A stretch of 64,000 nucleotides of DNA from an uncultured Alphaproteobacteria bacterium (GCA_963763485.1 CAVXOW010000008.1:121464-185463); one strand, 5' to 3'; shown: positions 1 through 64,000, counted from the stretch's first letter. The notes: generated by a model not told the origin, from the sequence alone. A program made the numbers and translations.

Positions 1-243
1 CGATCAGCGCTTTCGAGTCGCCGACTCGCTCGTCGAGATAATCGAGAATCACAAAACTCTCGATCAACACTTCGCCGTCGTCGAGCACCAAGGTCGGCAC
101 CCGGCGCAACGGATTGTAAGCGGCGAGCTTGTTGGCGTCGCCGAAGGTCGACCAGGTGCGATGCTCGTAGGCTAAGCCGTACAGCCGCATCGCGATGGCG
201 ACGCGGCGGACGAAGGGCGAGTCATATTGGCCGATCAGGATCA
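1..243 (-). CDS. glutathione S-transferase, N-terminal part (partial, runs off window edge)
   Basis: Reverse translation from the ATG at 243..241 gives MILIGQYDSPFVRRVAIAMRLYGLAYEHRTWSTFGDANKLAAYNPLRRVPTLVLDDGEVLIESFVILDYLDERVGDSKALI. This is a thioredoxin-fold GST N-terminal domain pattern. It is absent from the ORF track because it is truncated. Confidence 0.7.
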
Positions 244-429
244 TTCGACAATCTACCTGCGCTTGGCCGAGGAGAGATCGGTTGGGCAATTGACGCCGCA
301 ACTGCCTTGCTGATGCCGTTCCGCGGCGCGCCACACCATGAACGCCGTCAAAGACATAACAATCACGACAATCCTTGCGAGGAGACCGCTATTCACATCC
401 GAAGCCTTTCCTTTGCGAGGACGACATGA

Positions 430-1929
430 TTATCCCGGATCGCTGGCGAGCACGCCGGCGATGGCGCGTTTCCAGCCCGCGAGTTTTTTCGTGCGCGTCT
501 CCGAACTCATCGCCGGTTTAAAGCGATGCTCGAGCCGCCAATTGTCCGCAAATCGCGCCGGCTCCGGAAACACCCCGGCGGAGAGGCCGGCGAGATACGC
601 CGCGCCGAGCGCCGTGGTCTCCTGGATCACCGGACGATCGACCGGCGCATCCAGCAGGTCGGCGAGACGCTGCATGGTCCAGTCCGAGGCCGTCATGCCG
701 CCGTCGACGCGCAGCACGGTGTTCGCGGCGCTGGCATCCGGCCAGTCGGCGCGCATCGCCGCCCACAAATCGTAGGTCTGGTAGCAGACGCTTTCGAGTG
801 CGGCTCGCGCCAGCTCTTTCGGCCCGGTGTTGCGCGTCAACCCGAACAGCGCGCCGCGCACATTCGGATTCCAGTACGGCGCGCCCATGCCGACGAAGGC
901 CGGCACGAGATAGACGTCCTGCGCTCCGTCGGCGGCATCCGCGAGCGGCCCGGTCTCCGAGGCCTGCTTGATGATCCCGAGCCCGTCGCGCAGCCACTGC
1001 ACGGCGCTGCCGGCGACAAAGATCGAGCCTTCCAGCGCGTAGGTGCGAGCTCCTTTGAGCTGATAGGCGATCGTGGTCAGCAGGCGGTTCTTCGAGGTCA
1101 CCGGATTGGTGCCCGTATTGAGCAGCGCAAAGCAGCCGGTGCCGTAGGTCGACTTCATCATCCCCGGGGTGAAGCAGGCTTGTCCGATGGTCGCGGCCTG
1201 CTGGTCGCCGGCGATGCCGCTGATGGCGATGGCGCCGCCGAACAGATCCGGGACCGTTTCGCCGAACGCGGCGGAGGAATCCTTCACCTCGGGCAGCAGG
1301 CCGCGCGGCACACGCAGCAGCTTGAGCAGCTCGTCGTCCCATTGCCCCTTGTGGATGTCGAACAGCAGCGTGCGCGAGGCGTTGGTGGCGTCGGTCGCAT
1401 GCACCTTGCCACCGGTCAGCCGCCACAACAGGTAGCAGTCGACGGTGCCGAACAGGAGCTCGCCGCGCATCGCGCGCTCGCGCGCGCCGGGCACGTGATC
1501 GAGCAGCCAGGCGATCTTGGTGCCGGAAAAATAAGGGTCGATGATCAGGCCGGTTTTCGCCGAGATGATTGGCTCAGCACCGTCGGCCTTCAGCTTCGTG
1601 CAGATGTCGGCGGTGCGGCGGTCCTGCCAGACAATGGCGCGATGGATCGCCTGCCCGGTGGCGCGGTCCCACACCACCGTGGTCTCGCGCTGGTTGGTGA
1701 TGCCGATCGCGGCGATGTCGGACGGTTTTGCGTTGGCCTTCTTCAGCGCCTCGCGACAGGTCGCGAGCGTCGAATTCCAGATGTCGTCGGGCTCGTGCTC
1801 GACCCAACCTGAGGCCGGAAAGTGCTGCGGGAATTCCTGTTGCGCAATGGCTGCGATCGAGATGTCGTCGCGGAACAGGATGGCGCGCGATGACGTGGTG
1901 CCCTGATCGATGGCGAGAACAAACGGCAT
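430..1929 (-). CDS. glpK: glycerol kinase
   Basis: 499-aa ORF. The N-terminus [19 protein letters not shown] and FGGY-family motifs ([24 protein letters not shown]) are typical of GlpK. Confidence 0.95.
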
Positions 1930-2247
1930 GGCGTTTCCCGGCGGAGATATGGCGTTTTGCTCAGCGTAGAGGATTTGCAGAGGAGATGTCAGCCCCTCTA
2001 ATCCGCCGAAATATTCTTCCGCGGAAGCTTGTCATGCGACACAACGCCCGTCCGCTCCAAACGACGATGCACGAGTTGCACGTCTCATGGACCTAAACAC
2101 AGATTGCGCAGGGATCGTGATGAGTGCCATCCACCGTCCCACCGCGCAACGCGGCCTGTCGACACCATTGTCGGCGCGCGCAAGAGCCTCTCAGGGCTCA
2201 CTGAGCTTCCCGAGGTGCGCAACAGATCCAATAGCAGGGGTACAGGA

Positions 2248-3054
2248 ATGGACATTTCGCTTTCGGGACGCACGGCCATCGTCACCGGCGGGAGCAAGGG
2301 GCTCGGACGCGCCATTGCCGCGGAGTTCGTCGCATCCGGCGCCGACGTGATGATTTGCGCGCGCGGACGCGAGTCTCTCGAGACAGCCGTGACATCGATC
2401 AACGCTCAATCCGAAAGCCAGATCGGCCGGGGCGACAATGCGCGCGGCCGCGTTGCTAGCGTCGTCGCCGACGTCGGCCGGTCGAACGACATTCAAAGGG
2501 TGTTCGATGAAACGATGAAGGCATTCGGGAAAGTCGACATCGTCGTCAACAACGCCGGCGTGCTTCGCATCGGGGCGTTCGAAGCGTTGACCGATGAACT
2601 GATGCAGGAAGACCTCGACCAGAAGCTGTTTGCAGCGATTCGACTGACGCGCCTGGCGTGGCCGCAACTCAAGGAACGGCGCTGGGGTCGCGTGCTGAAC
2701 GTGCTCAGCATCGGAGCCAGGGCGCCGGGCGCGGGAAGCGCGCCGACGTCGATCTCACGTGCCGCGGGCCTTGCGCTGACCAAGGTGCTCGCCGGCGAAG
2801 GCGCTCCCTTCAACGTGCTCGTCAACGCCCTGCTGGTGGGATTTATCGAGTCCGACCAGCACGCGCGGTCGGCGGTTCGTACCGGTGTGCCCTATCGCGA
2901 CTATATCGCCCAGCGTGGTAAAAACATTCCGATCGGCCGCCTCGGCACCGAGGCCGAATTTGCCAACCTCGCGTGTTTCCTGGCATCCGACGCGGCGTCA
3001 TATGTGACCGGTACCGCGATCAACGTCGACGGCGGTTTGTCGCCGCTGGCCTAG
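2248..3054 (+). CDS. SDR family oxidoreductase
   Basis: The ORF 2029..3054 is trimmed to the ATG at 2248 (MDISLSGRTAIVTGGSKGLGRAIA). It has the Rossmann TGxxxGxG motif and the C-terminal YVTGTAINVDGG typical of classical SDRs. Confidence 0.85.
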   Translation: MDISLSGRTAIVTGGSKGLGRAIAAEFVASGADVMICARGRESLETAVTSINAQSESQIGRGDNARGRVASVVADVGRSNDIQRVFDETMKAFGKVDIVVNNAGVLRIGAFEALTDELMQEDLDQKLFAAIRLTRLAWPQLKERRWGRVLNVLSIGARAPGAGSAPTSISRAAGLALTKVLAGEGAPFNVLVNALLVGFIESDQHARSAVRTGVPYRDYIAQRGKNIPIGRLGTEAEFANLACFLASDAASYVTGTAINVDGGLSPLA

Positions 3055-3110
3055 AACACAGGAAGCGCACCGCCCTGCGCGATGGTGGAGTCGAGCGGCG
3101 CGCCCGCGAG

Positions 3111-3572
3111 CTAGCGGTCCAGGATGACCCGCAGTTCCTTCGCTACGCGCTGGTATTCGGCCTTATTGGTCTTTCGCAGTTCCTCAAGGTCGGCTGCAAA
3201 AAGATCAAGCCGGTGCGCCGCTGACCGAGATTTGATCTTCGCGATCTCCTCCTGAAGATCGGCCAGTTGCCGGAAAGCCGGGCTCTGCTGCTTTGCCTCG
3301 GGCAGATCTTCGATCAGCACGGCAACCGCATCCATCAGCCGCCCAAGCTGGCGACCGTAGCTGTGAACGGCCACGATGTTGCGCTCGGTGTCGGGGGCGC
3401 TGGAATTCTGCTCGGTCACGCTGATCAGGTTGCCGAACGTCCAGCCGGGATTGATCGGCTGATTGAGCGACCTGGGCGCGGTCGGCAGCAGACGTTCGAA
3501 AAAATCGAGCGGCGACATCGGCCACCCGGTCAGTGAAGACGATTGCGTTGACGGGTTTGACGTGCCGGTCAT
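3111..3572 (-). CDS. hypothetical protein (coiled-coil C-terminus)
   Basis: The ORF 3111..3623 is trimmed to the ATG at 3572..3570, preceded by GGAGGAGCCAGTC. I recognise no family. The C-terminal half is helical and charged. Confidence 0.5.
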   Translation of the reverse strand: MTGTSNPSTQSSSLTGWPMSPLDFFERLLPTAPRSLNQPINPGWTFGNLISVTEQNSSAPDTERNIVAVHSYGRQLGRLMDAVAVLIEDLPEAKQQSPAFRQLADLQEEIAKIKSRSAAHRLDLFAADLEELRKTNKAEYQRVAKELRVILDR

Positions 3573-3671
3573 GACTGGCTCCTCCAATGTCAGGAACTTC
3601 GACGAGCAAACAGAGCAATTCACTCACTCTATTCGCTCGGCGCCCTTCCTGCAGGGCGGAGGAACAAAAAA

Positions 3672-4445
3672 TCACACCGCAGCGGTGGTCACGCCGCCGT
3701 CGATGACGACGGTCTGACCGGTCATGAAGGTCGAGGCTTCGGAGCCGAGGAAGGCGACGGCGCCGGCGATCTCGTGCGGCTCGCCGATCCGGCGCAGCGG
3801 CGAGGTCGAATTGCGGCGCGCCATCAGCTCCTTGTCTTCCCACAGCGCGCGGGCGAAGTCGGTCTTCACCAGGCCCGGCGCGATGCAGTTGATGCGCACC
3901 CCCTTCGGCCCCCACTCGCCGGCCAGCGTCCGGCATAGCGCGAAGTCGGCGGCCTTGGAGACGCCGTACATGCCGATCGTGGTCGAGCCGCGCAAGCCGC
4001 CGATCGACGAGATGATGATCACCGAGCCACCGCCGCGCTCGGCCATCTCAGGCATCACGAGGTTGCACAGCCAGATGTTGCTCTTGACGTTGGAGCCCAT
4101 GATCTTGTCGAACGCCTCGTCGGTCAGCGAGGCGATCGGGCCGTAGTGCGGGTTGACCGCGGCGTTACAGACCAGGATGTCGATCCCGCCGTAATGGGCG
4201 TTGGTGTCCTTGATCAGCCGCTCGACTTCATCCTTGCGCGAGATGTTGCACGGGACGACGAAGACGTCGCCGCCGTCGGCGCGGATCGCCTTAGCGACCT
4301 CCTCGCAGGCGTCGGCCTTGCGGCTCGACACTACGACTTTGGCGCCGAGTTGCGCCAGCAGCTCGGCGGTGGCGCGGCCGATGCCGCGGCTCGAGCCCGT
4401 GATGACGGCAACCTTGCCGGTGAGATCGAACGGGGATTTTTTCAT
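3672..4445 (-). CDS. SDR family oxidoreductase (last gene of the pim-like operon, pimE-like position)
   Basis: 257-aa ORF with GKVAVITGSSRGIG, the Y-x3-K motif (YGVSKAA) and the FMTGQTVVIDGG tail. Confidence 0.85.
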   Translation of the reverse strand: MKKSPFDLTGKVAVITGSSRGIGRATAELLAQLGAKVVVSSRKADACEEVAKAIRADGGDVFVVPCNISRKDEVERLIKDTNAHYGGIDILVCNAAVNPHYGPIASLTDEAFDKIMGSNVKSNIWLCNLVMPEMAERGGGSVIIISSIGGLRGSTTIGMYGVSKAADFALCRTLAGEWGPKGVRINCIAPGLVKTDFARALWEDKELMARRNSTSPLRRIGEPHEIAGAVAFLGSEASTFMTGQTVVIDGGVTTAAV

Positions 4446-4464
4446 TTCGTAAACTCCTAACTTT

Positions 4465-4594
4465 CGTCGTCCCCGCGCACGCGGGGACCCATACTCCGCA
4501 GCAGGATTGAGACGACGCAGAAGCGACCCGGCCTCGCTCCGAGCAAGACCAACAAATACGGGGGTTATGGGTCCCCGCGTGCGCGGGGACGACC
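4465..4594. repeat. REP-like palindromic intergenic element (GTCCCCGCG..CGCGGGGAC arms)
   Basis: The left arm TCGTCGTCCCCGCGCACGCGGGGACCCATA (4465..4494) and right arm TATGGGTCCCCGCGTGCGCGGGGACGACC (4566..4594) are inverted copies. A related hairpin lies at 34869..34900. Confidence 0.6.
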
Positions 4595-4613
4595 GTGCTG
4601 GTGTAGCCCAGCC

Positions 4614-5759
4614 CTACCGGAACAACCCGCCTTGCGCGGCGAGGCGGCGCAGGTGGAAGTCGGAATCGCCGAGCGTCGACTCGATCATCGTCATGCGCTT
4701 GAAGTAGTGGCCGATCTTGTACTCCATCGTCATGCCGACGCCGCCATGCAGCTGGATCGACTGCTGGCCGATATATTTTGCCGAGCGACCGACCTGAACC
4801 TTGGCCGCCGCGATTGCGTCGGTGCGCGCCTTGGCGTCATCGAAGCTGACCGCCATGGTGGCGTACATCGAGATGCCGCGCGCCTGCTCCAGCGCGACGA
4901 ACATATCGGAGCCGCGGTGCTGCAGCGCCTGGAAGGTGCCGATGTTGACGCCGAACTGCTGGCGCGTCTTCAGATACTCGATCGTGGTCTTCAGCGACTC
5001 ATCCATGGCGCCGACCGCTTCCGAGCACAGCGCCACCCGCGCCTCGTCGGCCACGCGCTCGACCAGCGGCAAACCTTTCTCGGGATCGCCAAGCACCGCG
5101 TCGCTACCCAATTCGACATTCTCGAAGGTGATGTCGGCAGCACGCAGGCCGTCCTGGGTTGGATAACCCCTGACGCGCACGCCGTTGGCGTTGGCGGGAA
5201 CAAGAAACACGCCGACGCCGTCGCGGTCGCGTTGACCGCCCTTGGTGCGCGCGGTCACAACAAGCGTGTTGGCGGAGTCGCCATGCAGCACGACGAACTT
5301 TTCGCCCGAGATGACCCAGCCAGAACCCTTCTTCTTCGCCGACGTGAGGACGTCGCCGAGGTCGTAGCGCGAATCCTTCTCGAGCTGGGCGAAGGCAAAC
5401 GTCTTCTTGCCGCTGACGACGTCGGGCAGATGGGCCTTGCGCTGCGCCGGCGAACCGCCGAGCCGCAGGAAGCCGCCGCCGAGCACGACAGTGGCAAAAT
5501 ACGGCTCAAGCACGAGCGCGCGGCCGAGCGCCTCCATCACGATGCCGGTCTCGATCGCGCCGGCACCGAAGCCGCCGTCGGCTTCCGCGAATGGCAGCCC
5601 GAGCAGGCCTTGTTCTGCGAACTTGTTCCAGACCTCGTCGCTCCAGCCCTTTTTCGATGCGCCGTGCTTCTTGCGCGCCTCGAAATCGTAGCTGTCGGCG
5701 AGCAGGCCGTCGACGCTATCCTTGAGAAGCCGCTGCTCCTCGGACAAATCGAAATCCAT
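4614..5759 (-). CDS. acyl-CoA dehydrogenase family protein (pimD-like position)
   Basis: 381-aa ORF with the ACAD C-terminal pattern (QFGVNIGTFQALQHR, LHGGVGMTMEY). Confidence 0.9.
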   Translation of the reverse strand: MDFDLSEEQRLLKDSVDGLLADSYDFEARKKHGASKKGWSDEVWNKFAEQGLLGLPFAEADGGFGAGAIETGIVMEALGRALVLEPYFATVVLGGGFLRLGGSPAQRKAHLPDVVSGKKTFAFAQLEKDSRYDLGDVLTSAKKKGSGWVISGEKFVVLHGDSANTLVVTARTKGGQRDRDGVGVFLVPANANGVRVRGYPTQDGLRAADITFENVELGSDAVLGDPEKGLPLVERVADEARVALCSEAVGAMDESLKTTIEYLKTRQQFGVNIGTFQALQHRGSDMFVALEQARGISMYATMAVSFDDAKARTDAIAAAKVQVGRSAKYIGQQSIQLHGGVGMTMEYKIGHYFKRMTMIESTLGDSDFHLRRLAAQGGLFR

Positions 5760-5822
5760 GAGTACTCCTTAACTTCAGGTAATGTTGAACTCGCTCTTTC
5801 CGGGGCGCGAGTGCAACGAGCG

Positions 5823-5891
5823 AGCCCGGAATCCATAACCACGACAGGGACTATGGATTCCGGCCTGCGCCTTCGGCGCATCCCGGAATGA
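5823..5891. repeat. REP/MITE-like repeat (CCGGAATCCATA..TATGGATTCCGG hairpin plus GCGCATCCCGGAATGAC tail)
   Basis: It shares its central hairpin and right arm with the element at 7311..7408. Confidence 0.55.
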
Positions 5892-5914
5892 CCAAGCAGC
5901 GGCAAGCGCCGTCG

Positions 5915-7108
5915 TTACAGCCCCAGCACCGCCTTGGCGATGATGTTGCGCTGAATTTCGTTCGAACCGCCGTAGATCGAGACCTTGCGGTAGTTGAAGT
6001 AGTTCGGCGCGATCTGGGTGGTCCACTCCTCGACCTCGTTGGAGCCGTCCTCGTCGTCGGACTCGAAGGGCGCTGCGAACGGACCGATCACCTCCATCAT
6101 CAATTCGGTGGTGGCCTGCTGCAGCTCAGACCCCTTGATCTTGAGAATGGACGAGGCCGGATCCGGCTTGCCCTTCTCGCGATGTTTTTCCGCGGCAACG
6201 ACGCGCATCTGGTTCATCTCGAGCGCCTTGAGCTCGATCTCGACCGCGGTGAGCTTTTCGAGGAAGCGCGGGTCTTCGATGATCGGCTTGCCGTCGGACT
6301 TCACCGCGGCGGCAAGCTCGCGGATCCGGCGCAGCCGCTCCTTCGAGGCGCCGATGCGGGCGATACCGGTGCGCTCATTGCCGAGCAGGAATTTCGCGTA
6401 ATCCCAGCCCTTGTTCTCCTGGCCGACCAGGTTGGCGACAGGCACTTCGACATTGTCGAAGAACACCTCGTTGACCTCGCGGCCGCCGTCGATGGTGACA
6501 ATCGGGCGCACGGTGATGCCGCGTGACTTCATGTCGATCAACAGGAACGAGATGCCGGATTGCCGGTTCTTGGCGTTCGGATCGGTGCGGACCAGGCAGA
6601 AGATCATGTCGGCGTTCTGCGCCAGCGTGGTCCATGTCTTCTGGCCGTTGACGACGTAGACGTCGCCCTTGCGCTCTGCCTTGGTCTTCAGCGAGGCAAG
6701 GTCAGAACCCGCGCCGGGCTCCGAGAAGCCCTGGCACCACCAGTCGTCGAGATTGGCGATGCGCGGCAGGTAATACTTCTTCTGCTCTTCGCTCGCGACG
6801 TTGTAGAGCACAGGTCCCAGCATCGAGGTGTTGAAGGCGAGCGGCTGCGGCGCCGGCGCAAGCTGCATCTCTTCGTTATAGATGTAGAGCCTGACCGAAT
6901 CCCAACCGGTACCACCCCACTGCACCGGCCAGTGCGGCACTGCCCAACCCTTCTTGTTGAGGATACGCTGCCAGGTGACCATGTCTTCCTTCGACAGATG
7001 ACGGCCCTCGAGCAGCTTGCGGCGCGTTTCCTTCGGCACCGCCGTCTGAAAGAAGTCACGCACTTCCTCGCGGAATTCCATTTCGTCCTTGCTGTAGCTG
7101 AGATCCAT
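5915..7108 (-). CDS. acyl-CoA dehydrogenase family protein (pimC-like position)
   Basis: The ORF 5915..7162 is trimmed to the ATG at 7108..7106 (MDLSYSKDEMEFREEV), preceded by AAGGAGAGCGCACG. It shows ACAD motifs (WWCQGFSEPGAGSD, IYGGSNEIQRNIIAK). Confidence 0.9.
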   Translation of the reverse strand: MDLSYSKDEMEFREEVRDFFQTAVPKETRRKLLEGRHLSKEDMVTWQRILNKKGWAVPHWPVQWGGTGWDSVRLYIYNEEMQLAPAPQPLAFNTSMLGPVLYNVASEEQKKYYLPRIANLDDWWCQGFSEPGAGSDLASLKTKAERKGDVYVVNGQKTWTTLAQNADMIFCLVRTDPNAKNRQSGISFLLIDMKSRGITVRPIVTIDGGREVNEVFFDNVEVPVANLVGQENKGWDYAKFLLGNERTGIARIGASKERLRRIRELAAAVKSDGKPIIEDPRFLEKLTAVEIELKALEMNQMRVVAAEKHREKGKPDPASSILKIKGSELQQATTELMMEVIGPFAAPFESDDEDGSNEVEEWTTQIAPNYFNYRKVSIYGGSNEIQRNIIAKAVLGL

Positions 7109-7310
7109 CGTGCGCTCTCCTTCGGATGTCGGTGTCGCGTGGCCGAGGCGAAAACCGGTCACTGCTTCGGCGCCAAGAATACGCCTTTCCGTTAAATTTC
7201 ACACCTGCAGTAATGAAACGGCGGGTGCATTCCAAGCCGCAGGGGAAGCATATCCTGCCGGCACCTTTGCATCACGCGACTTTCGTTCGCAGAGCGAAAC
7301 TTGCCGCTGT

Positions 7311-7408
7311 CATTCCGGGGCATCGCGCAGCGATGAGCCCGGAATCCATAAACACCACCGGGAGTATGGATTCCGGGCCTGCGCCTGACGGCGCATCCCG
7401 GAATGACG
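7311..7408. repeat. REP/MITE-like repeat, full copy with terminal inverted arms CATTCCGGG..CCCGGAATG
   Basis: Sequence: CATTCCGGGGCATCGCGCAGCGATGAGCCCGGAATCCATAAACACCACCGGGAGTATGGATTCCGGGCCTGCGCCTGACGGCGCATCCCGGAATGACG. It is paralogous to 5823..5891. Confidence 0.6.
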
Positions 7409-7433
7409 AGGACGTGAACTCAACACCACGCCA

Positions 7434-9095
7434 TTAACGCTTCACCTGCTTCTCGCCCTCCACCCTGAGCTCGTGACGCGACAGCTTGCCGACCGTGGTC
7501 TTCGGCAAATCGTCACGAAACTCGAGCGCGGCCGGCAGCTCGTGCTTGCCGATCTTGCCGGTCAGGAAATCGCGCAGCTCCTCGAGCGAAAACTTTTCCG
7601 CGCCCGCGCGCAGCTTGACGAACGCTTTCGCCGCCTCACCGCGATACTGATCGGGAATGCCGATCACGATCACTTCCTGCACCGCAGGGTGCTGGTAGAT
7701 CGCCTGCTCGATCATCTGCGGATAGACGTTGAAGCCACCGGAGATGATCATGTCCTTCTTGCGGTCGACGATATAGTAGTAGCCGTCGTCATCGACATAG
7801 CCGATGTCGCCGGTCAGGAACTTGTCGCCGACGAAGGCTTCCGCGGTTTCCTTCGGCTTGTTCCAGTAACCTTTTGTGACGTTCGGTCCCTTGATACGGA
7901 TTTCGCCGACCTCGCCCACCGGCAGCACCCTCTTCGGATCATCGAGCGAGACGATATCGAGCTCGATCGATGGCAGCGGCAGGCCGATCGAAGCAGGCTT
8001 GTCTGGACCTTCCGACGGATTGGCGGTGCCCGGCGAGCATGTCTCGGTCATGCCCCAGCCCGAACGCAGCGACAGCCCGGTGCGGCTGGCGAGGATCTTG
8101 GCGACCTCGACCGGCAGCGGCGCGCCTCCCGAGCCGACGTAGGCGAGCGACGACAGGTCGCGCTTCTCGAGATCGGGCAAGGCGGCGATCGCAATCCACA
8201 TCGTCGGGACGCCTGGAAAGCCGGTGGCGCGCTTGACCTCGATGTCGCGCATCACCGCGTCAACATCGAAGCGCTGGTGCAGCGAGATGATATTGCCGTG
8301 CTTCAAGCCGAGCAGCAGCACCGTGGTCAGCGCGAAGATATGGAACAGCGGCAGCACGCAGATGGTGCGCTCGGTCACGCCGCCGCGCTTCTCGCGGCCC
8401 GGTGCACCCCAGACGTCGAAGATGTCGACGGCAGCTGTGAGATTGCCGTGGGTCAGCATCGCGCCCTTCGGCAGGCCGGTGGTGCCGCCGGTGTATTGCA
8501 ACAGCGCGATGTCGTCGGGCGTGATCTCGGGCCAGCGCGACGGCGGCGTCGCTTCGGCAACGAACTCTCCGTAGCGCACGATGCGCTTGTCGTCGGGCAA
8601 TGGCAGCACGGGGTGGCGCACATCGCCCCAGGAGGCGTCGTCGCAGACGATCAGGCGGTCGAGCAGGCCCTTCTCGAGGAACTTCAGCGCCATCGGCAGC
8701 ATCATCGCGAGGTTGCTGGTCACCAGCATCCGCGCGCCGGAATCTTTCAGCTTGTGCGACAACGCGATCTCGCCGTCGAGCGGCGACAGGTGGACGATGC
8801 GCGCGCCTGCCTTCAGCGCGCCGAAGAAGTTGATCGGATGATCCGGCGTGTTGCCGATGTAGAGCGCGACCGAGGTGTCGCGGCCGTAGCCGGCACGCAG
8901 GAACGCCGCGGCTGATGTATCGACCAGCTTGCCGAGCTCGGTGAAGGTGATCGGCCTGTCACGGAATTCGAGCGCGGTGCGGGAGGCGAATTTTTCGATC
9001 GACGCATCAAGCAGCGCCTGAATGGCCCGGCCGACGATCGGCGCATCCCAGCGAACGCCGGGAGGATAGTTTTTCTCGAAGCTTTGCGTGGGCAC
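7434..9095 (-). CDS. AMP-dependent acyl-CoA synthetase/ligase (pimA-like position)
   Basis: 553-aa ORF with the AMP-binding signature LQYTGGTTGLPKGAMLTH, GWGMTE and the C-terminal TTVGKLSRHEL. Confidence 0.9.
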   Translation of the reverse strand: MPTQSFEKNYPPGVRWDAPIVGRAIQALLDASIEKFASRTALEFRDRPITFTELGKLVDTSAAAFLRAGYGRDTSVALYIGNTPDHPINFFGALKAGARIVHLSPLDGEIALSHKLKDSGARMLVTSNLAMMLPMALKFLEKGLLDRLIVCDDASWGDVRHPVLPLPDDKRIVRYGEFVAEATPPSRWPEITPDDIALLQYTGGTTGLPKGAMLTHGNLTAAVDIFDVWGAPGREKRGGVTERTICVLPLFHIFALTTVLLLGLKHGNIISLHQRFDVDAVMRDIEVKRATGFPGVPTMWIAIAALPDLEKRDLSSLAYVGSGGAPLPVEVAKILASRTGLSLRSGWGMTETCSPGTANPSEGPDKPASIGLPLPSIELDIVSLDDPKRVLPVGEVGEIRIKGPNVTKGYWNKPKETAEAFVGDKFLTGDIGYVDDDGYYYIVDRKKDMIISGGFNVYPQMIEQAIYQHPAVQEVIVIGIPDQYRGEAAKAFVKLRAGAEKFSLEELRDFLTGKIGKHELPAALEFRDDLPKTTVGKLSRHELRVEGEKQVKR

Positions 9096-9136
9096 TGTGA
9101 CACCCTACTTCACTTCCGCTCGTCCCCGCGGACGTC

Positions 9137-9156
9137 GGCCAAACAATTGTTTGGCC
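9137..9156. promoter_or_regulatory. perfect 20-bp palindrome GGCCAAACAATTGTTTGGCC, candidate operator or RNA hairpin upstream of the ligase gene
   Basis: Self-complementary over all 20 nt. It lies 42-61 nt upstream of the ligase start (9095) within the operon. Confidence 0.35.
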
Positions 9157-9214
9157 TGAGGGGACCCAGCCTTTGCCCAACAACGTGCATCAGTACACGC
9201 GGCCGTTTTTTCTG

Positions 9215-9246
9215 CGCTCGATTCCCGCTTTCGCGGGAATCGAGCG
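9215..9246. repeat. intercistronic hairpin CGCTCGATTCCCGC-TTT-CGCGGGAATCGAGCG
   Basis: A near-perfect stem-loop between the FadB-like stop (9269) and the ligase start. It belongs to the palindromic repeat population of this genome. Confidence 0.4.
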
Positions 9247-9268
9247 GAGATAATGGCATCTGCTTGCC

Positions 9269-11356
<2,088 letters not shown>

Positions 11357-11483
11357 CTGCGGTCTCCCGGTTCTTCTTCGATGGGCGATGCGATTCCGCA
11401 TCGCGAAATTTAGTTTCGCAACTTGACTTGCTGGCCTAATTTGGCAAGCGTCGCTTGTCAACGATAAGCCAATTGGTTGCGGG

Positions 11484-12362
11484 ATGAAGCGCGTCAGGAG
11501 GAAGGTTGCGACCGACCGCAAGTTCGTCGTCGCACTTTCGAGGGGCCTCGATGTTTTGCGCGCGTTTCACCCGCGCGACGGCCTGCTCGGCAACCAGGAA
11601 ATCGCCGCACGCACCAACCTGCCGAAGCCGACGGTGTCGCGGCTGACCTACACGCTGACCAAGCTCGGCTATCTCACCCAGGTGGCGCGCTTCGAAAAAT
11701 ATCAGCTGGCGCCGCCGGCGATGGCGATCGGCTACGCCGCGCTGGCCAATCTCGGCATCCGCGATCTCGCCGAGCCCTTCATGCGCACGCTTGCGCAGGA
11801 CGCAGGCGCTGATGTCGCGATTGGCGCACGTGATCGCCTCAGCATGATCTACTTTGCCCAATCCCGCGGCAGTTCGGCGATCCGCACCGCACTCGACACC
11901 GGCGTGCGTATACCCGTTGCCACCACGGCGATGGGACGTGCCTATCTTTTCACAGTGTCGGACCACGAGCGCGCGGAACTGCTCGACCGGATCAGGGATC
12001 GCGCCGGCCAGGACTGGCTCAAGATCAAGGCCGGGATCGACCGCGCCGGCGAGGCGATGGCCAAGCATGGCTTCGTCATCTCGGCCGGCGAATGGATCGA
12101 GGACATTTACGCGGTCGGCGTCGGACTGCGTATGAACGACGGTACGGGACCCTACGCATTCAATTGCGGGGCGCCGGCCTTTAAATTTACCGAAGATCGG
12201 CTAAAGAGCGACATTGGACCGCGTCTGGTGGCGATGGTAAGGGATATTGAGGGTGTGCTAAACGGCACCTCAATCCTGGCACCAAAGCCAGCAAGAACAA
12301 GAAGATCGAGTTCAGGAGGAGGACAAGTTGCACGTGAGATCGAGGGATCTCGCCGGGCTTAG
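11484..12362 (+). CDS. IclR family transcriptional regulator
   Basis: 292-aa ORF divergent from the beta-oxidation operon. It has the IclR HTH (LGNQEIAARTNLPKPTVSRLTYTLTKLGYL) and an effector domain. Confidence 0.9.
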   Translation: MKRVRRKVATDRKFVVALSRGLDVLRAFHPRDGLLGNQEIAARTNLPKPTVSRLTYTLTKLGYLTQVARFEKYQLAPPAMAIGYAALANLGIRDLAEPFMRTLAQDAGADVAIGARDRLSMIYFAQSRGSSAIRTALDTGVRIPVATTAMGRAYLFTVSDHERAELLDRIRDRAGQDWLKIKAGIDRAGEAMAKHGFVISAGEWIEDIYAVGVGLRMNDGTGPYAFNCGAPAFKFTEDRLKSDIGPRLVAMVRDIEGVLNGTSILAPKPARTRRSSSGGGQVAREIEGSRRA

Positions 12363-12416
12363 TGTGCCTGGCCACCAAGAAAACAAATATTCAACGCCTG
12401 CAACGGGGCGCCACAC

Positions 12417-13211
12417 ATGAACGGAGCCGTAGCAGCGCAGGGGGATGTCCTGCTTTCCGTTCGCGAGGTGAGCGTCGTGTTCGGCGGCATCGTCGCGCTG
12501 AACAATGTCTCGTTTGATCAGCGCCGCGGCCAGATTCTCGGATTGATCGGCCCCAACGGCGCCGGCAAGACGACCTTGTTCAATTGCCTGAGCCGCCTCT
12601 ATCAGCCGAGCCAGGGCGATATCATGATGGAGGGTGAGAGCATTCTCACCCGCCCGGCGCATCGCATCTGCGACATCGGCATCGGCCGCACCTTCCAGAA
12701 CGTCGCACTGTTCCCGCGCATGTCGGTGGCCGACAACATCCGTGTCGGCGCCCATCACCGCACCAGGGGTGACATCATCTCCGATGGCCTGCACCTGCCG
12801 TGGACGCGCCGTCAGGAAGCGGCCATTGACGCCGAGGTCGACGAGATCATGCACTATCTCGACCTCACCGAAGTCGCCGAAACGCTGGTCGGCGGCCTGC
12901 CGTTCGGCACCCAGAAGCGCGTCGAGCTCGGCCGGGCGCTTGCTGCGAAGCCGAAGATCCTGCTGCTCGACGAGCCGGCCGGCGGCCTGAACCACGAGGA
13001 AGTCCACGAGCTCGGCAATCTCATCACCCGCATCCGCGACGAGCGGCACATGACCGTGCTGCTGGTCGAACATCACATGGGGCTCGTGATGTCGATCGCC
13101 AATCACGTCGTTGCGCTGAACTTCGGCCGCAAGCTCGCCGAGGGCACGCCAGCGCAGGTGCAGTCCGACGCCGACGTCATCAAGGCCTATCTCGGGAGCA
13201 AGGACCAATGA
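12417..13211 (+). CDS. ABC transporter ATP-binding protein (LivG-like)
   Basis: Walker A GPNGAGKTT, signature LPFGTQKRVELGRAL, Walker B ILLLDEPAGGL. Confidence 0.9.
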   Translation: MNGAVAAQGDVLLSVREVSVVFGGIVALNNVSFDQRRGQILGLIGPNGAGKTTLFNCLSRLYQPSQGDIMMEGESILTRPAHRICDIGIGRTFQNVALFPRMSVADNIRVGAHHRTRGDIISDGLHLPWTRRQEAAIDAEVDEIMHYLDLTEVAETLVGGLPFGTQKRVELGRALAAKPKILLLDEPAGGLNHEEVHELGNLITRIRDERHMTVLLVEHHMGLVMSIANHVVALNFGRKLAEGTPAQVQSDADVIKAYLGSKDQ

Positions 13212-13921
13212 GCGATTTTCTCACGGTCGCGAACCTGCGCTCCTACTACGGCCAGATCCAGGCGCTGCACGGCATCGACTTCGCGCTGGCTGAAGGCAGC
13301 GTCACCACGCTGCTTGGCGCCAATGGCGCCGGCAAGACCACGACGCTGCGCGCGATCTGCGGCATGGTTCGCTCGACCGGCAAGATCGAGTTCGATGGCC
13401 GTCAGCTGATCGGGCTATCGACCGAGGCCGTCGTCAAGCTCGGCATTGCCCACGTGCCCCAGGGCCGCGGCACGTTCACGCGTATGAATGTCGAGGAGAA
13501 CCTGCAGCTCGGCGCCATCACGCGCCCCGATCGTGGTGCGATCTCCTCCGACATCGAGCGCATGTATTCGATGTTTCCGGTGCTGAAAGAACGCCGGCAG
13601 CAGCAGGCCGGCCTGCTCTCGGGCGGTGAGCAGCAGATGCTCGCGGTCGCCCGCGCGCTGATGCTGCGGCCGCGGCTATTGTTGCTCGACGAGCCGTCGT
13701 TCGGCCTCGCGCCGCTGGTGGTGCGCGAACTGTTCAAGACGCTGACCAAGATCAATCGCGAAGAGAAGACGACGATCCTGGTGGTGGAACAGAACGCGCA
13801 ACTCGCCCTCGAGCTTGCCGATACCGCCTACGTGATCGAGACCGGCCAGATCGTCAAAGCCGGCCCGGCCGCCGACATCGCCAACAACGAAGACATCCGC
13901 AAATCCTATCTCGGATACTAA
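13208..13921 (+). CDS. ABC transporter ATP-binding protein (LivF-like)
   Basis: Walker A GANGAGKTT, LSGGEQQMLAVARAL, LLLLDEPS. The start overlaps the upstream stop. Confidence 0.9.
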   Translation: MSDFLTVANLRSYYGQIQALHGIDFALAEGSVTTLLGANGAGKTTTLRAICGMVRSTGKIEFDGRQLIGLSTEAVVKLGIAHVPQGRGTFTRMNVEENLQLGAITRPDRGAISSDIERMYSMFPVLKERRQQQAGLLSGGEQQMLAVARALMLRPRLLLLDEPSFGLAPLVVRELFKTLTKINREEKTTILVVEQNAQLALELADTAYVIETGQIVKAGPAADIANNEDIRKSYLGY

Positions 13922-13932
13922 GGGACGAGACC

Positions 13933-14811
13933 ATGGAACTCTTTACCAACCAGGTGCTGGCGGGAATTGCCACGGGCGCGATCTACGCCTGCATGGCGCT
14001 TGCCGTCGTCATGATCTACGAGGCGATCGACCACCTGAACTTTGCGCAAGGCGAAATGGCGATGTTCTCGACCTTCATCGCCTGGCAACTCCTGGAATGG
14101 GGTGTGCCGTATTGGGGCGCCTTCGTGGGATCGGTCGTGATCTCCTTCATCGGCGGCATTGCGATCGAGCGCGCGCTGTTCCGGCCGCTCGCCACCTCCT
14201 CGATCCTCGTGCAGATCGCCGGGTTCATCGCGCTGTTCTCGATCATCAACTCGAGCGCCGGCCTGATCTGGGACTTCTCGATCAAGTCATTCCCCTCGCC
14301 GTTCGGCTCGGCGCCATTTCTCGGCAGCCAGCTAATCAGTGATCACCAGGCGGGCATGTTCTTCATCACCCTGATCTTGCTTGGTCTGCTCTACTTCTTC
14401 TTCCGCTTCACCCGGATCGGCCTTGCGATGCGGGCGGCGGCAACATTGCCGGAATCGGCGCGGCTGGTCGGCATCAATGTCGGCTGGATGATCGCACTCG
14501 GCTGGGGCCTGGCCAGCGCCATCGGCGCGGTCGCCGGCATCATGATCGCACCGGTGGTGTTCCTCGAGCCGAACATGATGGCGGGCGTGCTGCTCTACGG
14601 CTTCGTCGGCGCCGTGCTCGGCGGCCTGTCGAGCCCGGCCGGCGCGGTGGCCGGCGGCTTCATGGTCGGCGTGCTGGAGAACCTCGCCGGCACCTACATC
14701 CCGGGCGTTGGCAACGAACTGAAGCTGCCGATCGCGCTCGCGATGATCGTCACCGTCCTCGTCTTCCGACCAACCGGCCTGTTCGGTCGGCCGCAAGTTC
14801 AGCGCGTTTGA
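13933..14811 (+). CDS. branched-chain amino acid-type ABC permease (LivH-like)
   Basis: 292-aa polytopic membrane ORF with the LivH-type start MELFTNQVLAGIATGAIYA. Confidence 0.9.
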   Translation: MELFTNQVLAGIATGAIYACMALAVVMIYEAIDHLNFAQGEMAMFSTFIAWQLLEWGVPYWGAFVGSVVISFIGGIAIERALFRPLATSSILVQIAGFIALFSIINSSAGLIWDFSIKSFPSPFGSAPFLGSQLISDHQAGMFFITLILLGLLYFFFRFTRIGLAMRAAATLPESARLVGINVGWMIALGWGLASAIGAVAGIMIAPVVFLEPNMMAGVLLYGFVGAVLGGLSSPAGAVAGGFMVGVLENLAGTYIPGVGNELKLPIALAMIVTVLVFRPTGLFGRPQVQRV

Positions 14812-14828
14812 GCCAGAGCGAGACTTAA

Positions 14829-15857
14829 ATGAGCACCGTTCAAGACACCGTTCAAAGCCCCGCAGTCGCTGCAGCGCGCGCGGAAACGCGCAAAGCGCTG
14901 AACATCTCGCGTGCAGCGAGCCTGGTGGCACTGGCCCTGATGATTGCGGCGCCGATGTTCGTGCGCAACTTCGTCGTGTTCCAGTTCACGATGATCATCA
15001 TCTACGGCATCGCGATCATGTCGCTGAACATCCTGACCGGCGCGAGCGGCCAGTTCTCGCTCGGCCACAGCGCATTCTTCGCGGTCGGCGCCTACACCAC
15101 CGCGATCCTGATGGAACATGGCGACGTGAACTACATCCTGACGTTGCCGTTCGCCGGCGCCGTCTGCTTCGTCTTCGGCTTCCTGTTCGGGTTGCCGGCG
15201 CTCAGGCTGTCGGGTGTCTACCTCGCGCTCGCCACCTTCTCGCTCGCGATCGCGATGCCACAGCTGTTGAAGCTCGGCACCTTCGAGTACTGGACCGGTG
15301 GCGTGCAGGGCCTTGTCGTTACCAAGCCGGACGCGCCGTTCGGGCTGAAGATCAACCAGGACGTCTGGCTCTACTACGTGACCCTCGGCGTCGCCCTCGT
15401 CATGTACATCCTCTCGGTCAACCTTCTGAACTCGCGCACCGGGCGGGCGATGATGGCGATCCGTGACAACCAGATCGCGGCGTCCTCGATGGGCGTCAAC
15501 CTCGCGCTCTACAAGACGCTGTCGTTCGGCATCTCGGCGGGCATGACCGGTGTCGCCGGAGGCCTCGGCGCCATCGTGGTCGCATTCGTCGCGCCCGACG
15601 GCTACTCGATCACGTTTGCAAACCAGCTGTTCCTCGGCATGGTGATCGGCGGCGTCGGCTGGCTGCCGGGGTCGCTGGCTGGCGGAGCTTTCATCGTGCT
15701 GGTGCCGAACATGGCCGAAAGCATTTCAAAGGGACTGTCCGGCGCGGTGTTCGGCGTCTTCATCATCGCGGTGATCTTCCTGTTCCCGAACGGCGCGCGG
15801 CAAGCCGCCTACCTCGGGGCATACTGGATTCGGCGTCTGATGGGCGGCGGCAAGTAG
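14829..15857 (+). CDS. branched-chain amino acid-type ABC permease (LivM-like)
   Basis: 342-aa polytopic membrane ORF containing LTGASGQFSLGHSAFFAVGAY, typical of LivM. Confidence 0.9.
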   Translation: MSTVQDTVQSPAVAAARAETRKALNISRAASLVALALMIAAPMFVRNFVVFQFTMIIIYGIAIMSLNILTGASGQFSLGHSAFFAVGAYTTAILMEHGDVNYILTLPFAGAVCFVFGFLFGLPALRLSGVYLALATFSLAIAMPQLLKLGTFEYWTGGVQGLVVTKPDAPFGLKINQDVWLYYVTLGVALVMYILSVNLLNSRTGRAMMAIRDNQIAASSMGVNLALYKTLSFGISAGMTGVAGGLGAIVVAFVAPDGYSITFANQLFLGMVIGGVGWLPGSLAGGAFIVLVPNMAESISKGLSGAVFGVFIIAVIFLFPNGARQAAYLGAYWIRRLMGGGK

Positions 15858-15990
15858 CCGCCGCCACGCAGCCGCCGGAGCTTGAAGCAAAGCTAACCAC
15901 AAGAAACGCAACCAGACCGCTAACCGTCCGAGCCAACGGACCAAAGGCGGCACAGCAAAGAGAGGTCCAACAGAACGTCGAGGAGACACC

Positions 15991-17226
15991 ATGAACGCCA
16001 TGCTGAAACGGTCGCATCTTGCGACACTCTCGGCTGCCACGCTCGCACTTGCCCTGACCGGTGGCAGCGCGCTCGCACAGAAGAAATACGATACCGGCGC
16101 GACCGACACCGAAATCAAGATCGGTCATACCATCGCCTATAGCGGCCCCGCGTCGGCCTACGGCGTGATCGGCAAGGCGATCGACGCCTACTTCAACAAG
16201 ATCAATAGCGAAGGCGGCATCAACGGCCGCAAGATCAAGTTCATTTCCTATGACGACGGCTACTCGCCACCGAAGACCGTGGAGCAGATCCGCAAGCTGG
16301 TCGAGGGCGACGAGGTGCTGTTCACGTTCAATACGCTCGGCACGCCGCCGAACAGTGCAATCCAAGGCTACCTGAACAAGAAGGGTGTGCCGCAGCTGTT
16401 CGTCGCGACCGGCGCGACCAAGTGGGGCGATCCGCAACACTTCCCGTGGACGATGGGCTTCCAGCCGACCTACCAGACCGAGGGCCACATCTACGCGAAG
16501 TACATTTTGCAGAACAAGCCTAACGGCAAGATCGCGATCTTCTACCAGAACGACGACTACGGTAAGGACTACGTCAAGGGCCTGAAAGACGGTCTCGGCG
16601 CCAAGGCCGCATCGATGATCGTCGCCGAAGAAAGCTACGAAGTGTCCGAGCCGAGCATCGACTCCCACATCGTCAAGCTGAAATCGACCGGCGCCGATAT
16701 CTTCTACGATGTTACCACGCCGAAGTTTGCCGCCCAGGCCATCAAGAAGATCCATGAGCTCGAGTGGCAGCCGCTGCATATCCTGAACAACGTTGCCGCG
16801 TCGGTCGGCGCGACGATGAAGCCGGCCGGGTTTGATAATTCACAGGGCATCATCTCCTCGGCCTACCTGATGGATCCGACTGATCCGCAGTGGAAGGACA
16901 ACGCAGGCATGAAGGAATGGGTCGCCTTCATGGACAAATGGAATGCGACAGCCGACAAGACCGACGCGGGTAATCTTTATGGCTACACGGTCGTGCGGAC
17001 CCTGGTAAAGGTGCTGCAGCAGTGCGGCGACGACCTGACCCGCGCCAACATCATGAAGCAAGCTGCGAGCCTCAAGGACTTCGAGCCGGGCACGACACTG
17101 CCGGGGATCAAGGTCAACACCTCGCCGACGGACTTCTATCCGATCGAGCAGGAGCAGCTGACACGCTTCAAGGGTGAGACCTGGGAACTGTTCGGCCCGG
17201 TCCTGAGCGGCGACGTCGCCGGCTGA
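15991..17226 (+). CDS. ABC substrate-binding protein, Leu/Ile/Val-binding-like family, paralogue 1 of 6
   Basis: RBS GAGGAG. The signal peptide ends ALA-QKKYDTGATDTEIKIGH. About 410 aa, collinear with the five following genes. Confidence 0.9.
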   Translation: MNAMLKRSHLATLSAATLALALTGGSALAQKKYDTGATDTEIKIGHTIAYSGPASAYGVIGKAIDAYFNKINSEGGINGRKIKFISYDDGYSPPKTVEQIRKLVEGDEVLFTFNTLGTPPNSAIQGYLNKKGVPQLFVATGATKWGDPQHFPWTMGFQPTYQTEGHIYAKYILQNKPNGKIAIFYQNDDYGKDYVKGLKDGLGAKAASMIVAEESYEVSEPSIDSHIVKLKSTGADIFYDVTTPKFAAQAIKKIHELEWQPLHILNNVAASVGATMKPAGFDNSQGIISSAYLMDPTDPQWKDNAGMKEWVAFMDKWNATADKTDAGNLYGYTVVRTLVKVLQQCGDDLTRANIMKQAASLKDFEPGTTLPGIKVNTSPTDFYPIEQEQLTRFKGETWELFGPVLSGDVAG

Positions 17227-17255
17227 TTGTCACAGACACGCCTGTCACGAAGGGA

Positions 17256-17286
17256 CCTCCGCGGCTTTGTCGCGGAGGTTTTTTCT
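17256..17286 (+). terminator. rho-independent terminator-like hairpin after paralogue 1
   Basis: CCTCCGCG-GCTTTGT-CGCGGAGG followed by TTTTTTCT. Confidence 0.6.
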
Positions 17287-17342
17287 GCGCTGCAAATTCG
17301 CTCGCAGTCACGGTCTTTTTTGGATCGCAGCGTCTCGCCTGC

Positions 17343-17371
17343 TTTACAGCGGACATCGGCGGTAGTTTAGT
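17343..17371 (+). promoter_or_regulatory. candidate sigma-70-type promoter for paralogue 2 (TTTACA-N17-TTTAGT)
   Basis: A CTTTACAG block is conserved upstream of paralogues 2, 4 and 5. It lies 74 nt before the ATG at 17445. Confidence 0.3.
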
Positions 17372-17444
17372 ACGCATCACAATGTAACGCGAAGAGGATT
17401 GCGCAAAATCCCTGCAACCCGCCACGGCCAGAGGGAGATTGCCC

Positions 17445-18680
17445 ATGCAACGCAAGTCCATTTCACCTGCTGCTGCCTTCCTGACGACAGCACTTCTTGG
17501 TGTCGCGCTCGCGACGACAGCCGCGAACGCGCAGAAAAAATACGACACCGGTGCAAGCGATACCGAGATCAAGATCGGCAACCTGATGCCGTATAGCGGG
17601 CCGGCGTCGCCCTACAGCGTGATCGGCAAGTTCGAGGCGGCCTACTTCAACAAAGTCAATTCCGACGGCGGCATCAACGGCCGCAAGATCAACTTCATCA
17701 CCTATGACGACGCCTACTCGCCGCCAAAGTCGGTTGAGCAAGCGCGCAAGCTGGTGGAAGGCGACGAGGTCCTGCTCATCTTCAACTCGCTCGGCACCCC
17801 GCCGAACTCCGCGATCCAGAGCTTCATGAACAAGAAGGGCGTGCCGCAGCTGTTTGTCGCGACCGGCGCAACCAAGTGGGGCGATCCCGAGCACTTCCCG
17901 TGGACGATGGGCTGGCAGCCTTCCTATCAATCCGAAGCGCGCATCTACGCGAAGTATCTCCTGAAGGAACGGCCGGGCGCCAAGATCGCGGTCCTCTACC
18001 AGAATGACGACTACGGCAAGGATTACCTGAAAGGATTGCAGGACGGCCTTGGCGCCAAGGCGGCCTCGATGATCGTTGCCGAGGAGAGCTACGAGGTCTC
18101 CGAACCCACGATCGACTCCCACATCGTCAAGCTCAGGGCGACCGGCGCGGATGTCTTTTTCGATGCCACCGGTGCCAAGTTCGCGGCTCAGTCGATCAAG
18201 AAGATGGCCGAGATCAACTGGAAGCCGCTGCATATTCTGAACAGCGTTTCGACCTCGATCGGCGCCGTGATCAAGCCGGCCGGTCTTGACGCCGCGCAGG
18301 GCATCATTTCGGCGTCCTATGTGATGGACGCGACCGACCCGCAGTGGAAGGACAACCCCGGCATGAAGGAGTGGGTCGCCTTCATGGACAAGTACTATCC
18401 GAGCGGCGACAAGGCCGACTCGTTCAACGTCTATGCCTACAATGTGGCGCGGACGCTGGTGCAGGTGCTGAAGCAGTGCGGCGACAATCTCACTCGCGAG
18501 AATGTCATGAAGCAGGCTGCGAACCTGAAGGAGTTCGAGCCGGGCACGCTATTGCCGGGCATCAAGCTCAATACGTCGCCGACCGACTTCTATCCGATCG
18601 AGCAGCTGCAACTGATGAAATTCCAGGGGGAGACCTGGACGCTGTTCGGCCCCGTGATCAGCGGCGAGATCGGCGGCTGA
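17445..18680 (+). CDS. ABC substrate-binding protein, paralogue 2 of 6
   Basis: The ORF 17439..18680 is trimmed to the ATG at 17445, after GAGGGAG. The signal peptide ends ANA-QKKYDTGASDTEIKIGN. Confidence 0.9.
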   Translation: MQRKSISPAAAFLTTALLGVALATTAANAQKKYDTGASDTEIKIGNLMPYSGPASPYSVIGKFEAAYFNKVNSDGGINGRKINFITYDDAYSPPKSVEQARKLVEGDEVLLIFNSLGTPPNSAIQSFMNKKGVPQLFVATGATKWGDPEHFPWTMGWQPSYQSEARIYAKYLLKERPGAKIAVLYQNDDYGKDYLKGLQDGLGAKAASMIVAEESYEVSEPTIDSHIVKLRATGADVFFDATGAKFAAQSIKKMAEINWKPLHILNSVSTSIGAVIKPAGLDAAQGIISASYVMDATDPQWKDNPGMKEWVAFMDKYYPSGDKADSFNVYAYNVARTLVQVLKQCGDNLTRENVMKQAANLKEFEPGTLLPGIKLNTSPTDFYPIEQLQLMKFQGETWTLFGPVISGEIGG

Positions 18681-18706
18681 CTTTCATAGCCAAACTGTAG
18701 CGATTG

Positions 18707-18740
18707 AAATCTCCGCGATCTCGTCGCGGAGATTTTCTTT
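18707..18740 (+). terminator. rho-independent terminator-like hairpin after paralogue 2
   Basis: AAATCTCCGCGA-TCTCG-TCGCGGAGATTT followed by a T-rich tail. It has the same CTCCGCG..CGCGGAG core as the hairpins after paralogues 1 and 3. Confidence 0.6.
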
Positions 18741-18988
18741 CGCACGTCGGCAGCCAGGAGCCGCTTGGGTCAACCTTGTTGTCTTTACGGCCGGCCGAGC
18801 CGGTAGTTCAGCGCGCGGCACTGGAACGCAGCCCTCTCGCATCGGCGCAGAGCTGTGCCCGGACGTCCTGACGCGCATGTTTCTACTGGTACAGCCGGAG
18901 TCGACGACTCCGGACCATGCGCTCACAACATGAAGAGGTTCGCAAAGAATCCCCTGAAACCCCACAACGGCCACAGGGAGAATTCGGA

Positions 18989-20221
18989 ATGCGCAATGAC
19001 CTTCATCTGCGATCGACGATGCTTTCGGCGGCGCTCCTGGGCATCGCGCTGGTCGCGACACCGGCCAGTGCCCAGAAAAAATACGACACCGGCGCGACCG
19101 ACACCGAAATCAAGATCGGCAACACCATCGCCTACAGCGGACCGGCGTCCAGTTACGGCGTGATCGCCAAGGCGGAAGCCGCTTATTTCAACAAGATCAA
19201 CGCCGAAGGCGGCATCAACGGCCGCAGGATCAACTTCATCTCCTATGACGACGCCTACTCTCCGCCAAAGACGGTGGAGCAGATCCGCAAGCTGGTAGAA
19301 GGCGATGAGGTGCTGTTCACGTTCAACACGCTCGGCACGCCCCCCAACACGGCGATCCAGGGCTACATGAACAAGAAGGGCGTGCCGCAGCTGTTCGTCG
19401 GCACCGGCGCTACCAAGTGGGGCGATCCCGAGCACTTCCCCTGGACCATGGGCTGGCAGCCGACCTACCAGGCCGAAGGGCGTATCTACGCGAAATACAT
19501 CCTGCAGAACGTGCAGAATCCAAAGATCGCAATCATGTACCAGAACGACGACTACGGTAAGGACTACGTCAAGGGCCTCAAGGACGGCCTGGGCGACAAT
19601 GCCAAGTCGTTGATCGTCGCGGAGGAACTCTACGAGACTTCAGAGCCGACCATCGACAGCCACATCGTCAAGCTGCAGGCATCGGGCGCCAACGTGTTCT
19701 TCGATGTCTCCATCGCCAAGTTCTCGGCGCAGGCGATCAAGAAGGTCCACGAGCTCGGCTGGAAGCCGCTGCATATCCTGAATGGTGTCTCGACCTCGAT
19801 CGGCGCGGTGATGAAGCCGGCCGGCCTCGACGCCTCGCAAGGTGTCGTCTCGTCCGCGTATCTGATGGATCCAACCGACCCGCAGTGGAAGGACAACGCA
19901 GGCATGAAGGAGTGGGGCGCCTTCATGGACAAGTGGAATCCCAGCGCCGACAAGACCGACGCTTTCAACGTCTATGGCTACAACCTGGCACGGACGATGG
20001 TGCAGGTCTTGAAGCAATGCGGTGACAACCTGACCCGCGCCAACGTCATGAAGCAGGCGGCGAACTTGAAAAACTTCGATTCGGGGACGCTGCTGCCAGG
20101 CATCAAGGTCAACACCGGCCCGACCGACTTCTATCCGATCGAGCAGGAGCAGTTGATGAAGTTCGAAGGTGAGACCTGGAAGCTGTTCGGACCGGTGCTC
20201 AGCGGCGAAGCCTCCGGCTGA
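18989..20221 (+). CDS. ABC substrate-binding protein, paralogue 3 of 6
   Basis: The ORF 18917..20221 is trimmed to the ATG at 18989, after AGGGAG. The signal peptide ends ASA-QKKYDTGATDTEIKIGN. Confidence 0.9.
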   Translation: MRNDLHLRSTMLSAALLGIALVATPASAQKKYDTGATDTEIKIGNTIAYSGPASSYGVIAKAEAAYFNKINAEGGINGRRINFISYDDAYSPPKTVEQIRKLVEGDEVLFTFNTLGTPPNTAIQGYMNKKGVPQLFVGTGATKWGDPEHFPWTMGWQPTYQAEGRIYAKYILQNVQNPKIAIMYQNDDYGKDYVKGLKDGLGDNAKSLIVAEELYETSEPTIDSHIVKLQASGANVFFDVSIAKFSAQAIKKVHELGWKPLHILNGVSTSIGAVMKPAGLDASQGVVSSAYLMDPTDPQWKDNAGMKEWGAFMDKWNPSADKTDAFNVYGYNLARTMVQVLKQCGDNLTRANVMKQAANLKNFDSGTLLPGIKVNTGPTDFYPIEQEQLMKFEGETWKLFGPVLSGEASG

Positions 20222-20253
20222 TCGCCTCCCGGACATTCCCTGCAGCACTGCAT

Positions 20254-20282
20254 GAACCTCCGCGATGCCCTCGCGGAGGTTC
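20254..20282 (+). terminator. hairpin after paralogue 3 (no clear T-tract)
   Basis: GAACCTCCGCGA-TGCCC-TCGCGGAGGTTC. Confidence 0.4.
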
Positions 20283-20341
20283 ATCCTTGCGCTGCGGCTA
20301 AGGACGACGGCGCTGCAACATTTCGGTCAGCCTTGCTGGCC

Positions 20342-20370
20342 TTTACAGGCGACAAGAACCGGTCATTCAA
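20342..20370 (+). promoter_or_regulatory. candidate promoter for paralogue 4 (TTTACA-N17-ATTCAA)
   Basis: Same CTTTACAG block and the same 74-nt distance to the ATG (20444) as for paralogue 2. Confidence 0.3.
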
Positions 20371-20443
20371 TGCGCGCGCAACAACATCAAGAGGTTCGCG
20401 AAGAATCCCCGACAGTGACCACGGCCACCAAGGGAGCAACGAA

Positions 20444-21673
20444 ATGCGAAGCAAGTTTCAACTGTCTGCGAATGTCCTTGTCACGGCGCTCGGCGTTGCG
20501 CTGCTGGCAAGCCCGGCGAGCGCCCAGAAGAAATACGACACCGGCGCCACCGACACCGAGATCAAGGTCGGCAACACGATGCCCTACAGCGGACCGGCGT
20601 CCGCCTATGGCCCGATCGGCAAGGTCGAAGCCGCCTACTTCAACAAGATCAATGCCGAGGGCGGCATCAACGGCCGCAAGATCAACTTCATCACCTATGA
20701 TGATGCTTACAGCCCGCCAAAGGCGGTCGAGCAGGTGCGCAAGCTGGTCGAGGGCGACGAAGTACTCCTCTTGTTCAACACGCTCGGCACACCCTCCAAC
20801 ACGGCAATCCAGCCCTATTTGAACAAGAAGGCTGTGCCGCAGCTGTTCGTCGCGACCGGCGCCACCAAGTGGGGCGATCCGCAGCACTTCCCGTGGACGA
20901 TGGGCTGGGCCCCGACCTACCAGTCGGAAGCACGCATCTATGCGAAATACCTGCTCGAGAACAAGCCGGATGCCAAGATCGCGATCATGTATCAGAACGA
21001 CGACTACGGCAAAGACTACCTGAAGGGATTCAAAGATGGCCTCGGCGACAAGGCCGCCAAGATGATCATCGCCGAAGAGAGCTATGAAGTTGCAGAACCG
21101 ACTATCGACGGCCACGTCGTCAGGTTGCAGTCATCCGGCGCCAACGTGTTCTTCAACGTCGCGACACCCAAATTTGCAGCGCAGGCGATCAAGAAGGTGG
21201 CCGAGCTCGGCTGGAAGCCGCTGCACATCATGAACAGCGTCGCCGGTTCGATCGGAGGAACCCTACGACCTGCCGGGCTCGACATCAGCAAGGATATCAT
21301 CTCGGCAACCTACGGCATGGACTCGACCGATCCTCAATGGAAGGACAATCCGGCCATGAAGGAATGGGTCGCCTTCATGGACAAGTGGAATCCGAGCGCC
21401 GACAAGACCGACGCCACCAACTCCTATGGCTATAACGTCGCGCGCACGCTGGTGCAGGTGCTCAAGCAATGCGGCGATAATCTCACCCGCGAGAACATCA
21501 TGAAGCAGGCGGCGAACCTGCATGATTTCGAGCCGGGCACGTTGCTGCCGGGTATCAAGATCAACACCTCGCCGACGGACTTCTATCCGATCGAGCAACT
21601 GCAACTGCAGCGGTTCAATGGGCAGACCTGGGAGCGGTTCGGGCCTATCATGAGCGGCGAAATTTCCGGCTGA
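20444..21673 (+). CDS. ABC substrate-binding protein, paralogue 4 of 6
   Basis: The ORF 20252..21673 is trimmed to the ATG at 20444, after AAGGGAG. The signal peptide ends ASA-QKKYDTGATDTEIKVGN. Confidence 0.9.
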   Translation: MRSKFQLSANVLVTALGVALLASPASAQKKYDTGATDTEIKVGNTMPYSGPASAYGPIGKVEAAYFNKINAEGGINGRKINFITYDDAYSPPKAVEQVRKLVEGDEVLLLFNTLGTPSNTAIQPYLNKKAVPQLFVATGATKWGDPQHFPWTMGWAPTYQSEARIYAKYLLENKPDAKIAIMYQNDDYGKDYLKGFKDGLGDKAAKMIIAEESYEVAEPTIDGHVVRLQSSGANVFFNVATPKFAAQAIKKVAELGWKPLHIMNSVAGSIGGTLRPAGLDISKDIISATYGMDSTDPQWKDNPAMKEWVAFMDKWNPSADKTDATNSYGYNVARTLVQVLKQCGDNLTRENIMKQAANLHDFEPGTLLPGIKINTSPTDFYPIEQLQLQRFNGQTWERFGPIMSGEISG

Positions 21674-21706
21674 TTTGCCGGGACGATCAGGACCTCGACG
21701 AACCTT

Positions 21707-21736
21707 ACCGCGGCCTCCGGGCCGCGGGCTTTTTCG
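21707..21736 (+). terminator. rho-independent terminator-like hairpin after paralogue 4
   Basis: ACCGCGGCC-TCCG-GGCCGCGGG followed by CTTTTTC. Confidence 0.55.
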
Positions 21737-21793
21737 GGAGACGCTCGGCTACCTTTCAGGGAATGCCGCGCCCCGACCGGCCTCAAGCCCGGC

Positions 21794-21822
21794 TTTACAG
21801 ACGCTTGCCCTGTGAGTTCTAC
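21794..21822 (+). promoter_or_regulatory. candidate promoter for paralogue 5 (TTTACA-N17-TTCTAC)
   Basis: GGCTTTACAG block 50 nt upstream of the ATG at 21872. Confidence 0.25.
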
Positions 21823-21871
21823 TGCCCTCCGCGAGACGCCGAAGACGGCGGGAAACAGTGGAGGACCAAGT

Positions 21872-23101
21872 ATGACCATCAATTCTCCGGCGCGCGTCGC
21901 GGCTCTGTCCGCGGCGTTGGTGGGGCTGGCGATCGCAGCGGCTCCTGCCAGCGCGCAGAAGAAATATGACACCGGGGCGACCGATACCGAGATCAAGATC
22001 GGCAACATCATGCCGTACTCGGGACCAGCGTCGGCCTACGGTGTGATCGGCAAGACCGAGGCCGCCTACTTCAACAAGATCAACACAGAGGGCGGGATCA
22101 ACGGCCGCAAGATCTTCTTCATCACCTATGACGACTCGTCGAGCCCGCCGAAGACTGTCGAGCAAGCCCGCAAACTCGTCGAGGGCGACGAGGTGTTCCT
22201 GATTTTCAATTCGCTTGGCACCGCCGCCAACTCGGCGATCCAGAAATACATGAACCAGAAAAAAGTGCCGCAACTGTTCGTTGCGACCGGCGCGACCAAG
22301 TGGGGCGATCCGAAGAATTTCCCATGGACCATGGGCTGGCAGCCCAACTACCAGACCGAGGGTCGCATCTACGCAAGATATATCCTCGACACCAAGCCGG
22401 ACGGCAAGATCGCCGTGCTCTACCAGAATGACGACTACGGCAAGGACTTGCTCAAGGGCCTGACGGACGGCCTCGGCGCCAAGGCAAACATGATCGTTGC
22501 AAAGGAGCCGTACGAGCTGACCGATCCGACGATCGACAATCACGTCGTCAGCCTCAAGACGAGTGGCGCCGATATCTACGTCGACATCACCACACCGAAA
22601 TTTGCCGCCCAGAGCCTCCGCAAAGTCAAAGAGCTCGGCTGGACGCCGCTGCATATCCTCAACAATGTCGCGTCCTCGATCGGCGGCGTGATCAAACCTG
22701 CCGGCTACGATACCGCGCAGGGCATCATCTCCGTCACCTACGGCAAGGACGTCACCGATCCGCAATGGAAGGATGATCCGGGCGTCAAGGATTACGACGC
22801 GTTCATTCAGAAGTGGTACCCCGACGCCAACCGCATCGACGGCAGCGTCGGCTACGGCATGATGCTGGCGCAGACGCTGGTGCAGGTGCTCAAGCAGTGC
22901 GGCGACGATCTGACGCGCGAGAACGTCATGAAGCAGGCCGCCAACCTGAAGGACTTCGAGCTCGGCCTCTTGCTGCCGGGTATCAAGATCAACACCTCGC
23001 CGACCGACTTCTATCCGATCGAGCAGGAGCAGCTGCAGAAGTTCCAGGGCGAGACCTGGGTCCGGTTCGGCCAGATCATTGCGGGTGAAGTTCGCGACTA
23101 G
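21872..23101 (+). CDS. ABC substrate-binding protein, paralogue 5 of 6
   Basis: The ORF 21812..23101 is trimmed to the ATG at 21872, after GGAGGA. The signal peptide ends ASA-QKKYDTGATDTEIKIGN. Confidence 0.9.
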   Translation: MTINSPARVAALSAALVGLAIAAAPASAQKKYDTGATDTEIKIGNIMPYSGPASAYGVIGKTEAAYFNKINTEGGINGRKIFFITYDDSSSPPKTVEQARKLVEGDEVFLIFNSLGTAANSAIQKYMNQKKVPQLFVATGATKWGDPKNFPWTMGWQPNYQTEGRIYARYILDTKPDGKIAVLYQNDDYGKDLLKGLTDGLGAKANMIVAKEPYELTDPTIDNHVVSLKTSGADIYVDITTPKFAAQSLRKVKELGWTPLHILNNVASSIGGVIKPAGYDTAQGIISVTYGKDVTDPQWKDDPGVKDYDAFIQKWYPDANRIDGSVGYGMMLAQTLVQVLKQCGDDLTRENVMKQAANLKDFELGLLLPGIKINTSPTDFYPIEQEQLQKFQGETWVRFGQIIAGEVRD

Positions 23102-23104
23102 ATT

Positions 23105-23176
23105 GAGCATGATCTTTTCGGAAAACCGGTATCCACCCCCGATCAAGTCGAGGGCATGCTTTTCTGGATCATGCTC
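23105..23176. repeat. MITE-like 72-bp element with terminal inverted repeats GAGCATGATC..GATCATGCTC
   Basis: The internal sequence TTCGGAAAACCGGTATCCACCCCCGATCAAGTCGAGGGCATGCTTTTCTGG is about 85 percent identical (by eye) to the copy at 27811..27881. Confidence 0.6.
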
Positions 23177-23228
23177 TGGCTTGCCGAAAACTGATTGACG
23201 GAACCCGCAACTGCATTTGGTTCGCAAC

Positions 23229-23265
23229 AAGGCTCTTCGCGCCCGCGCGGGGAGCCTTGTTTATT
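23229..23265 (+). terminator. hairpin AAGGCTC..GAGCCTT followed by GTTTATT
   Basis: Stem-loop AAGGCTCTTCGCGCCCGCGCGGGGAGCCTT with a T-rich tail, between paralogues 5 and 6. Confidence 0.4.
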
Positions 23266-23266
23266 C

Positions 23267-23283
23267 TGCGTCACGCTGACGCA
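23267..23283. promoter_or_regulatory. perfect inverted repeat TGCGTCA-CGC-TGACGCA, candidate operator upstream of paralogue 6
   Basis: A 7-3-7 perfect palindrome 141 nt upstream of the ATG at 23424. It has no counterpart upstream of the other five paralogues. Confidence 0.3.
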
Positions 23284-23423
23284 TTTCATAACACCTGCGT
23301 TTTGCATCAGGGCGCCCTGAAAAAATGACGCTACTGCGCATGCGTTCTGCGGGGCAAAGCAGCGCCAAGGCGTGGTCACGAACGACCAGCCTCAACGATC
23401 ATTTGAAGCGAAGAAGGAAACTC

Positions 23424-24644
23424 ATGGGCTTTCGTCTGAACCTCGTCGGCCTTTCTGCTGCCGCCCTGCTGGCGACCAGCAGCGCTGCGTTGGCGCAAAA
23501 AACCTACGACACCGGTGCAACCGATACCGAGATCAAGATCGGCAACATCATGCCGTATTCCGGCCCAGCGTCCGCCTATGGCGTGATCGGCAAGGCCGAA
23601 GCGGCCTACTTCAACAAGGTCAATGAGGAAGGCGGCATCAACGGCCGCAAGATCAACTTCATCTCCTATGACGACGCCTACTCGCCGCCGAAGGCGGTCG
23701 AGCAGGTGCGCAAGCTGGTCGAAGGCGACGAGGTGCTGCTGGTCTTCAATTCGCTCGGCACGCCGTCCAACACCGCGATCCAGAAATACCTCAACAGCAA
23801 GAAGGTGCCGCAGCTGTTCGTGGCCACCGGCGCCACCAAGTGGGGCGACCCAAAGAACTTCCCATGGACCATGGGCTGGCAGCCGACCTATCAGAGCGAG
23901 TCGCGCATCTATGCGAAGTACCTGTTGCAGAACAAGCCGGACGCCAAGATCGCGGTGATCTACCAGAACGACGACTACGGCAAGGACTACCTCAAGGGCT
24001 TGAAGGACGGGCTCGGGCCGAAGGCCGCGAGCATGATCGTCGCCGAGGAAAGCTACGAGGTCTCGGAGCCGACCATCGACTCCCACATCGTCAAGCTGAA
24101 ATCGAGCAATGCCGACGTCCTGTTCACGTTCGCAACGCCGAAATTCGCCGCGCAGACCATCAAGAAGCTTGGCGAGATCGGCTGGAAGCCGACGCACTTC
24201 CTGAACAACGTTTCGGCCTCGGTCGGCAGCGTGATCAAGCCGGCCGGCATGGACAACGCGCAGGGCATCATCTCCGCATCCTATGGGATGGATCCCACCG
24301 ACGGGCAGTGGAAGGACAATGCCGGCATGAAGGAATGGGTCGCCTTCATGGACAAGTACAACGCAAGCGCCGACAAGACCGACGCCGGCAACCTCTACGG
24401 CTATGCCGTCGCGCGCACCCTGGTTCAGGTGCTGAAGCAGAGTGGCGACAATCTCACCCGCGAGAACGTCATGAAGCAGGCTGCGAGTCTGAAGGATTTT
24501 GAGACTGGCACACTGCTGCCGGGGATCAAGATCAATACCTCGGCGACCGACTTCTACCCGATCGAGCAGCTGAAGTTGCAGCGCTTCAAGGGCGAGACCT
24601 GGGAGCTGTTCGGCGACGTCATGAGCGGCGAGATCAGGGACTGA
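23424..24644 (+). CDS. ABC substrate-binding protein, paralogue 6 of 6
   Basis: The ORF 23325..24644 is trimmed to the ATG at 23424, after GAAGGAAA. The signal peptide ends ALA-QKTYDTGATDTEIKIGN. Confidence 0.9.
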   Translation: MGFRLNLVGLSAAALLATSSAALAQKTYDTGATDTEIKIGNIMPYSGPASAYGVIGKAEAAYFNKVNEEGGINGRKINFISYDDAYSPPKAVEQVRKLVEGDEVLLVFNSLGTPSNTAIQKYLNSKKVPQLFVATGATKWGDPKNFPWTMGWQPTYQSESRIYAKYLLQNKPDAKIAVIYQNDDYGKDYLKGLKDGLGPKAASMIVAEESYEVSEPTIDSHIVKLKSSNADVLFTFATPKFAAQTIKKLGEIGWKPTHFLNNVSASVGSVIKPAGMDNAQGIISASYGMDPTDGQWKDNAGMKEWVAFMDKYNASADKTDAGNLYGYAVARTLVQVLKQSGDNLTRENVMKQAASLKDFETGTLLPGIKINTSATDFYPIEQLKLQRFKGETWELFGDVMSGEIRD

Positions 24645-24700
24645 TCAACGACGCCGATTGCGGTCCCGGCTGACACCGGGACCGCGCGACTAGAGACTGA

Positions 24701-24732
24701 CCCTCCACGGCAACACCGTGGAGGGTTTTTTT
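24701..24732 (+). terminator. rho-independent terminator ending the binding-protein array
   Basis: CCCTCCACGG-CAACA-CCGTGGAGGG followed by TTTTTTT. A second perfect hairpin, CGGTCCCGG..CCGGGACCG, lies at 24661..24684. Confidence 0.8.
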
Positions 24733-24752
24733 GTTGCCGGCGTTGTTCGACT

Positions 24753-24781
24753 TTGATCGCGTTGCGTTGATGCCATAATGT
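24753..24781 (+). promoter_or_regulatory. candidate sigma-70 promoter TTGATC-N17-TAATGT
   Basis: Good -35/-10 hexamers with 17-nt spacing, about 36 nt upstream of the 24817 start. Confidence 0.35.
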
Positions 24782-24816
24782 GCGCGTGAGACGAGGGGCT
24801 GAGGGTTCCATGCGCG

Positions 24817-25989
24817 GTGCCGGCATCCAGACAGGACGGTGGTTTGGCAATGCTGGCGCCTGACATCTCCTCCGCCGGACATGTCGTACTGACGGGCCGT
24901 TCGGACAAGAGCGATCCCGCAGACGCGCTCCGCGAGGCGCTACGCGCGATCGCAGAGCAATTGGCCAAGGCCGGCGCCGGCCCGCATCACCTGACGCAAA
25001 TGATCTGGGCGACGGCGGACGTTGCGGCGTTCCATCCGTCGCGCCGCGCCATCGATACCAGCTACCGCGAGGTGTTCGCCGGCTTTCGCCCAAAGCTGTT
25101 GCTGACCCGCACGAGCGTCCCGGGGCTCGTCGTCACGGCCCATGTGGCTCCGCCCGGGCCTCCCGATCCACATCCAATCTGGCGGACCTATTCGGCGCAA
25201 CAGCTCGCGCAGCAGTACAGCCCGCGATCGCAGGTTCCGGACGTCATCGCGGTGTTTGAGCAATGGACCAGGGACGGCACGGCGTTTCGCCGGGACCATC
25301 ATGGCCTCGACCTTGCCTACGGCCGCGAAGCCGCTGCCCGCCTTGATCTCTACCGACCGGCCGGAGGCGCTCGACAGCCACTCTGGGTCTACATTCACGG
25401 CGGCTACTGGCAGGCCATCACCAAGGAGCAGAACGCGCAGTTTGCCGCGGGGCTGGTGCGCTCGGGCTTCGCCGTCGCCAATCTGGATTACAGCTATTGT
25501 CCCGAGACGCCGCTACCGCAGATCGTTGCACAAATCCGCACCGCGCTGAAATTTCTGCGCCGCGAGGCTGACAACCTCGGCGTCGACGCCTCGCGCCTGC
25601 ACCTGATCGGCCATTCCGCCGGCGCCCATCTGGCCGCGATGCTGGCCGCGGATCCGGACTCGCCGCCGATCGCCTCGGCGCTGTTGATCTCCGGCGTGTT
25701 CGAGTTGAAACCGCTGGCGCTATTGCCGATGGGAGCGATCCTCGGCCTTACCGATCCGGCCGTCGTCCGGCGCAACTCGCCGATCAATTTTCGCCCGCGA
25801 CCCGGCTGTCGCGTCGGACTCGCGCTCGGCGCGCGCGAAAGCGACGAGTTCAAGCGGCAGAGCGCGGACCTCGCCGCGACCTGGCGAACCGATCCGCCGC
25901 TGATCGTCGCCGAGCGGACCCATTTCGACATCCTCGATGGGTTGATCGAAGGCGACCTGCTGCAGCTTGCGCTGAAGCTCGCGAAATGA
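24817..25989 (+). CDS. fusion protein: RidA/YjgF-like N-terminal domain plus alpha/beta hydrolase (arylformamidase/esterase-like)
   Basis: The N-terminal ~120 aa resemble RidA (ALREALRAIAEQLAKAGAGPHHLTQMIWATADVAAF..VVTAHV). The C-terminal part has HGGYW and the nucleophile elbow GHSAGAH. The start is uncertain (GTG 24817 or ATG 24850). Confidence 0.7.
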   Translation: MPASRQDGGLAMLAPDISSAGHVVLTGRSDKSDPADALREALRAIAEQLAKAGAGPHHLTQMIWATADVAAFHPSRRAIDTSYREVFAGFRPKLLLTRTSVPGLVVTAHVAPPGPPDPHPIWRTYSAQQLAQQYSPRSQVPDVIAVFEQWTRDGTAFRRDHHGLDLAYGREAAARLDLYRPAGGARQPLWVYIHGGYWQAITKEQNAQFAAGLVRSGFAVANLDYSYCPETPLPQIVAQIRTALKFLRREADNLGVDASRLHLIGHSAGAHLAAMLAADPDSPPIASALLISGVFELKPLALLPMGAILGLTDPAVVRRNSPINFRPRPGCRVGLALGARESDEFKRQSADLAATWRTDPPLIVAERTHFDILDGLIEGDLLQLALKLAK

Positions 25990-27290
25990 CGATCGCTGCG
26001 ATGGCCGACGATAAACGCAAGCTGCTGCGCCGGATCTTCGATGCCGCCGTGGCGCGTGCCCATCCGGCCCGCATGCTGGCAAAGCACCTGCCGCCGCCGC
26101 CGCCAGTAGGCCGCGTCATCTGCCTCGCCGCCGGCAAGGCCGCCGGCGCCATGGCTCAAGCGGCCGAGCACCATTATCTCGACCGGCTCGGCTTACCGCC
26201 GGAGCGCCTGGTCGGCATCGCGACGACACGGCACGGCCACGGCGTTCCGACCCGGCGCATCCGCGTGGTCGAGGCCGGCCACCCCGTACCTGATCAGGCG
26301 GGCCTGCAGGGCGCCGAGGATACGCTCAAGCTTGCCGCAACGGCGACGAAGGAAGATCTCGTGCTTGCCTTGCTGTCCGGGGGCGGCTCCGCGAACTGGA
26401 TTGCGCCGGCCGACGGCATCACCTTCGCGCAGAAACAGGATGTCACGCGGCAGTTGTTGCGCTCGGGCGCGCCGATCTCCGCCGTCAATGCCGTGCGCAA
26501 GCATTTGTCGCGCATCAAGGGTGGCCGGCTGGCGCGCGCCGCGGCACCCGCGCGCATCGTGACGCTCGCGATCTCCGACGTGCCGCATGACGATCCGGCA
26601 GTGATCGCCTCGGGCCCGACGGTGCCCGATGCGTCGACGCTGGCCGATGCCCGCGCCATCGTCGCGCACTATGGCCTCAAACTCGACGACGCGGTGCGGC
26701 GGGCGCTCGATGATCCCGCGAACGAGAGTTGCAAGCCGAATGATCCGGCCTTCGCCAATGCGACTTTTGAGCTGATCGCACGGCCACGCGACGCGCTGGA
26801 TGCGGCGATCGCGGCGACGCGGGCTGCAGGCTACGACACGCTCGATCTCGGCAGCGAGGTCGAGGGCGAAGCACGCGAGGTCGCGGCCGCCCACGCCGCG
26901 CTCGCGCGGGACGCCCGCGCTGCCGGGCGGCGGATTGCGATCCTTTCCGGCGGTGAGTTGACGGTCACTATCAAAGGAACAGGCCGTGGCGGGCCGAACC
27001 AGGAATATGCGCTGGCGCTGCTGGAAGCGCTCGGCGCGATGGACGGGATTGCGGCGCTCGCTGCCGACACCGACGGCGCCGATGGCGGCGCGGGGTCGGC
27101 GACCGATCCCGCCGGCGCCTTCGTCGATGCACACGCGGCGACGCGTGCCAGAACGCTCGGGCTGCGCCCGGCGGATTTCATCGCCAACAACGATGCGACC
27201 GGTTTTTTCGAAAAGACCGGGGACTTGCTGGTGACCGGCCCGACGCTCACCAACGTCAACGATGTGCGGATCCTGCTGATCGACCCCTAA
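25986..27290 (+). CDS. glycerate 2-kinase / hydroxypyruvate reductase-like protein (MOFRL family)
   Basis: 434-aa ORF. Its ATG overlaps the upstream stop (ATGA). It shows the MOFRL-type pattern (LAAGKAAGAMA, SGGGSA, ISAVNAVRKHLSRIKGG, GGPNQEYALA). Confidence 0.8.
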   Translation: MTIAAMADDKRKLLRRIFDAAVARAHPARMLAKHLPPPPPVGRVICLAAGKAAGAMAQAAEHHYLDRLGLPPERLVGIATTRHGHGVPTRRIRVVEAGHPVPDQAGLQGAEDTLKLAATATKEDLVLALLSGGGSANWIAPADGITFAQKQDVTRQLLRSGAPISAVNAVRKHLSRIKGGRLARAAAPARIVTLAISDVPHDDPAVIASGPTVPDASTLADARAIVAHYGLKLDDAVRRALDDPANESCKPNDPAFANATFELIARPRDALDAAIAATRAAGYDTLDLGSEVEGEAREVAAAHAALARDARAAGRRIAILSGGELTVTIKGTGRGGPNQEYALALLEALGAMDGIAALAADTDGADGGAGSATDPAGAFVDAHAATRARTLGLRPADFIANNDATGFFEKTGDLLVTGPTLTNVNDVRILLIDP

Positions 27291-27781
27291 AACTCCTGCG
27301 CAATCTTGGCCAGAATTCGCAGCAGTGCGGCACGATCGGACGCACCAAGCAGCGCGCTCAGCCGCGCCTCATGCTTTGCAGCAATGATCCTTCGCGCCCG
27401 CGCCAGCGCCGCTCGGCCCTTCTCGGTCAATGACAGCACATGCGAGCGGCGATCGGTCGCCGAGCGGGTCCGAATGCAGAGGCTGCGGGATTCGAGCCCG
27501 TCCAGCATCGCGACGAAATTCGGCCGGAGGATACCGAGCGCACCGGCGACCTCGGTCTGGTTGCGACCGGGATTGTTTTCGAGCAGCAACAGCACGGAAA
27601 ACTGCGCCGGGGTCAGCTGCAACGGGGCGACGCATTTGAGGAAATCCTCGTACAACTTCAGCTGCGCCCGCTTCAGCGCGTAACCAAGCAAGTCCGACAA
27701 CTCGCCAAGGTCGAGCGGCGCCGCCGCCCCCTCCTCCACAATCGCGCTTCGCGCCGCCCGCGCTGCCGCAACTTTCGCCAT
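27287..27781 (-). CDS. MarR family transcriptional regulator
   Basis: The ORF 27287..27838 is trimmed to the ATG at 27781..27779, after GAGGAGCAG. It has a winged HTH (LTPAQFSVLLLLENNPGRNQTEVAGALGILRPNFVAMLDGLE). Confidence 0.85.
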   Translation of the reverse strand: MAKVAAARAARSAIVEEGAAAPLDLGELSDLLGYALKRAQLKLYEDFLKCVAPLQLTPAQFSVLLLLENNPGRNQTEVAGALGILRPNFVAMLDGLESRSLCIRTRSATDRRSHVLSLTEKGRAALARARRIIAAKHEARLSALLGASDRAALLRILAKIAQEF

Positions 27782-27810
27782 CTGCTCCTCGTGAGACCTG
27801 CATTTTGCCT

Positions 27811-27881
27811 GCGCATGTCCGGTTCGGAAAACCGGCATCCGCCCCGATCAAGTCGAAGGCAGGCTTTTCCGGGACATGTGC
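27811..27881. repeat. MITE-like element, second copy of the 23105..23176 family
   Basis: Terminal arms GCGCATGTCCGG..CCGGGACATGTGC, internal TTCGGAAAACCGGCATCCGCCCCGATCAAGTCGAAGGCAGGCTTTTCC. It lies in the MarR/ABC divergent promoter region. Confidence 0.6.
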
Positions 27882-28016
27882 CGACTTGAGGTTATAGTCG
27901 CTAATTGTTATTGGCCATATCAATCATCGGCACAGCGCGCCTCGGCGCGTTGAAAGCCGGTACGGCACCCGCCACAATGATGCGGGACGGGCCAAAAGGC
28001 CTGCGGGGGGACCGGC

Positions 28017-29057
28017 TTGGATTCGACGATATTCCTGTTTTTGTTGCAGGACGGGATCACCAACGGCGCGATCTATGCGCTGCTCGGGCTCGCGACGGTG
28101 CTGGTGTTCGCGGTCACCCGCGTCATTCTGATTCCGCAGGGCGATTTCGTGACCTTCGGTGCGCTGACCTACGCGGCGCTGGCCACCGGTAAGCTGCCCG
28201 GCACGGTCGGACTCGTCGTGCTGATGGGCGTTGCAGCCTTCGGTTTCGAATTGTTGTCGATGCGACGGACTTTCGGCGCACGCCGGCTGTTGCGCGCGTT
28301 CGGCCTCTTCGTCGCGCTGCCGCTTGCGATCGCCGCCATTGCGATGGTGCTCGCGCCGCGCCGCTACGGCATCGCCGTTGACGTGCTGCTCACGATCATG
28401 ATCGTGGCGCCGCTCGGGCCTTACCTCTACCGCATCGCATTCCAGCCGATGGCTCAGGCTTCAGTGCTGACGCTGCTGATCGCATCGGTCGGCGCGCATT
28501 TGGCGCTGCTCGGCTACAGCCTGATCGTGTTCGGCGCCGAGGGCCTTCGCGGTCCGGAGTTGTCGAACCTGTCCGCCTCGCTTGGGCCACTGACCATCAC
28601 CGGGCAAAGCCTCAGCGTGTACGCCGTGACAATCGTCCTGATGATCGCGTTACGGCTGTTCTTCGGACGCACGCTGTACGGCAAGGCGCTGCGCGCCACC
28701 GCAGTCAATCGCATCGGCGCACGGCTTGTCGGCATCCGCACTTCGCTGTCCGGGCAGATTGCGTTCCTGCTCGCCGCCGCAATCGGCGCGATTTCGGGCG
28801 TGCTGCTCGCGCCGATCACGACGACCTACTACGACACCGGCTTCCTGATCGGGCTCAAAGGCTTTGTCGCGGCGATCATCGGCGGGCTTGCGAGCTATCC
28901 GGTGACGGCGCTGGCGGCGCTGGTGGTCGGTTTCGTCGAGGCGCTGTCGTCGTTCTACGCCAGCAACTACAAGGAAGTGATCGTCTTCACCTTGATCGTG
29001 CCGGTGCTGATGGCGCGCTCGCTCGCTTCGCCTGCCGTTGAAGACGAGCCGGACTGA
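28017..29057 (+). CDS. branched-chain amino acid-type ABC permease (LivH-like)
   Basis: 346-aa polytopic ORF with a TTG start ([26 protein letters not shown]). Confidence 0.85.
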
Positions 29058-29059
29058 TC

Positions 29060-30826
29060 GTGATGGCATCGACGGTCCGCATCCTGATCTTCGCCCTGGC
29101 GATGGCCGTATTCCCGCTGATCCCGGGCCTGCCGCGGTTCTGGATCGTGCTCGCCGACAACGTCGGGCTGGCAGCGCTTGTCGCGATGGGGCTCGTGCTG
29201 CTCACCGGAGTCGGCGGGCTGACGTCGTTCGGCCAGGCGGCGTTCTGCGGCTTCGGCGCCTACACGACGGCACTGCTGACCACCTCCTACGGGCTATCGC
29301 CCTGGCTGACACTGCCGCTGTCGCTCATCATCAGCGGCGGCTTCGCGGTGCTGCTCGGGCTGATCACCGTCAGGCTCTCCGGCCACTACCTGCCGCTCGG
29401 CACCATCGCCTGGGGGCTCAGCCTCTACTACGTCTTCGGCAAGATCGCGCTGCTCGGCCGCAATGACGGCATCTCCTCGATCCCGCCGCTCGCGATCGGC
29501 AGTTTCCAGCTGCTCGACATCGGCCGCATCTACTACGCGATCTGGGTCGCAGTGTTCGTCGCCGCAATCCTGACGCTCAACCTGCTGGACTCGCGCACCG
29601 GGCGCGCGATCCGCGCGCTGCGGCGCGGCCATGTCGCTGCCGAAGCGTTCGGCGTTTCGACCGCACGCGCAAAACTGTTCGTCTTCATCTATGCGGCGGT
29701 GCTCGCCGGCCTGTCCGGCTGGCTCTACGCCCACTTTCAGCGCGCGGTAAATCCGACGCCGTTCGGGATCGATGCCGGCATCGAGTATCTGTTCATCGCG
29801 GTGGTCGGCGGCGCCGGTCACGTCTGGGGCGCGGTGCTGGGCGCGGCGATCGTCACAGTCCTGAAATACGTGCTGCAGGACACGCTGCCGGCGCTGTTCC
29901 AGACCCATCTGCAGCTCGAGACCATCGTGTTCGGCATGCTGCTGGTGCTGTTGCTGCAGGTCGCGCCATCGGGCGTATGGCCGCGGCTGGCGGCGCTTGT
30001 GCCGACGAAGCGCCGGGCGCGCGATGGCGCCGGCGGTGGGCTGCCACGGCGCGACAAGCGCGGCGACGTGCGCACGCTGCTTGCGGTGCGTAACGTGACC
30101 AAGCGCTTCGGCGGTCTCGTCGCCGTCAATGACGTCAGCTTCGATGTCATGGCGGGACAAATTCTGGCGCTGATCGGCCCGAACGGCGCGGGAAAAAGTA
30201 CGACCTTCAACATGATCTCGGGCGTGCTGAAGGCGACATCAGGCACCATCACGTTCGACGGCAAGCGCATCGACGACTTGACGCCGCAGGCGATCGCGCG
30301 GCTCGGCGTCGCGCGCACGTTCCAGCACGTGAAGCTCGTGCCCGACATGAGCGTCGAGGAGAACGTCGCCCTTGGCGCGTATCTGCGCGGCCATTCGGGC
30401 GCGCTCGCCAGCATGCTTCGTCTCGATCGCGCCGATGAGGCCGCGCTGCTCACGGAGGCGCGGAGACAGCTCGCACGGGTCGGTCTGTTGGACTCGGCGC
30501 ACCTGCCTGCGGCCAGCCTGCCGCTCGGACAACAGCGCCTGGTCGAGATCGCGCGCGCGCTCGCCAACGATCCGATCCTGCTGCTGCTCGACGAGCCGGC
30601 GGCGGGCCTGCGCCATCGCGAGAAGACCGAGCTTGCCGAGCTGCTGCGCAAGCTGCGCGACGAAGGCGTCACCGTGGTGCTGGTCGAGCACGACATGGGT
30701 TTCGTCATGGATATCGCCGAGCGCATCGTCGTGCTCGACTTCGGCACCAAAATCGCCGAGGGCACGGCGGATCAGGTGCGGACCAATCCGGCCGTGATCG
30801 CGGCCTATCTCGGGGTTGCCGCATGA
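29060..30826 (+). CDS. fused ABC permease (LivM-like) and ATP-binding (LivG-like) protein
   Basis: 588 aa. The N-terminal ~320 aa are polytopic (LTGVGGLTSFGQAAFCGFGAY). The C-terminal ~250 aa carry Walker A GPNGAGKST, the signature LPLGQQRLVEIARAL and Walker B LLLLDEPAAGL. Confidence 0.85.
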   Translation: MMASTVRILIFALAMAVFPLIPGLPRFWIVLADNVGLAALVAMGLVLLTGVGGLTSFGQAAFCGFGAYTTALLTTSYGLSPWLTLPLSLIISGGFAVLLGLITVRLSGHYLPLGTIAWGLSLYYVFGKIALLGRNDGISSIPPLAIGSFQLLDIGRIYYAIWVAVFVAAILTLNLLDSRTGRAIRALRRGHVAAEAFGVSTARAKLFVFIYAAVLAGLSGWLYAHFQRAVNPTPFGIDAGIEYLFIAVVGGAGHVWGAVLGAAIVTVLKYVLQDTLPALFQTHLQLETIVFGMLLVLLLQVAPSGVWPRLAALVPTKRRARDGAGGGLPRRDKRGDVRTLLAVRNVTKRFGGLVAVNDVSFDVMAGQILALIGPNGAGKSTTFNMISGVLKATSGTITFDGKRIDDLTPQAIARLGVARTFQHVKLVPDMSVEENVALGAYLRGHSGALASMLRLDRADEAALLTEARRQLARVGLLDSAHLPAASLPLGQQRLVEIARALANDPILLLLDEPAAGLRHREKTELAELLRKLRDEGVTVVLVEHDMGFVMDIAERIVVLDFGTKIAEGTADQVRTNPAVIAAYLGVAA

Positions 30827-31542
30827 GCGCGCGCCTGCTCGATATCAGCGATGCCGCGATCGCTTACGGCAAGGTCGAGGCGGTGCGCTCGGCGTCGCTG
30901 CATGTCGAGCAGGGAGAGATCGTCGCCATCATCGGCGCCAACGGTGCCGGCAAGACCACGTTGCTGAACGCGATCATCGGCATCCTCCCAGCGAACGGTC
31001 GCTTTCGCGTGGCCGACCAGAATATCGCGGCGCTCGAAATCGAGGATCGCGTCGCGCTCGGACTGACGCTGGTGCCGGAGCGGCGCGAGCTGTTCGGTGC
31101 GATGCCGGTCGAGGACAATTTGCTGCTCGGCGCATTCCGCCTCGGCCAAAAGGCCGCCGGCGCGAACATCGAGCGCGTCTACACGCTGTTTCCGCGCCTG
31201 AAGGAGCGGCGGCAGCAACTCGCGGCGACGCTGTCGGGCGGCGAGCAGCAGATGCTCGCGATCGGCCGCGCGTTGATGGGCGCGCCAAAACTGTTGATGC
31301 TGGACGAGCCGAGCCTCGGGCTCGCGCCGTTGATCGTCGCTGATATCTTCAAGATCATCGGCGAACTGAAGCAATCCGGCGTGTCGATCCTCTTGGTCGA
31401 GCAAAATGCGCGGGCGGCGCTGAAGATCGCCGACCGCGCTTACGTGATGGAGCTCGGCAGCTTCGTGCTCGATGGCGAGGCCAGCGCGATTGCGGCTGAT
31501 CCCCGCGTGATCGCGAGCTATCTCGGCTTGCCGGCCCACTGA
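30823..31542 (+). CDS. ABC transporter ATP-binding protein (LivF-like)
   Basis: GANGAGKTT, LSGGEQQMLAIGRAL, LLMLDEPS. The start overlaps the upstream stop. Confidence 0.9.
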   Translation: MSARLLDISDAAIAYGKVEAVRSASLHVEQGEIVAIIGANGAGKTTLLNAIIGILPANGRFRVADQNIAALEIEDRVALGLTLVPERRELFGAMPVEDNLLLGAFRLGQKAAGANIERVYTLFPRLKERRQQLAATLSGGEQQMLAIGRALMGAPKLLMLDEPSLGLAPLIVADIFKIIGELKQSGVSILLVEQNARAALKIADRAYVMELGSFVLDGEASAIAADPRVIASYLGLPAH

Positions 31543-31638
31543 CCACCGGCGCCGCGCAACGCGTTGTTTTCAAACGCGTTCGCGGGCTTTTTGGTGGGGT
31601 TTTCGCACTAGCAGTTGAGGTATCTAAATACCTCTATG

Positions 31639-32796
31639 CTACTTGATCACCTCGAACTTGCCGTCTTTCACGGTGAGCAGGATGCGGGCGCGGTCGTCGA
31701 CGCCGTAGCGGTCCTTCTCGGTGAAGTTATAGACGCCCTGGCTCGCGGCCAGATCCTTTTCGCTCAGCAGCGCCTGGCGGATCGCCTCGCGAAATTCCTT
31801 GGTGCCGGGCTTCGCCGTCTTCAACGCCACCGGCACGATGCGCTTCAGGATCTCGAAGGCATCGTAGGGGTGTGCGGCAAACTGGCTGCGGCTCTGCGGG
31901 CCATATTTGCCTTCGTAGGCCTTGACCAGCGCGAGGCCGGGCTTCTTGGTGAGTGCGCTGTCGTCCTGCCCTTCCGGCGCAATCGCCGGACCTGACGCCA
32001 TGATGACGCCTTCAGCCGATTTGCCGGCGATACGGATGAAGTCGTAACTCACCGCGCCGTGGGTCTGGTAGATCGGACCGGCGTAGCCGCGCTCGCGCAA
32101 GCCGAGCTGCGGCAGCGCGGCGGCGGTCCCCGAGCCGGACACCAGCACCGCGTCGGGCTTGGCCGAGACCAGTTTCAACACCTGGCCCACCACCGACGTG
32201 TCGGCCCTGGCATAGCGTTCGTCGACGACGAGCTCGAGGCCCATGGGCGCTGCCTGGTTCTTGAATTCGCCGAGCCAGAGGTCGCCCCAGGAATCCGAAA
32301 AGCCGATCATGCCGACCGTCTTCACGCCGTTCTTCTTCATGTGTTCGAACAGCGCCTTGGCCATCAGCGGCACCGGCTGCGGCATCACCACCGTCCACTT
32401 GGCGCGCTCCGGCGTGATCGGGGTCGGCGCCAGTGCGAAGTGCGGGATGCCAGCTTCGGCCGCAACCGTCGCGACACCGATCGAGGCCGGCGTGTTCGAC
32501 GAGCCCATGATGATGTCGACCGCCAATTCGTTGACAAAGCGGCGCGCGTTGGTGGTCGCCGTCGTGGGATCGCCGGCGTCATCGAGCACGATGGTCTTGA
32601 TCTTGGCGCCGCCGATCTCGGTCGGCACGAATTCGAGCGCGTTGCGCTCGGGCACGCCGAGCGCGGCACTCGGGCCGCTGGTCGAAATCGTGATGCCGAT
32701 GGTGATGTCGGGAGATTCCGCCGCCGATGCTAATGGCGTTGCGGCGAAGCCGAATGCCGCAAGACCCACCGCGGCCACCCAAAATTTCCTTGTCAT
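31639..32796 (-). CDS. ABC substrate-binding protein (Leu/Ile/Val-binding-like family)
   Basis: The ORF 31639..32817 is trimmed to the ATG at 32796..32794, after AAGGAGGAGCG. The signal peptide is MTRKFWVAAVGLAAFGFAATPLASA. It is convergent with the ABC genes. Confidence 0.85.
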   Translation of the reverse strand: MTRKFWVAAVGLAAFGFAATPLASAAESPDITIGITISTSGPSAALGVPERNALEFVPTEIGGAKIKTIVLDDAGDPTTATTNARRFVNELAVDIIMGSSNTPASIGVATVAAEAGIPHFALAPTPITPERAKWTVVMPQPVPLMAKALFEHMKKNGVKTVGMIGFSDSWGDLWLGEFKNQAAPMGLELVVDERYARADTSVVGQVLKLVSAKPDAVLVSGSGTAAALPQLGLRERGYAGPIYQTHGAVSYDFIRIAGKSAEGVIMASGPAIAPEGQDDSALTKKPGLALVKAYEGKYGPQSRSQFAAHPYDAFEILKRIVPVALKTAKPGTKEFREAIRQALLSEKDLAASQGVYNFTEKDRYGVDDRARILLTVKDGKFEVIK

Positions 32797-33004
32797 CGCT
32801 CCTCCTTGAATACCCATTGTTCTGATTGGCCGGACGTTAGCGGCCGGTTCGCCGACGGCGCAATGGCCGCCGATCTTCTGAATAGTTACGTTCTATAACT
32901 AACCCGCCGGTGTCAATGGCGGCCAACTCGACAAGCCCAATCCGCGCGGCGCCGTGCGAGGCGTCGCGCCCGCGCAAGAGGCGGAAAAGATAGCCGAGGG
33001 TCGC

Positions 33005-33298
33005 TTAGGCCAACGAGCCGACGATCTTGTCGAACTGTGCTTCGCTCATGATCGGGACCGTGGTGGTACGCAGATTACCGGCAGCGGCGAGCGACAGCAC
33101 ATATCGCGCCAGCGTCTCCTCGTCCTTGGCCTCGACATGGATGATGAGGTCGTAGACCCCCATCGCGAGATACGACGTCTTGATCTCGACGCCGACGGCC
33201 TTGGCTTTCTCGCGAGCCGCGGCGCGGCGCTTGGGCGCTTCCTTGATGGTGCGAACGCCCTGTTCGGTGAAGTTGCAGAGAAGCATGTACATCGGCAT
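33005..33298 (-). CDS. GYD domain-containing protein
   Basis: 97 aa, beginning MPMYMLLCNFTEQGVRTIKEAP and containing LAMGVYDLIIHVEA, the pattern of the GYD family. Confidence 0.75.
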   Translation of the reverse strand: MPMYMLLCNFTEQGVRTIKEAPKRRAAAREKAKAVGVEIKTSYLAMGVYDLIIHVEAKDEETLARYVLSLAAAGNLRTTTVPIMSEAQFDKIVGSLA

Positions 33299-33475
33299 GA
33301 CAGCCTCCTCGTGCTGAGTAACAGCCCGTCCAGCGGGCTGGACTCTGCCACAGATCGAGCCCCGCGCCGAGCCGCTTTCGCGCGAGATGCCCGGCGACGA
33401 TGTGTCAAGTTCGCGAAAAAAGGTATGATTGCGGGCGCCAACCGAACGCTGTCACGATAGTTGGGCGAGGTGACC

Positions 33476-34847
33476 ATGACCGATGCAAGCGCGAAGAACG
33501 ATGCAGCGCCAGGGCTGCGGCCGTACCTGCCGGCGACCTCAGGCTTTGCCAAGGGAGAAGGCTCGCCGCGCGATTTCCTCGAGCGGGCGATTGCCACGCT
33601 GGAAGCGTGGGAACCCAAAATTGGAGCGTTTGTTGCGCTCAATCTCGCAGCCGCGCGGGCCGACGCCGATCGCGCCACCGCGCGCTGGCGTTCGGGAAAA
33701 CCGCTGTCGCCGATCGACGGCATGCCGGTCGGCATCAAGGACATCATCGAGACAAACGACATGCCGACCGGCAACGGCTCGCCGCTGTTCGACGGCTACC
33801 GCGGCGAACGCGATGGCGCGAGTGTCGCAGCGCTGCGCGAGGCGGGCGCGGTGATCGTCGGCAAGACCGTGACCACCGAGTTCGCGTCCACCCAGCCGCG
33901 CGGCACCCGCAACCCGCATGACGTGACGCGCACGCCGGGCGGTTCGAGCAGCGGCTCGGCGGCGGCCGTTGCCGTCGGCGCCATCTGCGGCCGGCATCGG
34001 CACGCAGGTGCTGGGCTCGATCGTCCGGCCGTCGAGTTTCTGCGGCTGCTTCGGTTTCAAGCCGACGGTCGGCGCGCTCAATCGCGGCGGCAGCTATGAT
34101 GGGCTGTCGCAGAGCGTGCACGGGCCGATCGCTGCCAGCCTGCCCGAGGCCTGGATTGTCGCCTACGAGATCGCGCAGCGCGCCGGCGGCGACCCCGGCT
34201 TTCCCGGGCTGTACGGGCCGGCGACGCCGCCGGCGGCGGTCGCGGCCGACGAAGCTCGCGTTGCTCGAAACCGACGGCTGGGCGGTCGCAACGCCGGGCG
34301 CGAAACAGGCGCTCGCCGGCGCGATCGAAAAGCTGCGCGCAGTGCCGGAATCGCGATCGCGACACGGCACGACGATGCGAGAATAGCCGCGACCGAAGCC
34401 GCGATCACGGCCGCCCGCGAGCTCTCAACGCGGATCAACGCCTGGGAATGGCGCTGGCCAATCAACACCTATCGCGCCCGCGATGCCACGAAGCTCAGCA
34501 AGTCGACGCTTGAGCGCGGCGCGCAGGCCGAGGCGATGACGCTCGACGACTATCGGTTCGACATCGCCGATCGCGATCGGCGGCGCGCGATCCATTCGGC
34601 ATTGGCCGGAGAATTCGACGCCTGCGTTACGCTGTCGGCGACGGGTGCCGCTCCGGTCGGTCTCGACTCGACCGGCAACCCGGTGTTTGCCGCGCCGGGC
34701 TCGATGCTCGGCATCCCTGCGATCTCGCTGCCGGTGCTCGACGATGGCGGCCTGCCGCTCGGCCTGCAGCTGATGGGCTTTGCCCACCGCGATGCGAGGC
34801 TGTTTGCGACGGCTGCTGCGGTGCTGGAGATGCTTGAGCGCGTGTGA
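33476..34847 (+). pseudogene. amidase (amidase-signature family) interrupted by three frame changes
   Basis: The AS motif GGSSSGSAAAVAVGA in frame 2 continues as AAGIGTQVLGSIVRPSSFCGCFGFKPTVGAL in frame 0 (shift near 33980-33990). It then continues as RPTKLALLETDGWAVATPGAKQALAGAIEKLRA in frame 1 (shift near 34240-34250), and returns to frame 0 as GIAIATRHDDARIAATEAAI (shift near 34340-34350). Confidence 0.75.
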
Positions 34848-34868
34848 GGCGGCGAATGCCAATTTTGG

Positions 34869-34900
34869 CCGCTCGACCCCGCGAACGCGGGGACGAGCGG
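34869..34900. repeat. REP-like hairpin CCGCTCGACCCCGCG-AA-CGCGGGGACGAGCGG between convergent genes
   Basis: Same GTCCCCGCG/CGCGGGGAC core as 4465..4594. It could serve as a bidirectional terminator. Confidence 0.5.
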
Positions 34901-34923
34901 ATGAACAATCCAGATTCCGCGCC

Positions 34924-35409
34924 TCACAGCACCTTGTAGACGTCGATGACCACCTGCGCCTGATGGCGCTGGGCCGAGGCCACGAACAGCGTCTGCATCA
35001 TCCAGCGATATTTTTCGGTTCCGGTCTCGAATTTCGGCACGGTGCGAAAATAGATCAGGCTGGGATCGACGGCCTCGCCGCGGGTCAGGCGCTCGAGCGC
35101 CTCGCGCGGGCCGGTGCGGATGCCGGTGTTCTCGATGTAGAGCAGCGCGCCATCGTCCAGTTCGACCACATAGCGCGCAATGAGATCGATCAAGCCATTG
35201 GGGCGGATGATCTGAAAGTCGGCGCCGCCAGGCAGAATCTTGCCGCGCATGTTGGGGCCGCGCAGCTCGCCACCCGTGATCGCGATCTGCCGGCGCACCC
35301 CAAGGCCGGTCTCGCCAACCGAGACGGGAGTGGCGACGTCAACGGACAGGCGAAAGACGAATTCGGTCTCGAGCGTTGGCTTGGCGTCGGCAATCGTTGC
35401 TCTGGTCAT
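34924..35409 (-). CDS. DUF3237-like (UPF0311) protein
   Basis: The ORF 34924..35424 is trimmed to the ATG at 35409..35407, after GGGGAGAGAC. The pattern GGELRGPNMRGKILPGGADFQIIRPNG..LDARY-like is typical of DUF3237. Family assignment is from memory. Confidence 0.6.
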   Translation of the reverse strand: MTRATIADAKPTLETEFVFRLSVDVATPVSVGETGLGVRRQIAITGGELRGPNMRGKILPGGADFQIIRPNGLIDLIARYVVELDDGALLYIENTGIRTGPREALERLTRGEAVDPSLIYFRTVPKFETGTEKYRWMMQTLFVASAQRHQAQVVIDVYKVL

Positions 35410-35716
35410 GTCTCTCCCCGGCAAATCGGCCCGTTATTGTGATTTGGCGAGAAGAGGCTGGCAAGTACTGCCCGCGACTCAGAATTTATTGCTTCGTACT
35501 CATCGACCAGCCAACGCCGCGAGGGCACCCGCGCCAAATCGTCGACGCACGGGAGCGTTCGTTGAGTTCGTCGGTGGCCGGCTTAGTCCGCTCCCGAAGG
35601 AATTGCAGACTTAGTTCAAATTGGTATTGAGGTCCGAGTTTGACCGAAGCGGACATTTACGCTCGTAACGTGAAGGCACTTGCATCTCGACCGATCGCAC
35701 CCTGGCTGCCCGCCTT

Positions 35717-35730
35717 TTGACCCATCGCAA
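35717..35730. promoter_or_regulatory. FixK2/FNR-type box TTGACCCATCGCAA
   Basis: Matches the TTG(A/C)-N6-(T/G)CAA form reported for Bradyrhizobium FixK2. It ends 69 nt upstream of the OsmC-like ATG (35799). Confidence 0.45.
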
Positions 35731-35798
35731 TAGGAGGTAGTCGGCCATTTGGCATCGTGTGCGCGTTCGGCGATCATGCCCGCGGAGAGTGTCTCGCC

Positions 35799-36209
35799 AT
35801 GCTCGAATACAATGTTGTCGCAAAACGCTCAGACTCCCACGGAAGTACGGCCCGATCCAAACAGGCCGAACTTGTGCTCGACACTGACGTGAATGGCAGG
35901 GCGGACGCCTTCAATCCTGCGGAACTGTTTCTGGCGGCGGTCGCCGCCTGCATGATCAAAGGAATCGAACGGGTCGCGCCGATGCTCCACTTCAAGTTCA
36001 GCGGCGTCGAGGTCCGCCTTCATGGCGTTCGTCAAGATAGCCCGCCTTTCATGTCTTCCGTGACCTATGACCTTATCGTCGACACGGATGAAGACGATCG
36101 GCGCCTCGATCTCCTGCATCAGAATGTTCGTAAGTATGGAACGATCTCGAACACGGTAGCCGCAGCAACGAAGCTTGAGGGCAAGATTGTGCGGGCCGGA
36201 ACTGTTTGA
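35799..36209 (+). CDS. OsmC/Ohr family protein
   Basis: The ORF 35757..36209 is trimmed to the ATG at 35799, after GGAGAG. It has the OsmC-like core FNPAELFLAAVAACMIKG. The second conserved Cys appears replaced (RKYGTISNT). Confidence 0.7.
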   Translation: MLEYNVVAKRSDSHGSTARSKQAELVLDTDVNGRADAFNPAELFLAAVAACMIKGIERVAPMLHFKFSGVEVRLHGVRQDSPPFMSSVTYDLIVDTDEDDRRLDLLHQNVRKYGTISNTVAAATKLEGKIVRAGTV

Positions 36210-36233
36210 ACGCGAACCGTTCGAGATGATTCG

Positions 36234-37136
36234 ATGGCGGATCACCATGACGACAAGCAAAGCCTGAACGTTGGACCCGCTTTCCTGTGGGCCGCGGTTC
36301 TGAACACGGCTTATGTCGTGGTCGAAGCTTTATTTGGCTTTTGGGTCGGATCACTAGCTTTGCTGGCTGACGCGGCGCACAACGTCACGGACGTATTCGG
36401 CCTTTTGATCGCGTGGGGAGCATTTGTTGTCGCGCGACGCCGACCGACAGAGTGGCACACCTACGGCCTCGGTCGTGCAACGATCCTGGCTGCTCTCGCC
36501 AATGGAATTGCCTTACTGATTGGAGTAGGCGCGCTTGTTCGCGAAGCGACTGAGCGCATTGCTGCTCCTGAGCCAGTCGCAGCAACAACTGTTCTTTGGG
36601 TCGCAGCAATCGGAATTGCGGTTAAATCGGGGACCGCGCTCCTGTTCGTGAAAGAACGCTCCCACGATATCAATATCGGAGGCGCATTCCTGCACATGGC
36701 AGCGGACGCAGCGGTTTCGGCAGGCGTTGTCGTATCCGCAATCGTGATTTTCCTCACCGGCTGGACGGTTGCCGATCCGGTCGTCGCGATTCTCGTAAGT
36801 GCCGCGATTGGTTGGTCGGCTTTCGGGCTCTCCAAATCGGCGCTCCACTTGAGCCTCGATGGAACTCCGGAAGGCATCAATTTGTCGGCGATCGGGGCGT
36901 CGCTGCGCGCACTTCCCGGCGTCACCGACTTACACGATCTTCACATCTGGGCGCTCAGCACGACATCTAATGCGCTGACGGTTCATCTGGTGATGCCTGA
37001 TGGATGTCCGAGCGATGCCTTTCTCGAACAGACTGCACACGATCTAGAAACACGGTTCCGCGTCGCTCACGTAACGCTCCAAGTGGAGCGAGGAACGGAG
37101 GAGAAATGTCAGTTGGCAGATCCTGCTCGACCGTAA
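36234..37136 (+). CDS. cation diffusion facilitator family transporter (CzcD-like)
   Basis: 300 aa with CDF motifs (SLALLADAAHNVTDV, GAFLHMAADAAVSAGV, DLHDLHIWALS). Confidence 0.85.
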   Translation: MADHHDDKQSLNVGPAFLWAAVLNTAYVVVEALFGFWVGSLALLADAAHNVTDVFGLLIAWGAFVVARRRPTEWHTYGLGRATILAALANGIALLIGVGALVREATERIAAPEPVAATTVLWVAAIGIAVKSGTALLFVKERSHDINIGGAFLHMAADAAVSAGVVVSAIVIFLTGWTVADPVVAILVSAAIGWSAFGLSKSALHLSLDGTPEGINLSAIGASLRALPGVTDLHDLHIWALSTTSNALTVHLVMPDGCPSDAFLEQTAHDLETRFRVAHVTLQVERGTEEKCQLADPARP

Positions 37137-37137
37137 A

Positions 37138-37151
37138 TTGATGCAGATCAG
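37138..37151. promoter_or_regulatory. FNR-type box TTGATGCAGATCAG (9/10 match to TTGAT-N4-ATCAA)
   Basis: It ends 61 nt upstream of the thiolase ATG (37212), immediately after the CDF stop. Confidence 0.45.
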
Positions 37152-37211
37152 CGCCCACTGCGCTGACATTTGATTACTGTGCTGCAGCAGCAAAGTCCGA
37201 GGAGATCGACT

Positions 37212-38399
37212 ATGGCTAATCGCGAAGTTGTGATCTGTTCACCGGTGCGCACAGCGATCGGTACTTATGGCGGCACGCTCAAGGACATGCCGGCGGTCGA
37301 TCTCGGAGCTGTTACGGTTCGCGCAACTCTTGAGCGCGCGAAACTTTCGCCGGGCGATATCGGTACGGTCGTCATGGGCAATGTGATCCAGGCCGGCAAC
37401 AAGATGAATCCGGCGCGCCAGGCCGCGATTCACGGCGGTGTGCCGGTCGATATTCCGGCGATGACAGTCAACCGCGTCTGCGGCTCGGGCGCGCAGGCAA
37501 TTGCGAGCGCAGCGCAGGAAGTGATGCTCGGCTTCATCGATAGCGCGGTCGCCGGAGGAATGGAGAACATGGACCGCGCTCCGTATCTCATGAGTTCTGG
37601 GCGCTGGGGCTACCGCATGGGCGATGCCCAGGTGTTCGATTCAATGCTGATGGACGGCCTCAACGATGCCTTCTCCGGTCAACATTCCGGATGGCACACG
37701 GAGGATCTCGCGAGCTCGCATCAGATTACGCGCGAGCAGCAGGACCGCTGGGCAGAGCGCTCGCAGAAGCGGTTTTCGGCTGCTCAGTCCGCCGGCAAGT
37801 TTGCGGCGGAAATCACGTCAGTCGAAGTCGCGTCGCGTAAGGGCCCGGCAAAATTCGAGAAGGACGAACATAATCGGCCGGACGCCACACTGGAGAGCCT
37901 GTCGAAGCTAAAACCGGCCTTTCGCAAGGATGGCACCATCACCGCTGGCAACGCGCCGGGTCTCAACAGTGGAGCGGCAGCCATGATCGTCGCCGATCGC
38001 GCTTGGGCTGACCACAAGGGCCTCGTGCCGATGGCGCGGCTCGTAGCCTACGGTATCGGCGCCGTCGAGCCGGGTATGTTCGGTTTGGGTCCGGTACCAG
38101 CGGTGAAGCAGGCGCTCGATCGCGCCGGATGGAAAACCTCAGATATTGAACGCATCGAGATCAACGAAGCCTTCGCAGCAATCGCAATTGCGGTCACAAC
38201 GGACCTTGGTTTGGGTCCCGAAATCGTCAACGTCGAAGGCGGTGCCATCGCGCATGGTCACCCGATCGGCGCCAGCGGCGCGGTGCTCACGACCCGACTG
38301 CTGCATTCGATGCAACGCGATGGAATCAAAAAGGGGATCGTCACGCTCTGCATCGGCGGTGGCCAGGGAATTGCACTCGCACTCGAAGCCGTGAATTGA
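37212..38399 (+). CDS. acetyl-CoA C-acetyltransferase (thiolase II)
   Basis: The ORF 37170..38399 is trimmed to the ATG at 37212, after GAGGAG. It has thiolase motifs (VNRVCGSGAQAI, NEAFAA, GGAIAHGHPIGASG, CIGGGQGIA). Confidence 0.9.
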   Translation: MANREVVICSPVRTAIGTYGGTLKDMPAVDLGAVTVRATLERAKLSPGDIGTVVMGNVIQAGNKMNPARQAAIHGGVPVDIPAMTVNRVCGSGAQAIASAAQEVMLGFIDSAVAGGMENMDRAPYLMSSGRWGYRMGDAQVFDSMLMDGLNDAFSGQHSGWHTEDLASSHQITREQQDRWAERSQKRFSAAQSAGKFAAEITSVEVASRKGPAKFEKDEHNRPDATLESLSKLKPAFRKDGTITAGNAPGLNSGAAAMIVADRAWADHKGLVPMARLVAYGIGAVEPGMFGLGPVPAVKQALDRAGWKTSDIERIEINEAFAAIAIAVTTDLGLGPEIVNVEGGAIAHGHPIGASGAVLTTRLLHSMQRDGIKKGIVTLCIGGGQGIALALEAVN

Positions 38400-38491
38400 G
38401 CTGGTGTTGGAAATCCAGCGGATGTTTGCATGATCGCTCCGACGCGGCCGTTGCGGAGAAGAGATTCTAGGGGTTTCAACAGGGTGCGAAT

Positions 38492-38845
38492 ATGAGCAAG
38501 GATTTTGCGGGCATCGCCCACGATGTGATCACCGGTGTCGGGCTGCTACAGAAGAGCGCGCCCGACACGATGAAGGCTTTTGGTGCTCTTTCCATTGCCG
38601 CGACGGCCGCCAAAGCGATCGACACAAAGACGAAGGAGTTGATGGCACTGGCTATTGGCATCGCGGTCCACTGTGATGGCTGCGTCGCCTACCACACCAA
38701 AATGGCTCATCAGCACGGAGCCACGCGCGAGGAGGTCGCCGAGACGGTTGCTCTTGCCGTGTACATGGGTGGTGGACCAGCGGCAGTGTACGGAGGCGAT
38801 GCTTTGCGCGCCTTCGATCAGTTTGCCGGCTCAAAGCCGCAATAA
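38492..38845 (+). CDS. carboxymuconolactone decarboxylase family protein (AhpD-like)
   Basis: 117 aa with the AhpD-type CxxC motif (IAVHCDGCVAYH). Confidence 0.8.
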   Translation: MSKDFAGIAHDVITGVGLLQKSAPDTMKAFGALSIAATAAKAIDTKTKELMALAIGIAVHCDGCVAYHTKMAHQHGATREEVAETVALAVYMGGGPAAVYGGDALRAFDQFAGSKPQ

Positions 38846-38918
38846 ATCGCCGAGCAAGATGCGCAGCCGGTGCCCGTAAGGTCGATGATGAGAGACTGTA
38901 ATGCAGCGGGAGAAGCCA

Positions 38919-39125
38919 ATGGCAATATCAGGAGGATGCGCATTGACCATCCTTCTCACAGATGAGCATCTGCGCAAAATCATCGAGTATCATCTTCTGA
39001 AGGAGGATGAGATAAGCGATCCGGTCAAGCTCAGTCGTGTGGCGCAAAAGTTGTTGGACGCTACCTTGGGGCTTCCGGACCGGGCGTGGCATGACTGGGA
39101 TGAGTGGGGGAAGGGGCTTACATGA
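38919..39125 (+). CDS. small acidic hypothetical protein
   Basis: The ORF 38901..39125 is trimmed to the ATG at 38919, after GGGAGA. I recognise no family. Coding status is uncertain. Confidence 0.3.
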   Translation: MAISGGCALTILLTDEHLRKIIEYHLLKEDEISDPVKLSRVAQKLLDATLGLPDRAWHDWDEWGKGLT

Positions 39126-39537
39126 CCTCTTCGACGAGTGAGGCGCGAGATTGATAACGAGATGCCAAGTATCTTTTGCAACAGCACCTGCCGCGGAACT
39201 AGGTCTCCTTGGCGAGGGCGTGCCCAACGAAACAATCCTCGACGCCAATGATCAAGCATCCCATACTTGTGAGCCGCCCGATCGTTTGCACACCCAAGGG
39301 CGTGCGGCTATGCCGTCCAAGCGAAGTGGTCCTTGATCTACTCGACGGTTTGCTGCCTGGGCCGTTCCAAAAGGAAGACGGACAATTGCTTATCGATCGC
39401 GAGGGGCGTCGTGTTGGCTGATCCATCGGGTGTTAGAGGTCACTTGATCGAAGGGCTGCGAAGTCGTTCGCAATTCTGCGACGCCACGGTCACAGTTTGA
39501 ACTCCTGAACGCCGTCTCGTTCTTTTCGCCGGATCCA

Positions 39538-41337
39538 ATGGACATCATGAACGCTTCGGTCAATTCGCTCGGTTTTCTCACCGATCCAACTCGCTTCATA
39601 TTTTTCACTGGCAAAGGTGGCGTCGGTAAAACGTCGATTGCTTGCGCCGTTGCTTTGGCGCTTGCCGACAGGGGCAAGTCTGTTCTGATAGTCAGCACCG
39701 ATCCGGCATCCAATCTCGATGAGATACTGGATGTGCCCTTGGGCAATCTGCCGGTCGCCGTTCCCGGCACCGAGCATCTCGAGGTCCTCAATATTGATCC
39801 GACCGCCGCCGCCGATGCCTATCGTTCCCGGGTGCTGGCCCAGATGGGAACGGATGCGAGCGATCAAGAGCGGAAAACTGTTCAGGAACAATTGTCGGGC
39901 GCCTGCACGACGGAGATCGCTGCCTTCGACGAGTTTGCCGGCCACTTGGCCAATAATGACGCCCCTTACGATCATGTCGTGTTCGATACTGCACCAACCG
40001 GGCATACGCTTCGTCTCCTGAGCTTGCCCAAGGCCTGGAGCGGCTTTCTCGAGGTCAATGAAGAAGGCGCTTCGTGTTTGGGACCGCATTCTGGCCTCAA
40101 GATGCAGGAAGCTCGCTTCCGGATTGCTTTGGCCGCGCTCAGCGATCCGGCATCGACGACCATTATCCTCGTTGCTCGACCCGAGGTCGGAGCTCTCACC
40201 GAGGCGGCGCGAACCTCGGCGGAGTTGCAAACGCTTGGCCTCTCTAATCAGCGGCTGGTTGTGAACGGCGTATTCAGGGCCAGCGATCGATCGGACGTGA
40301 CAGCAGCGTCGCTCGAAGATCTGGGACAGCGGGCGCTCTCGGAGCTTCCGGCAGTACTCCAGGTGCTCCCGCGCGACGATATCCCGCTTAGGCCTTTCGA
40401 GTTGCTGGGCGTCAATGCATTGCGGTCTTTGCTCGCACCTGAAAGCGCAACTGCTACGCCAACACCAACTCCTCCGGCCCTGCCGTTGGTGGACGACCTT
40501 CCCGGCCTCGACAACCTAATCGACGGTCTGGCGGCAGATGGCAGGGGCCTGATCATGGTCATGGGGAAAGGCGGCGTGGGCAAGACCACGATCGCAGCCA
40601 CTATCGCCGTCGGCTTGGTGCAGCGAGGCCATACGGTTCACCTCAGCACGACAGATCCGGCGGCCCATCTTTCGATCACGCTTACGGAGGCGGTTCCCGG
40701 TTTGCGGGTCGACCGAATTGATCCAAAAGTGGAGACGGAACGCTATGTCGAGAAGGTAATGGCGGAGCGCGGCCGCAAACTTGATGCACAGGGACGAGCT
40801 CTGCTGCGTGAGGATTTGCGCTCTCCATGCACCGAAGAAATCGCCGTTTTTCATGCATTTTCCCGAATCGTGCAGGAAGCGCGAAGCGCATTCGTGGTAC
40901 TGGATACCGCGCCGACAGGTCATACTCTGCTTCTGATGGATGCCGCCGGCGCCTATCACCGGCAGGTGACCCGGCAAATGGAGAACGCGGCGGTTGGTCG
41001 GATCATCACCCCGCTGATGCATCTACAGGATCCGGCCTACACGCACGTCGTGCTGGTGACGTTGGCAGAAGCGACACCTGTGTCGCAGGCGAATGCCCTG
41101 CAAGAGGACCTGCGGCGCGCGCGTATCGAGCCCTATGCCTGGGTCATCAACAAGAGCTTGCTTGCCGCCAGAACGCGTGATCCGCTGCTTACGCAGCGAT
41201 TGCTGGGTGAGCAAAAGCAAATCGATCGCGTGCGCGGATCGATGGCGAAGAATGTGTTCTTTCTGCCCTGGCAGGCGAACCCGCCCGTTGGCTTGCTCGC
41301 GCTCCAAGAATTGGCACGTGGCCGACGTTCCGCATAG
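39538..41337 (+). CDS. arsA: arsenite/antimonite-stimulated ATPase ArsA (two-domain)
   Basis: 599 aa with two P-loops (GKGGVGKTS, GKGGVGKTT). It is collinear with plasmid R773 ArsA as I recall it, including the metalloid-binding Cys contexts SGACTTE, GASCLGP and RSPCTEE and both DTAPTGHT signal-transduction motifs. Confidence 0.9.
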   Translation: MDIMNASVNSLGFLTDPTRFIFFTGKGGVGKTSIACAVALALADRGKSVLIVSTDPASNLDEILDVPLGNLPVAVPGTEHLEVLNIDPTAAADAYRSRVLAQMGTDASDQERKTVQEQLSGACTTEIAAFDEFAGHLANNDAPYDHVVFDTAPTGHTLRLLSLPKAWSGFLEVNEEGASCLGPHSGLKMQEARFRIALAALSDPASTTIILVARPEVGALTEAARTSAELQTLGLSNQRLVVNGVFRASDRSDVTAASLEDLGQRALSELPAVLQVLPRDDIPLRPFELLGVNALRSLLAPESATATPTPTPPALPLVDDLPGLDNLIDGLAADGRGLIMVMGKGGVGKTTIAATIAVGLVQRGHTVHLSTTDPAAHLSITLTEAVPGLRVDRIDPKVETERYVEKVMAERGRKLDAQGRALLREDLRSPCTEEIAVFHAFSRIVQEARSAFVVLDTAPTGHTLLLMDAAGAYHRQVTRQMENAAVGRIITPLMHLQDPAYTHVVLVTLAEATPVSQANALQEDLRRARIEPYAWVINKSLLAARTRDPLLTQRLLGEQKQIDRVRGSMAKNVFFLPWQANPPVGLLALQELARGRRSA

Positions 41338-41446
41338 AAGAGGCACGGAAGTGACTAGGTTGCGGAAGTTGACATTCGCTCATGGGTAATTCCGCTTCTG
41401 ATGCTTAGCGCTCCGCCCGACCAAGCCGATCTTACGGTAACATGAT

Positions 41447-42310
41447 CTAGTGCGACAGCAGCACCGGCACGACCTGGCGTGACAGGATGCTTCGCGTGGC
41501 GCCGCCGAGCACGAATTCGCGCAGGCGCGAATGGCCGTAGGCGCCCATCACCAGGAGATCGGCCTGCACCGACGTGACGTAGGATTCCAGCACCTCGCCG
41601 ACCGGGCGGCCTGCGGACTTGACGTCTTCGAGGACCACAGTGGCACCGTGCTCGGCCAGGTGCCTTGCAAGCTCCTCGCCGGAGCGCTTGCTGTCGATCG
41701 TCTTCTCGCCGCTCACCGTCACGACGCTGACCTGCTTCGCCTTGATCAGCAGCGGCAAGGCATCGGCCACCGCCCGCGCCGCCGTCCGCGAAAAATCCCA
41801 GGCGACCACGACATGATCCAGCGCGAACGGACGGTCGCTCAGCGACTGCGCCGGCATCAACAGCGTCGGGCGGCCCGAGCCGAAGATGATCGCTTCCGCG
41901 AACCAGTACTCCTGAAATGAGTGTTCCGGCGTGCCGATAATGGTCAGGTCGCGCAGCTTCGCGTAGTCGACGAACAGGGCGGCCAGTTCATTCGTAAAGC
42001 AGGTGTCGAAAATCCGCTCGCGAAAGACGCCGCGCGCGGTCGCCTTCTGCTCGAAGGTCGCGAGCAGCTCTTCGGCCTTGAGGCGGCTCTTCCGTGCCTC
42101 GGCGTTGGCCAATGCGTGGATGTCGAACATGGCGTCGCCCAACGGGCTGCCGGGCATGGCCACCCGCACCTCGCAGGCGATCGCCGAGAGCTTCGCGTCG
42201 ATCGCCGCGGCAAAATCGATCGCCTTGTCGATGACGACGCTGAACGAGGGCTCGGGATAACTTGTCAGCGCGAGAAGAATGTCTTTGATCGCGGCATCTT
42301 TAAGAGCCAT
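41447..42310 (-). CDS. universal stress protein (tandem USP domains)
   Basis: The ORF 41447..42415 is trimmed to the ATG at 42310..42308. Two USP-like halves end in DLLVMGAYGHSRLREFVLGGATRSILSRQVVPVLLSH. Confidence 0.8.
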   Translation of the reverse strand: MALKDAAIKDILLALTSYPEPSFSVVIDKAIDFAAAIDAKLSAIACEVRVAMPGSPLGDAMFDIHALANAEARKSRLKAEELLATFEQKATARGVFRERIFDTCFTNELAALFVDYAKLRDLTIIGTPEHSFQEYWFAEAIIFGSGRPTLLMPAQSLSDRPFALDHVVVAWDFSRTAARAVADALPLLIKAKQVSVVTVSGEKTIDSKRSGEELARHLAEHGATVVLEDVKSAGRPVGEVLESYVTSVQADLLVMGAYGHSRLREFVLGGATRSILSRQVVPVLLSH

Positions 42311-42370
42311 GGAAAGCCGTCCAGTCTGTTCAAGGTGGAAGCATGCTGCCTGACGCGGCTTCCATAACCT

Positions 42371-42384
42371 TTGATCAAGAGCAA
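42371..42384. promoter_or_regulatory. FixK2/FNR-type box TTGATCAAGAGCAA (9/10 to TTGAT-N4-ATCAA)
   Basis: It lies in the divergent usp/MBL intergenic region, 61 nt from the usp ATG and 109 nt from the MBL start. Confidence 0.5.
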
Positions 42385-42492
42385 AGCCGGGGAGCCGGCC
42401 GTTGACGCACGTCAAGCTCCCTGAGGTACAATCGGCCTAAAGTGGCGCCAAACCGCGGGCTTGCATCGGGCCGCGCCAAGGTGTGAGGGAAC

Positions 42493-43859
42493 GTGGCACT
42501 TCAACTGGGTTTTCTGGGCGGCACCGGGACGGTCACCGGCTCGAAATACGCACTGCAGAACGGCAGGGATGTTGCCCTCGTCGACTGCGGGCTGTTTCAG
42601 GGCTTCAAGACACTGCGTTTGAAAAACTGGGCGCCGCTGCCGATCGACCCGCGTAAAATTTCCTCGGTCGTTCTCACCCACGCCCATCTCGATCATTCCG
42701 GCTATCTGCCGCTCCTGGTGCGCAACGGATTTCGCGGCCCCATCTTCGCGTCGCGACCGACGCTCGAACTGTGCCGCATCCTGCTGCCCAACTCCGGCTT
42801 CCTGCAGGAGAAGGACGCCGAGTTCGCCAACCGTCACGGCTTCTCGAAACACAAGCCGGCGCTGCCGCTCTACACGGCGGACGACGCGAGACGCAGCCTC
42901 GACTATTTCAAGACGGTATCGTTCGACGACAGCCATGCGCTGACGCGCTCGCTGTCGTTTCGCATGCATCGCGCCGGGCACATCCTTGGCGCCGCTTCGC
43001 TGCAGATCGAAGCCGCTGGCACGACGATCGTGTTCTCCGGCGATCTCGGCCGCTACAACGACCCGACCATGGTCGATCCCGTCGGCTTCGATCGCGCCGA
43101 CTATCTGGTCGTGGAATCCACCTATGGCGATCGGCATCATTCGGACGTCGATCCGGAACAGGCGATTGGCGACGTCGTCGAGAGGACGATCGGGCGCGGC
43201 GGCACGGTGGTGATGCCGGCGTTCGCGGTCGGCCGGACCCAGAGCCTGCTGTTCCATCTCGCGCAGCTCAAGGACAAGGGACGGCTCGCCAACGTGCCCA
43301 GTCTTCCTCGACAGCCCGATGGCAGAAGACGCCAGCGACATCTTCTGCGATGATGTCGGCGAGCACAGGCTGTCGATGAGCGCCTGCCGCCGCGCCTGCG
43401 GCGTCGCGCGCTTTGTCCGCAGCGTCGACGAGTTCGAAGGCCCTCATGACCAATCCGATGCCGAAGGTGATCATCTCGGCGAGCGGCATGGCGACCGGCG
43501 GCCGCGTGCTGCATCACCTGAAGCACTACGCGCCCGACCCGCGCAACACGATCCTGTTCGCCGGCTTCCAGGCCGGCGGTACGCGGGGCGCGTCCATGGT
43601 CGGCGGCGCCGACAGTATCAAGATTCACGGCGCCTACGTGCCGGTGCGCGCCGAGGTGAAAAATCTCGACATGCTGTCGGGCCACGCCGACGCCGGCGAA
43701 ATCCTGCGCTGGCTGAAAGGCTTCAAATCGCCGCCAAGGATGACCTTCGTCACCCACGGCGAACCGGCGGCGTCCGACGCGCTGCGCCGGCGCATCGAGG
43801 AGGAGCTCAAGTGGCCCTGCACCGTGCCGGAGCACGGCCAACAGGTCGAACTGGCATGA
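42493..43859 (+). pseudogene. MBL-fold metallo-hydrolase of the beta-CASP (RNA-metabolising) type, two +1 frame changes
   Basis: HxHxDH motif THAHLDHSG. Frame 1 reads to ..RLANVP. Frame 2 gives VFLDSPMAEDASDIFCDDVGEHRLS (shift at GTGCCCAGTC, about 43297-43301). Frame 0 gives SKALMTNPMPKVIISASGMATGGRVLHHLK..LSGHAD (shift at GAGTTCG, about 43430-43433). Confidence 0.75.
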
Positions 43860-45397
43860 GCGACGACGGACCAGCCGGCGCACTGCCGCCGCACGACGCG
43901 GCGAACACCGTTCGCGCGCGGCGGCTCGGCATCGACACGCAATACGAAGCCATCATCTTCATGCACAAGGATTGCCGGGTCTGCCGCTCGGAAGGCTTTG
44001 CCGCGCTGACCCGTGTCCTGCTGACAGCCAATGGCCGCAGAGTCATCGCGACGCTTTACCAGATCACGAGCCCGCTGGTCCGTCCTGACGAGGCCATCCT
44101 GTCCGAGTCGGCCTGGAAGCGGCTCGCCCTGAAGGACGGCGAGCACATCACCATCGGCCATCCGCCGCAGCTCGATTCACTGAGCCATCTGCGCAGCCGC
44201 ATCTACGGCAACGACTTAAGCGAGCCCGCCTTCCATGCCATCATCGGCGACATCGTCGACGGCCAGTATTCCGACATCCACCTGTCGTCGTTCCTGACCG
44301 CCTGCGCCTCGCCGCCGCTGAACCACCAGGAGGTGCTGGCGCTTACGCACGCAATGGTCGAGGCCGGCGATCGCCTGAAATGGCCGGCCGGCACCGTCGC
44401 CGACAAGCACAGCGTCGGCGGCCTGCCCGGCAACCGCACGACGCCGATCATCGTCCCGATCGTCGCAGCGCTCGGCATCATGATGCCGAAGACCTCGTCG
44501 CGCGCGATCACTTCGCCTGCCGGCACCGCCGACACCATGGAGACCATGGCGCCGGTCGATCTCGACAACGATGCGATCCGGCGCGTGGTCGAGCGCGAAG
44601 CCGGCTGCATCGTCTGGGGCGGTGCGATCAATCTCAGTCCGGCCGACGACATTTTGATCCGGGTCGAGCGCGCGCTCGATATCGACAGCGAAGGACAGAT
44701 GATCGCCTCGGTGCTGTCGAAGAAGATCGCCGCCGGCTCGACCCACGTCGTGCTCGATCTGCCCGTCGGCCCGACCGCGAAGGTGCGCACCGCGCGCGCT
44801 GCGCAGCAGCTCGCGGACGGACTGACCAATGTCGGCGCCGAGTTCGGGCTGAAGACAAGGATTGTGCCGGGCGACGGGCTGCAGCCGATCGGCCGCGGCA
44901 TCGGTCCCGCGCTCGAAGCCCGCGACGTGCTTCAGGTACTGCGCGGCGAGGCCACCGCGCCGCAGGATTTGCGCCAGCGCGCGCTCGCGCTGGCCGCCGC
45001 GCTGCTGGAGCTCACCGAGATCTGCCCAGCGGGCCGCGGCGAAGCGATCGCGGCCGATGTGCTCGACAGCGGACGCGCCTGGCGCAAGTTCCAGCGCATC
45101 TGCGAGGCCCAGGGCGGGATGCGGACACCGCCGGTCTCGCGCCAGCAGCGTCCCGTGCTCGCCGAGCGGCCGGGCAAGGTGCGCGCGATCGACAACCGCC
45201 GCATTGCGCGGCTCGCCAAGCTTGCCGGCGCACCGGACGACAAGGCCGCCGGCATCGACATGCATGTGCGTGTCGGCGACCTGGTCGCGAGCGGCCAGCC
45301 ACTGTGCACGGTCCACGCCGATTCGCCGGGCGAACTCGCCTATGCGTTCGACTTCGCCGAGGCCAACCGCGACATCATTGCGGTCGGCGAGCCATGA
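43856..45397 (+). CDS. thymidine phosphorylase family protein, long type with N-terminal extension (AMP-phosphorylase-like)
   Basis: The ORF 43319..45397 is trimmed to the ATG at 43856, which overlaps the MBL stop (ATGA). It is 513 aa with the glycosyl-transferase family 3 core (DKHSVGGLPGNRTTPIIVPIVAA, KTSSRAITSPAGTADTME, SVLSKKIAAG) after a ~90-aa N-terminal domain. Confidence 0.85.
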   Translation: MSDDGPAGALPPHDAANTVRARRLGIDTQYEAIIFMHKDCRVCRSEGFAALTRVLLTANGRRVIATLYQITSPLVRPDEAILSESAWKRLALKDGEHITIGHPPQLDSLSHLRSRIYGNDLSEPAFHAIIGDIVDGQYSDIHLSSFLTACASPPLNHQEVLALTHAMVEAGDRLKWPAGTVADKHSVGGLPGNRTTPIIVPIVAALGIMMPKTSSRAITSPAGTADTMETMAPVDLDNDAIRRVVEREAGCIVWGGAINLSPADDILIRVERALDIDSEGQMIASVLSKKIAAGSTHVVLDLPVGPTAKVRTARAAQQLADGLTNVGAEFGLKTRIVPGDGLQPIGRGIGPALEARDVLQVLRGEATAPQDLRQRALALAAALLELTEICPAGRGEAIAADVLDSGRAWRKFQRICEAQGGMRTPPVSRQQRPVLAERPGKVRAIDNRRIARLAKLAGAPDDKAAGIDMHVRVGDLVASGQPLCTVHADSPGELAYAFDFAEANRDIIAVGEP

Positions 45398-46296
45398 CAG
45401 CGCCCATGCTGATTGCGATGCCCGGCAACGAAGCCATGGCGCAATCGATCGCACGCATCCTCGGCGCCGATGTGGGCCAACTCGAGCTGCGCGCATTTCC
45501 CGACGGCGAGGCCTACCTGCGTTTCGCCACCGAGCTTAAGGATCGCCGAATCGCGCTGGTCTGCACGCTCGATCACCCCGATGCGAAGATGCTGCCGCTA
45601 CTGTTTGCGGCCGCTGCCGCGCGCGACCTCGGCGCCAGTCAGGTCGGTCTGGTCGCGCCCTATCTGGCCTATATGCGGCAAGACCGCCGCTTCAAGCCGG
45701 GCGAAGCCGTGACCTCACGCGAGGTCGCGCGACTGTTGTCGGGCGCGTTCGACTGGCTGGTCACCGTCGATCCGCACCTGCATCGTTACACGTCGCTTGC
45801 CGAGATCTATCGCATCCCGACGCGCGTCGCCCATGCCGCCCCACTGGTATCGCAATGGATCAAGGCCAACGTACCGCAGGCGCTGGTGATCGGCCCCGAC
45901 GGCGAGAGCGAGCAGTGGGTTTCCGCCGTCGCCAACGATGCCGGCGCGCCGTTCACCGTGCTTCAGAAGGTCCGCAATGGCGATCGCGACGTCGAGATCA
46001 CCATGCGCGATCTCGGGCAACTCGGCGAGCGCACGCCGGTGTTCGTCGATGATATCATCTCATCAGGCCGCACCATGGCCGAGGCGGTTCGGCTGGTGGC
46101 CGCCCGCACCCCGCAGCGTCCCGTCTGCATCGCCCTGCACGGGCTGTTCGCCGACAACTCCGACCGGCTGCTGTCGGCCTCGGGCGCGCGCATCGTCACG
46201 TCCAACACGGTCACCCACCCGAGCAACGCCCTCGACGTAGCGCCACTGCTGGCTGCAGGCGTTGGCGAACTTGCACAAGCACCGCCGCCCACGTAG
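45394..46296 (+). CDS. ribose-phosphate pyrophosphokinase-like protein
   Basis: The ORF 44380..46296 is trimmed to the ATG at 45394 (ATGA overlap). It carries Prs-like motifs (AFPDGE, APYLAYMRQDRRF, VDPHLH, VDDIISSGRTM). Confidence 0.8.
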   Translation: MTAPMLIAMPGNEAMAQSIARILGADVGQLELRAFPDGEAYLRFATELKDRRIALVCTLDHPDAKMLPLLFAAAAARDLGASQVGLVAPYLAYMRQDRRFKPGEAVTSREVARLLSGAFDWLVTVDPHLHRYTSLAEIYRIPTRVAHAAPLVSQWIKANVPQALVIGPDGESEQWVSAVANDAGAPFTVLQKVRNGDRDVEITMRDLGQLGERTPVFVDDIISSGRTMAEAVRLVAARTPQRPVCIALHGLFADNSDRLLSASGARIVTSNTVTHPSNALDVAPLLAAGVGELAQAPPPT

Positions 46297-46322
46297 ACCG
46301 TCGCGGGGACGTGGCGGGCGGA

Positions 46323-46982
46323 ATGAAACTGATCATCTTCGACTTCGATGGCACGCTGGCGGACAGTCGCAACCTGATCATCGAGGCGCACCGGCGGGTG
46401 TTTTCCCAATTCGGACTGCCGGTGCCGCCCCCGGAAGCGAGCCTCGCGCTGATCGGGCGCTCGCTCGAGCTAGTGCTCGCCGAACTCGCCGGACCCGATG
46501 CGCCGGTCGCGGCGATGACGACGGCCTATCAGCCGGTCGTGAAGCAGCTGCGCGCCGATCCCGCATTTGCCGACCTGCCCTTTGCCGGCGTCAATGAGCT
46601 GCTCCTCGAGCTGGGGGCACGGAAAGACCTTCGTCTCGGCATCGCCACCGGGCATATCTCGAGCGCGATCGAGCCGGCGCTTGCGACATTCGGCTGGCGC
46701 GAGCTGTTCTGCACCGTACAGAGCGCCGACAAAGCGCCGTCGAAGCCGCACCCCGGCATGATCCTGCAGGCGCTCGCCGAGGCCGACACCGCAGCCGACG
46801 ATGCCGTCATGATCGGCGACACCGCCTTCGACATGGAGATGGCGCGCGCGGCCGGTGTTGCCGCGGTCGGCGTCGCCTGGGGTTATCATCCGCGCGATCG
46901 GCTTATCGCGGCAGGTGCGGACGGGGTCGCCGAGACGATCGAGGATTTGCGCACGCGGCTGCTGGACGGAGGCGATCGCTAA
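46323..46982 (+). CDS. HAD family hydrolase (phosphoglycolate phosphatase-like)
   Basis: Motif I is IIFDFDGTLADS and motif IV is MIGDTAFDMEMARAAG. The start is ATG 46323 or GTG 46311. Confidence 0.8.
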   Translation: MKLIIFDFDGTLADSRNLIIEAHRRVFSQFGLPVPPPEASLALIGRSLELVLAELAGPDAPVAAMTTAYQPVVKQLRADPAFADLPFAGVNELLLELGARKDLRLGIATGHISSAIEPALATFGWRELFCTVQSADKAPSKPHPGMILQALAEADTAADDAVMIGDTAFDMEMARAAGVAAVGVAWGYHPRDRLIAAGADGVAETIEDLRTRLLDGGDR

Positions 46983-47141
46983 GCTGATTCTCTAGCACTG
47001 GAATGCCTTCGGCGTTCCGGAGCCAGCCGAGCATCTCCGAAAAAAAGCACATCGGAGTGCAAATAGAACGGCATTGGCGTACGGTCCTCCGTCCAGGGGT
47101 CAGGGAGAGCCCCCGCGCAAAACTCGCAAGGGGCAGTCAAG

Positions 47142-47525
47142 ATGAAATCAGCATTGGTCGCAGCGGCCGCCATGACGGCGCTGTCGCCGGTCTCAACTGC
47201 GCTCGCACAGACCCAGTTGCCGACGACGACCATCGTCGCGCCGAAGCCCAAACCAAAGCCGGCTGTGGTGACTCGTGCAGCACGATCGGACTCGGTGTCG
47301 ATCATGCCGGAGCATCCGGACCCTGAAACACCCCATGTCCGCGCCAAGGACTGGAATGCGCCCGGCGTGATGAACCTGAACTACATGACGGAAGCGCAAT
47401 TCGTGGCATTTCAGGCCGCGCACCCCACCGCGGTGTTCTGGGGACGCTGCTATGCGGGCCAGGATCCCGACCTCAATATCCGGGCCTTCCTGAGGCGTCG
47501 GGTTCCGTTCGGTTGCGGCGGCTGA
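47142..47525 (+). CDS. exported hypothetical protein
   Basis: 127 aa with the signal peptide MKSALVAAAAMTALSPVSTALA and a Pro/Lys linker (PKPKPKP). I recognise no family. Confidence 0.5.
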   Translation: MKSALVAAAAMTALSPVSTALAQTQLPTTTIVAPKPKPKPAVVTRAARSDSVSIMPEHPDPETPHVRAKDWNAPGVMNLNYMTEAQFVAFQAAHPTAVFWGRCYAGQDPDLNIRAFLRRRVPFGCGG

Positions 47526-47658
47526 CGGCTCGGAACCGCTCCGAAGTTGCAACAGAACAAGCGAGGGCTTTTCCGGTTTGAAATTCCCACCCGGATTGGG
47601 CACAAACCATCCTGCGCGGCCAGTGCGCCATCTTTCATTCAAAGCGGAACGCGCAAAT

Positions 47659-48427
47659 ATGCGACGTCAATTCGCGGTGCTGTTGGGAACACTCGCCCTG
47701 TTGGCGCCTGAGGTGGCGCTGGCGCAGGTTCCGAGCGAGCTGCTGCCACGGAACCTGTCGCCATGGGGCATGTTCCTCAACGCCGACATCGTGGTCAAAG
47801 CCGTGATGGTGGGGCTTGCCCTCGCCTCGCTGGTGACCTGGACGGTGTGGCTCACGAAAACCATCGAACTGCGGCGCGAGACCACGCGCGCGAGACGGCG
47901 ACTTCGCGTGATCGAGCAGGGCGGCGCGCTGCGCGACGCCGTCCGCGCCTGCGGCAGCGACACCGACGCCGTCGCCCAGCTCATCCTGTCGACGGCACGT
48001 GAGAGCGAGCTGTCGGGCGGCACGTTCGACGCGGATTTCAAGGAGCGGGTGGCGCTGCGGCTCGAGCGGGTCGAGGCGGCGATGCAGCGCCAGATTTCGC
48101 GCGGCATCGGCGTGCTGGCGACGATCGGCGCCACGGCGCCGTTCGTCGGCCTGTTCGGCACGGTGTGGGGCATCATGAATTCGTTCATCGGCATCTCGGA
48201 ATCCCACACCACCAACCTCGCCGTGGTCGCGCCCGGCATTGCCGAGGCGCTGCTCGCCACCGCCATGGGCCTGGTCGCCGCGATCCCCGCGGTCGTGATC
48301 TACAACCATCTGGTCCGCGTCATCGGCGGCTACCGCGCGTTGCTCGGCGACGCCTCGGCGCAGCTGCTCCTGATGATCAGCCGCGGACGCACCGACCGCG
48401 CGCCGGTCGGCGCGCGCCGCGGAGTAG
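47659..48427 (+). CDS. exbB: ExbB (MotA/TolQ/ExbB proton channel); no in-frame stop, reads through into exbD
   Basis: The ORF 47578..48960 is trimmed to the ATG at 47659 (signal-peptide type ExbB). The channel motif is [42 protein letters not shown]. The expected stop TAG at 48425..48427 is only in the +1 frame. Confidence 0.75.
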
Positions 48428-48432
48428 CTGTC

Positions 48433-48869
48433 ATGGCTGTGCGGCTCGGCTCGCGTTCCGGCGGCGACGACCTCGAAGTCCAGCACGAGATCAACGTCAC
48501 GCCGTTCATCGACGTCATCCTGGTGCTCCTGATCATCTTCATGGTGGCGGCGCCGCTCGCGACCGTCGACATCGGCGTCAACCTGCCGTCGAGCACCGCG
48601 CCGCGAACAGCCGCGGCCGGACAAGCCGGTATTCGTGACCGTCAAGCCCGACGGCACCGTCGCGGTCGGCGAGACGATGGTGACGCGCGAGACGCTGTCG
48701 CCGGCGCGCTCGATACCGCCACCAACAATCACAAGGACGAGGTGATCTTTGTCCGCGGCGACAAGGAGCTGGCCTACGGCGACCTGATCGCAGGTCATGA
48801 ACCTTTGCGCGACGCCGGCTACCTCAAGCTCGCGCTGGTCGGGCTGGAAGCGGCCCGGCAAAGCCATGA
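48433..48869 (+). pseudogene. exbD: ExbD/TolR with at least two internal frame changes
   Basis: The N-terminus [32 protein letters not shown] is in frame 1. The middle part [29 protein letters not shown] is in frame 2 (about 48600-48700). It returns to frame 1 as [27 protein letters not shown]. The likely natural stop TGA at 48867..48869 is in frame 0. Confidence 0.7.
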
Positions 48870-49620
48870 CAGCGCTGGCGCTGCATTTTCCGGAACGGCG
48901 CGGGATCACGCGCTGGATGCTCGCCGCCGTGGCGATCGTCATCGCACATGGCGATCGTGATCGGCGCGCTGGCGCTGTGGTATACGCGCGCACCGCCGGA
49001 GGAGAATCTCATTCCAGCGATCGTGGTGAGCATCGTACCGGCGGCGCCACTGTCTCCGATGGAAAACGATCAGCCAGTCGCGGCCGAGCAAACAACGCAT
49101 ATCGATCCGACGCCCGAGCCGTCCAAAGTCGAGACGAAGGTCGAGCCGCCGCCGGAAGAGATCAAACCTCCACCGCCACGCCCGGCGGAGATCGCTCTTC
49201 CGAAGCCAGAGCCAAAGCCGGTCGAAAGAAAATCCGTCGAAAAGAGGCCTGTCGAAAAGAGGCGCGTCGAAAAATTGTCTCCGCCGCAGGAAGCGCACGA
49301 GAGGGCTGCGGCGCGCGAAGCCTCGCGACAATCGAGCGTCGCGGCTTCGAACAACTACAATTCACTGGTCATTGGGCAGCTCGAACGCGCCAAGGGATAC
49401 CCGCCGGGCGGCGCCGACTGGAAAAACCTCCGTGGCGTTTACGGTCAGCAGTGCGGGCAGCCTCTTGGATGTCCATGTCACGAAGTCATCGGGCAATTCA
49501 ATTCTCGACCAGGCAGCGCTCGACATCGTGCGGCGTGCATCGCCCTTTCCGCATTTCCCGCCGGAGATGACTCAACCGCAGACATCGTTTTCCTGGGAGC
49601 GATACTTCGCGGCGCGCTGA
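48866..49620 (+). pseudogene. tonB: TonB energy transducer with two frame changes
   Basis: The N-terminus [28 protein letters not shown] is in frame 2. The TM and Pro-rich spacer ([38 protein letters not shown]) are in frame 0 from about 48950. The C-terminal domain (GKTSVAFTVSSAGSLLDVHVTKSSGNSILDQAALDIVRRASPFPHFP) is in frame 1 from about 49410. Confidence 0.7.
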
Positions 49621-50939
49621 GGCGCTAGGCGATTTGCCCGCTCGAACTGGCGCAGCAGGCGGTTGCCGCGCTCGGCCGCGGCATCGAGCGCCTGCTGCGC
49701 CGTCTTCTTGCCGGAAAAGGCCTGCTCGAGCTCGTCCTCAATGGCGGCGCGGATCAGCACGAACGAGCCGAGCCGGAGGCCTCTCGAATTGTCGGTCGGC
49801 GGCTTGTAGGTGATCTGCTCGATCGAAATCGCGGTGCCGGGATTGCGATCGTAGAAGCCTTGCGCGCGGCGTCAGTTCGAAGGCGGCGCGCGTGATCGGA
49901 AGATAGCCGGTTTTCTGGTGCCACCAGGCCTGCACGTCCGGCCGCGACAGGAAGGCGAAGAAACGCGCGACGCCTTTGTATTCGTCTGCCGGCCGGTCGC
50001 GCAGCACCCACAGCGTGGCGCCGCCGATGATCGTGTTCTGCGGCGCGCCGGGAACGTCGGGCCAGTACGGCATCATGCCGTAGCCGACCTGAACTTGCCT
50101 TGGCGAGGATGTCGGCGCGCGTCGCCGACGAGCCGAGGAAGATGCCGCACTCGCCGCGCTGGAAGCGCGGCTCGGCCTTGGTGTCGCGGCCGCTGTAGTC
50201 GAACAGCTTGGTCTTCTGCCACTCGGCGAGCTTGCCGATGTGGCGGACCTCGAGCGGATTGTTGATGGTGAGCAACGCATCGAGCCCGCCGAGGCCGTTG
50301 GCTGCGCGTCGCGACCGGCAGTTGTGAAGCGCGGAGAAATTCTCGACGTTGACCCAGGACGGCCAGTGCGTGGTGAAGCCGCAGGCCGCGCCTGACGCGC
50401 GCAGCGCTGCGGCCGCGACGCCGACCTCGGGCCAGGTTTTCGGCGGAACGTCCGGGTTGAGGCCGGCGGCGCGAAACAGCTGCTTGTTGTAATAGAGGAT
50501 CGGGGTCGACGAGTTGAACGGAAACGACAGCATGTTGCCGGCGACGTCGGTGTAATAGCCGGTGACCGCGGGCAGATAGGCGCTCGGGATCGAACGTCTC
50601 CTTCGCATCGCGCATCAACTCGTACACCGGATAGATCGCGCCCTTCGCCGCCATCATCGTCGCGGTCGCGATCTCGTTGACCTGGACGATGGCCGGCTGG
50701 GTCTGCGAGCGGAAGGCGAAGATCGCCGCCGTCGTAGTCTCGGTGTAGTTGCCCTTGTAGACCGGGACGACGCGGTAGTCCGACTGGGTCGCGTTGAAGT
50801 CGGATGCGAGCTTTTCGAGCTGGCGGCCAAGCTCGCCCGGCATCGCGTGCCACCAGATCACGTCCGTCGTGGCCAACGCCGGCGCCGCATGCATCAGCGC
50901 CATGAACACGGCCGCGACCTTCAGCGTGAAATTCCGCAT
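49572..50939 (-). pseudogene. extracellular solute-binding protein family 1 (UgpB-like), at least four frame changes
   Basis: The N-terminus [33 protein letters not shown].. (ORF 50073..50939) continues in other frames. The successive segments are [80 protein letters not shown] and [52 protein letters not shown] possible lost stop lies at about 49626. No cognate permease or ATPase genes are adjacent. Confidence 0.65.
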
Positions 50940-51196
50940 GTCCCTTCGACGCCGTCAAAGCGCCGCCTGCCCTGTGCCGCAAGCCGGCCCGCGATCGGAC
51001 ATCGCGGTGGTCGGGCCGTGCGGTAGCAAACCTTTGAAATAACTCGCTAATCGTACGGCGCCGCGTGCCCCTGCGCCGACCGCGGCCGTAAGCCCCCTGC
51101 TCCGTTTGCCATTCCGTCGTTTGGTGACCGGACAGCCGCGATCTCCCGATAGCAAAACCGGCGTCCATTCGATAGAGTTTCGTCGCGGTCAAAGTC

Positions 51197-51210
51197 TTGA
51201 GAAGACGCAA
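51197..51210. promoter_or_regulatory. FixK2-type box TTGAGAAGACGCAA
   Basis: Matches TTG(A/C)-N6-(T/G)CAA. It ends 67 nt upstream of the DctP-like GTG start (51277). Confidence 0.4.
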
Positions 51211-51230
51211 CGTTTCGCCGCGGGCGAGAC

Positions 51231-51260
51231 ATTGCCCGGTCGTCTTAATTGCCCGGTCGT
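51231..51260 (+). promoter_or_regulatory. two direct copies of ATTGCCCGGTCGT, 17 nt apart start-to-start
   Basis: The copies lie at 51231..51243 and 51248..51260, 17-46 nt upstream of the DctP-like start. They are a candidate response-regulator binding site. Confidence 0.3.
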
Positions 51261-51276
51261 TTAAAAGGAAGCTCTC

Positions 51277-52266
51277 GTGCAAACGGCGAGACATCTGGTC
51301 TTCCAGACTGTCGCGGTCTTGTGGGCGGCCGTCATGTTTTCGGCGGCGCCGGCGGACGCGCGCGAATTCCGGGCCGCGGACACCCAGGCCGAGGATTATC
51401 CGACGGTCCAGGCCCTGAACTACATGGGCAAGCTGATCGCCGAGCGCACGAACGGCCGCCACCAGATCAAGGTGTTTCACAGCCGCCAGCTCGGTGAAGA
51501 GAAGGAAACCATCGAGCAGACCCGGGCCGGCGCCATCGACCTCAATCGCACCAACGTGGCGCCGATCGGCGAGTTCGTGCCGCTCGCCAATGTGCTGGCG
51601 ATGCCGTTCCTGTTCCGCTCGATCGATCACCTGCACAGCGTGCTGGACAGCCAGATCGGCCAGGAAATTCTGGACAGCTTTGCACCGCACGGCTTTGTCG
51701 GGTTGACCTATTACGACTCCGGCGCACGCTCGATCTACGACAGCGTGCGGCCGATCAAGTCGGTCGCCGACATGAAGAACCTCAAGATCCGGGTTCAGCA
51801 GTCCGACCTGATGGTCAAGATGATCAGCGCGCTCGGAGCCCAACCGATCGCGATGCCCTATGGCCAGGTGCTCACCGGCCTCGCTACCAAGCTGATCGAC
51901 GGCGCCGAGAACAACTGGCCCTCCTTCGTCACCACAGGCCATTTCAAGTACGCCGGCTACTACACGCTGACCGAGCACACCATGTCGCCCGAGGTACTGG
52001 TCATGTCGCGCAAGGCCTGGGAATCCTTAACTCCCGACGATCAGAAGATCTTCAAGCAGGCGGCGATGGAATCCAACATCTACATGCGCGAGCGGTGGAA
52101 GGCGCTCGAGGACAGGTCACGCCGCGAGGCCGAGGCCGCCGGCATCATGATCATCAAGGACTTCGATCGCAAATCGTTCGAGGACGCGATGGGCGCCATT
52201 TACAAGGAGGCGGCGAACGATCCCGCCATCGCCCGATACGTCGACCGCATCAAGAAAATGCAGTGA
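51277..52266 (+). CDS. TRAP-type DctP family solute-binding protein (no DctQM partners nearby)
   Basis: 329 aa with a GTG start and a signal peptide ending APADA. It shows the DctP-family pattern ([53 protein letters not shown]). Confidence 0.8.
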
Positions 52267-52278
52267 CCGGTTAACCCC

Positions 52279-55200
52279 GTGAATTCCGAGGGCGACAACA
52301 CCGAAGACGACATTGCGACGCGGAGCCGCTCCAGCCTCGTCAGCCTGGTGCGCGCGATCCCGATCCGCTGGCGCATCCTGTCGATCGCCGCGTTGAACTC
52401 GGCCGTGGTGCTGGTTCTTGCCGCGATGATCTGGAACGGCGCGCGTGTGCTGTCGTCGGCATGGGACGAAGTGCGGCAGGTCCGCGAGTCCGATCGTATC
52501 CTCGCGATACTGGAGAGCGAGACCAGCCGGCTGCAGAACCTGATTCACCGCTACATCAACCAGCCCAATCCGGAAGTGTTCGCGGAGATTCTGCTGTTGC
52601 GCGAAGCCGTGCTCGGCACGCTCAACACCCGCGCCTCGACCGATCCGATGCTGGCCGGCTCGGTGCAGGAGCTCGAGCGCGTCACCGAAAAATTCCTCGA
52701 CGGCTTCGGCGAGGTGCGCGGCCTGCAGAACCAGATCGCCAAGACCTACGAGGAGCAGGTGCTGACCCCTGCCCGCGACATGGGCGGGCTTTATGCGATC
52801 ATCGAGGGCGCCAGCAAGCGCGACTCGCTGATCGTGCCGGCGCTCAGCAAATCGCGCGAAGCCTTCACCTCGATGCTGGTGGCGGCCAACGCCTACTACC
52901 TTTCGCTGTCGACGGAGTCGGCCGACGAAGCGAGCCGCAACGCCGATACCATCGAGAACACCATCCCCGTGATGATCGATCTCGCCGAAGCCGACCTACA
53001 GAAGCTCGCGCTGCAGCGCCTCAGCCAGCGCACCACCGCGTTGCGCCAGGGGCTTGCGGCGCTGTCCGAACAGTTCACTGCGCGCAACAATTTGCTGCGC
53101 ACCACGATCGACGCCAACCAGGCAGCGACCATTGCCGCGATCGACGGGCTGTCGGTGAACATGCGGCAGCGTGAATTGCAGGCGCAGGACAAATTCGACC
53201 AGACGCTGGCCGATATCTCGACGCGGGTCGGCACCATCGCGCTGGTGTTCCTCGCCGTGATCGTGATCGCCGGCGTCATCATCGCGCTGTCGATCCGGCT
53301 GCCGCTGCAGCAGATCATGGCAGCGATGCACGCGATCACGACCGGCGATCTGGGCCGCCGCGTGGCTGGCACCGAGGCAAAGGACGAGGTCGGCGCGATG
53401 GCTCGCGCGGTCGAGGTGTTTCGCGAGAACGCCATCGCCAAGCGCCAGGCCGAGGACGATCTGCGCGCCTCGAAAGAGCGCGCCGAGAACGCCCTGAGCG
53501 AGCTGCGCGCGGCACAGCAAAACCTGATCGATGCGGAACGGCTTGCCGCGCTCGGCGGCCTCGTCGCCGGCGTCGCGCACGAGGTCAACAACCCGATCGG
53601 CATCAGCCTCACGGTGGCGTCGAGTTTTGAGCGGCGCACGCAGCAGTTCCAGGACGAGCTGAAGTCACAGGCGCCATTGCGCCGCTCGCAACTCGAGGAG
53701 TTCGTGCGCGTGTGCGTCGATGCGGCTCAGCAGCTGGTGGGCAATTTGACCCGGGCCGGCGAGCTGATCAACTCGTTCAAGCAGGTCGCGGTCGATCGCT
53801 CGCATGCCGAGCGGCGCTTGTTCGACCTGCAGGAAGCGACCGAGCAGATCGTCGCGAGCCTGCGTCCGGTGCTGAAGAAGTCGTCGGTGGCGCTTGAGCT
53901 GAACATTCCCGAAGGCCTGATGGTCGATTCCTTCCCCGGCTCCTATGGCCAGGTGCTGACCAACCTGTTCCTCAATGCCTCCAATCACGCCTTCCCCGAC
54001 GGCCGTCCCGGCATCATCCGGCTCGACGCGCGGCCACGCGGCAACGACGAGATCGAGATCATCTTCGCCGATGACGGCGCCGGCATGTCGGCGGACGTGA
54101 TGCGGCAGGCGTTCGATCCATTCTTCACCACCCGCCGCAACGAAGGCGGCACCGGGCTCGGCCTGCACATCGTCTACAACCTGGTCACCCAGCAAATGGG
54201 CGGGCGGATGATGCTCGAATCCAAGCCGGGACAAGGCACGACGTTTCGCATTATCATGCCGCGCGCCGCGCGCGCGACCGAATTCCAGCACACACAGCTT
54301 TGGGACCACGCAATGGCCGACCAGGACGATGTCCTCCAACTGATCGAAGACGACGTCCGACCGGCACAGACGGGCTCGGAGCGGAAATGGAAGATCGCGG
54401 TCATCGACGATGATGCCGCCGTCCATGAGGGCACGCGCTTTGCGCTCAGCGATTACAGCCTGAACGGCCAGACGCTGGAAATTCTCTCGGCCTATTCGGC
54501 CGCGGAAGGCCGCGCGCTGATGAGCGCGCACGACGACATCGCGGCGGTGCTGCTCGACGTCATCATGGAGACCGACTCCGCCGGCCTCGAGCTCGTCGAA
54601 TACATCCGCAACGAACTGAGGAACGAGACCGTACGCATCATCCTGCGCACCGGCCAGCCAGGCCAGGCGCCGGAGCGGCGCGTGATCGTCGACTACGACA
54701 TCAACGACTACAAGGCGAAGACCGAGCTCACCGCCGACAAGCTGTTCACCTCGCTCACCGCGGCGCTGCGCAGCTACCAGCAGCTCGAGCGCATGGTGCA
54801 GACCCGGCGCGGGCTGGAAATCATCATCGATGCGGCGTCCACCCTCTACGACTTCAAGTCGATGCAGCGGCTTGCCGAAGGCGTGCTGACCCAGATCGCG
54901 TCCCTGCTCAATGTCGACTGCGCCGGCATTCTGGTGCTGCGCGACAGCCGCGACGTCAACAAGGCATTTTCGGTGCTGGCCGGGTCCGGCTGCTACAGCA
55001 AGTTCCTCGCGACCAATGGCGGCCAGCCGCTCGACAGCGAGTTGCAGACGCTGGTGCAATCGGCGTTCGAGCGCCGCAAGCACGAATTCGTCGATCATCG
55101 GTCGGTGCTCTACATCAAGACCGCGAGCGACCGCGAGGTGGTCGTGCTGCTGGAAGCCGCGAAAGACCTGTCCGATACCGATCGCTCGCTGGTCGAGATC

Positions 55201-56058
55201 TTCGGCAGCCGGCTGTCGGTCGCGTTCGACAACGTGATCCTTTACCAGCAGCTGCAGGAGGCCAACACGCAGTTGGAAGATCGCGTCGCCCAGCGCACCA
55301 AGGCGTTGATGGCGGCGAACCGGCGCCTGTCGGCGCAGTGGCTGCGCCTGCAGCGCGCCAACTCGTTCAAGAACGAGATCCTTGGCACCGTCGCACACGA
55401 CTTGAAGAACCCGCTCGGCGTCATCCTCGGCCGCACCGAGATGCTGAAAGAACTGGTCGGCGGCGCGATGGCCTCGAAGGACGGCGCAATCGCCCAGGTC
55501 GATCACATCCGCGACGCCACCAAGCGCCTGACCTCGATGGTCGACCGGTTGATCTCGGATGCGATGGCCGACGCCTTCGACATCACGATCCGCCGCGAAG
55601 CGGTCGACATTTCGGCGCTGGTGCAGGAAATCGTCTCGGCAAACCAGCCCTCCGCGGCGAACAAGCAGCAAACCATCACCGTGTCAGGCTCGCCGGAGCA
55701 GGTGACGATGTGCGACGCCGACCGCATGCGCGAGGCGATCGACAACCTCGTCAGCAACGCGATCAAGTACTCGTCGGTCGGCGGCAAGATCGTACTCGGC
55801 GTGACGCATGTCGACGGCCAGTTGCTGATCAACGTCACCGACAATGGCGCAGGCCTTTCGCCTGAGGATTTGAGCCGCCTGTTCGGCCGATTCCAGCGGC
55901 TGTCGGCAAAACCCACCGGCGGCGAAAGCTCGACCGGGCTCGGGCTATCGATCGTCAAGCGCATCATCGACATGCACGGCGGCAAGGTGTCGGCGACCAG
56001 CGCCGGCCCGGGCAAGGGCGCGACCTTCACGATTGCCTTGCCGGCGACGGCCAACTGA
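52279..56058 (+). CDS. hybrid sensor with two histidine-kinase cores: TM-sensor-TM-HAMP-HK1-REC-GAF-like-HK2
   Basis: 1259 aa. TM1 is at about aa 30-52 and TM2 at about aa 318-340, followed by a HAMP domain. H-box 1 is VAGVAHEVNNP (His codon 53578..53580) with the ATPase motifs DDGAGM and GGTGLGLHIV. The receiver carries Asp in LLDVIME (54556..54558). A GAF/DUF3369-like segment follows. H-box 2 is LGTVAHDLKNP (His codon 55396..55398) with the ATPase motifs DNGAGL and STGLGLSIVKRI. Confidence 0.85.
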   Translation: MNSEGDNTEDDIATRSRSSLVSLVRAIPIRWRILSIAALNSAVVLVLAAMIWNGARVLSSAWDEVRQVRESDRILAILESETSRLQNLIHRYINQPNPEVFAEILLLREAVLGTLNTRASTDPMLAGSVQELERVTEKFLDGFGEVRGLQNQIAKTYEEQVLTPARDMGGLYAIIEGASKRDSLIVPALSKSREAFTSMLVAANAYYLSLSTESADEASRNADTIENTIPVMIDLAEADLQKLALQRLSQRTTALRQGLAALSEQFTARNNLLRTTIDANQAATIAAIDGLSVNMRQRELQAQDKFDQTLADISTRVGTIALVFLAVIVIAGVIIALSIRLPLQQIMAAMHAITTGDLGRRVAGTEAKDEVGAMARAVEVFRENAIAKRQAEDDLRASKERAENALSELRAAQQNLIDAERLAALGGLVAGVAHEVNNPIGISLTVASSFERRTQQFQDELKSQAPLRRSQLEEFVRVCVDAAQQLVGNLTRAGELINSFKQVAVDRSHAERRLFDLQEATEQIVASLRPVLKKSSVALELNIPEGLMVDSFPGSYGQVLTNLFLNASNHAFPDGRPGIIRLDARPRGNDEIEIIFADDGAGMSADVMRQAFDPFFTTRRNEGGTGLGLHIVYNLVTQQMGGRMMLESKPGQGTTFRIIMPRAARATEFQHTQLWDHAMADQDDVLQLIEDDVRPAQTGSERKWKIAVIDDDAAVHEGTRFALSDYSLNGQTLEILSAYSAAEGRALMSAHDDIAAVLLDVIMETDSAGLELVEYIRNELRNETVRIILRTGQPGQAPERRVIVDYDINDYKAKTELTADKLFTSLTAALRSYQQLERMVQTRRGLEIIIDAASTLYDFKSMQRLAEGVLTQIASLLNVDCAGILVLRDSRDVNKAFSVLAGSGCYSKFLATNGGQPLDSELQTLVQSAFERRKHEFVDHRSVLYIKTASDREVVVLLEAAKDLSDTDRSLVEIFGSRLSVAFDNVILYQQLQEANTQLEDRVAQRTKALMAANRRLSAQWLRLQRANSFKNEILGTVAHDLKNPLGVILGRTEMLKELVGGAMASKDGAIAQVDHIRDATKRLTSMVDRLISDAMADAFDITIRREAVDISALVQEIVSANQPSAANKQQTITVSGSPEQVTMCDADRMREAIDNLVSNAIKYSSVGGKIVLGVTHVDGQLLINVTDNGAGLSPEDLSRLFGRFQRLSAKPTGGESSTGLGLSIVKRIIDMHGGKVSATSAGPGKGATFTIALPATAN

Positions 56059-56093
56059 CTGACACGATCGACAGCAAAGAGACACCACGAGCG

Positions 56094-56819
56094 ATGACCC
56101 AAAGCCAGCACATCTTCGTTGTCGACGACGAGGCGCCCGCCCGCGAGATGGTCGGCGATTATCTCAAGATGCACGGCTTTGCGGTGACGCTGTGCGACGG
56201 GGGAAAAAGCCTGCGCAAGGAGATCGAGAAACAGGCGCCGGACCTCGTGGTGCTCGATCTCAACATGCCGGAGGAAGACGGGCTATCGATCATTCGCGAT
56301 CTCAAGTCGCGCATCAATGTGCCTGTGATCATGCTGACAGCAACCGCAAGCCCGATCGACCGCGTCGTCGGCCTCGAACTCGGCGCCGACGACTATCTCG
56401 CCAAACCGTGCGAGCTGCGTGAGCTGATGGCGCGCATTCGCTCGGTGCTGAGGCGCAGCGCACCGGCCAAAGCCGCAGCGCCGGCCGAGGCCAACAAGAA
56501 GGAGATGGTGCGGTTCGGCACCAAGTGGCTGAACCTCGAAGCACAGACGCTCGAAGACGACGAGGGCAACGAGCACCCGCTGACGGCATCTGAATTCGGC
56601 CTGCTCAAGGTGTTCGCAGCGAACCCCAAGAGAGTGTTGTCGCGCGAGCGGCTGCTCGAGCTTGCCAATGCACGAGATAGTGAAGCGTTCGACCGCGCGA
56701 TTGACCTGCGCATCATGCGGATTCGCCGGAAAATCGAGCCTGACCCGTCACGCCCTGCCGTTATTCGCACCATCCGGGGTGGCGGTTACGTGTTTTCGCC
56801 GATCGGGGACAAGGGCTGA
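56094..56819 (+). CDS. OmpR/PhoB family response regulator
   Basis: 241 aa. It has a receiver (HIFVVDDE..DLVVLDLNMPEEDG) and a winged-helix output domain (LTASEFGLLKVFAANPKRVLSRERLL..IRTIRGGGYVF). Confidence 0.9.
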   Translation: MTQSQHIFVVDDEAPAREMVGDYLKMHGFAVTLCDGGKSLRKEIEKQAPDLVVLDLNMPEEDGLSIIRDLKSRINVPVIMLTATASPIDRVVGLELGADDYLAKPCELRELMARIRSVLRRSAPAKAAAPAEANKKEMVRFGTKWLNLEAQTLEDDEGNEHPLTASEFGLLKVFAANPKRVLSRERLLELANARDSEAFDRAIDLRIMRIRRKIEPDPSRPAVIRTIRGGGYVFSPIGDKG

Positions 56820-57053
56820 TCGGCTTGACCCGAATCGGGACCCATTGAAATAATTGAGTTTTTTCTCTTATTGTTTCTTCGCTGCACTTGCGAAAGAAAT
56901 AAATTCCGTCCGCCACGAAACCATTTTCCGCCTCTCACGCAGAGTTCCTGAAACCGGAGCTGGCTACCAATTCGCCCAACGGACGCGCTGTCGCAGCCAA
57001 GTTTACGCAGGCTGCGCCTGCTACGGCGCGGGAAGGAATTGGGAGAAGTCAGC

Positions 57054-57668
57054 ATGCAGACCACCTTCGCAGCCAACCGGGCCTCTGCCAGGAACGGCCT
57101 TATCGCTGCCCAGGCGACGTCGGACGAGATGCTGCTTGAGGGCATCGCCGGCGGCGAAAAGGCCTCGATGCACGTGCTCTATGCCCGTCACAATGTGCGG
57201 GTGTACCGTTTCATTCTGCGGATTGTCAGCGATGCCACGATTGCCGAGGACCTGGTCAGCCAGGTGTTTCTCGACGTCTGGCGCACGGCCGGCCAGTTCG
57301 AGGGCCGCTCGCAGGTTTCGACCTGGCTGTTGGCCATTGCCCGTTTCAAGGCGCTGACCGCGCTGCGTAACCGCAAGCACGAGGACGTCGACCAGGACGA
57401 AGTGCTGGCGATCCCGGATACCGCCGAGAACCCGGAAGCCTGCATGAACCGCAGCCAGACCTCAGAGAGCCTGCGCAGGGCGGTCGAGCAGCTCTCCCCG
57501 GCGCACCGCGAGATCATCGACCTGATCTATTACCACGAGAAGTCGGTAGAAGAGGTCGGCCAGATCATCGGCATTCCGCAGGCAACCGTGAAGACCCGCA
57601 TGTTCTATGCCCGCAAACACCTCGCCCAGCTGTTGAAGCAGGCCGGCATCGACCGCGCCGCAGCCTGA
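57054..57668 (+). CDS. ECF-type RNA polymerase sigma-70 family factor
   Basis: The ORF 57039..57668 is trimmed to the ATG at 57054, after GGGAGA. Region 2 is DLVSQVFLDVWRTAGQFEGRSQVSTWLLAIARFKA and region 4 is SVEEVGQIIGIPQATVKTRMFYARKHL. No recognisable anti-sigma gene is adjacent. Confidence 0.85.
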   Translation: MQTTFAANRASARNGLIAAQATSDEMLLEGIAGGEKASMHVLYARHNVRVYRFILRIVSDATIAEDLVSQVFLDVWRTAGQFEGRSQVSTWLLAIARFKALTALRNRKHEDVDQDEVLAIPDTAENPEACMNRSQTSESLRRAVEQLSPAHREIIDLIYYHEKSVEEVGQIIGIPQATVKTRMFYARKHLAQLLKQAGIDRAAA

Positions 57669-57716
57669 ATTTCCGGCCCCGGATCACCTCGGGGGCTCCC
57701 CTCCCGAAACGCTCCC

Positions 57717-57750
57717 CTGCCCTCGGCTCAAACCGGGGGCAGAACTTTTT
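57717..57750 (+). terminator. terminator-like hairpin after the sigma factor gene
   Basis: CTGCCCTCGG-CTCAAA-CCGGGGGCAG (one mismatch) followed by AACTTTTT. Confidence 0.45.
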
Positions 57751-57874
57751 GGCGGGCCGAAACACAAATCCCGCCCCGACGAAACCAATGAAACAATCGA
57801 CGAAATCATCCTGAAAAAGCCTGGCCCTACGGTCCAATCCAACAAAACGGCGCAAGACTTAAAGGGGACCGTCA

Positions 57875-58069
57875 ATGATCAAGCTTCGCTTCCTGCTCAT
57901 CCCGCTGGGTGCAGTCGCCACGATCGCCGCGCTCGCGACCCAGACCGCTTCCCACGCCACCACCCGCGAGCCGGTCGTTGCCGTGATGACCGAACAGGTC
58001 GTCACCTGCACCGACGAGAACCGCAACACCGTCGACATCTGCATCGTCGCCGACAGCGTTTCGCACTGA
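57875..58069 (+). CDS. small exported peptide with two cysteines
   Basis: 64 aa, RBS AAAGGGGA. The signal peptide MIKLRFLLIPLGAVATIAALATQTASHA precedes a 36-aa mature part containing TCTDENRNTVDIC. A strong terminator follows. Confidence 0.45.
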   Translation: MIKLRFLLIPLGAVATIAALATQTASHATTREPVVAVMTEQVVTCTDENRNTVDICIVADSVSH

Positions 58070-58103
58070 TTTCATTCTCCAAGCCATTTAAACCTCCCCA
58101 CGA

Positions 58104-58141
58104 AGCCCGGCGGATGCCCCCCGCCGGGCTTTTGGTTTTTT
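58104..58141 (+). terminator. rho-independent terminator
   Basis: AGCCCGGCGG-ATGCCCC-CCGCCGGGCT followed by TTTGGTTTTTT. Confidence 0.8.
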
Positions 58142-58323
58142 GGCGAAGTCGAATGCCGCGGCGCGCGCGCATCCTTCCCCGCTCCGCAGGGCAGGATGGC
58201 AAACGGCCTCACGCCGTCGTGACAAGATCTTTCTGAAGGCCCGTAACAGACGGCCGTCTCCGGCGAAGCTTCAGAGGGTGGCAACCGTCGCCTAACGGAC
58301 ACGCTTTCGAGGAGATCCAAACC

Positions 58324-58647
58324 ATGACCAACCGCATTGCGCTCATCCTGTCGGCGGCGACGCTTTCTCTCGGCCTCGCGCTCGCGCCCACCGCGTTCGC
58401 CCAGGACGCCACGAAGAAGGACACCATGTCGAAAGACTCGATGTCCAAGGACTCCATGTCGAAGGACTCGATGAAAAAGGACAGCATGTCCAAGGATTCG
58501 ATGTCGAAGGACAGCATGAAGAAGGATTCGATGTCCAAAGACGCGATGAAGAAGGATGATGGCATGAAGAAAGATGATGCCATGAAAAAGGACGACGGCA
58601 TGAAGAAGGACACGATGTCCAAGGATGCCATGAAGAAGACGAACTGA
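58324..58647 (+). CDS. exported Met-rich pentapeptide-repeat protein (MXKDX repeats)
   Basis: 107 aa. The signal peptide ends TAFA-QD. The mature ~80 aa consist almost entirely of M-(S/K)-K-D-(S/T/A/D) units (KDSMSKDSMSKDSMKKDSM...), with 14 Met. Confidence 0.8.
   Translation: MTNRIALILSAATLSLGLALAPTAFAQDATKKDTMSKDSMSKDSMSKDSMKKDSMSKDSMSKDSMKKDSMSKDAMKKDDGMKKDDAMKKDDGMKKDTMSKDAMKKTN
58411..58638 (+). repeat. in-frame 15-nt tandem repeat (ATG-xxx-AAR-GAY-xxx) with a few 18-nt variants, coding for the MXKDX units
   Basis: About 14 consecutive units can be read directly in the sequence, for example ATGTCGAAAGACTCG ATGTCCAAGGACTCC ATGTCGAAGGACTCG ATGAAAAAGGACAGC. Confidence 0.85.
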
Positions 58648-58735
58648 CCTTTTCGTCGCCCGCGGCAGGCCCGACGGCGACTGCGCCGGGCCTGCGCCAT
58701 CCCGCATAGTGCGGCCCAATTCCAGCAGACGCCAA

Positions 58736-59434
58736 ATGCCTGACCTTCTGCTCGCGCTGCTTGCCGGCGTCGTGACCATTGCTGCGCCCTGTACACTGCC
58801 GGTGCTGCCGATCCTGCTCGGCGCCTCGATCGGTCAACGTGGCCGGGCACGGCCGGCCCTGATTGCGCTGGGCTTTGTGATTTCGTTCGCCTTCGTTGCG
58901 CTGGCGCTGAATGCGATCGCCACCGCCTTCAAGTTCGATCCGGAGGTGTTGCGCACCACGGGGCTCGTCCTGCTCGCGATCTTTGGCGCACTGATGCTGT
59001 TTCCAGCGGCGTTCGAGCGACTGGCGCCGCAGCTCGCAGGCGCCGCCGTGATCGCGTCGCGGCCGGGTTTCGCTGCTCGCCCCAATCTCGGCGGCTTCGT
59101 GCTCGGCACCACGCTGGGCCTGGTCTGGACGCCCTGTGCCGGCCCGGTGCTCGGCGCCATCCTGACCGCGGTCGCGACGTCGCCCGATCACAAGCGCGCC
59201 GCCAGCCTGCTGGTCACCTACGCGATCGGCGCGGCCCTGCCGATGCTGGCAATCGCTTACGGCGGACAGGCGATTTCAACGCAGCTGCGCCGTGTCGCGC
59301 CCTATGCCGCGCGCCTGCAACAGGGCTTTGGCGTGATTGTCATCGCCTTCGTAACCAGCGCTTTCCTGCAATACGACGCCATCGCTCTCGCGTGGCTCGG
59401 CCAGTTCTTCCCCGAAGGCCGCATCGGCCTCTGA
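58736..59434 (+). CDS. cytochrome c biogenesis protein CcdA / DsbD transmembrane-domain family thiol-disulfide transporter
   Basis: The ORF 58709..59434 is trimmed to the ATG at 58736. It is polytopic, with the two conserved Cys contexts AAPCTLPVLP and WTPCAGPVLG. Confidence 0.8.
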   Translation: MPDLLLALLAGVVTIAAPCTLPVLPILLGASIGQRGRARPALIALGFVISFAFVALALNAIATAFKFDPEVLRTTGLVLLAIFGALMLFPAAFERLAPQLAGAAVIASRPGFAARPNLGGFVLGTTLGLVWTPCAGPVLGAILTAVATSPDHKRAASLLVTYAIGAALPMLAIAYGGQAISTQLRRVAPYAARLQQGFGVIVIAFVTSAFLQYDAIALAWLGQFFPEGRIGL

Positions 59435-59449
59435 CGCAAGGAGATCAAG

Positions 59450-60004
59450 ATGATCGGATCACGCAGAACACTTCTCACGACACTCGCCGGGCTTGCCGCT
59501 GTCGCCTTCGCCGCGCCTGTGCTGGCGGGTGATGCCGGCACGCCGGTCCAGCTTGCCGCAGCCAACGCCGCAGCACCCAACTTCGTCGGCATCAGCAAGT
59601 GGTTCAACTCAGGCCCGCTCTCGATCAGCGACCTGCGCGGCAAGGTGGTGCTGGTCGATTTCTGGACCTACGGTTGCTACAACTGCGTCAATACCCTGCC
59701 CTATGTGACGAAGCTCTACGAGACCTACAAGGACAAAGGGTTGGTGGTGGTCGGCATCCACACGCCGGAATTTCCGTTCGAACGCTCGCCGGCCAATGTG
59801 CAGGCGGCGCTGAAGCGGCACGGCATCAGCTATCCGGTCGGCCAGGACAACAACTCCGCCACCTGGGATGCCTGGCGCAACCAGTATTGGCCGGCGCAAT
59901 ACATCGTCGACCAGAACGGCAACATCGTCTTCAGCCACGCCGGCGAAGGCCAGTATGACGAGATCGAGCGCACGGTGCGTCGGCTGCTGAACGCAACAAG
60001 CTGA
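59450..60004 (+). CDS. thioredoxin-like (redoxin/DipZ C-terminal-like) protein with a twin-arginine-type signal
   Basis: 184 aa. The N-terminus MIGSRRTLLTTLAGLAAVAFAAPVLA contains SRRTLL. The CxxC motif is FWTYGCYNC, in a thioredoxin-fold context (VVGIHTPEFPFE, YWPAQYIVD). Confidence 0.8.
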   Translation: MIGSRRTLLTTLAGLAAVAFAAPVLAGDAGTPVQLAAANAAAPNFVGISKWFNSGPLSISDLRGKVVLVDFWTYGCYNCVNTLPYVTKLYETYKDKGLVVVGIHTPEFPFERSPANVQAALKRHGISYPVGQDNNSATWDAWRNQYWPAQYIVDQNGNIVFSHAGEGQYDEIERTVRRLLNATS

Positions 60005-60043
60005 GTCACGCGATAGCACACGCGCGAAGAACGCATCCGCTCA

Positions 60044-60172
60044 CATCGTCATGGCCGGCATAGCCGTTCGAAGAACGGCGTCGCTTCGCTCGCCTAGTCC
60101 CGCCATCCACGTCTTGTGGTTACGCGACTTTGACGACGTGGATGCCCGGCACAACGCCGGGCATGACGATGG
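60044..60172. repeat. MITE-like ~130-bp element with terminal inverted repeats CATCGTCATGGCCGGCA..GCCGGGCATGACGATG
   Basis: The terminal arms are imperfect inverted copies. There is an internal hairpin CCACGTCTTGTGG..CGACGTGGATG. It belongs to a repeat family I recall as common in Bradyrhizobium/Rhodopseudomonas intergenic DNA. Confidence 0.5.
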
Positions 60173-60279
60173 CGTGAAGCCTGCGATCAAATCACATATC
60201 CGGCATGCCGCGCGCTGGCTTAATCCAATGCGCGTGCTAACTATCTCGTCCGTGGGATAACGCAGACGGACGCCGGGCC

Positions 60280-61626
60280 ATGTTCGCTGCCATCGACGCT
60301 GTAGCTCTGGCACGCGCGCAGTTCGCGTTCACGATGACGTTTCACATCGTGTTCCCGGCGTTCTCGATCGGGCTCGCAAGCTATCTCGCGGTGCTCGAAG
60401 TGCTGTGGCTGTGGACCGGCCGCGCCGTGTTCCTCGACCTGTTCAAATACTGGCTGAAGATCTTCGCCATTGCGTTCGGCATGGGCGTCGTCTCCGGCAT
60501 CGTGATGTCCTACCAGTTCGGCACCAACTGGTCGGTTTTCTCCGACAAGACCGGTCCGGTGATCGGCCCGTTGATGGCCTATGAGGTGTTGACTGCGTTC
60601 TTCCTCGAGGCCGGATTTCTCGGGGTCATGCTGTTCGGCATGGAGCGGGTCGGCCGCACCTTGCATTTTGTCGCAACACTGATGGTCGCGATCGGCACGC
60701 TGATCTCGGCATTCTGGATTCTCTCGGCGAATTCCTGGATGCAGACGCCGGCGGGCTACACCATCACCGCGGATGGCCAGTTCTATCCCGCCGACTGGCT
60801 CGCCGTGATCTTCAACCCGTCGTTTCCCTATCGCCTCGTGCACATGGTGCTCGCAGCTTACTTGACAACGGCGCTTGTGGTCGGTGCGACCGGCGCGTTT
60901 CATCTGTTGCGCGACTACGCCAACGAAGCCGCCCGCGTGATGTTCTCGATGGCGATGTGGATGGCTGTGCTGGTGGCGCCCATCCAGATCATCGCCGGCG
61001 ACCAGCACGGCCTCAACACGCTCGAACATCAGCCGGTGAAGATCATGGCGATGGAGGGCCATTTCGAAAGCCATCCCGACGGCGCGCCGCTGATCCTGTT
61101 CGGCTGGCCGAACCAGGAGGCCGCGCGCGTCGACTATGCGCTCGAAATCCCGAAGGCCGGCTCGCTGGTGCTGAAGCACTCGCTCGACGCGCCGCTCAAA
61201 GGTCTCGACAGCGTGCCGCGCGAGAACTGGCCCAATGTGCTGCTGCCGTTCTGGGGTTTTCGCATCATGGTCGGAGCCGGGCTGCTGATGCTGCTGCTCG
61301 GCGTTGTCAGCCTGTACCATCGCTGGCACGGCAGCCTTTACGAATCGACGCTGCTGCACTGGTTTGCGCTGCTGATGGGGCCAATGGGATTTGTCGCCGT
61401 CATCGCCGGCTGGTTCGTCACAGAAACCGGGCGGCAACCGTTCACGGTCTACGGCCTGCTGCGTACCGCCGAATCCGCGTCGCCGTTGGCCTTACCTGCC
61501 GTGGCCTCATCGCTTGCTGCGTTCGCGATCGTCTATTTCACGGTGTTCGCGATCGGCGTGTTCTACCTGCTCAAGGCGATGGCGACGCCGCCGCATCGCG
61601 GCGAGGAAGGACCGGACACGGCATGA
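60280..61626 (+). CDS. cydA: cytochrome bd-type ubiquinol oxidase subunit I (short Q-loop / CIO-like length)
   Basis: 448 aa. It begins MFAAIDAVALARAQFAFTMTFHIVFPAFSIGLA and contains the GRQPF motif (TETGRQPFTVYG). Confidence 0.9.
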   Translation: MFAAIDAVALARAQFAFTMTFHIVFPAFSIGLASYLAVLEVLWLWTGRAVFLDLFKYWLKIFAIAFGMGVVSGIVMSYQFGTNWSVFSDKTGPVIGPLMAYEVLTAFFLEAGFLGVMLFGMERVGRTLHFVATLMVAIGTLISAFWILSANSWMQTPAGYTITADGQFYPADWLAVIFNPSFPYRLVHMVLAAYLTTALVVGATGAFHLLRDYANEAARVMFSMAMWMAVLVAPIQIIAGDQHGLNTLEHQPVKIMAMEGHFESHPDGAPLILFGWPNQEAARVDYALEIPKAGSLVLKHSLDAPLKGLDSVPRENWPNVLLPFWGFRIMVGAGLLMLLLGVVSLYHRWHGSLYESTLLHWFALLMGPMGFVAVIAGWFVTETGRQPFTVYGLLRTAESASPLALPAVASSLAAFAIVYFTVFAIGVFYLLKAMATPPHRGEEGPDTA

Positions 61627-61683
61627 ACCGGCGCGCGCGGCCGGCATCACGCCGCTGCCGGGTGTGAGCGGAGGTGGGCACCG

Positions 61684-62688
61684 ATGACGATCGACCTTCC
61701 CACCATCTGGGCTTTCATCATCGCGTTTGCGGTGTTCGCCTATGTCGTGATGGACGGCTTTGATCTCGGCCTCGGTCTGCTGTTTCCGTTTTTTCGCGAC
61801 CACCGCGATCGCGACGTCATCATGAATTCGGTGGCGCCGGTTTGGGATGGCAACGAGACGTGGCTGGTGCTGGGTGGCGGCGGTTTGATGGCGGCGTTTC
61901 CCCTCGCCTATGCCGTGGTGATGCCGGCGCTGTACACGCCTGTCATCGCGATGCTGCTCGGGCTGGTATTTCGCGGGGTCGCCTTCGAGTTTCGCTGGAA
62001 AGCGCGGCGCGAGGGCAACTTCTGGGACATTGCGTTCGCAGCGGGATCGCTGCTGGCATCACTCACGCAAGGCATCGCGCTCGGCGCGATCCTGCAGGGT
62101 GTGAAGGTGTCGGGCCGCGCCTATGCCGGCGGCTGGTGGGACTGGCTCACGCCGTTCACGGTGCTGACCGGCGCCGCCTTGGTCGTCGGTTACGCCCTGC
62201 TGGGCGCGACCTGGCTGATCATGAAGACGTCGGGCGATCTCCGTGAACGCGCCTACGTGTTGAGCTGGCGATTGCTCTTCGCGACGCTGATCGGGCTGGT
62301 CGCGGTGAGCATCGCAACGCCGTTCCTGCACATCGACTACTGGCATCGCTGGTTCACCTGGCCCAGCATTCTCTACGCCGCGCCGGTGCCGATCCTGGTT
62401 GCTGCGATCGCGCTGGCGCTGCTGCGCAGCCTCGAGCGGCGGCAGGATGTTCGCCCGTTCGTCCTGACGCTGGCGCTGTTCGCGCTGACCTATGCCGGCC
62501 TTGGCATCAGCATGTATCCGTTCATCGTGCCGCAGAGCATCACGATCTGGCAGGCGGCGGCGCCGGCCAAGAGCCAGCTGTTCATGCTGGTCGGCGTGGT
62601 GATCCTGATCCCGATGATCCTCGCCTATACCGCGTTCGCCTACTGGGTGTTCCGCGGCAAGGTCGACCCGCAAGCCGGATATCACTGA
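61684..62688 (+). CDS. cydB: cytochrome bd-type ubiquinol oxidase subunit II
   Basis: 334 aa, polytopic. It contains WAFIIAFAVFAYVVMDGFDLGLG and VWDGNETWLV. Confidence 0.9.
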   Translation: MTIDLPTIWAFIIAFAVFAYVVMDGFDLGLGLLFPFFRDHRDRDVIMNSVAPVWDGNETWLVLGGGGLMAAFPLAYAVVMPALYTPVIAMLLGLVFRGVAFEFRWKARREGNFWDIAFAAGSLLASLTQGIALGAILQGVKVSGRAYAGGWWDWLTPFTVLTGAALVVGYALLGATWLIMKTSGDLRERAYVLSWRLLFATLIGLVAVSIATPFLHIDYWHRWFTWPSILYAAPVPILVAAIALALLRSLERRQDVRPFVLTLALFALTYAGLGISMYPFIVPQSITIWQAAAPAKSQLFMLVGVVILIPMILAYTAFAYWVFRGKVDPQAGYH

Positions 62689-62825
62689 TGGCGGCAGGCA
62701 ACACGCGCAACAGGCTAGAGCCGCCACTGCTGCGGCGGCTCGCATGGTTCGTGCTGCTGTGGCTCGGCGGCGTCGCCAGCGTTGCCGTTGTCAGCGTGGT
62801 GCTGCGGTACTGGCTGCATCCGTAG
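62688..62825 (+). CDS. small membrane protein downstream of cydB (DUF2474-like)
   Basis: 45 aa, MAAGNTRNRLEPPLLRRLAWFVLLWLGGVASVAVVSVVLRYWLHP. Its ATG overlaps the cydB stop (TGATG). It has a single TM helix. It is absent from the ORF track because it is under 60 aa. Family assignment is from memory. Confidence 0.5.
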   Translation: MAAGNTRNRLEPPLLRRLAWFVLLWLGGVASVAVVSVVLRYWLHP

Positions 62826-62842
62826 ATCGGACGTCGGCCGAC

Positions 62843-63982
62843 TCAATAGCTCCGCATCAGTGCGAGTTGCTCGCCCTGATAGTTCGAATCGCCGAACAGC
62901 TCCTGGCAGACCCGCATCCGCTTCATGAACAGGCCGATGTCGAACTGGTCGGTCATGCCGATGCCGCCATGCATCTGCAGCGCTTCCTGCACCGCGAGCG
63001 TGCCGGTGGTGCCGGCGCGCGCCTTGGCGACCGCCACCATGCCGCTGGCGTTGTCGTAGTCCTCGTCGAGCGACTGCAGCGCCTTCAGGATCGCCGCGCG
63101 CGTCACCTCGATGTCGACATAGAGGTGCGAGATGCGGTGCTGCAGCGCCTGAAATTCACCGATCAACTTGCCGAACTGCTTGCGCTCCTTCAGGTACTGC
63201 GCGGTGCGGCTGAACGCCTCGTCGGCCACCCCAAGCATTTCGCTTGCGACCACCGCACGACCGGCATTGAGCACGCCGTCGAGAAGCTTGTGGCCCTGAT
63301 CGACCTCGCCGAGCACGCTGTCGGCGGTCAGTTCGACATTGGAGAAATTGAGCCGCGCTGCGTTGTGGGCATCGACCATGATGGTGCGTTCGATCGCGAC
63401 GCCCTTGGCCTTCGGGTTGACCAGGAACAGGGTAACGCCGTTGCGATCATTGTCGGCGCCCGCGGTGCGCGCGGCGACGACGAGCACATCGGCGACGTGG
63501 CCATCGACGACGAAGCCCTTGGCGCCATTGAGGCGGAAGCCGTTGCCAGAACGCTCGGCCTTGAGCCTGATGGTCTGCGGCCGGTGCTTTGCGCCTTCGT
63601 CGATCGCGAGCGCGCCGATCAACGCACCCTCGGCGATCTTCGGCAAGTGCTCCGCCTTCTGCGCTTTGCTGCCGCCGCGCGCGATGGCCGATGCTGTCAG
63701 TACGGCTGAAGCAAGGAATGGCGACGGCAACAGCGTGTGGCCGATTTCCTCGGCGACAATGCCGGCCTCGACATGGCCGAGACCCGAGCCGCCGAACTCC
63801 TCCGGCACGAGCAGGCCGCAAAAACCCATCTCGGCAAAAGTCTTCCACATCTCCGGCGAATAGCCGCGGGCGTCGTTGTCATCCCGCAGCTTGCGGAAAT
63901 GGGCGATCGGCGCCTTGTCGGTGATCAGGTTGCGCGCGCTGTCGCGCAGCAGGGTTTGTTCTTCGTTCAGAACGAGGGCCAT
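62843..63982 (-). CDS. acyl-CoA dehydrogenase family protein
   Basis: 379 aa with ACAD motifs (QFGKLIGEFQALQHR, MHGGIGMTDQF). Confidence 0.9.
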   Translation of the reverse strand: MALVLNEEQTLLRDSARNLITDKAPIAHFRKLRDDNDARGYSPEMWKTFAEMGFCGLLVPEEFGGSGLGHVEAGIVAEEIGHTLLPSPFLASAVLTASAIARGGSKAQKAEHLPKIAEGALIGALAIDEGAKHRPQTIRLKAERSGNGFRLNGAKGFVVDGHVADVLVVAARTAGADNDRNGVTLFLVNPKAKGVAIERTIMVDAHNAARLNFSNVELTADSVLGEVDQGHKLLDGVLNAGRAVVASEMLGVADEAFSRTAQYLKERKQFGKLIGEFQALQHRISHLYVDIEVTRAAILKALQSLDEDYDNASGMVAVAKARAGTTGTLAVQEALQMHGGIGMTDQFDIGLFMKRMRVCQELFGDSNYQGEQLALMRSY

Positions 63983-64000
63983 CTTTGGAAATCCGTTTTT

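Follow-up and report, generated by a model that had tools for sequence, protein, structure and literature searches.

A putative low-oxygen and stress island with FixK2-type boxes at four promoters in an uncultured alphaproteobacterium

The DNA between 35.7 and 47 kb of the window analysed here (the whole stretch of 64,000 nucleotides from an uncultured Alphaproteobacteria bacterium) probably represents a compact low-oxygen/stress island, a reading to which we give a probability of about 0.78. Its four promoters would each carry one 14-bp box of the CRP/FNR family, of the TTGA-N6-TCAA or FixK2 type. We found that these boxes are present, score exceptionally well against a weight matrix, all lie in intergenic DNA and are conserved upstream of orthologous genes. 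It is already known that, in Bradyrhizobium diazoefficiens, a homologous MBL/PRS/TP operon and HAD and USP genes depend on FixK2 and are induced by microoxia, the homology being by annotation names and operon content. The initial annotation had proposed that a stress block, a usp/nucleotide module and a DctP-dual-kinase module might form one low-oxygen regulon. The first two are retained on the basis of top scores, conservation and published FixK2 targets, whereas the DctP-dual-kinase module is not, and the box before DctP stands outside the island as read here. The relevant features are as follows.

35717-35730, plus strand: box 1, TTGACCCATCGCAA, candidate FixK/FNR site in the promoter of OsmC-CDF, with its first base at position -82 relative to the OsmC ATG
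35753-35758, plus strand: putative -10-like hexamer, CATCGT, located 22 nt past box 1
35799-36209, plus strand: OsmC-like gene (Pfam OsmC)
36234-37136, plus strand: cation-diffusion-facilitator (CDF) gene (Pfam Cation_efflux, ZT_dimer)
35799-37136, plus strand: predicted transcription unit 1, OsmC-CDF
37138-37151, plus strand: box 2, TTGATGCAGATCAG, candidate FixK/FNR site in the promoter of the thiolase gene, with its first base at position -74 relative to the ATG
37212-38399, plus strand: thiolase gene (Pfam, NCBIfam)
38492-38845, plus strand: carboxymuconolactone-decarboxylase-family (CMD) gene (Pfam, NCBIfam)
37212-38845, plus strand: predicted transcription unit 2, thiolase and CMD
39538-41337: ArsA gene, operon partner of the thiolase in relatives
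41447-42310, minus strand: tandem-domain universal stress protein gene, usp (Pfam Usp), predicted transcription unit 3
42371-42384, minus strand: box 3, TTGATCAAGAGCAA (minus strand TTGCTCTTGATCAA), candidate class II site in the promoter of usp, with its first base at position -74 relative to the usp ATG
42402-42415, plus strand: box 3b, TTGACGCACGTCAA, candidate class II site for the MBL-TP-PRS-HAD operon, with its first base at position -91 relative to the GTG
42493-43859, plus strand: MBL/beta-CASP/RMMBL hydrolase gene, broken here by two 1-nt insertions
43856-45397, plus strand: AMP-phosphorylase-like thymidine phosphorylase (TP) family gene
45394-46296, plus strand: ribose-phosphate diphosphokinase-like (PRS) gene
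46311-46982, plus strand: HAD hydrolase gene
42493-46982, plus strand: predicted transcription unit 4, MBL-TP-PRS-HAD
51197-51210, plus strand: box 4, TTGAGAAGACGCAA, upstream of DctP and considered a chance match

Sites of the FixK2/FNR type are 14-bp imperfect palindromes of the form TTGA/C-N6-T/GCAA, classically TTGAT-N4-ATCAA. The four 14-mers reported by the initial annotation (boxes 1, 2, 3 and 4) were all recovered at exactly its coordinates, and its description of their quality was accurate: three fit TTG[AC]-N6-[TG]CAA, and box 2 is a 9/10 match to TTGAT-N4-ATCAA, with a final G where A is expected, ending in CAG and not in CAA. Its inspection of the intergenic DNA by eye found box 3 but overlooked box 3b in the same usp/MBL region, and the strict form is fitted by boxes 1, 3, 3b and 4. 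Box 3b, a perfect palindrome, is alone in the window in matching all eight TTGA/TCAA core bases. Boxes 1 and 3 have GCAA as one half-site, a weaker sequence than TCAA. All boxes are intergenic and stand 60-108 nt before a start codon, in predicted promoter regions. Counted as the bases between, 68 nt separate the end of box 1 from the OsmC ATG (35799), 60 nt box 2 from the thiolase ATG (37212), 60 nt box 3 from the usp ATG (42310, minus strand), 108 nt box 3 from the MBL GTG (42493) and 66 nt box 4 from the DctP GTG (51277); each value is 1 less than that given previously, a matter of counting convention only. The distance to the start codon, thought to be constant, is not strictly so, being 64, 66, 79 and 88 nt in orthologues. 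The feature that appears constant is the spacing between box and putative -10 element, rather than that between box and start codon.

At class II CRP/FNR promoters, a box centred near -41.5 replaces the -35 element and the -10 hexamer follows about 22 bp past the box; the -10 elements of alpha-proteobacteria are degenerate. Hexamers resembling a -10 element occur exactly 22 nt after boxes 1, 3 (CAGCAT, minus strand) and 3b (TAAAGT), that is, at three of the four supported sites, while the corresponding position of box 2 reads TTACTG, a poor match. In orthologous promoters, TATCAA was found at 22 nt and CATAAT at 21 nt after the box. The class II spacing suggested earlier is consistent with boxes 1, 3 and 3b, is poorly matched at box 2 and has no counterpart at box 4. 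Judged from sequence, a class II geometry of the supported boxes is plausible.

Considering that the palindrome is short and degenerate, all boxes might be chance matches with no regulatory role, which we regard as highly improbable. The strict regular expression occurred nine times in the window, four times in intergenic DNA (11.4% of the window) and five times in coding or pseudogene DNA; dinucleotide shuffles expect 3.9 +/- 1.9, so that the earlier estimate of about one chance match per window was too low, and none of 100 shuffles reached nine. Of the 25 sites, 6 matching seven of the eight TTGA/TCAA core bases were intergenic among the 25 such sites in all, only about a two-fold enrichment, and box 4 behaves as background. 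However, a different result was obtained with a weight matrix trained on 24 published putative B. diazoefficiens FixK2 boxes, independent of the window, of which 23 score 14.1-21.0 bits and one scores 8.3. The four best matches in the 64 kb were those at 42371 (17.0 bits, the best), 42402 (16.4), 37138 (15.9, third) and 35717 (14.4, fourth), all of them intergenic, and the scan found no coding match in the window at 14.0 bits or above. At a threshold of at least 14 bits, the 7.3 kb of intergenic DNA thus held four matches where 0.117 were expected, and none of 1000 simulations gave as many. Three of the four boxes reported initially therefore score 14.4-17.0 bits, above every coding match; the comparison of intergenic with coding DNA speaks for these (35717, 37138 and 42371) and against 51197. 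Moreover, the DNA upstream of orthologues retains or re-creates boxes even where it has diverged or does not align, and boxes are nine-fold enriched upstream of MBL orthologues. For box 4, a chance match is the preferred reading.

Boxes 1, 2, 3 and 3b are conserved, or an equivalent box stands instead, upstream of orthologues in related genomes. Conservation among the closest relatives carries little weight alone, because those genomes are very similar overall. The OsmC-CDF pair is kept in loci L089, L091-L093, L095, L133 and L135. In L170, the best-conserved block upstream of OsmC is TTGATCCATCGCAA, near-identical to box 1, and the TATCAA of this promoter likewise lies 22 nt after the box. 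In L091, TTGATTCAGATCAG was found 66 nt before the OsmC ATG, in upstream DNA that otherwise does not align.

The thiolase gene adjoins ArsA in L169 and L171-L175. Box 2 is identical in L169, where a different gene stands upstream, and Bradyrhizobium loci L171-L175 contain a perfect box, TTGATCCATCTCAA, 79 nt before the ATG of the orthologous thiolase (thiolase-ArsA operon). The right arm of box 2 overlaps a terminator-like hairpin at 37148-37166. It is conceivable, and in our judgement quite unlikely, that box 2 is not a promoter element and that its right arm is part of an intrinsic terminator of OsmC-CDF (TCAGCGC-CCACT-GCGCTGA, then CATTTGATT), with the thiolase transcribed by read-through or from another promoter. 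The stem indeed has 7 bp, including 5 G-C pairs, and begins inside the box right after the CDF stop codon. Nevertheless, its T tract is poor, terminator-like matches are not commoner in the window than in shuffles (11 versus 12.9), and in L169, which has no CDF gene upstream, the stem is degraded and the box 2 14-mer still intact. The perfect Bradyrhizobium box at the equivalent place also argues for a promoter role of box 2, and the two roles can coexist.

In the usp/MBL region, boxes 3 and 3b are each identical at 14/14 positions in L081 and L169, with diverged flanks; in L169, the usp-proximal flank is only about 60% identical and box 3 is intact. Boxes also accompany usp homologues at 72-75% identity (L082, 9933; L083, 9265). 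The 80 MBL loci sampled come from alpha-, beta- and gamma-proteobacteria; 42 of them keep the MBL-TP(-PRS) order, and boxes of at least 14 bits occur at 0.92/kb in the 250 nt upstream of MBL orthologues versus 0.10/kb elsewhere, which is the nine-fold enrichment mentioned above. The centres of boxes 3 and 3b are 31 bp apart, or three helical turns, which would place either box at about -41.5 in one of the two promoters and at about -72.5 in its neighbour. Of the two, box 3b rather than the box at 42371 is the likelier promoter element of the MBL operon.

The box upstream of DctP was rejected as a regulon site. Its score of 8.8 bits ranks about 30th and is equalled or exceeded at 24 coding positions, and TGCCCG stands where the -10 element would be. 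It is degenerate in L086 (88% protein identity), where it reads TTGAGAAGACGCAG, and was not found in L087 or B. canariense L088 (80% and 73% protein identity), so that relatives with no more than 80% protein identity lack it; no match of at least 12 bits was detected upstream of DctP in these three relatives. In contrast, a CGATAG-N17-CGATAG element close by is preserved up to and including L087. The low score, the lack of a -10-like element and the loss in relatives together leave membership of the DctP-dual-kinase module unsupported, contrary to what had been proposed. A real, weak and lineage-specific FixK/FNR site that ties this module to the regulon is unlikely, even if the box fits TTG[AC]-N6-[TG]CAA in intergenic DNA, with 66 nt between it and the GTG, recurs unchanged in the close relatives L085 and L169 and is accompanied by a cytochrome bd oxidase downstream of the module, and even if one published putative FixK2 box scores only 8.3 bits.

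The closest known system is the FixK2 regulon of B. diazoefficiens (FixLJ-FixK2 cascade). There, deletion of fixK2 lowers the expression of bll3117-bll3116-bll3115 (TP, PRS, MBL), which has a box at -74, by 6.6- to 30.6-fold, the HAD gene blr3815 and the usp gene bll4644 likewise count among the FixK2-box-associated targets (PMC9104804), and the MBL/PRS/TP, HAD and USP proteins are microoxia-induced (PMC6515984). Both systems have the same box form, TTGA/C-N6-T/GCAA, and a similar position range, the first bases here (-74 to -91) lying inside the published range, whose values concentrate around -66 to -89 (PMC9104804). The kinds of targets are also alike (MBL/TP/PRS operon, HAD, usp), as matched by annotation names and operon content, and box-bearing intergenic regions between divergent genes are known there too (PMC9104804; PMC6515984). 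Unlike the B. diazoefficiens operon, the one here has the order MBL-TP-PRS-HAD, diverges from usp and is associated with two boxes 31 bp apart instead of one, and OsmC-CDF and thiolase(-ArsA) are absent from the FixK2 targets in two published tables. The DctP and thiolase of the source organism are 70-89% identical to those of Bradyrhizobium, and no regulator gene was found among the ORFs of the window that were scanned.

A likewise contiguous low-oxygen-induced island is the lxa locus of Burkholderia cenocepacia (BCAM0275-BCAM0323), with several USPs, the ~51-kDa MBL-superfamily protein BCAM0300 and PHB-pathway enzymes, for which regulation by the Anr/FixK-like BCAM0049 was proposed, not demonstrated (PMC6127331). 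In contrast to the island described here, it is ~50 genes long and belongs to a different class of Proteobacteria. Burkholderia replicons accounted for 59 of the 88 plasmid-collection records matching the region. The approach is the same as that of Dufour, Kiley and Donohue (2010), who examined conserved TTGA-N6-TCAA boxes upstream of orthologues for alpha-proteobacterial FNR/FixK regulons, in which uspA is a predicted core FNR-regulon member (PMC2908626). That work deals mainly with respiratory and haem genes (ccoNOQP, hemN, rdxB; PMC2908626), none of which is in this window, and core-base and matrix scans found no box at the bd oxidase operon in the window.

Even if the boxes are real CRP/FNR-family sites, their reader may be a paralogue that answers another signal than oxygen via FixK2/Fnr, such as an NnrR/Dnr-type nitric-oxide sensor, a cAMP-CRP-type protein or a repressing FixK1-type protein. 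We give this a small but appreciable chance. TTGA-N6-TCAA is common to many members of the family, B. diazoefficiens alone has 16 CRP/FNR proteins (PMC9104804), and no CRP/FNR regulator gene was found among the window ORFs scanned to narrow the choice. On the other hand, the downstream genes (USP, MBL/TP/PRS, HAD) match the published FixK2-dependent, microoxia-induced set and the Burkholderia low-oxygen locus, the thiolase may relate to the PHB-pathway genes of the FixK2 and lxa regulons, and the predicted class II spacing points to activation, not repression.

We favour control by oxygen through a FixK2- or FnrN-type protein. From the sequence we infer that a dimeric activator of this type would occupy every box at a position centred some 41.5 bp before the predicted transcription start (class II), the usp and MBL promoters standing back to back with one box apiece. 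In contact with RNA polymerase, the bound activator would switch on four units, with low oxygen as the probable signal: OsmC-CDF; thiolase-CMD, possibly with ArsA; usp; and the MBL/beta-CASP, AMP-phosphorylase-like TP, PRS-like and HAD genes.

We found that the 35.7-47 kb part of the window is a compact island with four predicted FixK/FNR-type promoters, and the sequence evidence gives a probability of roughly 0.8 that the boxes of these promoters are functional CRP/FNR-family sites. The initial annotation had listed four 14-mers (boxes 1 to 4), whose coordinates were exact in the window, while a further palindrome at 42402 (box 3b) had been missed. Its box-to-start distances were all 1 above our recount (68, 60, 60, 108 and 66 nt), which reflects the counting convention only. 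The gene calls around the boxes were borne out by Pfam.

Boxes, distances from box end to start codon, and hexamers beginning 22 nt after each box.
Box 1, 35717-35730, TTGACCCATCGCAA: 68 nt to the OsmC ATG at 35799; CATCGT.
Box 2, 37138-37151, TTGATGCAGATCAG: 60 nt to the thiolase ATG at 37212; TTACTG, poor.
Box 3, 42371-42384, TTGATCAAGAGCAA: 60 nt to the usp ATG at 42310 (minus strand) and 108 nt to the MBL GTG at 42493; CAGCAT towards usp.
Box 3b, 42402-42415, TTGACGCACGTCAA: 77 nt ahead of the MBL start; TAAAGT towards MBL.
Box 4, 51197-51210, TTGAGAAGACGCAA: 66 nt to the DctP GTG at 51277; TGCCCG, no -10 element.

Genes around the boxes, called by Pfam.
Minus strand: DUF3237.
Plus strand: OsmC, cation-diffusion facilitator (CDF), thiolase, CMD-family gene, ArsA.
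Minus strand, divergent from MBL: tandem-domain Usp.
Divergent from usp: MBL, thymidine-phosphorylase-like (TP), ribose-phosphate-diphosphokinase-like (PRS) and HAD hydrolase genes.
ExbB/ExbD.
Minus strand, divergent from DctP: UgpB-like binding-protein gene, frameshifted.
Divergent from the UgpB-like gene: DctP, 1259-aa histidine kinase, OmpR-type response regulator.

The strict FixK2 form TTG[AC]-N6-[TG]CAA occurred nine times in the window, compared with 3.9 +/- 1.9 in dinucleotide shuffles, none of 100 of which reached nine; the earlier estimate of about one chance match per window was thus four-fold too low. On a gene map built from GC3 and Pfam, with an intergenic share of 11.4%, four of these nine matches were intergenic and five lay in coding or pseudogene DNA. 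Sites with seven of the eight TTGA/TCAA core bases numbered 25 (6 intergenic), an enrichment of only about two-fold, and because this count was too blunt to decide the matter, a symmetric weight matrix was used instead. It was derived from 24 putative Bradyrhizobium diazoefficiens FixK2 boxes (PMC9104804 Table 2) and is independent of the window. The four top scores in the 64 kb were those of boxes 3 (17.0 bits), 3b (16.4), 2 (15.9) and 1 (14.4), all intergenic, and box 3b was the sole site in the window with all eight core bases. Four intergenic matches of at least 14 bits were observed versus 0.117 expected, a number reached in none of 1000 first-order Markov simulations, versus none in coding DNA (about 0.9 expected), where the best match, 14.0 bits after rounding, fell just below the threshold. 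Equally good matches inside coding regions had been named beforehand as the finding that would count against the boxes: boxes 1, 2 and 3 withstood this comparison and box 4 succumbed to it, with a score of 8.8 bits (rank about 30) that was equalled or exceeded at 24 coding positions.

Box 4 was identical only in two near-identical relatives (L085 and L169); its counterpart in L086 (88% protein identity) was TTGAGAAGACGCAG, and it was absent in L087 (80%) and B. canariense L088 (73%). No matrix match of at least 12 bits was found upstream of DctP in L085 to L088. Box 4 was therefore rejected as a regulon site on account of its background-level score, the lack of a -10 element and its loss in more distant relatives, and it is improbable that it is functional. 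Unlike this box, a direct repeat CGATAG-N17-CGATAG upstream of DctP (copies at 51147-51152 and 51170-51175) was kept in L085, L086 and L087; it could be bound by the OmpR-type response regulator whose gene lies downstream. Along 51277-62688, DctP is followed by two sensor kinases (one of them with DUF3369), an OmpR-type regulator, an ECF sigma factor, a small ORF and cytochrome bd oxidase. This order was conserved in B. canariense and in the metagenomic relative L087, compared with which the window alone adds DsbD-like and redoxin genes ahead of the bd oxidase. The matrix scan of the window showed no FixK/FNR-type box ahead of the bd oxidase genes.

With a box centred at -41.5, as in class II promoters, the -10 hexamer is expected to begin 22 nt after the box. 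The predicted leaders were 26-43 nt long, which would account for the roughly constant distance between box and start codon that the initial annotation had noticed. This constancy held approximately within the window and broke down in orthologues (64, 66, 79 and 88 nt), where it is the spacing between box and hexamer that is maintained. A sigma-70 promoter scan of the window was uninformative for class II promoters, since these have no -35 element. The centres of boxes 3 and 3b were 31 bp apart, so that in a back-to-back design each box would sit near -41.5 of its own promoter and near -72.5 of the opposite one. The assignment of box 3 to usp was upheld, while the MBL operon, which had been attributed to the same box, is probably served by box 3b.

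Boxes 3 and 3b were both identical at 14 of 14 positions in L169 and in L081 (GCA_030841365.1), whose contig is 96% identical to the window. Their intergenic flanks varied in these two relatives, and the usp-proximal flank of L169 was only about 60% identical. Usp homologues at 72-75% identity were found in other neighbourhoods, yet boxes again adjoined them: TTGCGCTGGATCAA lies 54 nt ahead of usp in L082, together with five further intergenic boxes, and TTGTCCTGGATCAA precedes a cytochrome-b/usp pair in L083 and L084. These loci lack synteny to the window and show box adjacency only, not footprints. Around the 75%-identical usp on the forest-soil contig L082 (1-17171), the six intergenic matches scored 14.0-18.7 bits, and their neighbours were P-type ATPases (one with a hemerythrin domain), an ABC exporter, cytochrome b, VIT1, an amino-acid permease and FtsH. 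Alpha-, beta- and gamma-proteobacteria supplied 80 loci whose MBL orthologues are 49-66% identical; within 250 nt upstream of the gene, these loci had 13 perfect-core boxes, where their overall box density would predict about 1.4. The matrix gave 18 matches of at least 14 bits in 16 of these loci, with 0.92/kb in the 250 nt upstream versus 0.10/kb elsewhere.

At the thiolase promoter, TTGATGCAGATCAG was intact in L169, 64 nt ahead of the ATG, although the upstream gene there is a methyltransferase and not the CDF gene. Five Bradyrhizobium genomes, in which the thiolase is 89% identical and belongs to a thiolase-ArsA operon, carried a perfect TTGATCCATCTCAA 79 nt ahead of the thiolase ATG, with CATAAT 21 nt after the box. 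A terminator-like hairpin (37148-37166) shares bases with the right arm of box 2; in L169 the hairpin has decayed and the box has not, and terminator-like matches were no commoner in the window than in shuffles. For OsmC, which directly precedes the thiolase in L170, TTGATCCATCGCAA was the best-conserved upstream block, followed by TATCAA exactly 22 nt later. The 82%-identical OsmC of L091 had TTGATTCAGATCAG 66 nt ahead of its ATG, in upstream DNA that is not alignable with the window; the corresponding DNA in L092, L093, L095 and L135 was coding or non-aligning and thus uninformative. Among 80 loci from a metagenome scan with the CDF protein, OsmC lay upstream in only a handful and the thiolase downstream in none. 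The literature searched gave no mention of the Bradyrhizobium thiolase box sequence and nothing usable connecting FixK2 with acetyl-CoA acetyltransferase; neither OsmC-CDF nor thiolase-ArsA appeared among the published FixK2 targets in the two tables examined.

The interval between DUF3237 and usp (35425-41446) was hypervariable, and its GC3 was 0.58-0.70 compared with 0.82-0.88 elsewhere. The window has OsmC-CDF, thiolase-CMD and ArsA at this place, L169 the methyltransferase and thiolase-ArsA, and L081 AraC, an FAD/BBE oxidase and a PNPOx-family gene. In L169, TTGACGCACGTCAA occurs a second time (9775-9788), 226 nt upstream of the thiolase. Downstream of this copy, ATCGG..C.GAAAGTG resembles ATCGGCCTAAAGTG of the MBL promoter (window 42402-42443) and the -10 region is similar, so that, going by the sequence, it looks like a duplicated promoter cassette.

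The MBL gene (42493-43859) is really a 454-aa MBL, beta-CASP and RMMBL gene. Two 1-nt insertions, near 43296 and 43436, break it in the window when it is compared with L081 and the intact 454-aa gene of L001, and an exact look-up of its 286-aa reading gave no match. Because these insertions break the reading frame, the TP-like gene starts at 43856 (513 aa) and not at 43319. Other genes in the window were also disrupted or joined. The amidase (33461-34847) was split into two overlapping ORFs, and the UgpB-like binding-protein gene (49740-51040, minus strand) was in fragments, being intact at 437-463 aa in L085, L086, L088 and L169. In place of the 1259-aa "dual kinase" (52279-56058), L087 and B. 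canariense have two overlapping genes of 688-694 aa and 581 aa. Such breaks and joins are either genuine, as pseudogenes and a fusion, or the product of indel errors in a long-read assembly. Elsewhere (15991-24644), a tandem array of six paralogous Peripla_BP_6 solute-binding-protein genes (411-473 aa each) stood out by a lower G+C of 0.59-0.60 and by a strongly positive AT skew (+0.14 to +0.17); the internal 14-mer TTCAACAAGATCAA, common to four of the six, showed as repeated weak matrix matches.

The TP-like protein was of the archaeal, AMP-phosphorylase-like type (PDB 4GA5, E = 1.7e-104), and it scored 482 bits with the TIGR03327 AMP_phos model, short of the 535 that the model sets as cutoff. 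The order MBL-TP(-PRS) was found in 42 of the 80 MBL-orthologue loci, often behind an FNR-type box. The association of this module with boxes across alpha-, beta- and gamma-proteobacteria points to a conserved hypoxia response, and no description of its function was found in the literature searched. In B. diazoefficiens, bll3117-bll3116-bll3115 (thymidine phosphorylase family, ribose-phosphate pyrophosphokinase and MBL fold hydrolase), which we liken to the TP, PRS and MBL genes of the window by annotation names and operon content, were 6.6- to 30.6-fold down in a fixK2 deletion mutant; this operon has a putative FixK2 box at -74, and FixK2 boxes are likewise associated with the HAD hydrolase blr3815 and with usp bll4644 (PMC9104804). 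The same proteins and transcripts were induced at 0.5% oxygen (PMC6515984), and uspA is a predicted core member of the FNR regulon in alpha-proteobacteria (PMC2908626). A low-oxygen-activated locus of Burkholderia cenocepacia encodes six USPs alongside PHB-pathway enzymes and a roughly 51-kDa member of the MBL superfamily; the regulator proposed for this locus is FixK/Anr-like (PMC6127331). A tentative and rather doubtful joint reading is that the operon of MBL/beta-CASP ribonuclease-like, AMP-phosphorylase-like, PRPP-synthetase-like and HAD genes might be a widespread proteobacterial RNA/nucleotide-salvage pathway in hypoxic dormancy, controlled by FNR/FixK/Anr, and that the DUF3237-usp interval might be a hotspot copying FixK-box promoter cassettes and drawing acquired genes into the low-oxygen regulon. 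The hotspot part derives from the low GC3 of the OsmC-to-ArsA block and the second TTGACGCACGTCAA ahead of the L169 thiolase.

No Crp/Fnr regulator gene was found among the scanned ORFs of the window. The signal would be oxygen, acting through a FixK2/FnrN-type protein, which we hold somewhat less firmly than the function of the boxes themselves; the sequence does not distinguish among the many CRP/FNR paralogues that might bind. The source is an uncultured Bradyrhizobium relative: identity to Bradyrhizobium proteins was 70-75% for DctP and 89% for the thiolase, and the closest match in the genome collection belonged to a Xanthobacteraceae MAG. A plasmid-collection search with 35-57 kb returned only short matches at 70-80% identity and no annotated close relative. 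The single low-oxygen regulon proposed in the initial annotation is retained for OsmC, the thiolase and usp/MBL, as the known FixK/FNR regulon in a new genome, and abandoned for the DctP-kinase module. The current understanding of FixK/FNR regulation is unchanged by these results. What they provide is a regulatory annotation of a Bradyrhizobium-like, uncultured soil bacterium, in which four transcription units with about 10-11 genes are assigned to a regulon of the CRP/FNR type, probably one that responds to low oxygen; a plausible-looking site is removed from this regulon, and OsmC-CDF and thiolase(-ArsA) are added as candidate members, with the perfect box of cultured Bradyrhizobium as support.

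Follow-up and report, generated by a model that had tools for sequence, protein, structure and literature searches.

Gene Organization of the Locus

The window, that is, the whole stretch of 64,000 nucleotides that was analysed, carries an operon of four genes and, across a 182-bp intergenic region, a divergent universal stress protein (USP) gene:

41447..42310, minus strand: universal stress protein, 287 aa; ORF with an ATG start, divergent from the operon
42371..42384, no strand: FixK2-type box variant TTGATCAAGAGCAA (TTGA-N6-GCAA), centred ~67 nt upstream of the USP ATG
42402..42415, no strand: perfect FNR/FixK palindrome TTGACGCACGTCAA, centred 84.5 nt upstream of the beta-CASP GTG
42493..43859, plus strand: beta-CASP metallo-beta-lactamase ribonuclease gene with a GTG start and two +1 frameshifts, in three reading frames; corrected product 454 aa
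43856..45397, plus strand: long-type NP-II phosphorylase, AMP/NMP-phosphorylase-like, 513 aa; ATGA overlap with the beta-CASP stop
45394..46296, plus strand: ribose-phosphate diphosphokinase-like (Prs-like) protein, 300 aa, PRK07199 subfamily; ATGA overlap with the phosphorylase gene
46323..46982 (a GTG at 46311 is possible), plus strand: HAD-IA phosphatase, 219 aa from the ATG, 26 nt after the Prs-like gene

Both ATGA overlaps described in an earlier note on this DNA are present, at GGCATGAGC and GCCATGACA. The USP, 513-aa phosphorylase, Prs-like and HAD genes also lie where it placed them, but its single-ORF beta-CASP hydrolase does not stand, as that gene is frameshifted twice in the window. 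The RNase is read in frame 1, then 2, then 3, through 1-nt insertions near ~43300 and ~43433. Both insertions are specific to the window by comparison with the related loci L001, L087 and L088, which carry intact 454-aa beta-CASP genes; the frameshifts are either very recent or sequencing errors. The corrected protein matches Lactamase_B, Beta-Casp and RMMBL (Pfam), its nearest solved structure is the Thermus RNase TTHA0252 (253 bits), and the corrected gene has a dN/dS of 0.11-0.15. The phosphorylase, Prs-like and HAD genes are intact in the window. Because the RNase gene is frameshifted, the RNA-degradation step may be lost in this particular copy.

The USP protein likely starts at the ATG of MALKDAA; a longer, 322-aa TTG ORF extends into the promoter. 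The Pfam Usp domain matches residues 165-285 (E=1.3e-11), and the N-terminal half has no Pfam match at E<=0.01, such that the label "tandem" USP given earlier reflects protein length only. The gene is missing from L001, and in Rhodoplanes it sits upstream of the module in the same direction. At the other end, the HAD protein matches Pfam HAD_2 at 1.2e-32 and falls below the cut-off of all its NCBIfam equivalogs (PpaX, phosphoglycolate phosphatase). Its gene is kept in L087, whereas a deletion in L001 has spared only the last 14 codons.

A Conserved Three-Gene Module

The conserved unit at this locus is the trio of beta-CASP RNase, long-type phosphorylase and Prs-like enzyme. Its neighborhood was surveyed in the best 80 of the matches listed, a non-random sample of genomes at species level that covers several phyla (Alpha-, Beta- and Gammaproteobacteria, Bacteroidota, Acidobacteriota, Planctomycetota and Myxococcota). 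Of these best 80 genomes, 71 have a Prs-like gene no more than 7 kb from the phosphorylase and 55 have a beta-CASP gene near it, placing the co-occurrence proposed earlier far above chance for the trio. The arrangement is also ordered: in the same survey, the Prs-like gene directly follows the phosphorylase in 53/75 cases, the beta-CASP gene directly precedes it in 48/72, and the complete trio is found in 45 of the 68 loci with sufficient flanking sequence. All three genes have a dN/dS of 0.08-0.15. On plasmids, the Prs-like and phosphorylase genes mirror each other in taxonomic distribution and often overlap.

The other two genes behave differently. A HAD gene occurs in 1 and a USP gene in 5 of the best 80 loci, and the membership that the earlier note granted them does not hold up; they are local, lineage-specific add-ons outside the conserved module. 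Nor did a Burkholderia lxa paper support the parallel with other dormancy loci that the note had drawn.

An Archaeal-Type Phosphorylase

The central enzyme of the trio exceeds the cut-offs of NF003338 (683.9 bits) and TIGR02645 (587.5 bits). It matches the AMP phosphorylase model TIGR03327 AMP_phos over its full length at 482.3 bits, below the equivalog cut-off of 535, and its N-terminal extension aligns to that model from model position 3. The DeoA/PyNP equivalog models, in comparison, give 167-216 bits (216 and 167 for the DeoA models) against cut-offs of 269-571. Congruent with these scores, the best PDB match is the Thermococcus kodakarensis AMPpase (4GA4-6), and the motifs GGxPGN(R/K)T, PKTSSRAITSxAGTAD and WGGAxNLxPADD are common to the phosphorylase and Tk-AMPpase, whereas DeoA differs at these places. 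In a tree, the phosphorylase falls in a clade separate from Tk-AMPpase, with DeoA as a distant outgroup. By HMM match, N-domain and active-site motifs, the protein resembles archaeal AMP/NMP phosphorylases far more than DeoA, in agreement with the earlier assignment to a long, AMP-phosphorylase-like type. Sources indeed name the family only thymidine phosphorylase, as had been noted, and no paper was found on the biochemistry of the bacterial long-type enzyme. Tk-AMPpase, which accepts all NMPs, was itself formerly misannotated as thymidine phosphorylase (PMC8376864).

Promoter Architecture and Probable Oxygen Control

The perfect palindrome TTGACGCACGTCAA is the sole exact TTGAYN4RTCAA in the 64 kb, against 0.09 expected; shuffled sequences yielded at least one match in 8 of 100 cases. 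It is kept in L001 as TTGATACACGTCAA. The second box, TTGATCAAGAGCAA, belongs to an island conserved at 17/17 nt in L001 despite divergence of the remaining intergenic region, and its TTGA-N6-GCAA half-site variant is listed for several Bradyrhizobium diazoefficiens FixK2 targets (PMC6515984; PMC9104804). Across this region, conservation between the window and L001 is confined to the two boxes and the RBS. Boxes are similarly spaced upstream of the module in L003, L004, L009 and L002; Rhodoplanes and Bradyrhizobium USDA 313 are among the genomes with a box in front of it.

The homologous B. diazoefficiens operon bll3117-bll3116-bll3115 provides the expression evidence. Its transcripts rise 5-15-fold in microoxia and its proteins increase too, expression without functional fixK2 is 6.6- to 30.6-fold lower, and a FixK2 box is positioned at -74 (PMC6515984; PMC9104804). 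These published data, together with the phylogenetic footprint in the window, support the oxygen regulation that had been proposed. In the best 80 loci, 34 FNR-type boxes are found in 23, against 3.4 expected, and 11 control palindromes give 0-8. The link is not universal, however: only 3/78 loci of the best-80 survey have a perfect box no farther than 300 nt from the first gene recognised, and FNR-type boxes are absent from five plasmid loci (~91 kb together), all in copper/heavy-metal islands. The low-oxygen wiring is lineage-specific.

A Probable Link between Phosphorolysis and PRPP

The Prs-like protein scores 397.6 bits against NF005537, exceeding the cut-off of 322, and its nearest solved structures are the archaeal PRPP synthases 1U9Y (140 bits) and 4TWB (131 bits). 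It retains the catalytic motifs RQD, DPH, K-x-R loop and DDIxSxxxT, which are conserved in 60 family members. Gene fusions support a link of the phosphorylase family to PRPP, which the earlier note had supposed: phosphorylases of a sister clade carry a fused PhnN domain (TIGR02322, 178-186 bits; cut-off 156), and one long-type phosphorylase protein is fused to the PRK07199 Prs subfamily. In two independent contexts, a gene of the PRPP-using QRPTase family precedes the PhnN fusions.

The final conversion of ribose phosphate to PRPP, as earlier drawn, is less secure. An NMP phosphorylase yields ribose-1,5-bisphosphate, whereas PRPP synthase uses ribose-5-phosphate. Ribose-1,5-bisphosphate is not among the known substrates of Prs, and neither the window nor the best 80 surveyed loci hold a gene for PhnN, R15P isomerase or RuBisCO; a gap therefore separates the phosphorylase and Prs steps. 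A PRPP-forming route from ribose-1,5-bisphosphate is known in E. coli, where PhnN is a ribose-1,5-bisphosphate phosphokinase (PMC9700705).

Proposed Function and Alternative Explanations

Taken together, the locus appears to be a copy, wired to FixK/FNR, of a beta-CASP RNase/long-type phosphorylase/Prs-like module that is widespread and horizontally mobile, and for which, with somewhat better than even confidence, we predict RNA-nucleotide recycling at low oxygen. Judging from its family, the TTHA0252-type beta-CASP ribonuclease would break RNA down to 5′-nucleotides. The phosphorylase, on the strength of sequence, motifs and fusions, would convert 5′-NMPs to free base and ribose-1,5-bisphosphate as does archaeal AMP/NMP phosphorylase, and the archaeal-type Prs-like enzyme would join the ribose-phosphate pool to PRPP in a candidate reaction. 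In this lineage, the two FixK-type boxes would drive both the operon and the divergent USP gene, so that the module would be on when oxygen limits and growth stops. RNA-derived nucleotides could then be recycled for salvage, in the form of PRPP and bases, or their ribose used for energy. Recycling of RNA building blocks upon respiratory failure is probably the role of the trio.

The ribose may instead serve chiefly as fuel, a reading to which we give a real but minor chance. In such a bacterial "NMP shunt", the ribose of RNA nucleotides, and possibly their glycosyl-phosphate energy, would yield ATP when respiration stops. NMP and Pi would give base and ribose-1,5-bisphosphate, and the Prs-like enzyme would act on ribose-1,5-bisphosphate or PRPP toward ribose-5-phosphate, by PRPP + AMP -> R5P + ATP or by R15P + AMP -> R5P + ADP, the latter using the same beta-phosphate attack as Prs with ADP replacing ATP. 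The pentose phosphate would end in a phosphoketolase-like enzyme and then acetate kinase. A divergent phosphoketolase-like gene is present in 17 of the best 80 loci (~20%), in some with acetate kinase, which is found in 9 of the best 80; this hints at a catabolic role and not at one in PRPP salvage alone. The phosphoketolase-like gene often lies within the operon, in the order Prs-XFP-betaCASP-phosphorylase (L043, L049, L060, L019, L055, L058, L082 and pAtCFBP6623a), and an Acidovorax plasmid trio sits beside type II GAPDH, PPK2 and a hydroxyacid dehydrogenase. The phosphoketolase-acetate kinase operon bll2518-bll2517 belongs to the B. diazoefficiens FixK2 regulon (PMC6515984; PMC9104804), and the archaeal pathway with the homologous phosphorylase is catabolic (PMC9700705). 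Yet neither gene is near the cluster in the window, 80% of the best 80 loci lack them, and the XFP-like proteins reach 130-154 bits against phosphoketolase cut-offs of 777-1518, leaving their substrate unassigned by the models. The Prs-like reactions themselves are conjectural, reverse or ADP-type activity being undocumented for the PRK07199 subfamily.

It is rather improbable that the module is stress-island cargo unrelated to oxygen, with a metal-stress or phosphate/polyphosphate role and a secondary, lineage-specific recruitment of FixK wiring. The phosphorylase does occur in 127 plasmid records, many conjugative, and the trios on Sphingobium, Agrobacterium, Phenylobacterium, Acidovorax and Caulobacter plasmids lie among metal-resistance genes without an FNR-type box; plasmid neighbors include CueR, a heavy-metal P-type ATPase, CopCD, multicopper oxidase, ICMT, DUF2933, DUF305, LemA/TPM and PPK2. 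P-type ATPases, about half of heavy-metal type, are found in 20-23 of the best 80 loci, and the window cluster itself adjoins arsA and a CDF efflux gene. This, however, describes a context and gives no mechanism; near chromosomal copies, FNR-type boxes are enriched tenfold, 12/23 ATPase-containing loci carry them too, and expression data exist for low oxygen only. Slightly less probable still is adenylate housekeeping, in which the pair would clear AMP at falling energy charge, including that from PRPP synthase itself, as a phosphorolytic analogue of AMP nucleosidase with the RNase loosely connected. AMP is both a Prs product and an AMP phosphorylase substrate, a Prs-phosphorylase fusion exists, and induction in energy-limiting microoxia is published (PMC6515984; PMC9104804). 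Nevertheless, this account leaves unexplained both the RNase directly upstream in most loci and the PhnN fusions, which point to ribose-1,5-bisphosphate use, and we reason that it would run a futile cycle if coupled to adenine salvage. Ordinary pyrimidine nucleoside salvage by a thymidine/uridine phosphorylase amid unrelated neighbors is very improbable. It has the database name "thymidine phosphorylase (family protein)" and three Pfam domains shared with DeoA in its favor; the sub-threshold DeoA/PyNP scores, the active-site motifs, the tree, and the conserved linkage and fusions all speak against it.

Comparison with Known Systems

Like T. kodakarensis TK0352, the phosphorylase combines an NP-II fold with an extra ~85-90-aa N-terminal domain, and its likely chemistry, judged by sequence, is the same (NMP + Pi -> base + ribose-1,5-bisP); unlike TK0352, it belongs to a separate bacterial clade, below the equivalog cut-off. 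In the archaeal pentose bisphosphate pathway, or "NMP shunt", the partners are R15P isomerase and type III RuBisCO, whose motifs are absent from the window and 83 loci (L001-L083); here a beta-CASP RNase and a Prs-like enzyme take their place, and FNR/FixK regulation in aerobes sets the module apart from the archaeal system, which belongs to central metabolism. The RNase shares with Thermus thermophilus TTHA0252 its domain architecture and a length of ~430-450 aa, but the window copy is frameshifted, and RNase activity of the operon-linked subfamily is putative.

The Prs-like protein resembles Methanocaldococcus jannaschii 1U9Y and Sulfolobus solfataricus 4TWB in length and catalytic motifs. 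It differs in belonging to the bacterial subfamily NF005537/PRK07199, in its family-specific DPHLHR motif, and in that it is an accessory copy, tied to the phosphorylase and in many cases carried on plasmids; the two archaeal enzymes are of the "class III" type. E. coli PhnN is related through the domains fused to sister-clade long-type phosphorylases, which tie the family to ribose-1,5-bisphosphate, but it is found neither in the window nor beside the Prs-associated clade, where the Prs-like protein, of putative activity on ribose-1,5-bisphosphate, holds the partner position.

A further parallel is B. diazoefficiens bll3117-bll3116-bll3115, which encodes a thymidine phosphorylase family protein, a ribose-phosphate pyrophosphokinase and an MBL-fold hydrolase behind a FixK2-type box, with microoxic induction and dependence on FixK2. 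Its order is phosphorylase-Prs-MBL, versus MBL-phosphorylase-Prs-HAD plus a divergent USP gene in the window, where the MBL gene is frameshifted. The Bradyrhizobium genes appear in published tables only, without an assigned function (PMC6515984; PMC9104804). The oxygen regulation of that operon is already published.

The conserved unit and its local setting

The locus belongs to a widespread annotated operon of putative function, whose oxygen regulation has already been published. In the window it comprises four plus-strand genes, the first three of which form the trio discussed throughout, and a divergent USP gene:

41447-42310, minus strand: USP gene, start taken at the ATG of MALKDAA
182 bp between the USP and beta-CASP genes: divergent intergenic region
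42371-42384: second FixK-type box, TTGATCAAGAGCAA, of the form TTGA-N6-GCAA
42402-42415: FNR/FixK-type box, TTGACGCACGTCAA, the sole exact TTGAYN4RTCAA in 64 kb
42493-43859, plus strand: beta-CASP metallo-beta-lactamase gene
43856-45397, plus strand: thymidine-phosphorylase-family gene, 513 aa
45394-46296, plus strand: ribose-phosphate diphosphokinase-like (Prs-like) gene, 300 aa
46323 (ATG) or 46311 (GTG) to 46982, plus strand: HAD-IA hydrolase gene

A longer, TTG-initiated USP ORF would cross the promoter. Both ATGA start/stop overlaps claimed in the earlier note are present in the sequence, and its description of the locus is largely right, save that it took for intact an RNase gene that is in fact broken. 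The window has a G+C content of about 64%, and its closest protein relatives come from Xanthobacteraceae, Bradyrhizobium-like organisms and soil metagenomes. At 15991-24644, six tandem paralogous solute-binding genes of the Peripla_BP_6 (branched-chain-amino-acid) type occupy a stretch of lower G+C (0.59-0.60) with a strong positive AT skew (+0.14 to +0.17).

Membership of the unit was surveyed by scanning a single genome for each species, using an alignment of diverse long-type phosphorylases, and searching the window proteins against the best 80 loci (53-70% identity), which span Alpha-, Beta- and Gammaproteobacteria, Legionella, Bacteroidota, Acidobacteriota, Planctomycetota and Myxococcota. 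Among these best 80, a Prs-like gene lies within 7 kb on either side of the phosphorylase gene in 71, and a beta-CASP gene in 55. Where the locus leaves room, the Prs-like gene directly follows the phosphorylase gene (≤150 nt) in 53 of 75 cases, the beta-CASP gene directly precedes it in 48 of 72, and the complete trio is found at 45 of the 68 loci with room on both sides. The HAD and USP genes, which had been counted as members of the module, turn up at one and five of the 80 loci, respectively. Even among the window's relatives, the HAD gene is confined to near ones: it is present in the nearest, L087, and deleted in L001, where only its last 14 codons are left (TVEDLRRRLTDGNR, then stop; L001 4395-4470). 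Given these counts and the patchy distribution of the HAD gene, the conserved unit is the trio, and USP and HAD are local additions.

A disrupted beta-CASP gene

Reading of the beta-CASP gene starts in frame 1, shifts to frame 2 at about 43300 and to frame 3 at about 43433, which then continues to the stop; frame 1 itself has a stop at 43351-43353. The proposed beta-CASP hydrolase is therefore not one ORF, although its family assignment stands: Lactamase_B, Beta-Casp and RMMBL domains are all recovered once two bases are removed, and the closest solved structure is the Thermus RNase TTHA0252. The related contigs L001, L087 and L088 (about 87% nucleotide identity) each carry an intact 454-aa gene, and the same two single-base insertions set the window apart from every one of them. 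The dN/dS of the corrected gene (0.11-0.15) is the same as that of the phosphorylase (0.08-0.11) and Prs (0.12-0.14) genes. Because the relatives are intact and the corrected gene shows normal purifying selection, the disruption is either very recent or a sequencing error or artefact. If the frameshifts are real, the RNase step may have been lost in the window.

Clean long ORFs cover most of the window, and further disrupted genes are found at 33461-34844, 47578-49628 and 49632-50939, in an amidase gene, exbB/exbD, tonB and a solute-binding gene. The amidase is split over two frames (Pfam positions 3-142 and 144-444), exbB and exbD are merged into one ORF with dense small indels in exbD, tonB has one frame change, and the solute-binding gene has three relative to the intact genes of L001. 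Either these genes are decaying locally or the assembly is locally at fault. A defence-system reading, raised by a Cas14-like beta-CASP match in NCBIfam, was rejected: the match reached 333 bits against a cut-off of 800, and PADLOC yielded nothing, its models giving no match for the four main proteins and only 14.5 bits for HAD.

Identity of the phosphorylase and the Prs-like protein

The phosphorylase has a complete NP-II core (Glycos_trans_3N, Glycos_transf_3 and PYNP_C, all above the Pfam cut-offs), and passes both long-type models, NF003338 (683.9 bits, cut-off 434) and TIGR02645 (587.5, cut-off 434.6). As the earlier note has it, this family is named only as a putative "thymidine phosphorylase". 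It fails every DeoA/Pdp model: TIGR02643 (167.0 < 570.7), TIGR02644 (210.8 < 409), NF004490 (216.4 < 269) and NF004747 (168.1 < 559). The likeness of its N-terminal extension to that of archaeal AMP phosphorylases is borne out, as residues 20-509 align to positions 3-492 of the 500 in TIGR03327 (AMP_phos, EC 2.4.2.57). Since its score on this model, 482.3 bits, falls below the equivalog cut-off of 535, the protein is not filed as an AMP phosphorylase equivalog. Its best solved-structure match is the AMP phosphorylase of Thermococcus kodakarensis (the Tk enzyme), whose N-terminus comprises 84 aa (PMC8376864).

By alignment, the active-site motifs GGxPGN(R/K)T, PKTSSRAITSxAGTAD and WGGAxNLxPADD are common to the window phosphorylase and the Tk enzyme. 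In the window protein these read GGLPGNRT, PKTSSRAITSPAGTAD and WGGAINLSPADD, shared with the archaeal enzyme, where E. coli DeoA has GGV-GDVT, PMISGRGLGHTGGTLD and IGQTSSLAPADK. In a neighbor-joining tree without support values, labelled by fusion type, DeoA lies far from all long-type sequences, and the window phosphorylase falls in a bacterial clade apart from that of the Tk enzyme. The latter, itself once misannotated as a thymidine phosphorylase (PMC8376864), converts all natural NMPs to base and ribose-1,5-bisphosphate (R15P) (PMC8376864, PMC9700705).

The Prs-like protein passes NF005537/PRK07199 (397.6 bits against 322) and is nearest to the archaeal PRPP synthases 1U9Y and 4TWB. The RQD, DPH, K-x-R loop and DDIxSxxxT motifs of Prs are kept across 60 family members.

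Fusion proteins

Several long-type phosphorylases, taken as representatives of 50%-identity clusters, occur as fusions. About ten carry an N-terminal PhnN domain (TIGR02322, 178-186 bits, cut-off 156), which in four shorter forms replaces the N-domain, and one protein is a phosphorylase fused to the same PRK07199 Prs subfamily as that of the window. PhnN is a ribose-1,5-bisphosphate kinase that forms PRPP. The PhnN fusions make up a clade of their own in the same unsupported tree, and their genes lie immediately 3′ of a QRPTase-family gene in two independent contexts, one with a TRAP transporter nearby and the other with UbiD, amidohydrolase and acyl-CoA genes. Members of the QRPTase family use PRPP, and the arrangement suggests a cycle in which PRPP would serve as a handle on a pyridine-type acid and be regenerated via ribose-1,5-bisphosphate. 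Of the computational evidence, the fusions argue most strongly that members of the phosphorylase family act on ribose-1,5-bisphosphate and are linked through metabolism to PRPP. Separately, the forms of 900-1000 aa (P0153, P0179, P0204 and P0212; 912-1017 aa) contain an intein with a LAGLIDADG endonuclease inside the catalytic domain. The loci of the PhnN fusions, and those of a phosphoketolase-like (XFP-like) neighbor, are as follows:

L085/L086, 6133-9064: PhnN-phosphorylase fusion
L094, 6100-8776: PhnN-phosphorylase fusion
L095, 4152-6828: PhnN-phosphorylase fusion
L043, L049, L060, L019, L055, L058 and L082, about 3200-5600 in each: XFP-like gene between the Prs-like and beta-CASP genes
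L098 (plasmid), 5227-7596: XFP-like gene, likewise between the Prs-like and beta-CASP genes

Recurrent neighbors and plasmid copies

A phosphoketolase-family protein of about 790 aa is encoded at 17 of the best 80 loci, often within the operon in the order Prs-XFP-betaCASP-phosphorylase, and acetate kinase at nine of the 80. At 130-154 bits against phosphoketolase cut-offs of 777-1518, these XFP-like proteins are very distant from the canonical enzymes and look like a separate uncharacterised clade, whose substrate is perhaps related to the module; the one on the Agrobacterium plasmid is annotated "xylulose 5-phosphate 3-epimerase". A phosphoketolase-acetate kinase operon also belongs to the FixK2 regulon of B. 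diazoefficiens (PMC9104804).

The phosphorylase appears in 127 plasmid records, as against 93 for the Prs-like gene; the two show matching taxonomic distributions, and their annotations often overlap. On five plasmid loci (L097-L101, from Sphingobium, Agrobacterium, Phenylobacterium, Acidovorax and Caulobacter), the trio sits in copper/heavy-metal islands, next to CueR, a P-type ATPase, CopCD, multicopper oxidase, ICMT, DUF2933, DUF305, LemA/TPM and PPK2. These plasmids are conjugative or mobilizable, and near-identical trio copies occur across sphingomonad genera. The metal-resistance context is echoed in the window at 36000-41337, where a dip in G+C (0.58-0.59) covers a CDF cation-efflux gene, a thiolase, a CMD-family gene and a lone arsA, the last directly upstream of the USP gene.

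Oxygen regulation

The window has two FixK2/FNR-type boxes at promoter distance, their centres 31 bp apart; that of the exact box is 84.5 nt upstream of the beta-CASP GTG, and that of the second 67.5 nt upstream of the USP ATG. For the exact TTGAYN4RTCAA pattern, 0.09 occurrences are expected, and at least one is found in 8 of 100 shuffles of the window; the TTGA-N6-GCAA form of the second box is common to several B. diazoefficiens FixK2 boxes (PMC9104804). Between the window and L001, the intergenic region is unrecognisable outside three islands, namely the two boxes (17/17 and 17/19 nt) and the RBS/start, and L001 keeps both boxes (L001 400-620) even though it is without the USP gene. This conserved footprint provides good evidence that the two boxes function. 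Thirteen kb from the cluster, a gene for subunit I of cytochrome bd, a high-affinity oxidase, lies at 60280-61626, followed by an ORF at 61684-62688; an exact-pattern search revealed no FNR-type box near it.

Microoxic, FixK2-dependent expression has been demonstrated by others for the homologous genes, and may extend by analogy to the window. In B. diazoefficiens, microoxia raises the transcripts of bll3115 (MBL) 15.4-fold, bll3116 (Prs) 7.7-fold and bll3117 (phosphorylase) 5.1-fold, and all three products are raised at the protein level (PMC6515984). In a fixK2 mutant, bll3117 falls 6.6-fold and bll3115 30.6-fold, with a box at -74 of the predicted operon bll3117-bll3116-bll3115 (PMC9104804). 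In both papers the trio genes appear in tables only (PMC6515984, PMC9104804), and a literature search turned up nothing further on the trio, nor any paper on the activity of the bacterial phosphorylase. A parallel with the Burkholderia lxa locus was dropped, as the text of the paper describing it has no such phosphorylase, MBL or HAD genes.

Elsewhere, Rhodoplanes carries USP-betaCASP-phosphorylase-Prs downstream of a TTGA-N6-TCAA box, among CBS, host-attachment and Crp/FNR genes, and boxes also precede the module in Bradyrhizobium sp. USDA 313 (L003) and at loci L004 and L009. The L003 locus harbors seven TTGA-N6-TCAA boxes within 17.5 kb; its beta-CASP and phosphorylase pair (12010-17533) is without Prs and adjoins CopC/CopD and an N-type ATPase operon (AtpR, ATPase_gene1). 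Across the best 80 loci, 34 perfect boxes occur in 23 loci, against 3.4 ± 1.8 predicted by a Markov model, and eleven composition-matched control palindromes give 0-8 matches in the same loci. The enrichment is neighborhood-level and lineage-specific. A box directly upstream in all genomes is not what is found: a perfect box lies no more than 300 nt from the first recognised gene at only 3 of 78 loci, and the five plasmid loci L097-L101 (about 91 kb) have no TTGA-N6-TCAA box. Low-oxygen wiring, as proposed earlier, thus holds for this lineage and is not a universal property of the module; in the window itself, oxygen-dependent expression is predicted.

Proposed mechanism and its alternatives

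The chain envisaged for the trio would begin with the beta-CASP RNase yielding 5′-NMPs, which the phosphorylase would convert with Pi to base and R15P; the Prs-like enzyme would then tie the R15P pool to PRPP. This last step has a gap, because R15P is not known as a Prs substrate and because no PhnN, R15P isomerase or RuBisCO lies near the cluster in the window or the surveyed loci. Re-activation to PRPP, as first proposed, thus gains from the PhnN and Prs fusions and is weakened by this gap, and the earlier interpretation as a whole is partly supported. The gap might be bridged by a phosphatase that first makes ribose-5-phosphate (R5P), by the Prs-like enzyme running in reverse, starting from PRPP, or by an undescribed activity of that enzyme on R15P. 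The local HAD could serve as the phosphatase; the idea that HAD supplies a missing R15P 1-phosphatase to a conserved pathway was rejected, since it is found at one of the best 80 loci, and such a role could at most be local.

An RNA/NMP recycling module under FixK control is the general reading to which we lean, if only slightly. The recurrence of phosphoketolase-like and acetate kinase neighbors suggests that in at least some genomes the released ribose is burnt for ATP, not salvaged. A specifically catabolic version of the general reading seems unlikely, and the remaining rivals rank lower still. We also consider it improbable that the module is a bacterial, RuBisCO-independent counterpart of the archaeal nucleotide shunt, in which obligate aerobes would draw on stored RNA for energy under anaerobic conditions. 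During respiratory arrest, the beta-CASP RNase and NMP phosphorylase would turn rRNA into bases and R15P, and the Prs-like enzyme would act as a phosphotransferase of a new type, retaining the energy held in the 1-phosphate, by R15P + AMP -> R5P + ADP or, in reverse, PRPP + AMP -> R5P + ATP. In many genomes, ATP would then be gained from the pentose by the deeply divergent phosphoketolase-like enzyme together with acetate kinase.

Whichever holds, the long-type "thymidine phosphorylase family protein" is present in very many bacterial genomes and on more than 100 plasmids with no assigned reaction, and is among the microoxia-induced proteins of a model rhizobium (PMC6515984). Were it an NMP phosphorylase, R15P would be a regular bacterial metabolite beyond phosphonate catabolism, and the trio a defined, testable route for dismantling RNA in non-growing aerobes under oxygen or other stress, with a bearing on nodule bacteroids, persistence and plasmid-borne fitness islands. 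Concrete candidate substrates are named by the fusions and neighborhoods.

A crude motif test on six-frame translations of the window and loci L001-L083 detected no RuBisCO or IF-2B-type motif, and the R15P isomerase and type III RuBisCO families are absent from the recurrent neighbors of the survey loci. The archaeal pentose bisphosphate pathway, or NMP shunt, has both enzymes. New here are the grounds for proposing that bacteria possess a variant of the archaeal NMP-phosphorylase pathway in which the partners differ.

Follow-up and report, generated by a model that had tools for sequence, protein, structure and literature searches.

A DctP-family binding protein, two sensor kinases and an OmpR-type regulator encoded in a conserved operon beside an ecfQ-type sigma factor gene

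Gene organisation

Within a 64,000 nt stretch of DNA from an uncultured alphaproteobacterium (the window), nt 51277–56819 most likely constitute a four-gene signalling operon, dctP-hk1-hk2-rr, rather than encoding a single double kinase. Judged by sequence comparison, this operon is real, widespread, conserved and translationally coupled, and represents a variation, as yet uncharacterised, on designs that are already known. It occurs in 505 species-representative genomes, including those of Bradyrhizobium, Tardiphaga, Afipia and Rhodopseudomonas. We regard it as fairly likely that the picture as a whole is correct, i.e., an operon with two separate kinase genes whose fusion in the window is an assembly artefact, and a relay inferred to run from HK1 to HK2, the regulator and ecfQ.

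All features of this section are on the + strand. The first gene, dctP (51277..52266), codes for a periplasmic solute-binding protein of the DctP family (TRAP-type) with a signal peptide, and is followed 12 nt later, as the earlier note had stated, by a long sensor ORF of 1259 aa (52279–56058). In its native reading hk1 (52279..54343) specifies a membrane sensor kinase and ends at a TGA (54341–54343), reached only when a 2 nt gap at 54282/54283 is restored. This gap, relative to the related locus L009 and to members of a 90% identity cluster, brings hk1 into frame with hk2 (54313..56058), the gene for a soluble REC–DUF3369/GAF-like–HisKA–HATPase_c protein. The start codon of hk2 (ATG at 54313; MADQDD...) is conserved, and in 70 relatives the two kinase genes overlap with the same geometry, by exactly 31 nt. 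The gene for an OmpR-family response regulator follows (56094..56819; Pfam Response_reg and Trans_reg_C), then an ecfQ-type promoter region (56872..56976) that is a candidate binding region for this regulator, and the gene for an ECF sigma factor (57054..57668), an orthologue of EcfQ (Bll1028, ECF33) and the probable output of the system.

In the distant relative L084 (identities of 52% for HK1, 53% for HK2, 62% for DctP and 67% for the regulator) all four operon genes overlap their neighbours by 1–4 nt, with 1 nt shared by dctP and hk1 and 4 nt by hk1 and hk2. Another relative, at about 50% identity, carries the REC-DUF3369-HK/RR pair, with HK1 and DctP not adjacent.

The binding protein and the periplasmic domain of HK1

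DctP belongs clearly to its family, scoring 281 bits with Pfam PF03480 (cut-off 23.4) and 242 bits with NCBIfam TRAP_S1 (cut-off 50). Among solved structures 4N8Y is the closest (E 6e-99), and further DctP-family entries, 4X8R among them, come next; 4N8Y is galacturonate-bound and 4X8R glucuronate-bound (PMC11668362). The alignment shows no differences in the motifs around GARS and NNWP. The protein resembles hexuronate-binding proteins, and its putative ligand is a sugar acid such as a hexuronate. Its orphan status, recognised at first reading, held in the window and in every neighbourhood examined: no DctQ or DctM gene was found in the 64 kb window, where all ORFs of at least 120 aa with at least three hydrophobic segments were assigned to other families (BPD_transp_2, Cation_efflux, ExbB, DsbD and cytochrome bd), or within 7–8 kb of loci L001–L003 and L084.

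The two predicted transmembrane helices of HK1 (aa 31–52 and 316–338) flank an all-helical sensor region of about 263 aa (aa 53–315; 52435..53223), very close to the ~265 aa first described. This region has no Pfam match and no PDB sequence match. Its AlphaFold2 model (pLDDT 80) has six helices, and Foldseek matched it to the ligand-binding domain of McpS (2yfb/2yfa, TM 0.60), the TorS sensor domain (3i9y, TM 0.59) and PilJ (7zjr). A helical bimodular (HBM-like) fold of the TorS/McpS class is predicted from this model.

One of the closest known layouts is TorT-TorS-TorR, which senses TMAO in E. coli and Vibrio. There, as here, a binding protein without its own transporter is encoded beside a sensor kinase, and the output is an OmpR-family regulator, TorR being among the best profile matches to the regulator in the window. 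The periplasmic domain of TorS is a stacked helical (HBM-like) bundle of the class that docks the binding protein TorT, and the HK1 model shows a predicted helical domain of this kind. The two systems differ in that TorT is a Peripla_BP_1 protein, while the binding protein here is of the DctP/TRAP family, and in that TorS combines HK, REC and HPt in one protein, whereas here a second protein bears the receiver, which feeds into a GAF-like domain and, in place of an HPt, another complete kinase. A further difference from the Tor layout is that a third of the loci do without DctP.

A second comparison is ChvE-VirA-VirG of Agrobacterium, in which a protein that binds sugars and sugar acids, galacturonate and glucuronate among them, is the periplasmic co-sensor of a kinase controlling an OmpR-family regulator. 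VirA-like and VirG profiles give matches below threshold here. ChvE differs in belonging to Peripla_BP_4 and in working for an ABC transporter as well, the periplasmic domain of VirA is dCache-like, and the system has no second kinase.

The earlier note had made DctP a co-sensor and proposed a survey of its co-occurrence with such sensors. Of the 83 loci compared, about 57 have dctP in the same direction as the kinase genes, and about 26 lack it, among them all Tardiphaga isolates; six of these 26 keep decayed remnants. By its distribution, the gene has been lost repeatedly. Conservation of the HK1 periplasmic domain is the same with dctP (0.872) as without it (0.866), and DctP is therefore unnecessary for the persistence of the sensor. 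These figures do not support an obligatory role.

A possible though somewhat doubtful alternative is that DctP is not a co-sensor at all, and that the HBM-like domain of HK1 takes its ligand directly, as McpS does with malate or succinate; DctP would then be a regulated target, or a transport protein for DctQM encoded elsewhere, co-transcribed for convenience. The absence of any relaxation in HK1 after repeated dctP loss is consistent with this, as is the best predicted fold match, McpS-LBD, a direct binder (sequence identity 14%) of a type that takes organic acids without a partner, although McpS drives a chemoreceptor and the HK1 domain a kinase. In addition, a 2021 review of known pairs of solute-binding proteins and kinases does not have the DctP family among them. 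Against direct binding, dctP opens the operon and still overlaps hk1 by 1 nt in L084, where HK1 has diverged to ~52% and DctP is better conserved than either kinase; the loci inspected (L001–L003, L084) have no DctQM within 7–8 kb, and a binding protein mediates the signalling of TorS, the other of the two strong fold matches.

The hk1–hk2 junction

The headline novelty of the earlier note was a polypeptide of 1259 aa with two kinase cores and an internal receiver. The native arrangement is instead two proteins, and the long ORF is probably hk1 and hk2 joined by an indel of 2 nt at 54282/54283 in an error-prone assembly. In each of the 58 complete isolate or short-read loci, and likewise in 17 loci from long-read metagenome-assembled genomes (MAGs), HK1 (~690 aa) and REC-DUF3369-HK2 (~581 aa) are encoded separately. 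Fused ORFs were found only in six long-read MAG contigs, every one of which has 1–7 additional frameshifts in the same operon, while all 14 frameshift-free long-read loci are split. Hundreds of homologues of ~694 aa align only to the first 52% of the 1259 aa ORF, and in Afipia the overlapping genes code for an HK1 of 695 aa and a REC-DUF3369-HK of 583 aa. The full-length protein of the window is known from a single contig (1.26 Mb), and the other listed members of its 90% identity cluster are HK1 (688–691 aa), HK2 (580–581 aa) or shorter fragments.

The ORF is uninterrupted because of the 2 nt gap relative to L009, its closest relative (95% amino acid identity). Past the gap, the shifted frame encodes NSSTHSFGTTQWPTRTMSSN followed by a stop, matching the tails of P0272 and P0273 exactly. 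With the two kinases carried by two genes in the 58 accurate assemblies and the 17 long-read loci, there is probably no native gene combining HK1 with the receiver, and the protein of the window is probably not a hybrid histidine kinase in that sense. Other genes near the operon are disturbed in the window. The ugpB gene is broken over four frames, likewise with a net loss of 2 nt (50091/50099), exbB and exbD are joined by one extra C at 48411, ExbD reaches a profile score of 57 bits where its counterpart from L009 has 99.6, and the C-terminal domain of TonB has lost its frame.

It is rather unlikely that this strain truly has the fusion, through a recent 2 nt deletion that removed both the hk1 stop and the frame offset; a functional HK1-REC-GAF-HK2 polypeptide would then unite both kinases as a natural 'Rosetta stone'. 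A very recent, strain-specific event of this type may exist because the gap is not at a homopolymer, lies in a hypervariable linker with neighbouring substitutions, and is the only uncompensated indel in the 5.5 kb from dctP to rr. The ORF is unbroken, with TEFQHTQLWDHA connecting two intact modules, and the fusion would be topologically harmless since both joined ends are cytoplasmic. This reading is opposed by the restriction of fusions to contigs with other frameshifts and their absence from the 58 accurate assemblies, by the separate or fragmentary proteins of the cluster, by the perfectly kept HK1 tail in the old frame, and by the frame-breaking indels in exbB-exbD, ugpB and tonB of the same window.

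Domains of the two kinases

Residues are numbered along the 1259 aa ORF. Profile searches confirmed the HAMP domain (aa 335–384) and the first kinase core of HK1, with the phosphoacceptor H434 (codon 53578–53580) in a DHp domain that gives a weak HisKA-like match, and HATPase_c at aa 557–662. The assignment of its H-box to the DctB/FixL type proved imprecise: residues 406–667 match AtoS (202 bits) and ZraS (192 bits) best among NCBIfam models, both far below the equivalog cut-offs, and DctB and FixL are absent from the top 25 matches.

The receiver, DUF3369 and second kinase were also found where expected in HK2. They comprise Response_reg at aa 706–816 (32 bits) with the phosphoacceptor D760 (codon 54556–54558), the GAF-like DUF3369 at aa 826–992 (151–156 bits), HisKA at aa 1031–1098 with H1040 (codon 55396–55398), and HATPase_c at aa 1146–1257. 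Both kinase cores and the receiver appear catalytically intact, in keeping with the earlier description: across about 76 orthologues there is little or no variation in the N, G1, F and G2 boxes of either kinase, or in DD710-711, D760, T791 and K814 of the receiver.

HK2 appears by its domain order to be a true REC-DUF3369 protein, with a phosphorylatable Asp in the receiver and DUF3369 directly after it. It shares this N-terminal half with regulators of REC-DUF3369-HD-GYP type (RpfY family of Galperin and Chou, e.g., VCA0210 and DVU0722), and differs in having HisKA and HATPase_c as output in place of HD-GYP. The earlier note implied that such a combination is unusual, but HATPase_c accompanies the module in 13 of a sample of 75 diverse representatives, and the kinase variant is catalogued in the literature, albeit without being characterised. 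Of the 150 best representatives, nearly all carry REC-DUF3369 as a receiver module at the N terminus.

The proposed relay

The most economical reading of the gene order and motifs is a relay from HK1 to the receiver, the GAF-like domain, HK2 and finally the OmpR-type regulator. That HK1 phosphorylates the HK2 receiver we infer from the 31 nt and 4 nt gene overlaps and conserved co-occurrence. The sequence of steps proposed in the earlier note survives in this form, helped by the intact motifs, but without its single polypeptide and with DctP not obligatory. HK1 would sense a periplasmic signal. Loci that have DctP would use it as an accessory co-receptor in the manner of TorT, its probable ligand being a sugar acid, for instance a hexuronate; in loci that lack it, sensing may be direct or through an unlinked partner. 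Phosphate would pass from HK1 to D760, and the phosphorylated receiver would switch HK2 autophosphorylation at H1040 through DUF3369, which may contribute a cytoplasmic input of its own. HK2 would then phosphorylate or dephosphorylate the regulator.

A precedent for a kinase acting through a REC-kinase on a regulator is CheA3-CheS3-CheY3 of Rhodospirillum centenum, where CheA3 phosphorylates the N-terminal receiver of CheS3, and only CheS3 phosphorylates CheY3 (PMC3868531). CheA3 differs from HK1 in being a CheA driven by a chemoreceptor, CheS3 has PAS where HK2 has DUF3369, and CheY3 is a single-domain protein, unlike the OmpR-type transcription factor here.

It is distinctly improbable that the kinases work in parallel, both phosphorylating the regulator, with the receiver of HK2 serving as a phosphate sink or an auto-inhibitory domain fed by HK2 itself. 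In favour of this, the operon encodes just one DNA-binding regulator, and there are REC-DUF3369-HK/RR pairs with no HK1 next to them. Against it, the coupling between hk1 and hk2 is tight and conserved, REC is N-terminal to HK2 as in REC-DUF3369 proteins with GGDEF, HD-GYP and other outputs, and the AtoS/ZraS-like core of HK1 is unlike that of HK2, which suggests a different partner specificity.

The regulator and ecfQ

The downstream regulator is of the OmpR type, as originally described; its NCBIfam matches are OmpR (236 bits), TorR and VirG (both 199 bits), all under cut-off. By synteny with the bll1026-bll1029 gene order of B. japonicum USDA 110 (PMC3420878), it is the orthologue of Bll1029. 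The adjacent ECF sigma factor has Pfam Sigma70_r2/r4 and matches NCBIfam PRK12515 above cut-off (328 bits), and the order regulator, ecfQ, DsbD-like gene and thioredoxin is that of USDA 110, marking the locus as EcfQ-type. Adjacency of the regulator and ECF genes is kept in nearly all loci. The complete operon in USDA 110 is presumably bll1032-bll1029, with numbers extrapolated from synteny, as the paper names bll1029 only.

The ecfQ gene is a ROS-inducible ECF33 sigma factor gene, and the GAAAC boxes upstream of it were described in 2012 as sites targeted by a 'yet unknown transcription factor' (PMC3420878). In the window, the boxes are TGTTTC (56872–56877) and GAAAC (56917–56921 and 56950–56954), accompanied by a −35-like GCAGAG (56939–56944) and a −10-like TACCAAT (56965–56971), and they are conserved in 65 intergenic regions. 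The OmpR-type regulator would bind these repeats and control ecfQ. The operon genes are absent from the listed H2O2-induced set of USDA 110.

In its strongest form, dctP-hk1-hk2-rr would be the missing ecfQ regulator, with DctP as the first purely signalling co-receptor of the TRAP family, a sugar-acid or oxidative-damage cue, and kinase-to-kinase transfer through a REC-GAF-like switch; we consider this combination unlikely to hold in full.

Implications

Long 'multi-kinase' ORFs in long-read metagenome assemblies may stem from single indels at overlapping gene junctions, and their annotation calls for caution, as every fused relative found here had other frameshifts. If the proposed roles are true, the DctP family would join the small set of binding proteins with an input into sensor kinases, and HK2 would provide the first functional case in which a REC-DUF3369 module drives a kinase. 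The operon is a concrete candidate for the control of ecfQ, and its steps are amenable to study in B. japonicum/diazoefficiens USDA 110.

Coding sequences and domains

Three co-directional ORFs lie where the earlier note had placed them. The first (dctP, 51277–52266, +) encodes a binding protein of the DctP family (281 bits against Pfam DctP; also matched by NCBIfam TRAP_S1), and the last (rr, 56094–56819, +) a regulator with Response_reg and Trans_reg_C domains, the best profile match of which is OmpR. Between them is an ORF of 1259 aa (52279–56058, +), which was read and scanned for domains both whole and in pieces. It carries HAMP (residues 335–384), a weak HisKA-like match within the segment 341–685, a first HATPase_c domain (557–662), Response_reg (706–816, 32 bits), DUF3369 (826–992, more than 150 bits), the HisKA domain of a second kinase (1031–1098) and a second HATPase_c domain (1146–1257). 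The profile scans thus bear out the proposed domain inventory, and H434, D760 (codon 54556–54558) and H1040, the residues singled out for phosphotransfer, are all as claimed. The H, N, G1, F and G2 boxes are intact in both kinases and the receiver retains its DD, T and K residues, all of them unchanged, or almost so, across about 76 orthologues; neither kinase core is missing catalytic residues. Three cysteines (C881 and C905 in DUF3369, and C1145) are invariant in 77 orthologues, which says little because this set is closely related. In this oxidative-stress setting, they could matter should the DUF3369 module be a redox sensor.

One reading frame or two genes

The 1259-aa ORF had been taken for a single polypeptide. 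In a protein search, homologues about 694 aa long (75–79% identity) numbered in the hundreds and spanned only the first 52% of this query. The order in Afipia sp. P52-10 is DctP, HK1 (695 aa), a REC-DUF3369-HisKA-HATPase protein (583 aa), an OmpR-type regulator and an ECF sigma factor, and its two kinase genes overlap in different frames. A scan of species-representative genomes found a relative in 505, and 80 loci were fetched. The distance from the A of the HK2 start to the first base of the HK1 stop is exactly 28 nt at 70 loci, which gives a 31-nt overlap, and the HK1 proteins of the relatives end in QWP(N/T)RTMSS(T/N). The two genes, hk1 and hk2, are separate in all 58 complete loci from isolate or short-read assemblies, as well as in 17 loci from long-read metagenome-assembled genomes (MAGs).

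A fused ORF was found in six long-read MAG loci (L002, L003, L005, L008, L010 and L011), every one of which has between one and seven further frameshifts in dctP, hk1, hk2, rr or ugpB, while the frameshift-free long-read loci are split without exception (14/14). A natural-fusion clade with a common in-frame linker was rejected for the six, since each has these additional frameshifts. At two of the loci (L005, 9015–11561; L011, 9019–11511) the hk2 ORF continues into the response-regulator gene, and this apparent triple fusion is read as another sign of frameshifting in those contigs. The HK2 C-termini are frameshifted in L003, L005, L008 and L010. Together, the run-on ORFs and altered C-termini indicate that these contigs carry many indels.

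The closest relative of the window (L009; 95% aa and 91% nt identity) has separate hk1 and hk2 genes. Compared with it, the window shows a 2-nt gap at 54282/54283, followed by 60 identical nt. Past the gap, the shifted frame of the window still encodes NSSTHSFGTTQWPTRTMSSN and a stop codon, exactly the tail found in P0272 and P0273, two relatives from the 90%-identity cluster of the window's protein. Read in this way, hk1 extends from 52279 to 54343 and hk2 from 54313 to 56058. The exact 1259-aa sequence is recorded from one contig only (1.26 Mb); the other listed cluster members, which derive from independent metagenome contigs, are separate HK1 (688–691 aa) and HK2 (580–581 aa) proteins, plus shorter fragments.

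Further frame-breaking indels occur in the window within 7 kb. The gene for the sn-glycerol-3-phosphate binding protein, ugpB (49629–50939, −), a conserved divergent neighbour of the operon in relatives, is spread over four frames, with frameshifts near 49870, 50090 and 50590, and is unbroken in L009, Afipia, Tardiphaga and the relative locus L013. At 48411 the window has one C more than L009, which joins exbB and exbD into one 460-aa ORF (47578–48960, +; also 48948–49628, +). Part of ExbD is frameshifted, so that it scores 57 bits compared with 99.6 for its L009 counterpart, and the C-terminal domain of TonB falls out of frame. CydA (60280–61626, +) has 448 aa in the window versus 466–468 aa in most listed 90%-cluster members, and an extra G at 61621 compared with L009, near the CydA C-terminus, is probably another indel. 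L009 has frameshifts of its own, in cydA and a thymidine-phosphorylase-like gene, and with indels in both, the two contigs have the look of long-read assemblies with incomplete polishing. The otherwise syntenic L009 lacks about 2.1 kb of the window (45391–47485) that holds ribose-phosphate-pyrophosphokinase-like and HAD hydrolase genes.

The joining of hk1 and hk2 in the window is probably an assembly artefact. That the 2-nt gap is a genuine, very recent deletion specific to this strain appears unlikely. Across the family, the kinases are natively two proteins. The consistent split in accurate assemblies and the frameshifts of every fused locus indicate that the single polypeptide is probably not real, and a protein with two kinases should not be taken as a real feature.

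Conservation of the operon and the second kinase

A distant relative (L084) keeps the order dctP-hk1-hk2-rr at identities of 62% (DctP), 52% (HK1), 53% (HK2) and 67% (regulator), with a 1–4 nt overlap at every junction, so the operon is old and translationally coupled. No DctQM gene was found near the operon in that genome. Scanned for promoters and terminators, the operon gave nothing above chance except promoter-like hexamers in the spacer between rr and ecfQ.

REC-DUF3369 modules form a large family of N-terminal receivers (2388 clusters at 50% identity, E ≤ 1e-30). Among 75 diverse representatives, the outputs were GGDEF (28), HD or HD-GYP (about 18), HATPase_c kinases (13), SpoIIE (3) and cyclases (3). 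Galperin and Chou described DUF3369 as GAF-like and noted its occurrence in histidine kinases; together with the HATPase_c outputs, this makes a receiver placed ahead of a kinase a recurring, uncharacterised design. A related pair of REC-DUF3369 kinase and regulator was found with no adjoining HK1 or DctP, and suggests that the second kinase and regulator form a core into which various first kinases can be plugged. The serial relay proposed earlier, in which the first kinase would act through the receiver on the second and so on the regulator, is plausible; the novelty claimed for its architecture does not stand. Literature on bll1029–bll1032, on TRAP binding proteins as kinase co-sensors and on DUF3369 yielded no characterisation of a dctP-hk1-hk2-rr system, and the PahP/PahK paper proved unrelated.

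The binding protein and the sensor domain

The closest solved relatives of DctP are 4N8Y (E 6e-99), then 4MHF/4MIJ and 4X8R. As 4N8Y is galacturonate-bound and 4X8R glucuronate-bound (PMC11668362), the best guess from homology is that the ligand would be a sugar acid. No DctQM partner was found at any locus inspected, so that DctP is an orphan throughout. Every window ORF of at least 120 aa with at least three hydrophobic segments was given a family; ABC permeases, a CDF transporter, ExbB, a DsbD-like protein and cytochrome bd take all the candidates, and the window thus has no DctQ or DctM gene, as the earlier note had held.

In about 57 of 83 loci, dctP comes first in the operon, a short distance before hk1 and in the same orientation, and in the distant relative it overlaps hk1. 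It is missing from about 26 loci, including all Tardiphaga isolates, where the gaps are only 216–940 nt. Decayed fragments of 25–97 aa at six of these loci indicate that dctP is ancestral and has been lost repeatedly. The HK1 periplasmic domain is equally conserved in genomes lacking and bearing DctP (mean pairwise identity 0.866 versus 0.872), which goes against an obligatory co-sensor, and DctP is better regarded as an accessory input than as the sole sensing route. The divergent upstream SBP_bac_1 gene, though more constant in synteny than dctP, was rejected as the true co-sensor because it is an equivalog-level UgpB (556 bits); most simply, it is a housekeeping neighbour.

Sequence searches of Pfam and PDB gave no match to the HK1 periplasmic domain, and only fold comparison was informative. 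The AlphaFold2 model of this domain is a six-helix bimodular bundle (pLDDT 80), the best fold matches being the McpS ligand-binding domain (TM 0.60), the TorS sensor domain (TM 0.59) and PilJ. TorS senses via the binding protein TorT, and McpS binds organic acids directly.

The ecfQ locus

The genes downstream of the operon match the ecfQ locus of B. japonicum USDA 110, where the order is response regulator (Bll1029), EcfQ (Bll1028, ECF33), a DsbD-like protein (Bll1027) and a thioredoxin-like protein (Bll1026) (Masloboeva et al., PMC3420878). EcfQ has no anti-sigma factor, H2O2 induces ecfQ 35-fold, and its promoter has conserved GAAAC boxes at −26, −59 and −80, ascribed to a 'yet unknown transcription factor' (PMC3420878). 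The window has these promoter elements too (56872–56971), and they are conserved at 65 loci in the spacer between rr and the ecf gene. Set at intervals of 21 and 33 bp, the three boxes all lie on the same face of the helix. We infer that the adjoining OmpR-type regulator is the factor acting on them; no paper testing it in this role was found, and the operon genes are not among the listed H2O2-induced set.

The region upstream of dctP (51178–51223) contains two GTTTCG(T/C)CGCGG repeats, separated by 35 nt, that resemble the left arm of the −80 box of ecfQ. Autoregulation through GAAAC boxes at this place was rejected, as the repeats occur in the window and L009 only.

Directly downstream of ecfQ is a gene for a 64-aa secreted two-cysteine protein (57875–58069, +), conserved in Afipia (L001, 13531–13719). 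A further gene (58324–58647, +; Afipia homologue at L001, 14010–14234), located after ecfQ and before the DsbD-like and thioredoxin genes, encodes a 107-aa secreted protein made of about a dozen KDSMSKD-type methionine-rich repeats. It resembles the sacrificial periplasmic peptides of MrpX type, rich in methionine, that act in hypochlorite defence.

Relation to known systems

The system resembles TorT/TorS/TorR in its orphan binding protein, HBM-like sensor and OmpR-family output, but differs in the family of the binding protein and lacks the HPt relay. In CheA3-CheS3-CheY3 (PMC3868531), a kinase likewise acts on a REC-kinase, although there the first kinase is CheA-type, PAS takes the place of DUF3369 and the output is a single-domain CheY. 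REC-DUF3369-HD-GYP regulators share the receiver switch and differ in the output domain. A 2021 review of binding proteins in signalling does not list a DctP-family protein as a sensor-kinase partner. From these comparisons and the review, the dctP-hk1-hk2-rr system is a variant built of known parts and not a new kind. Its interest lies mainly in the testable link to ecfQ regulation and in the possibility that a TRAP-family binding protein serves in signalling.
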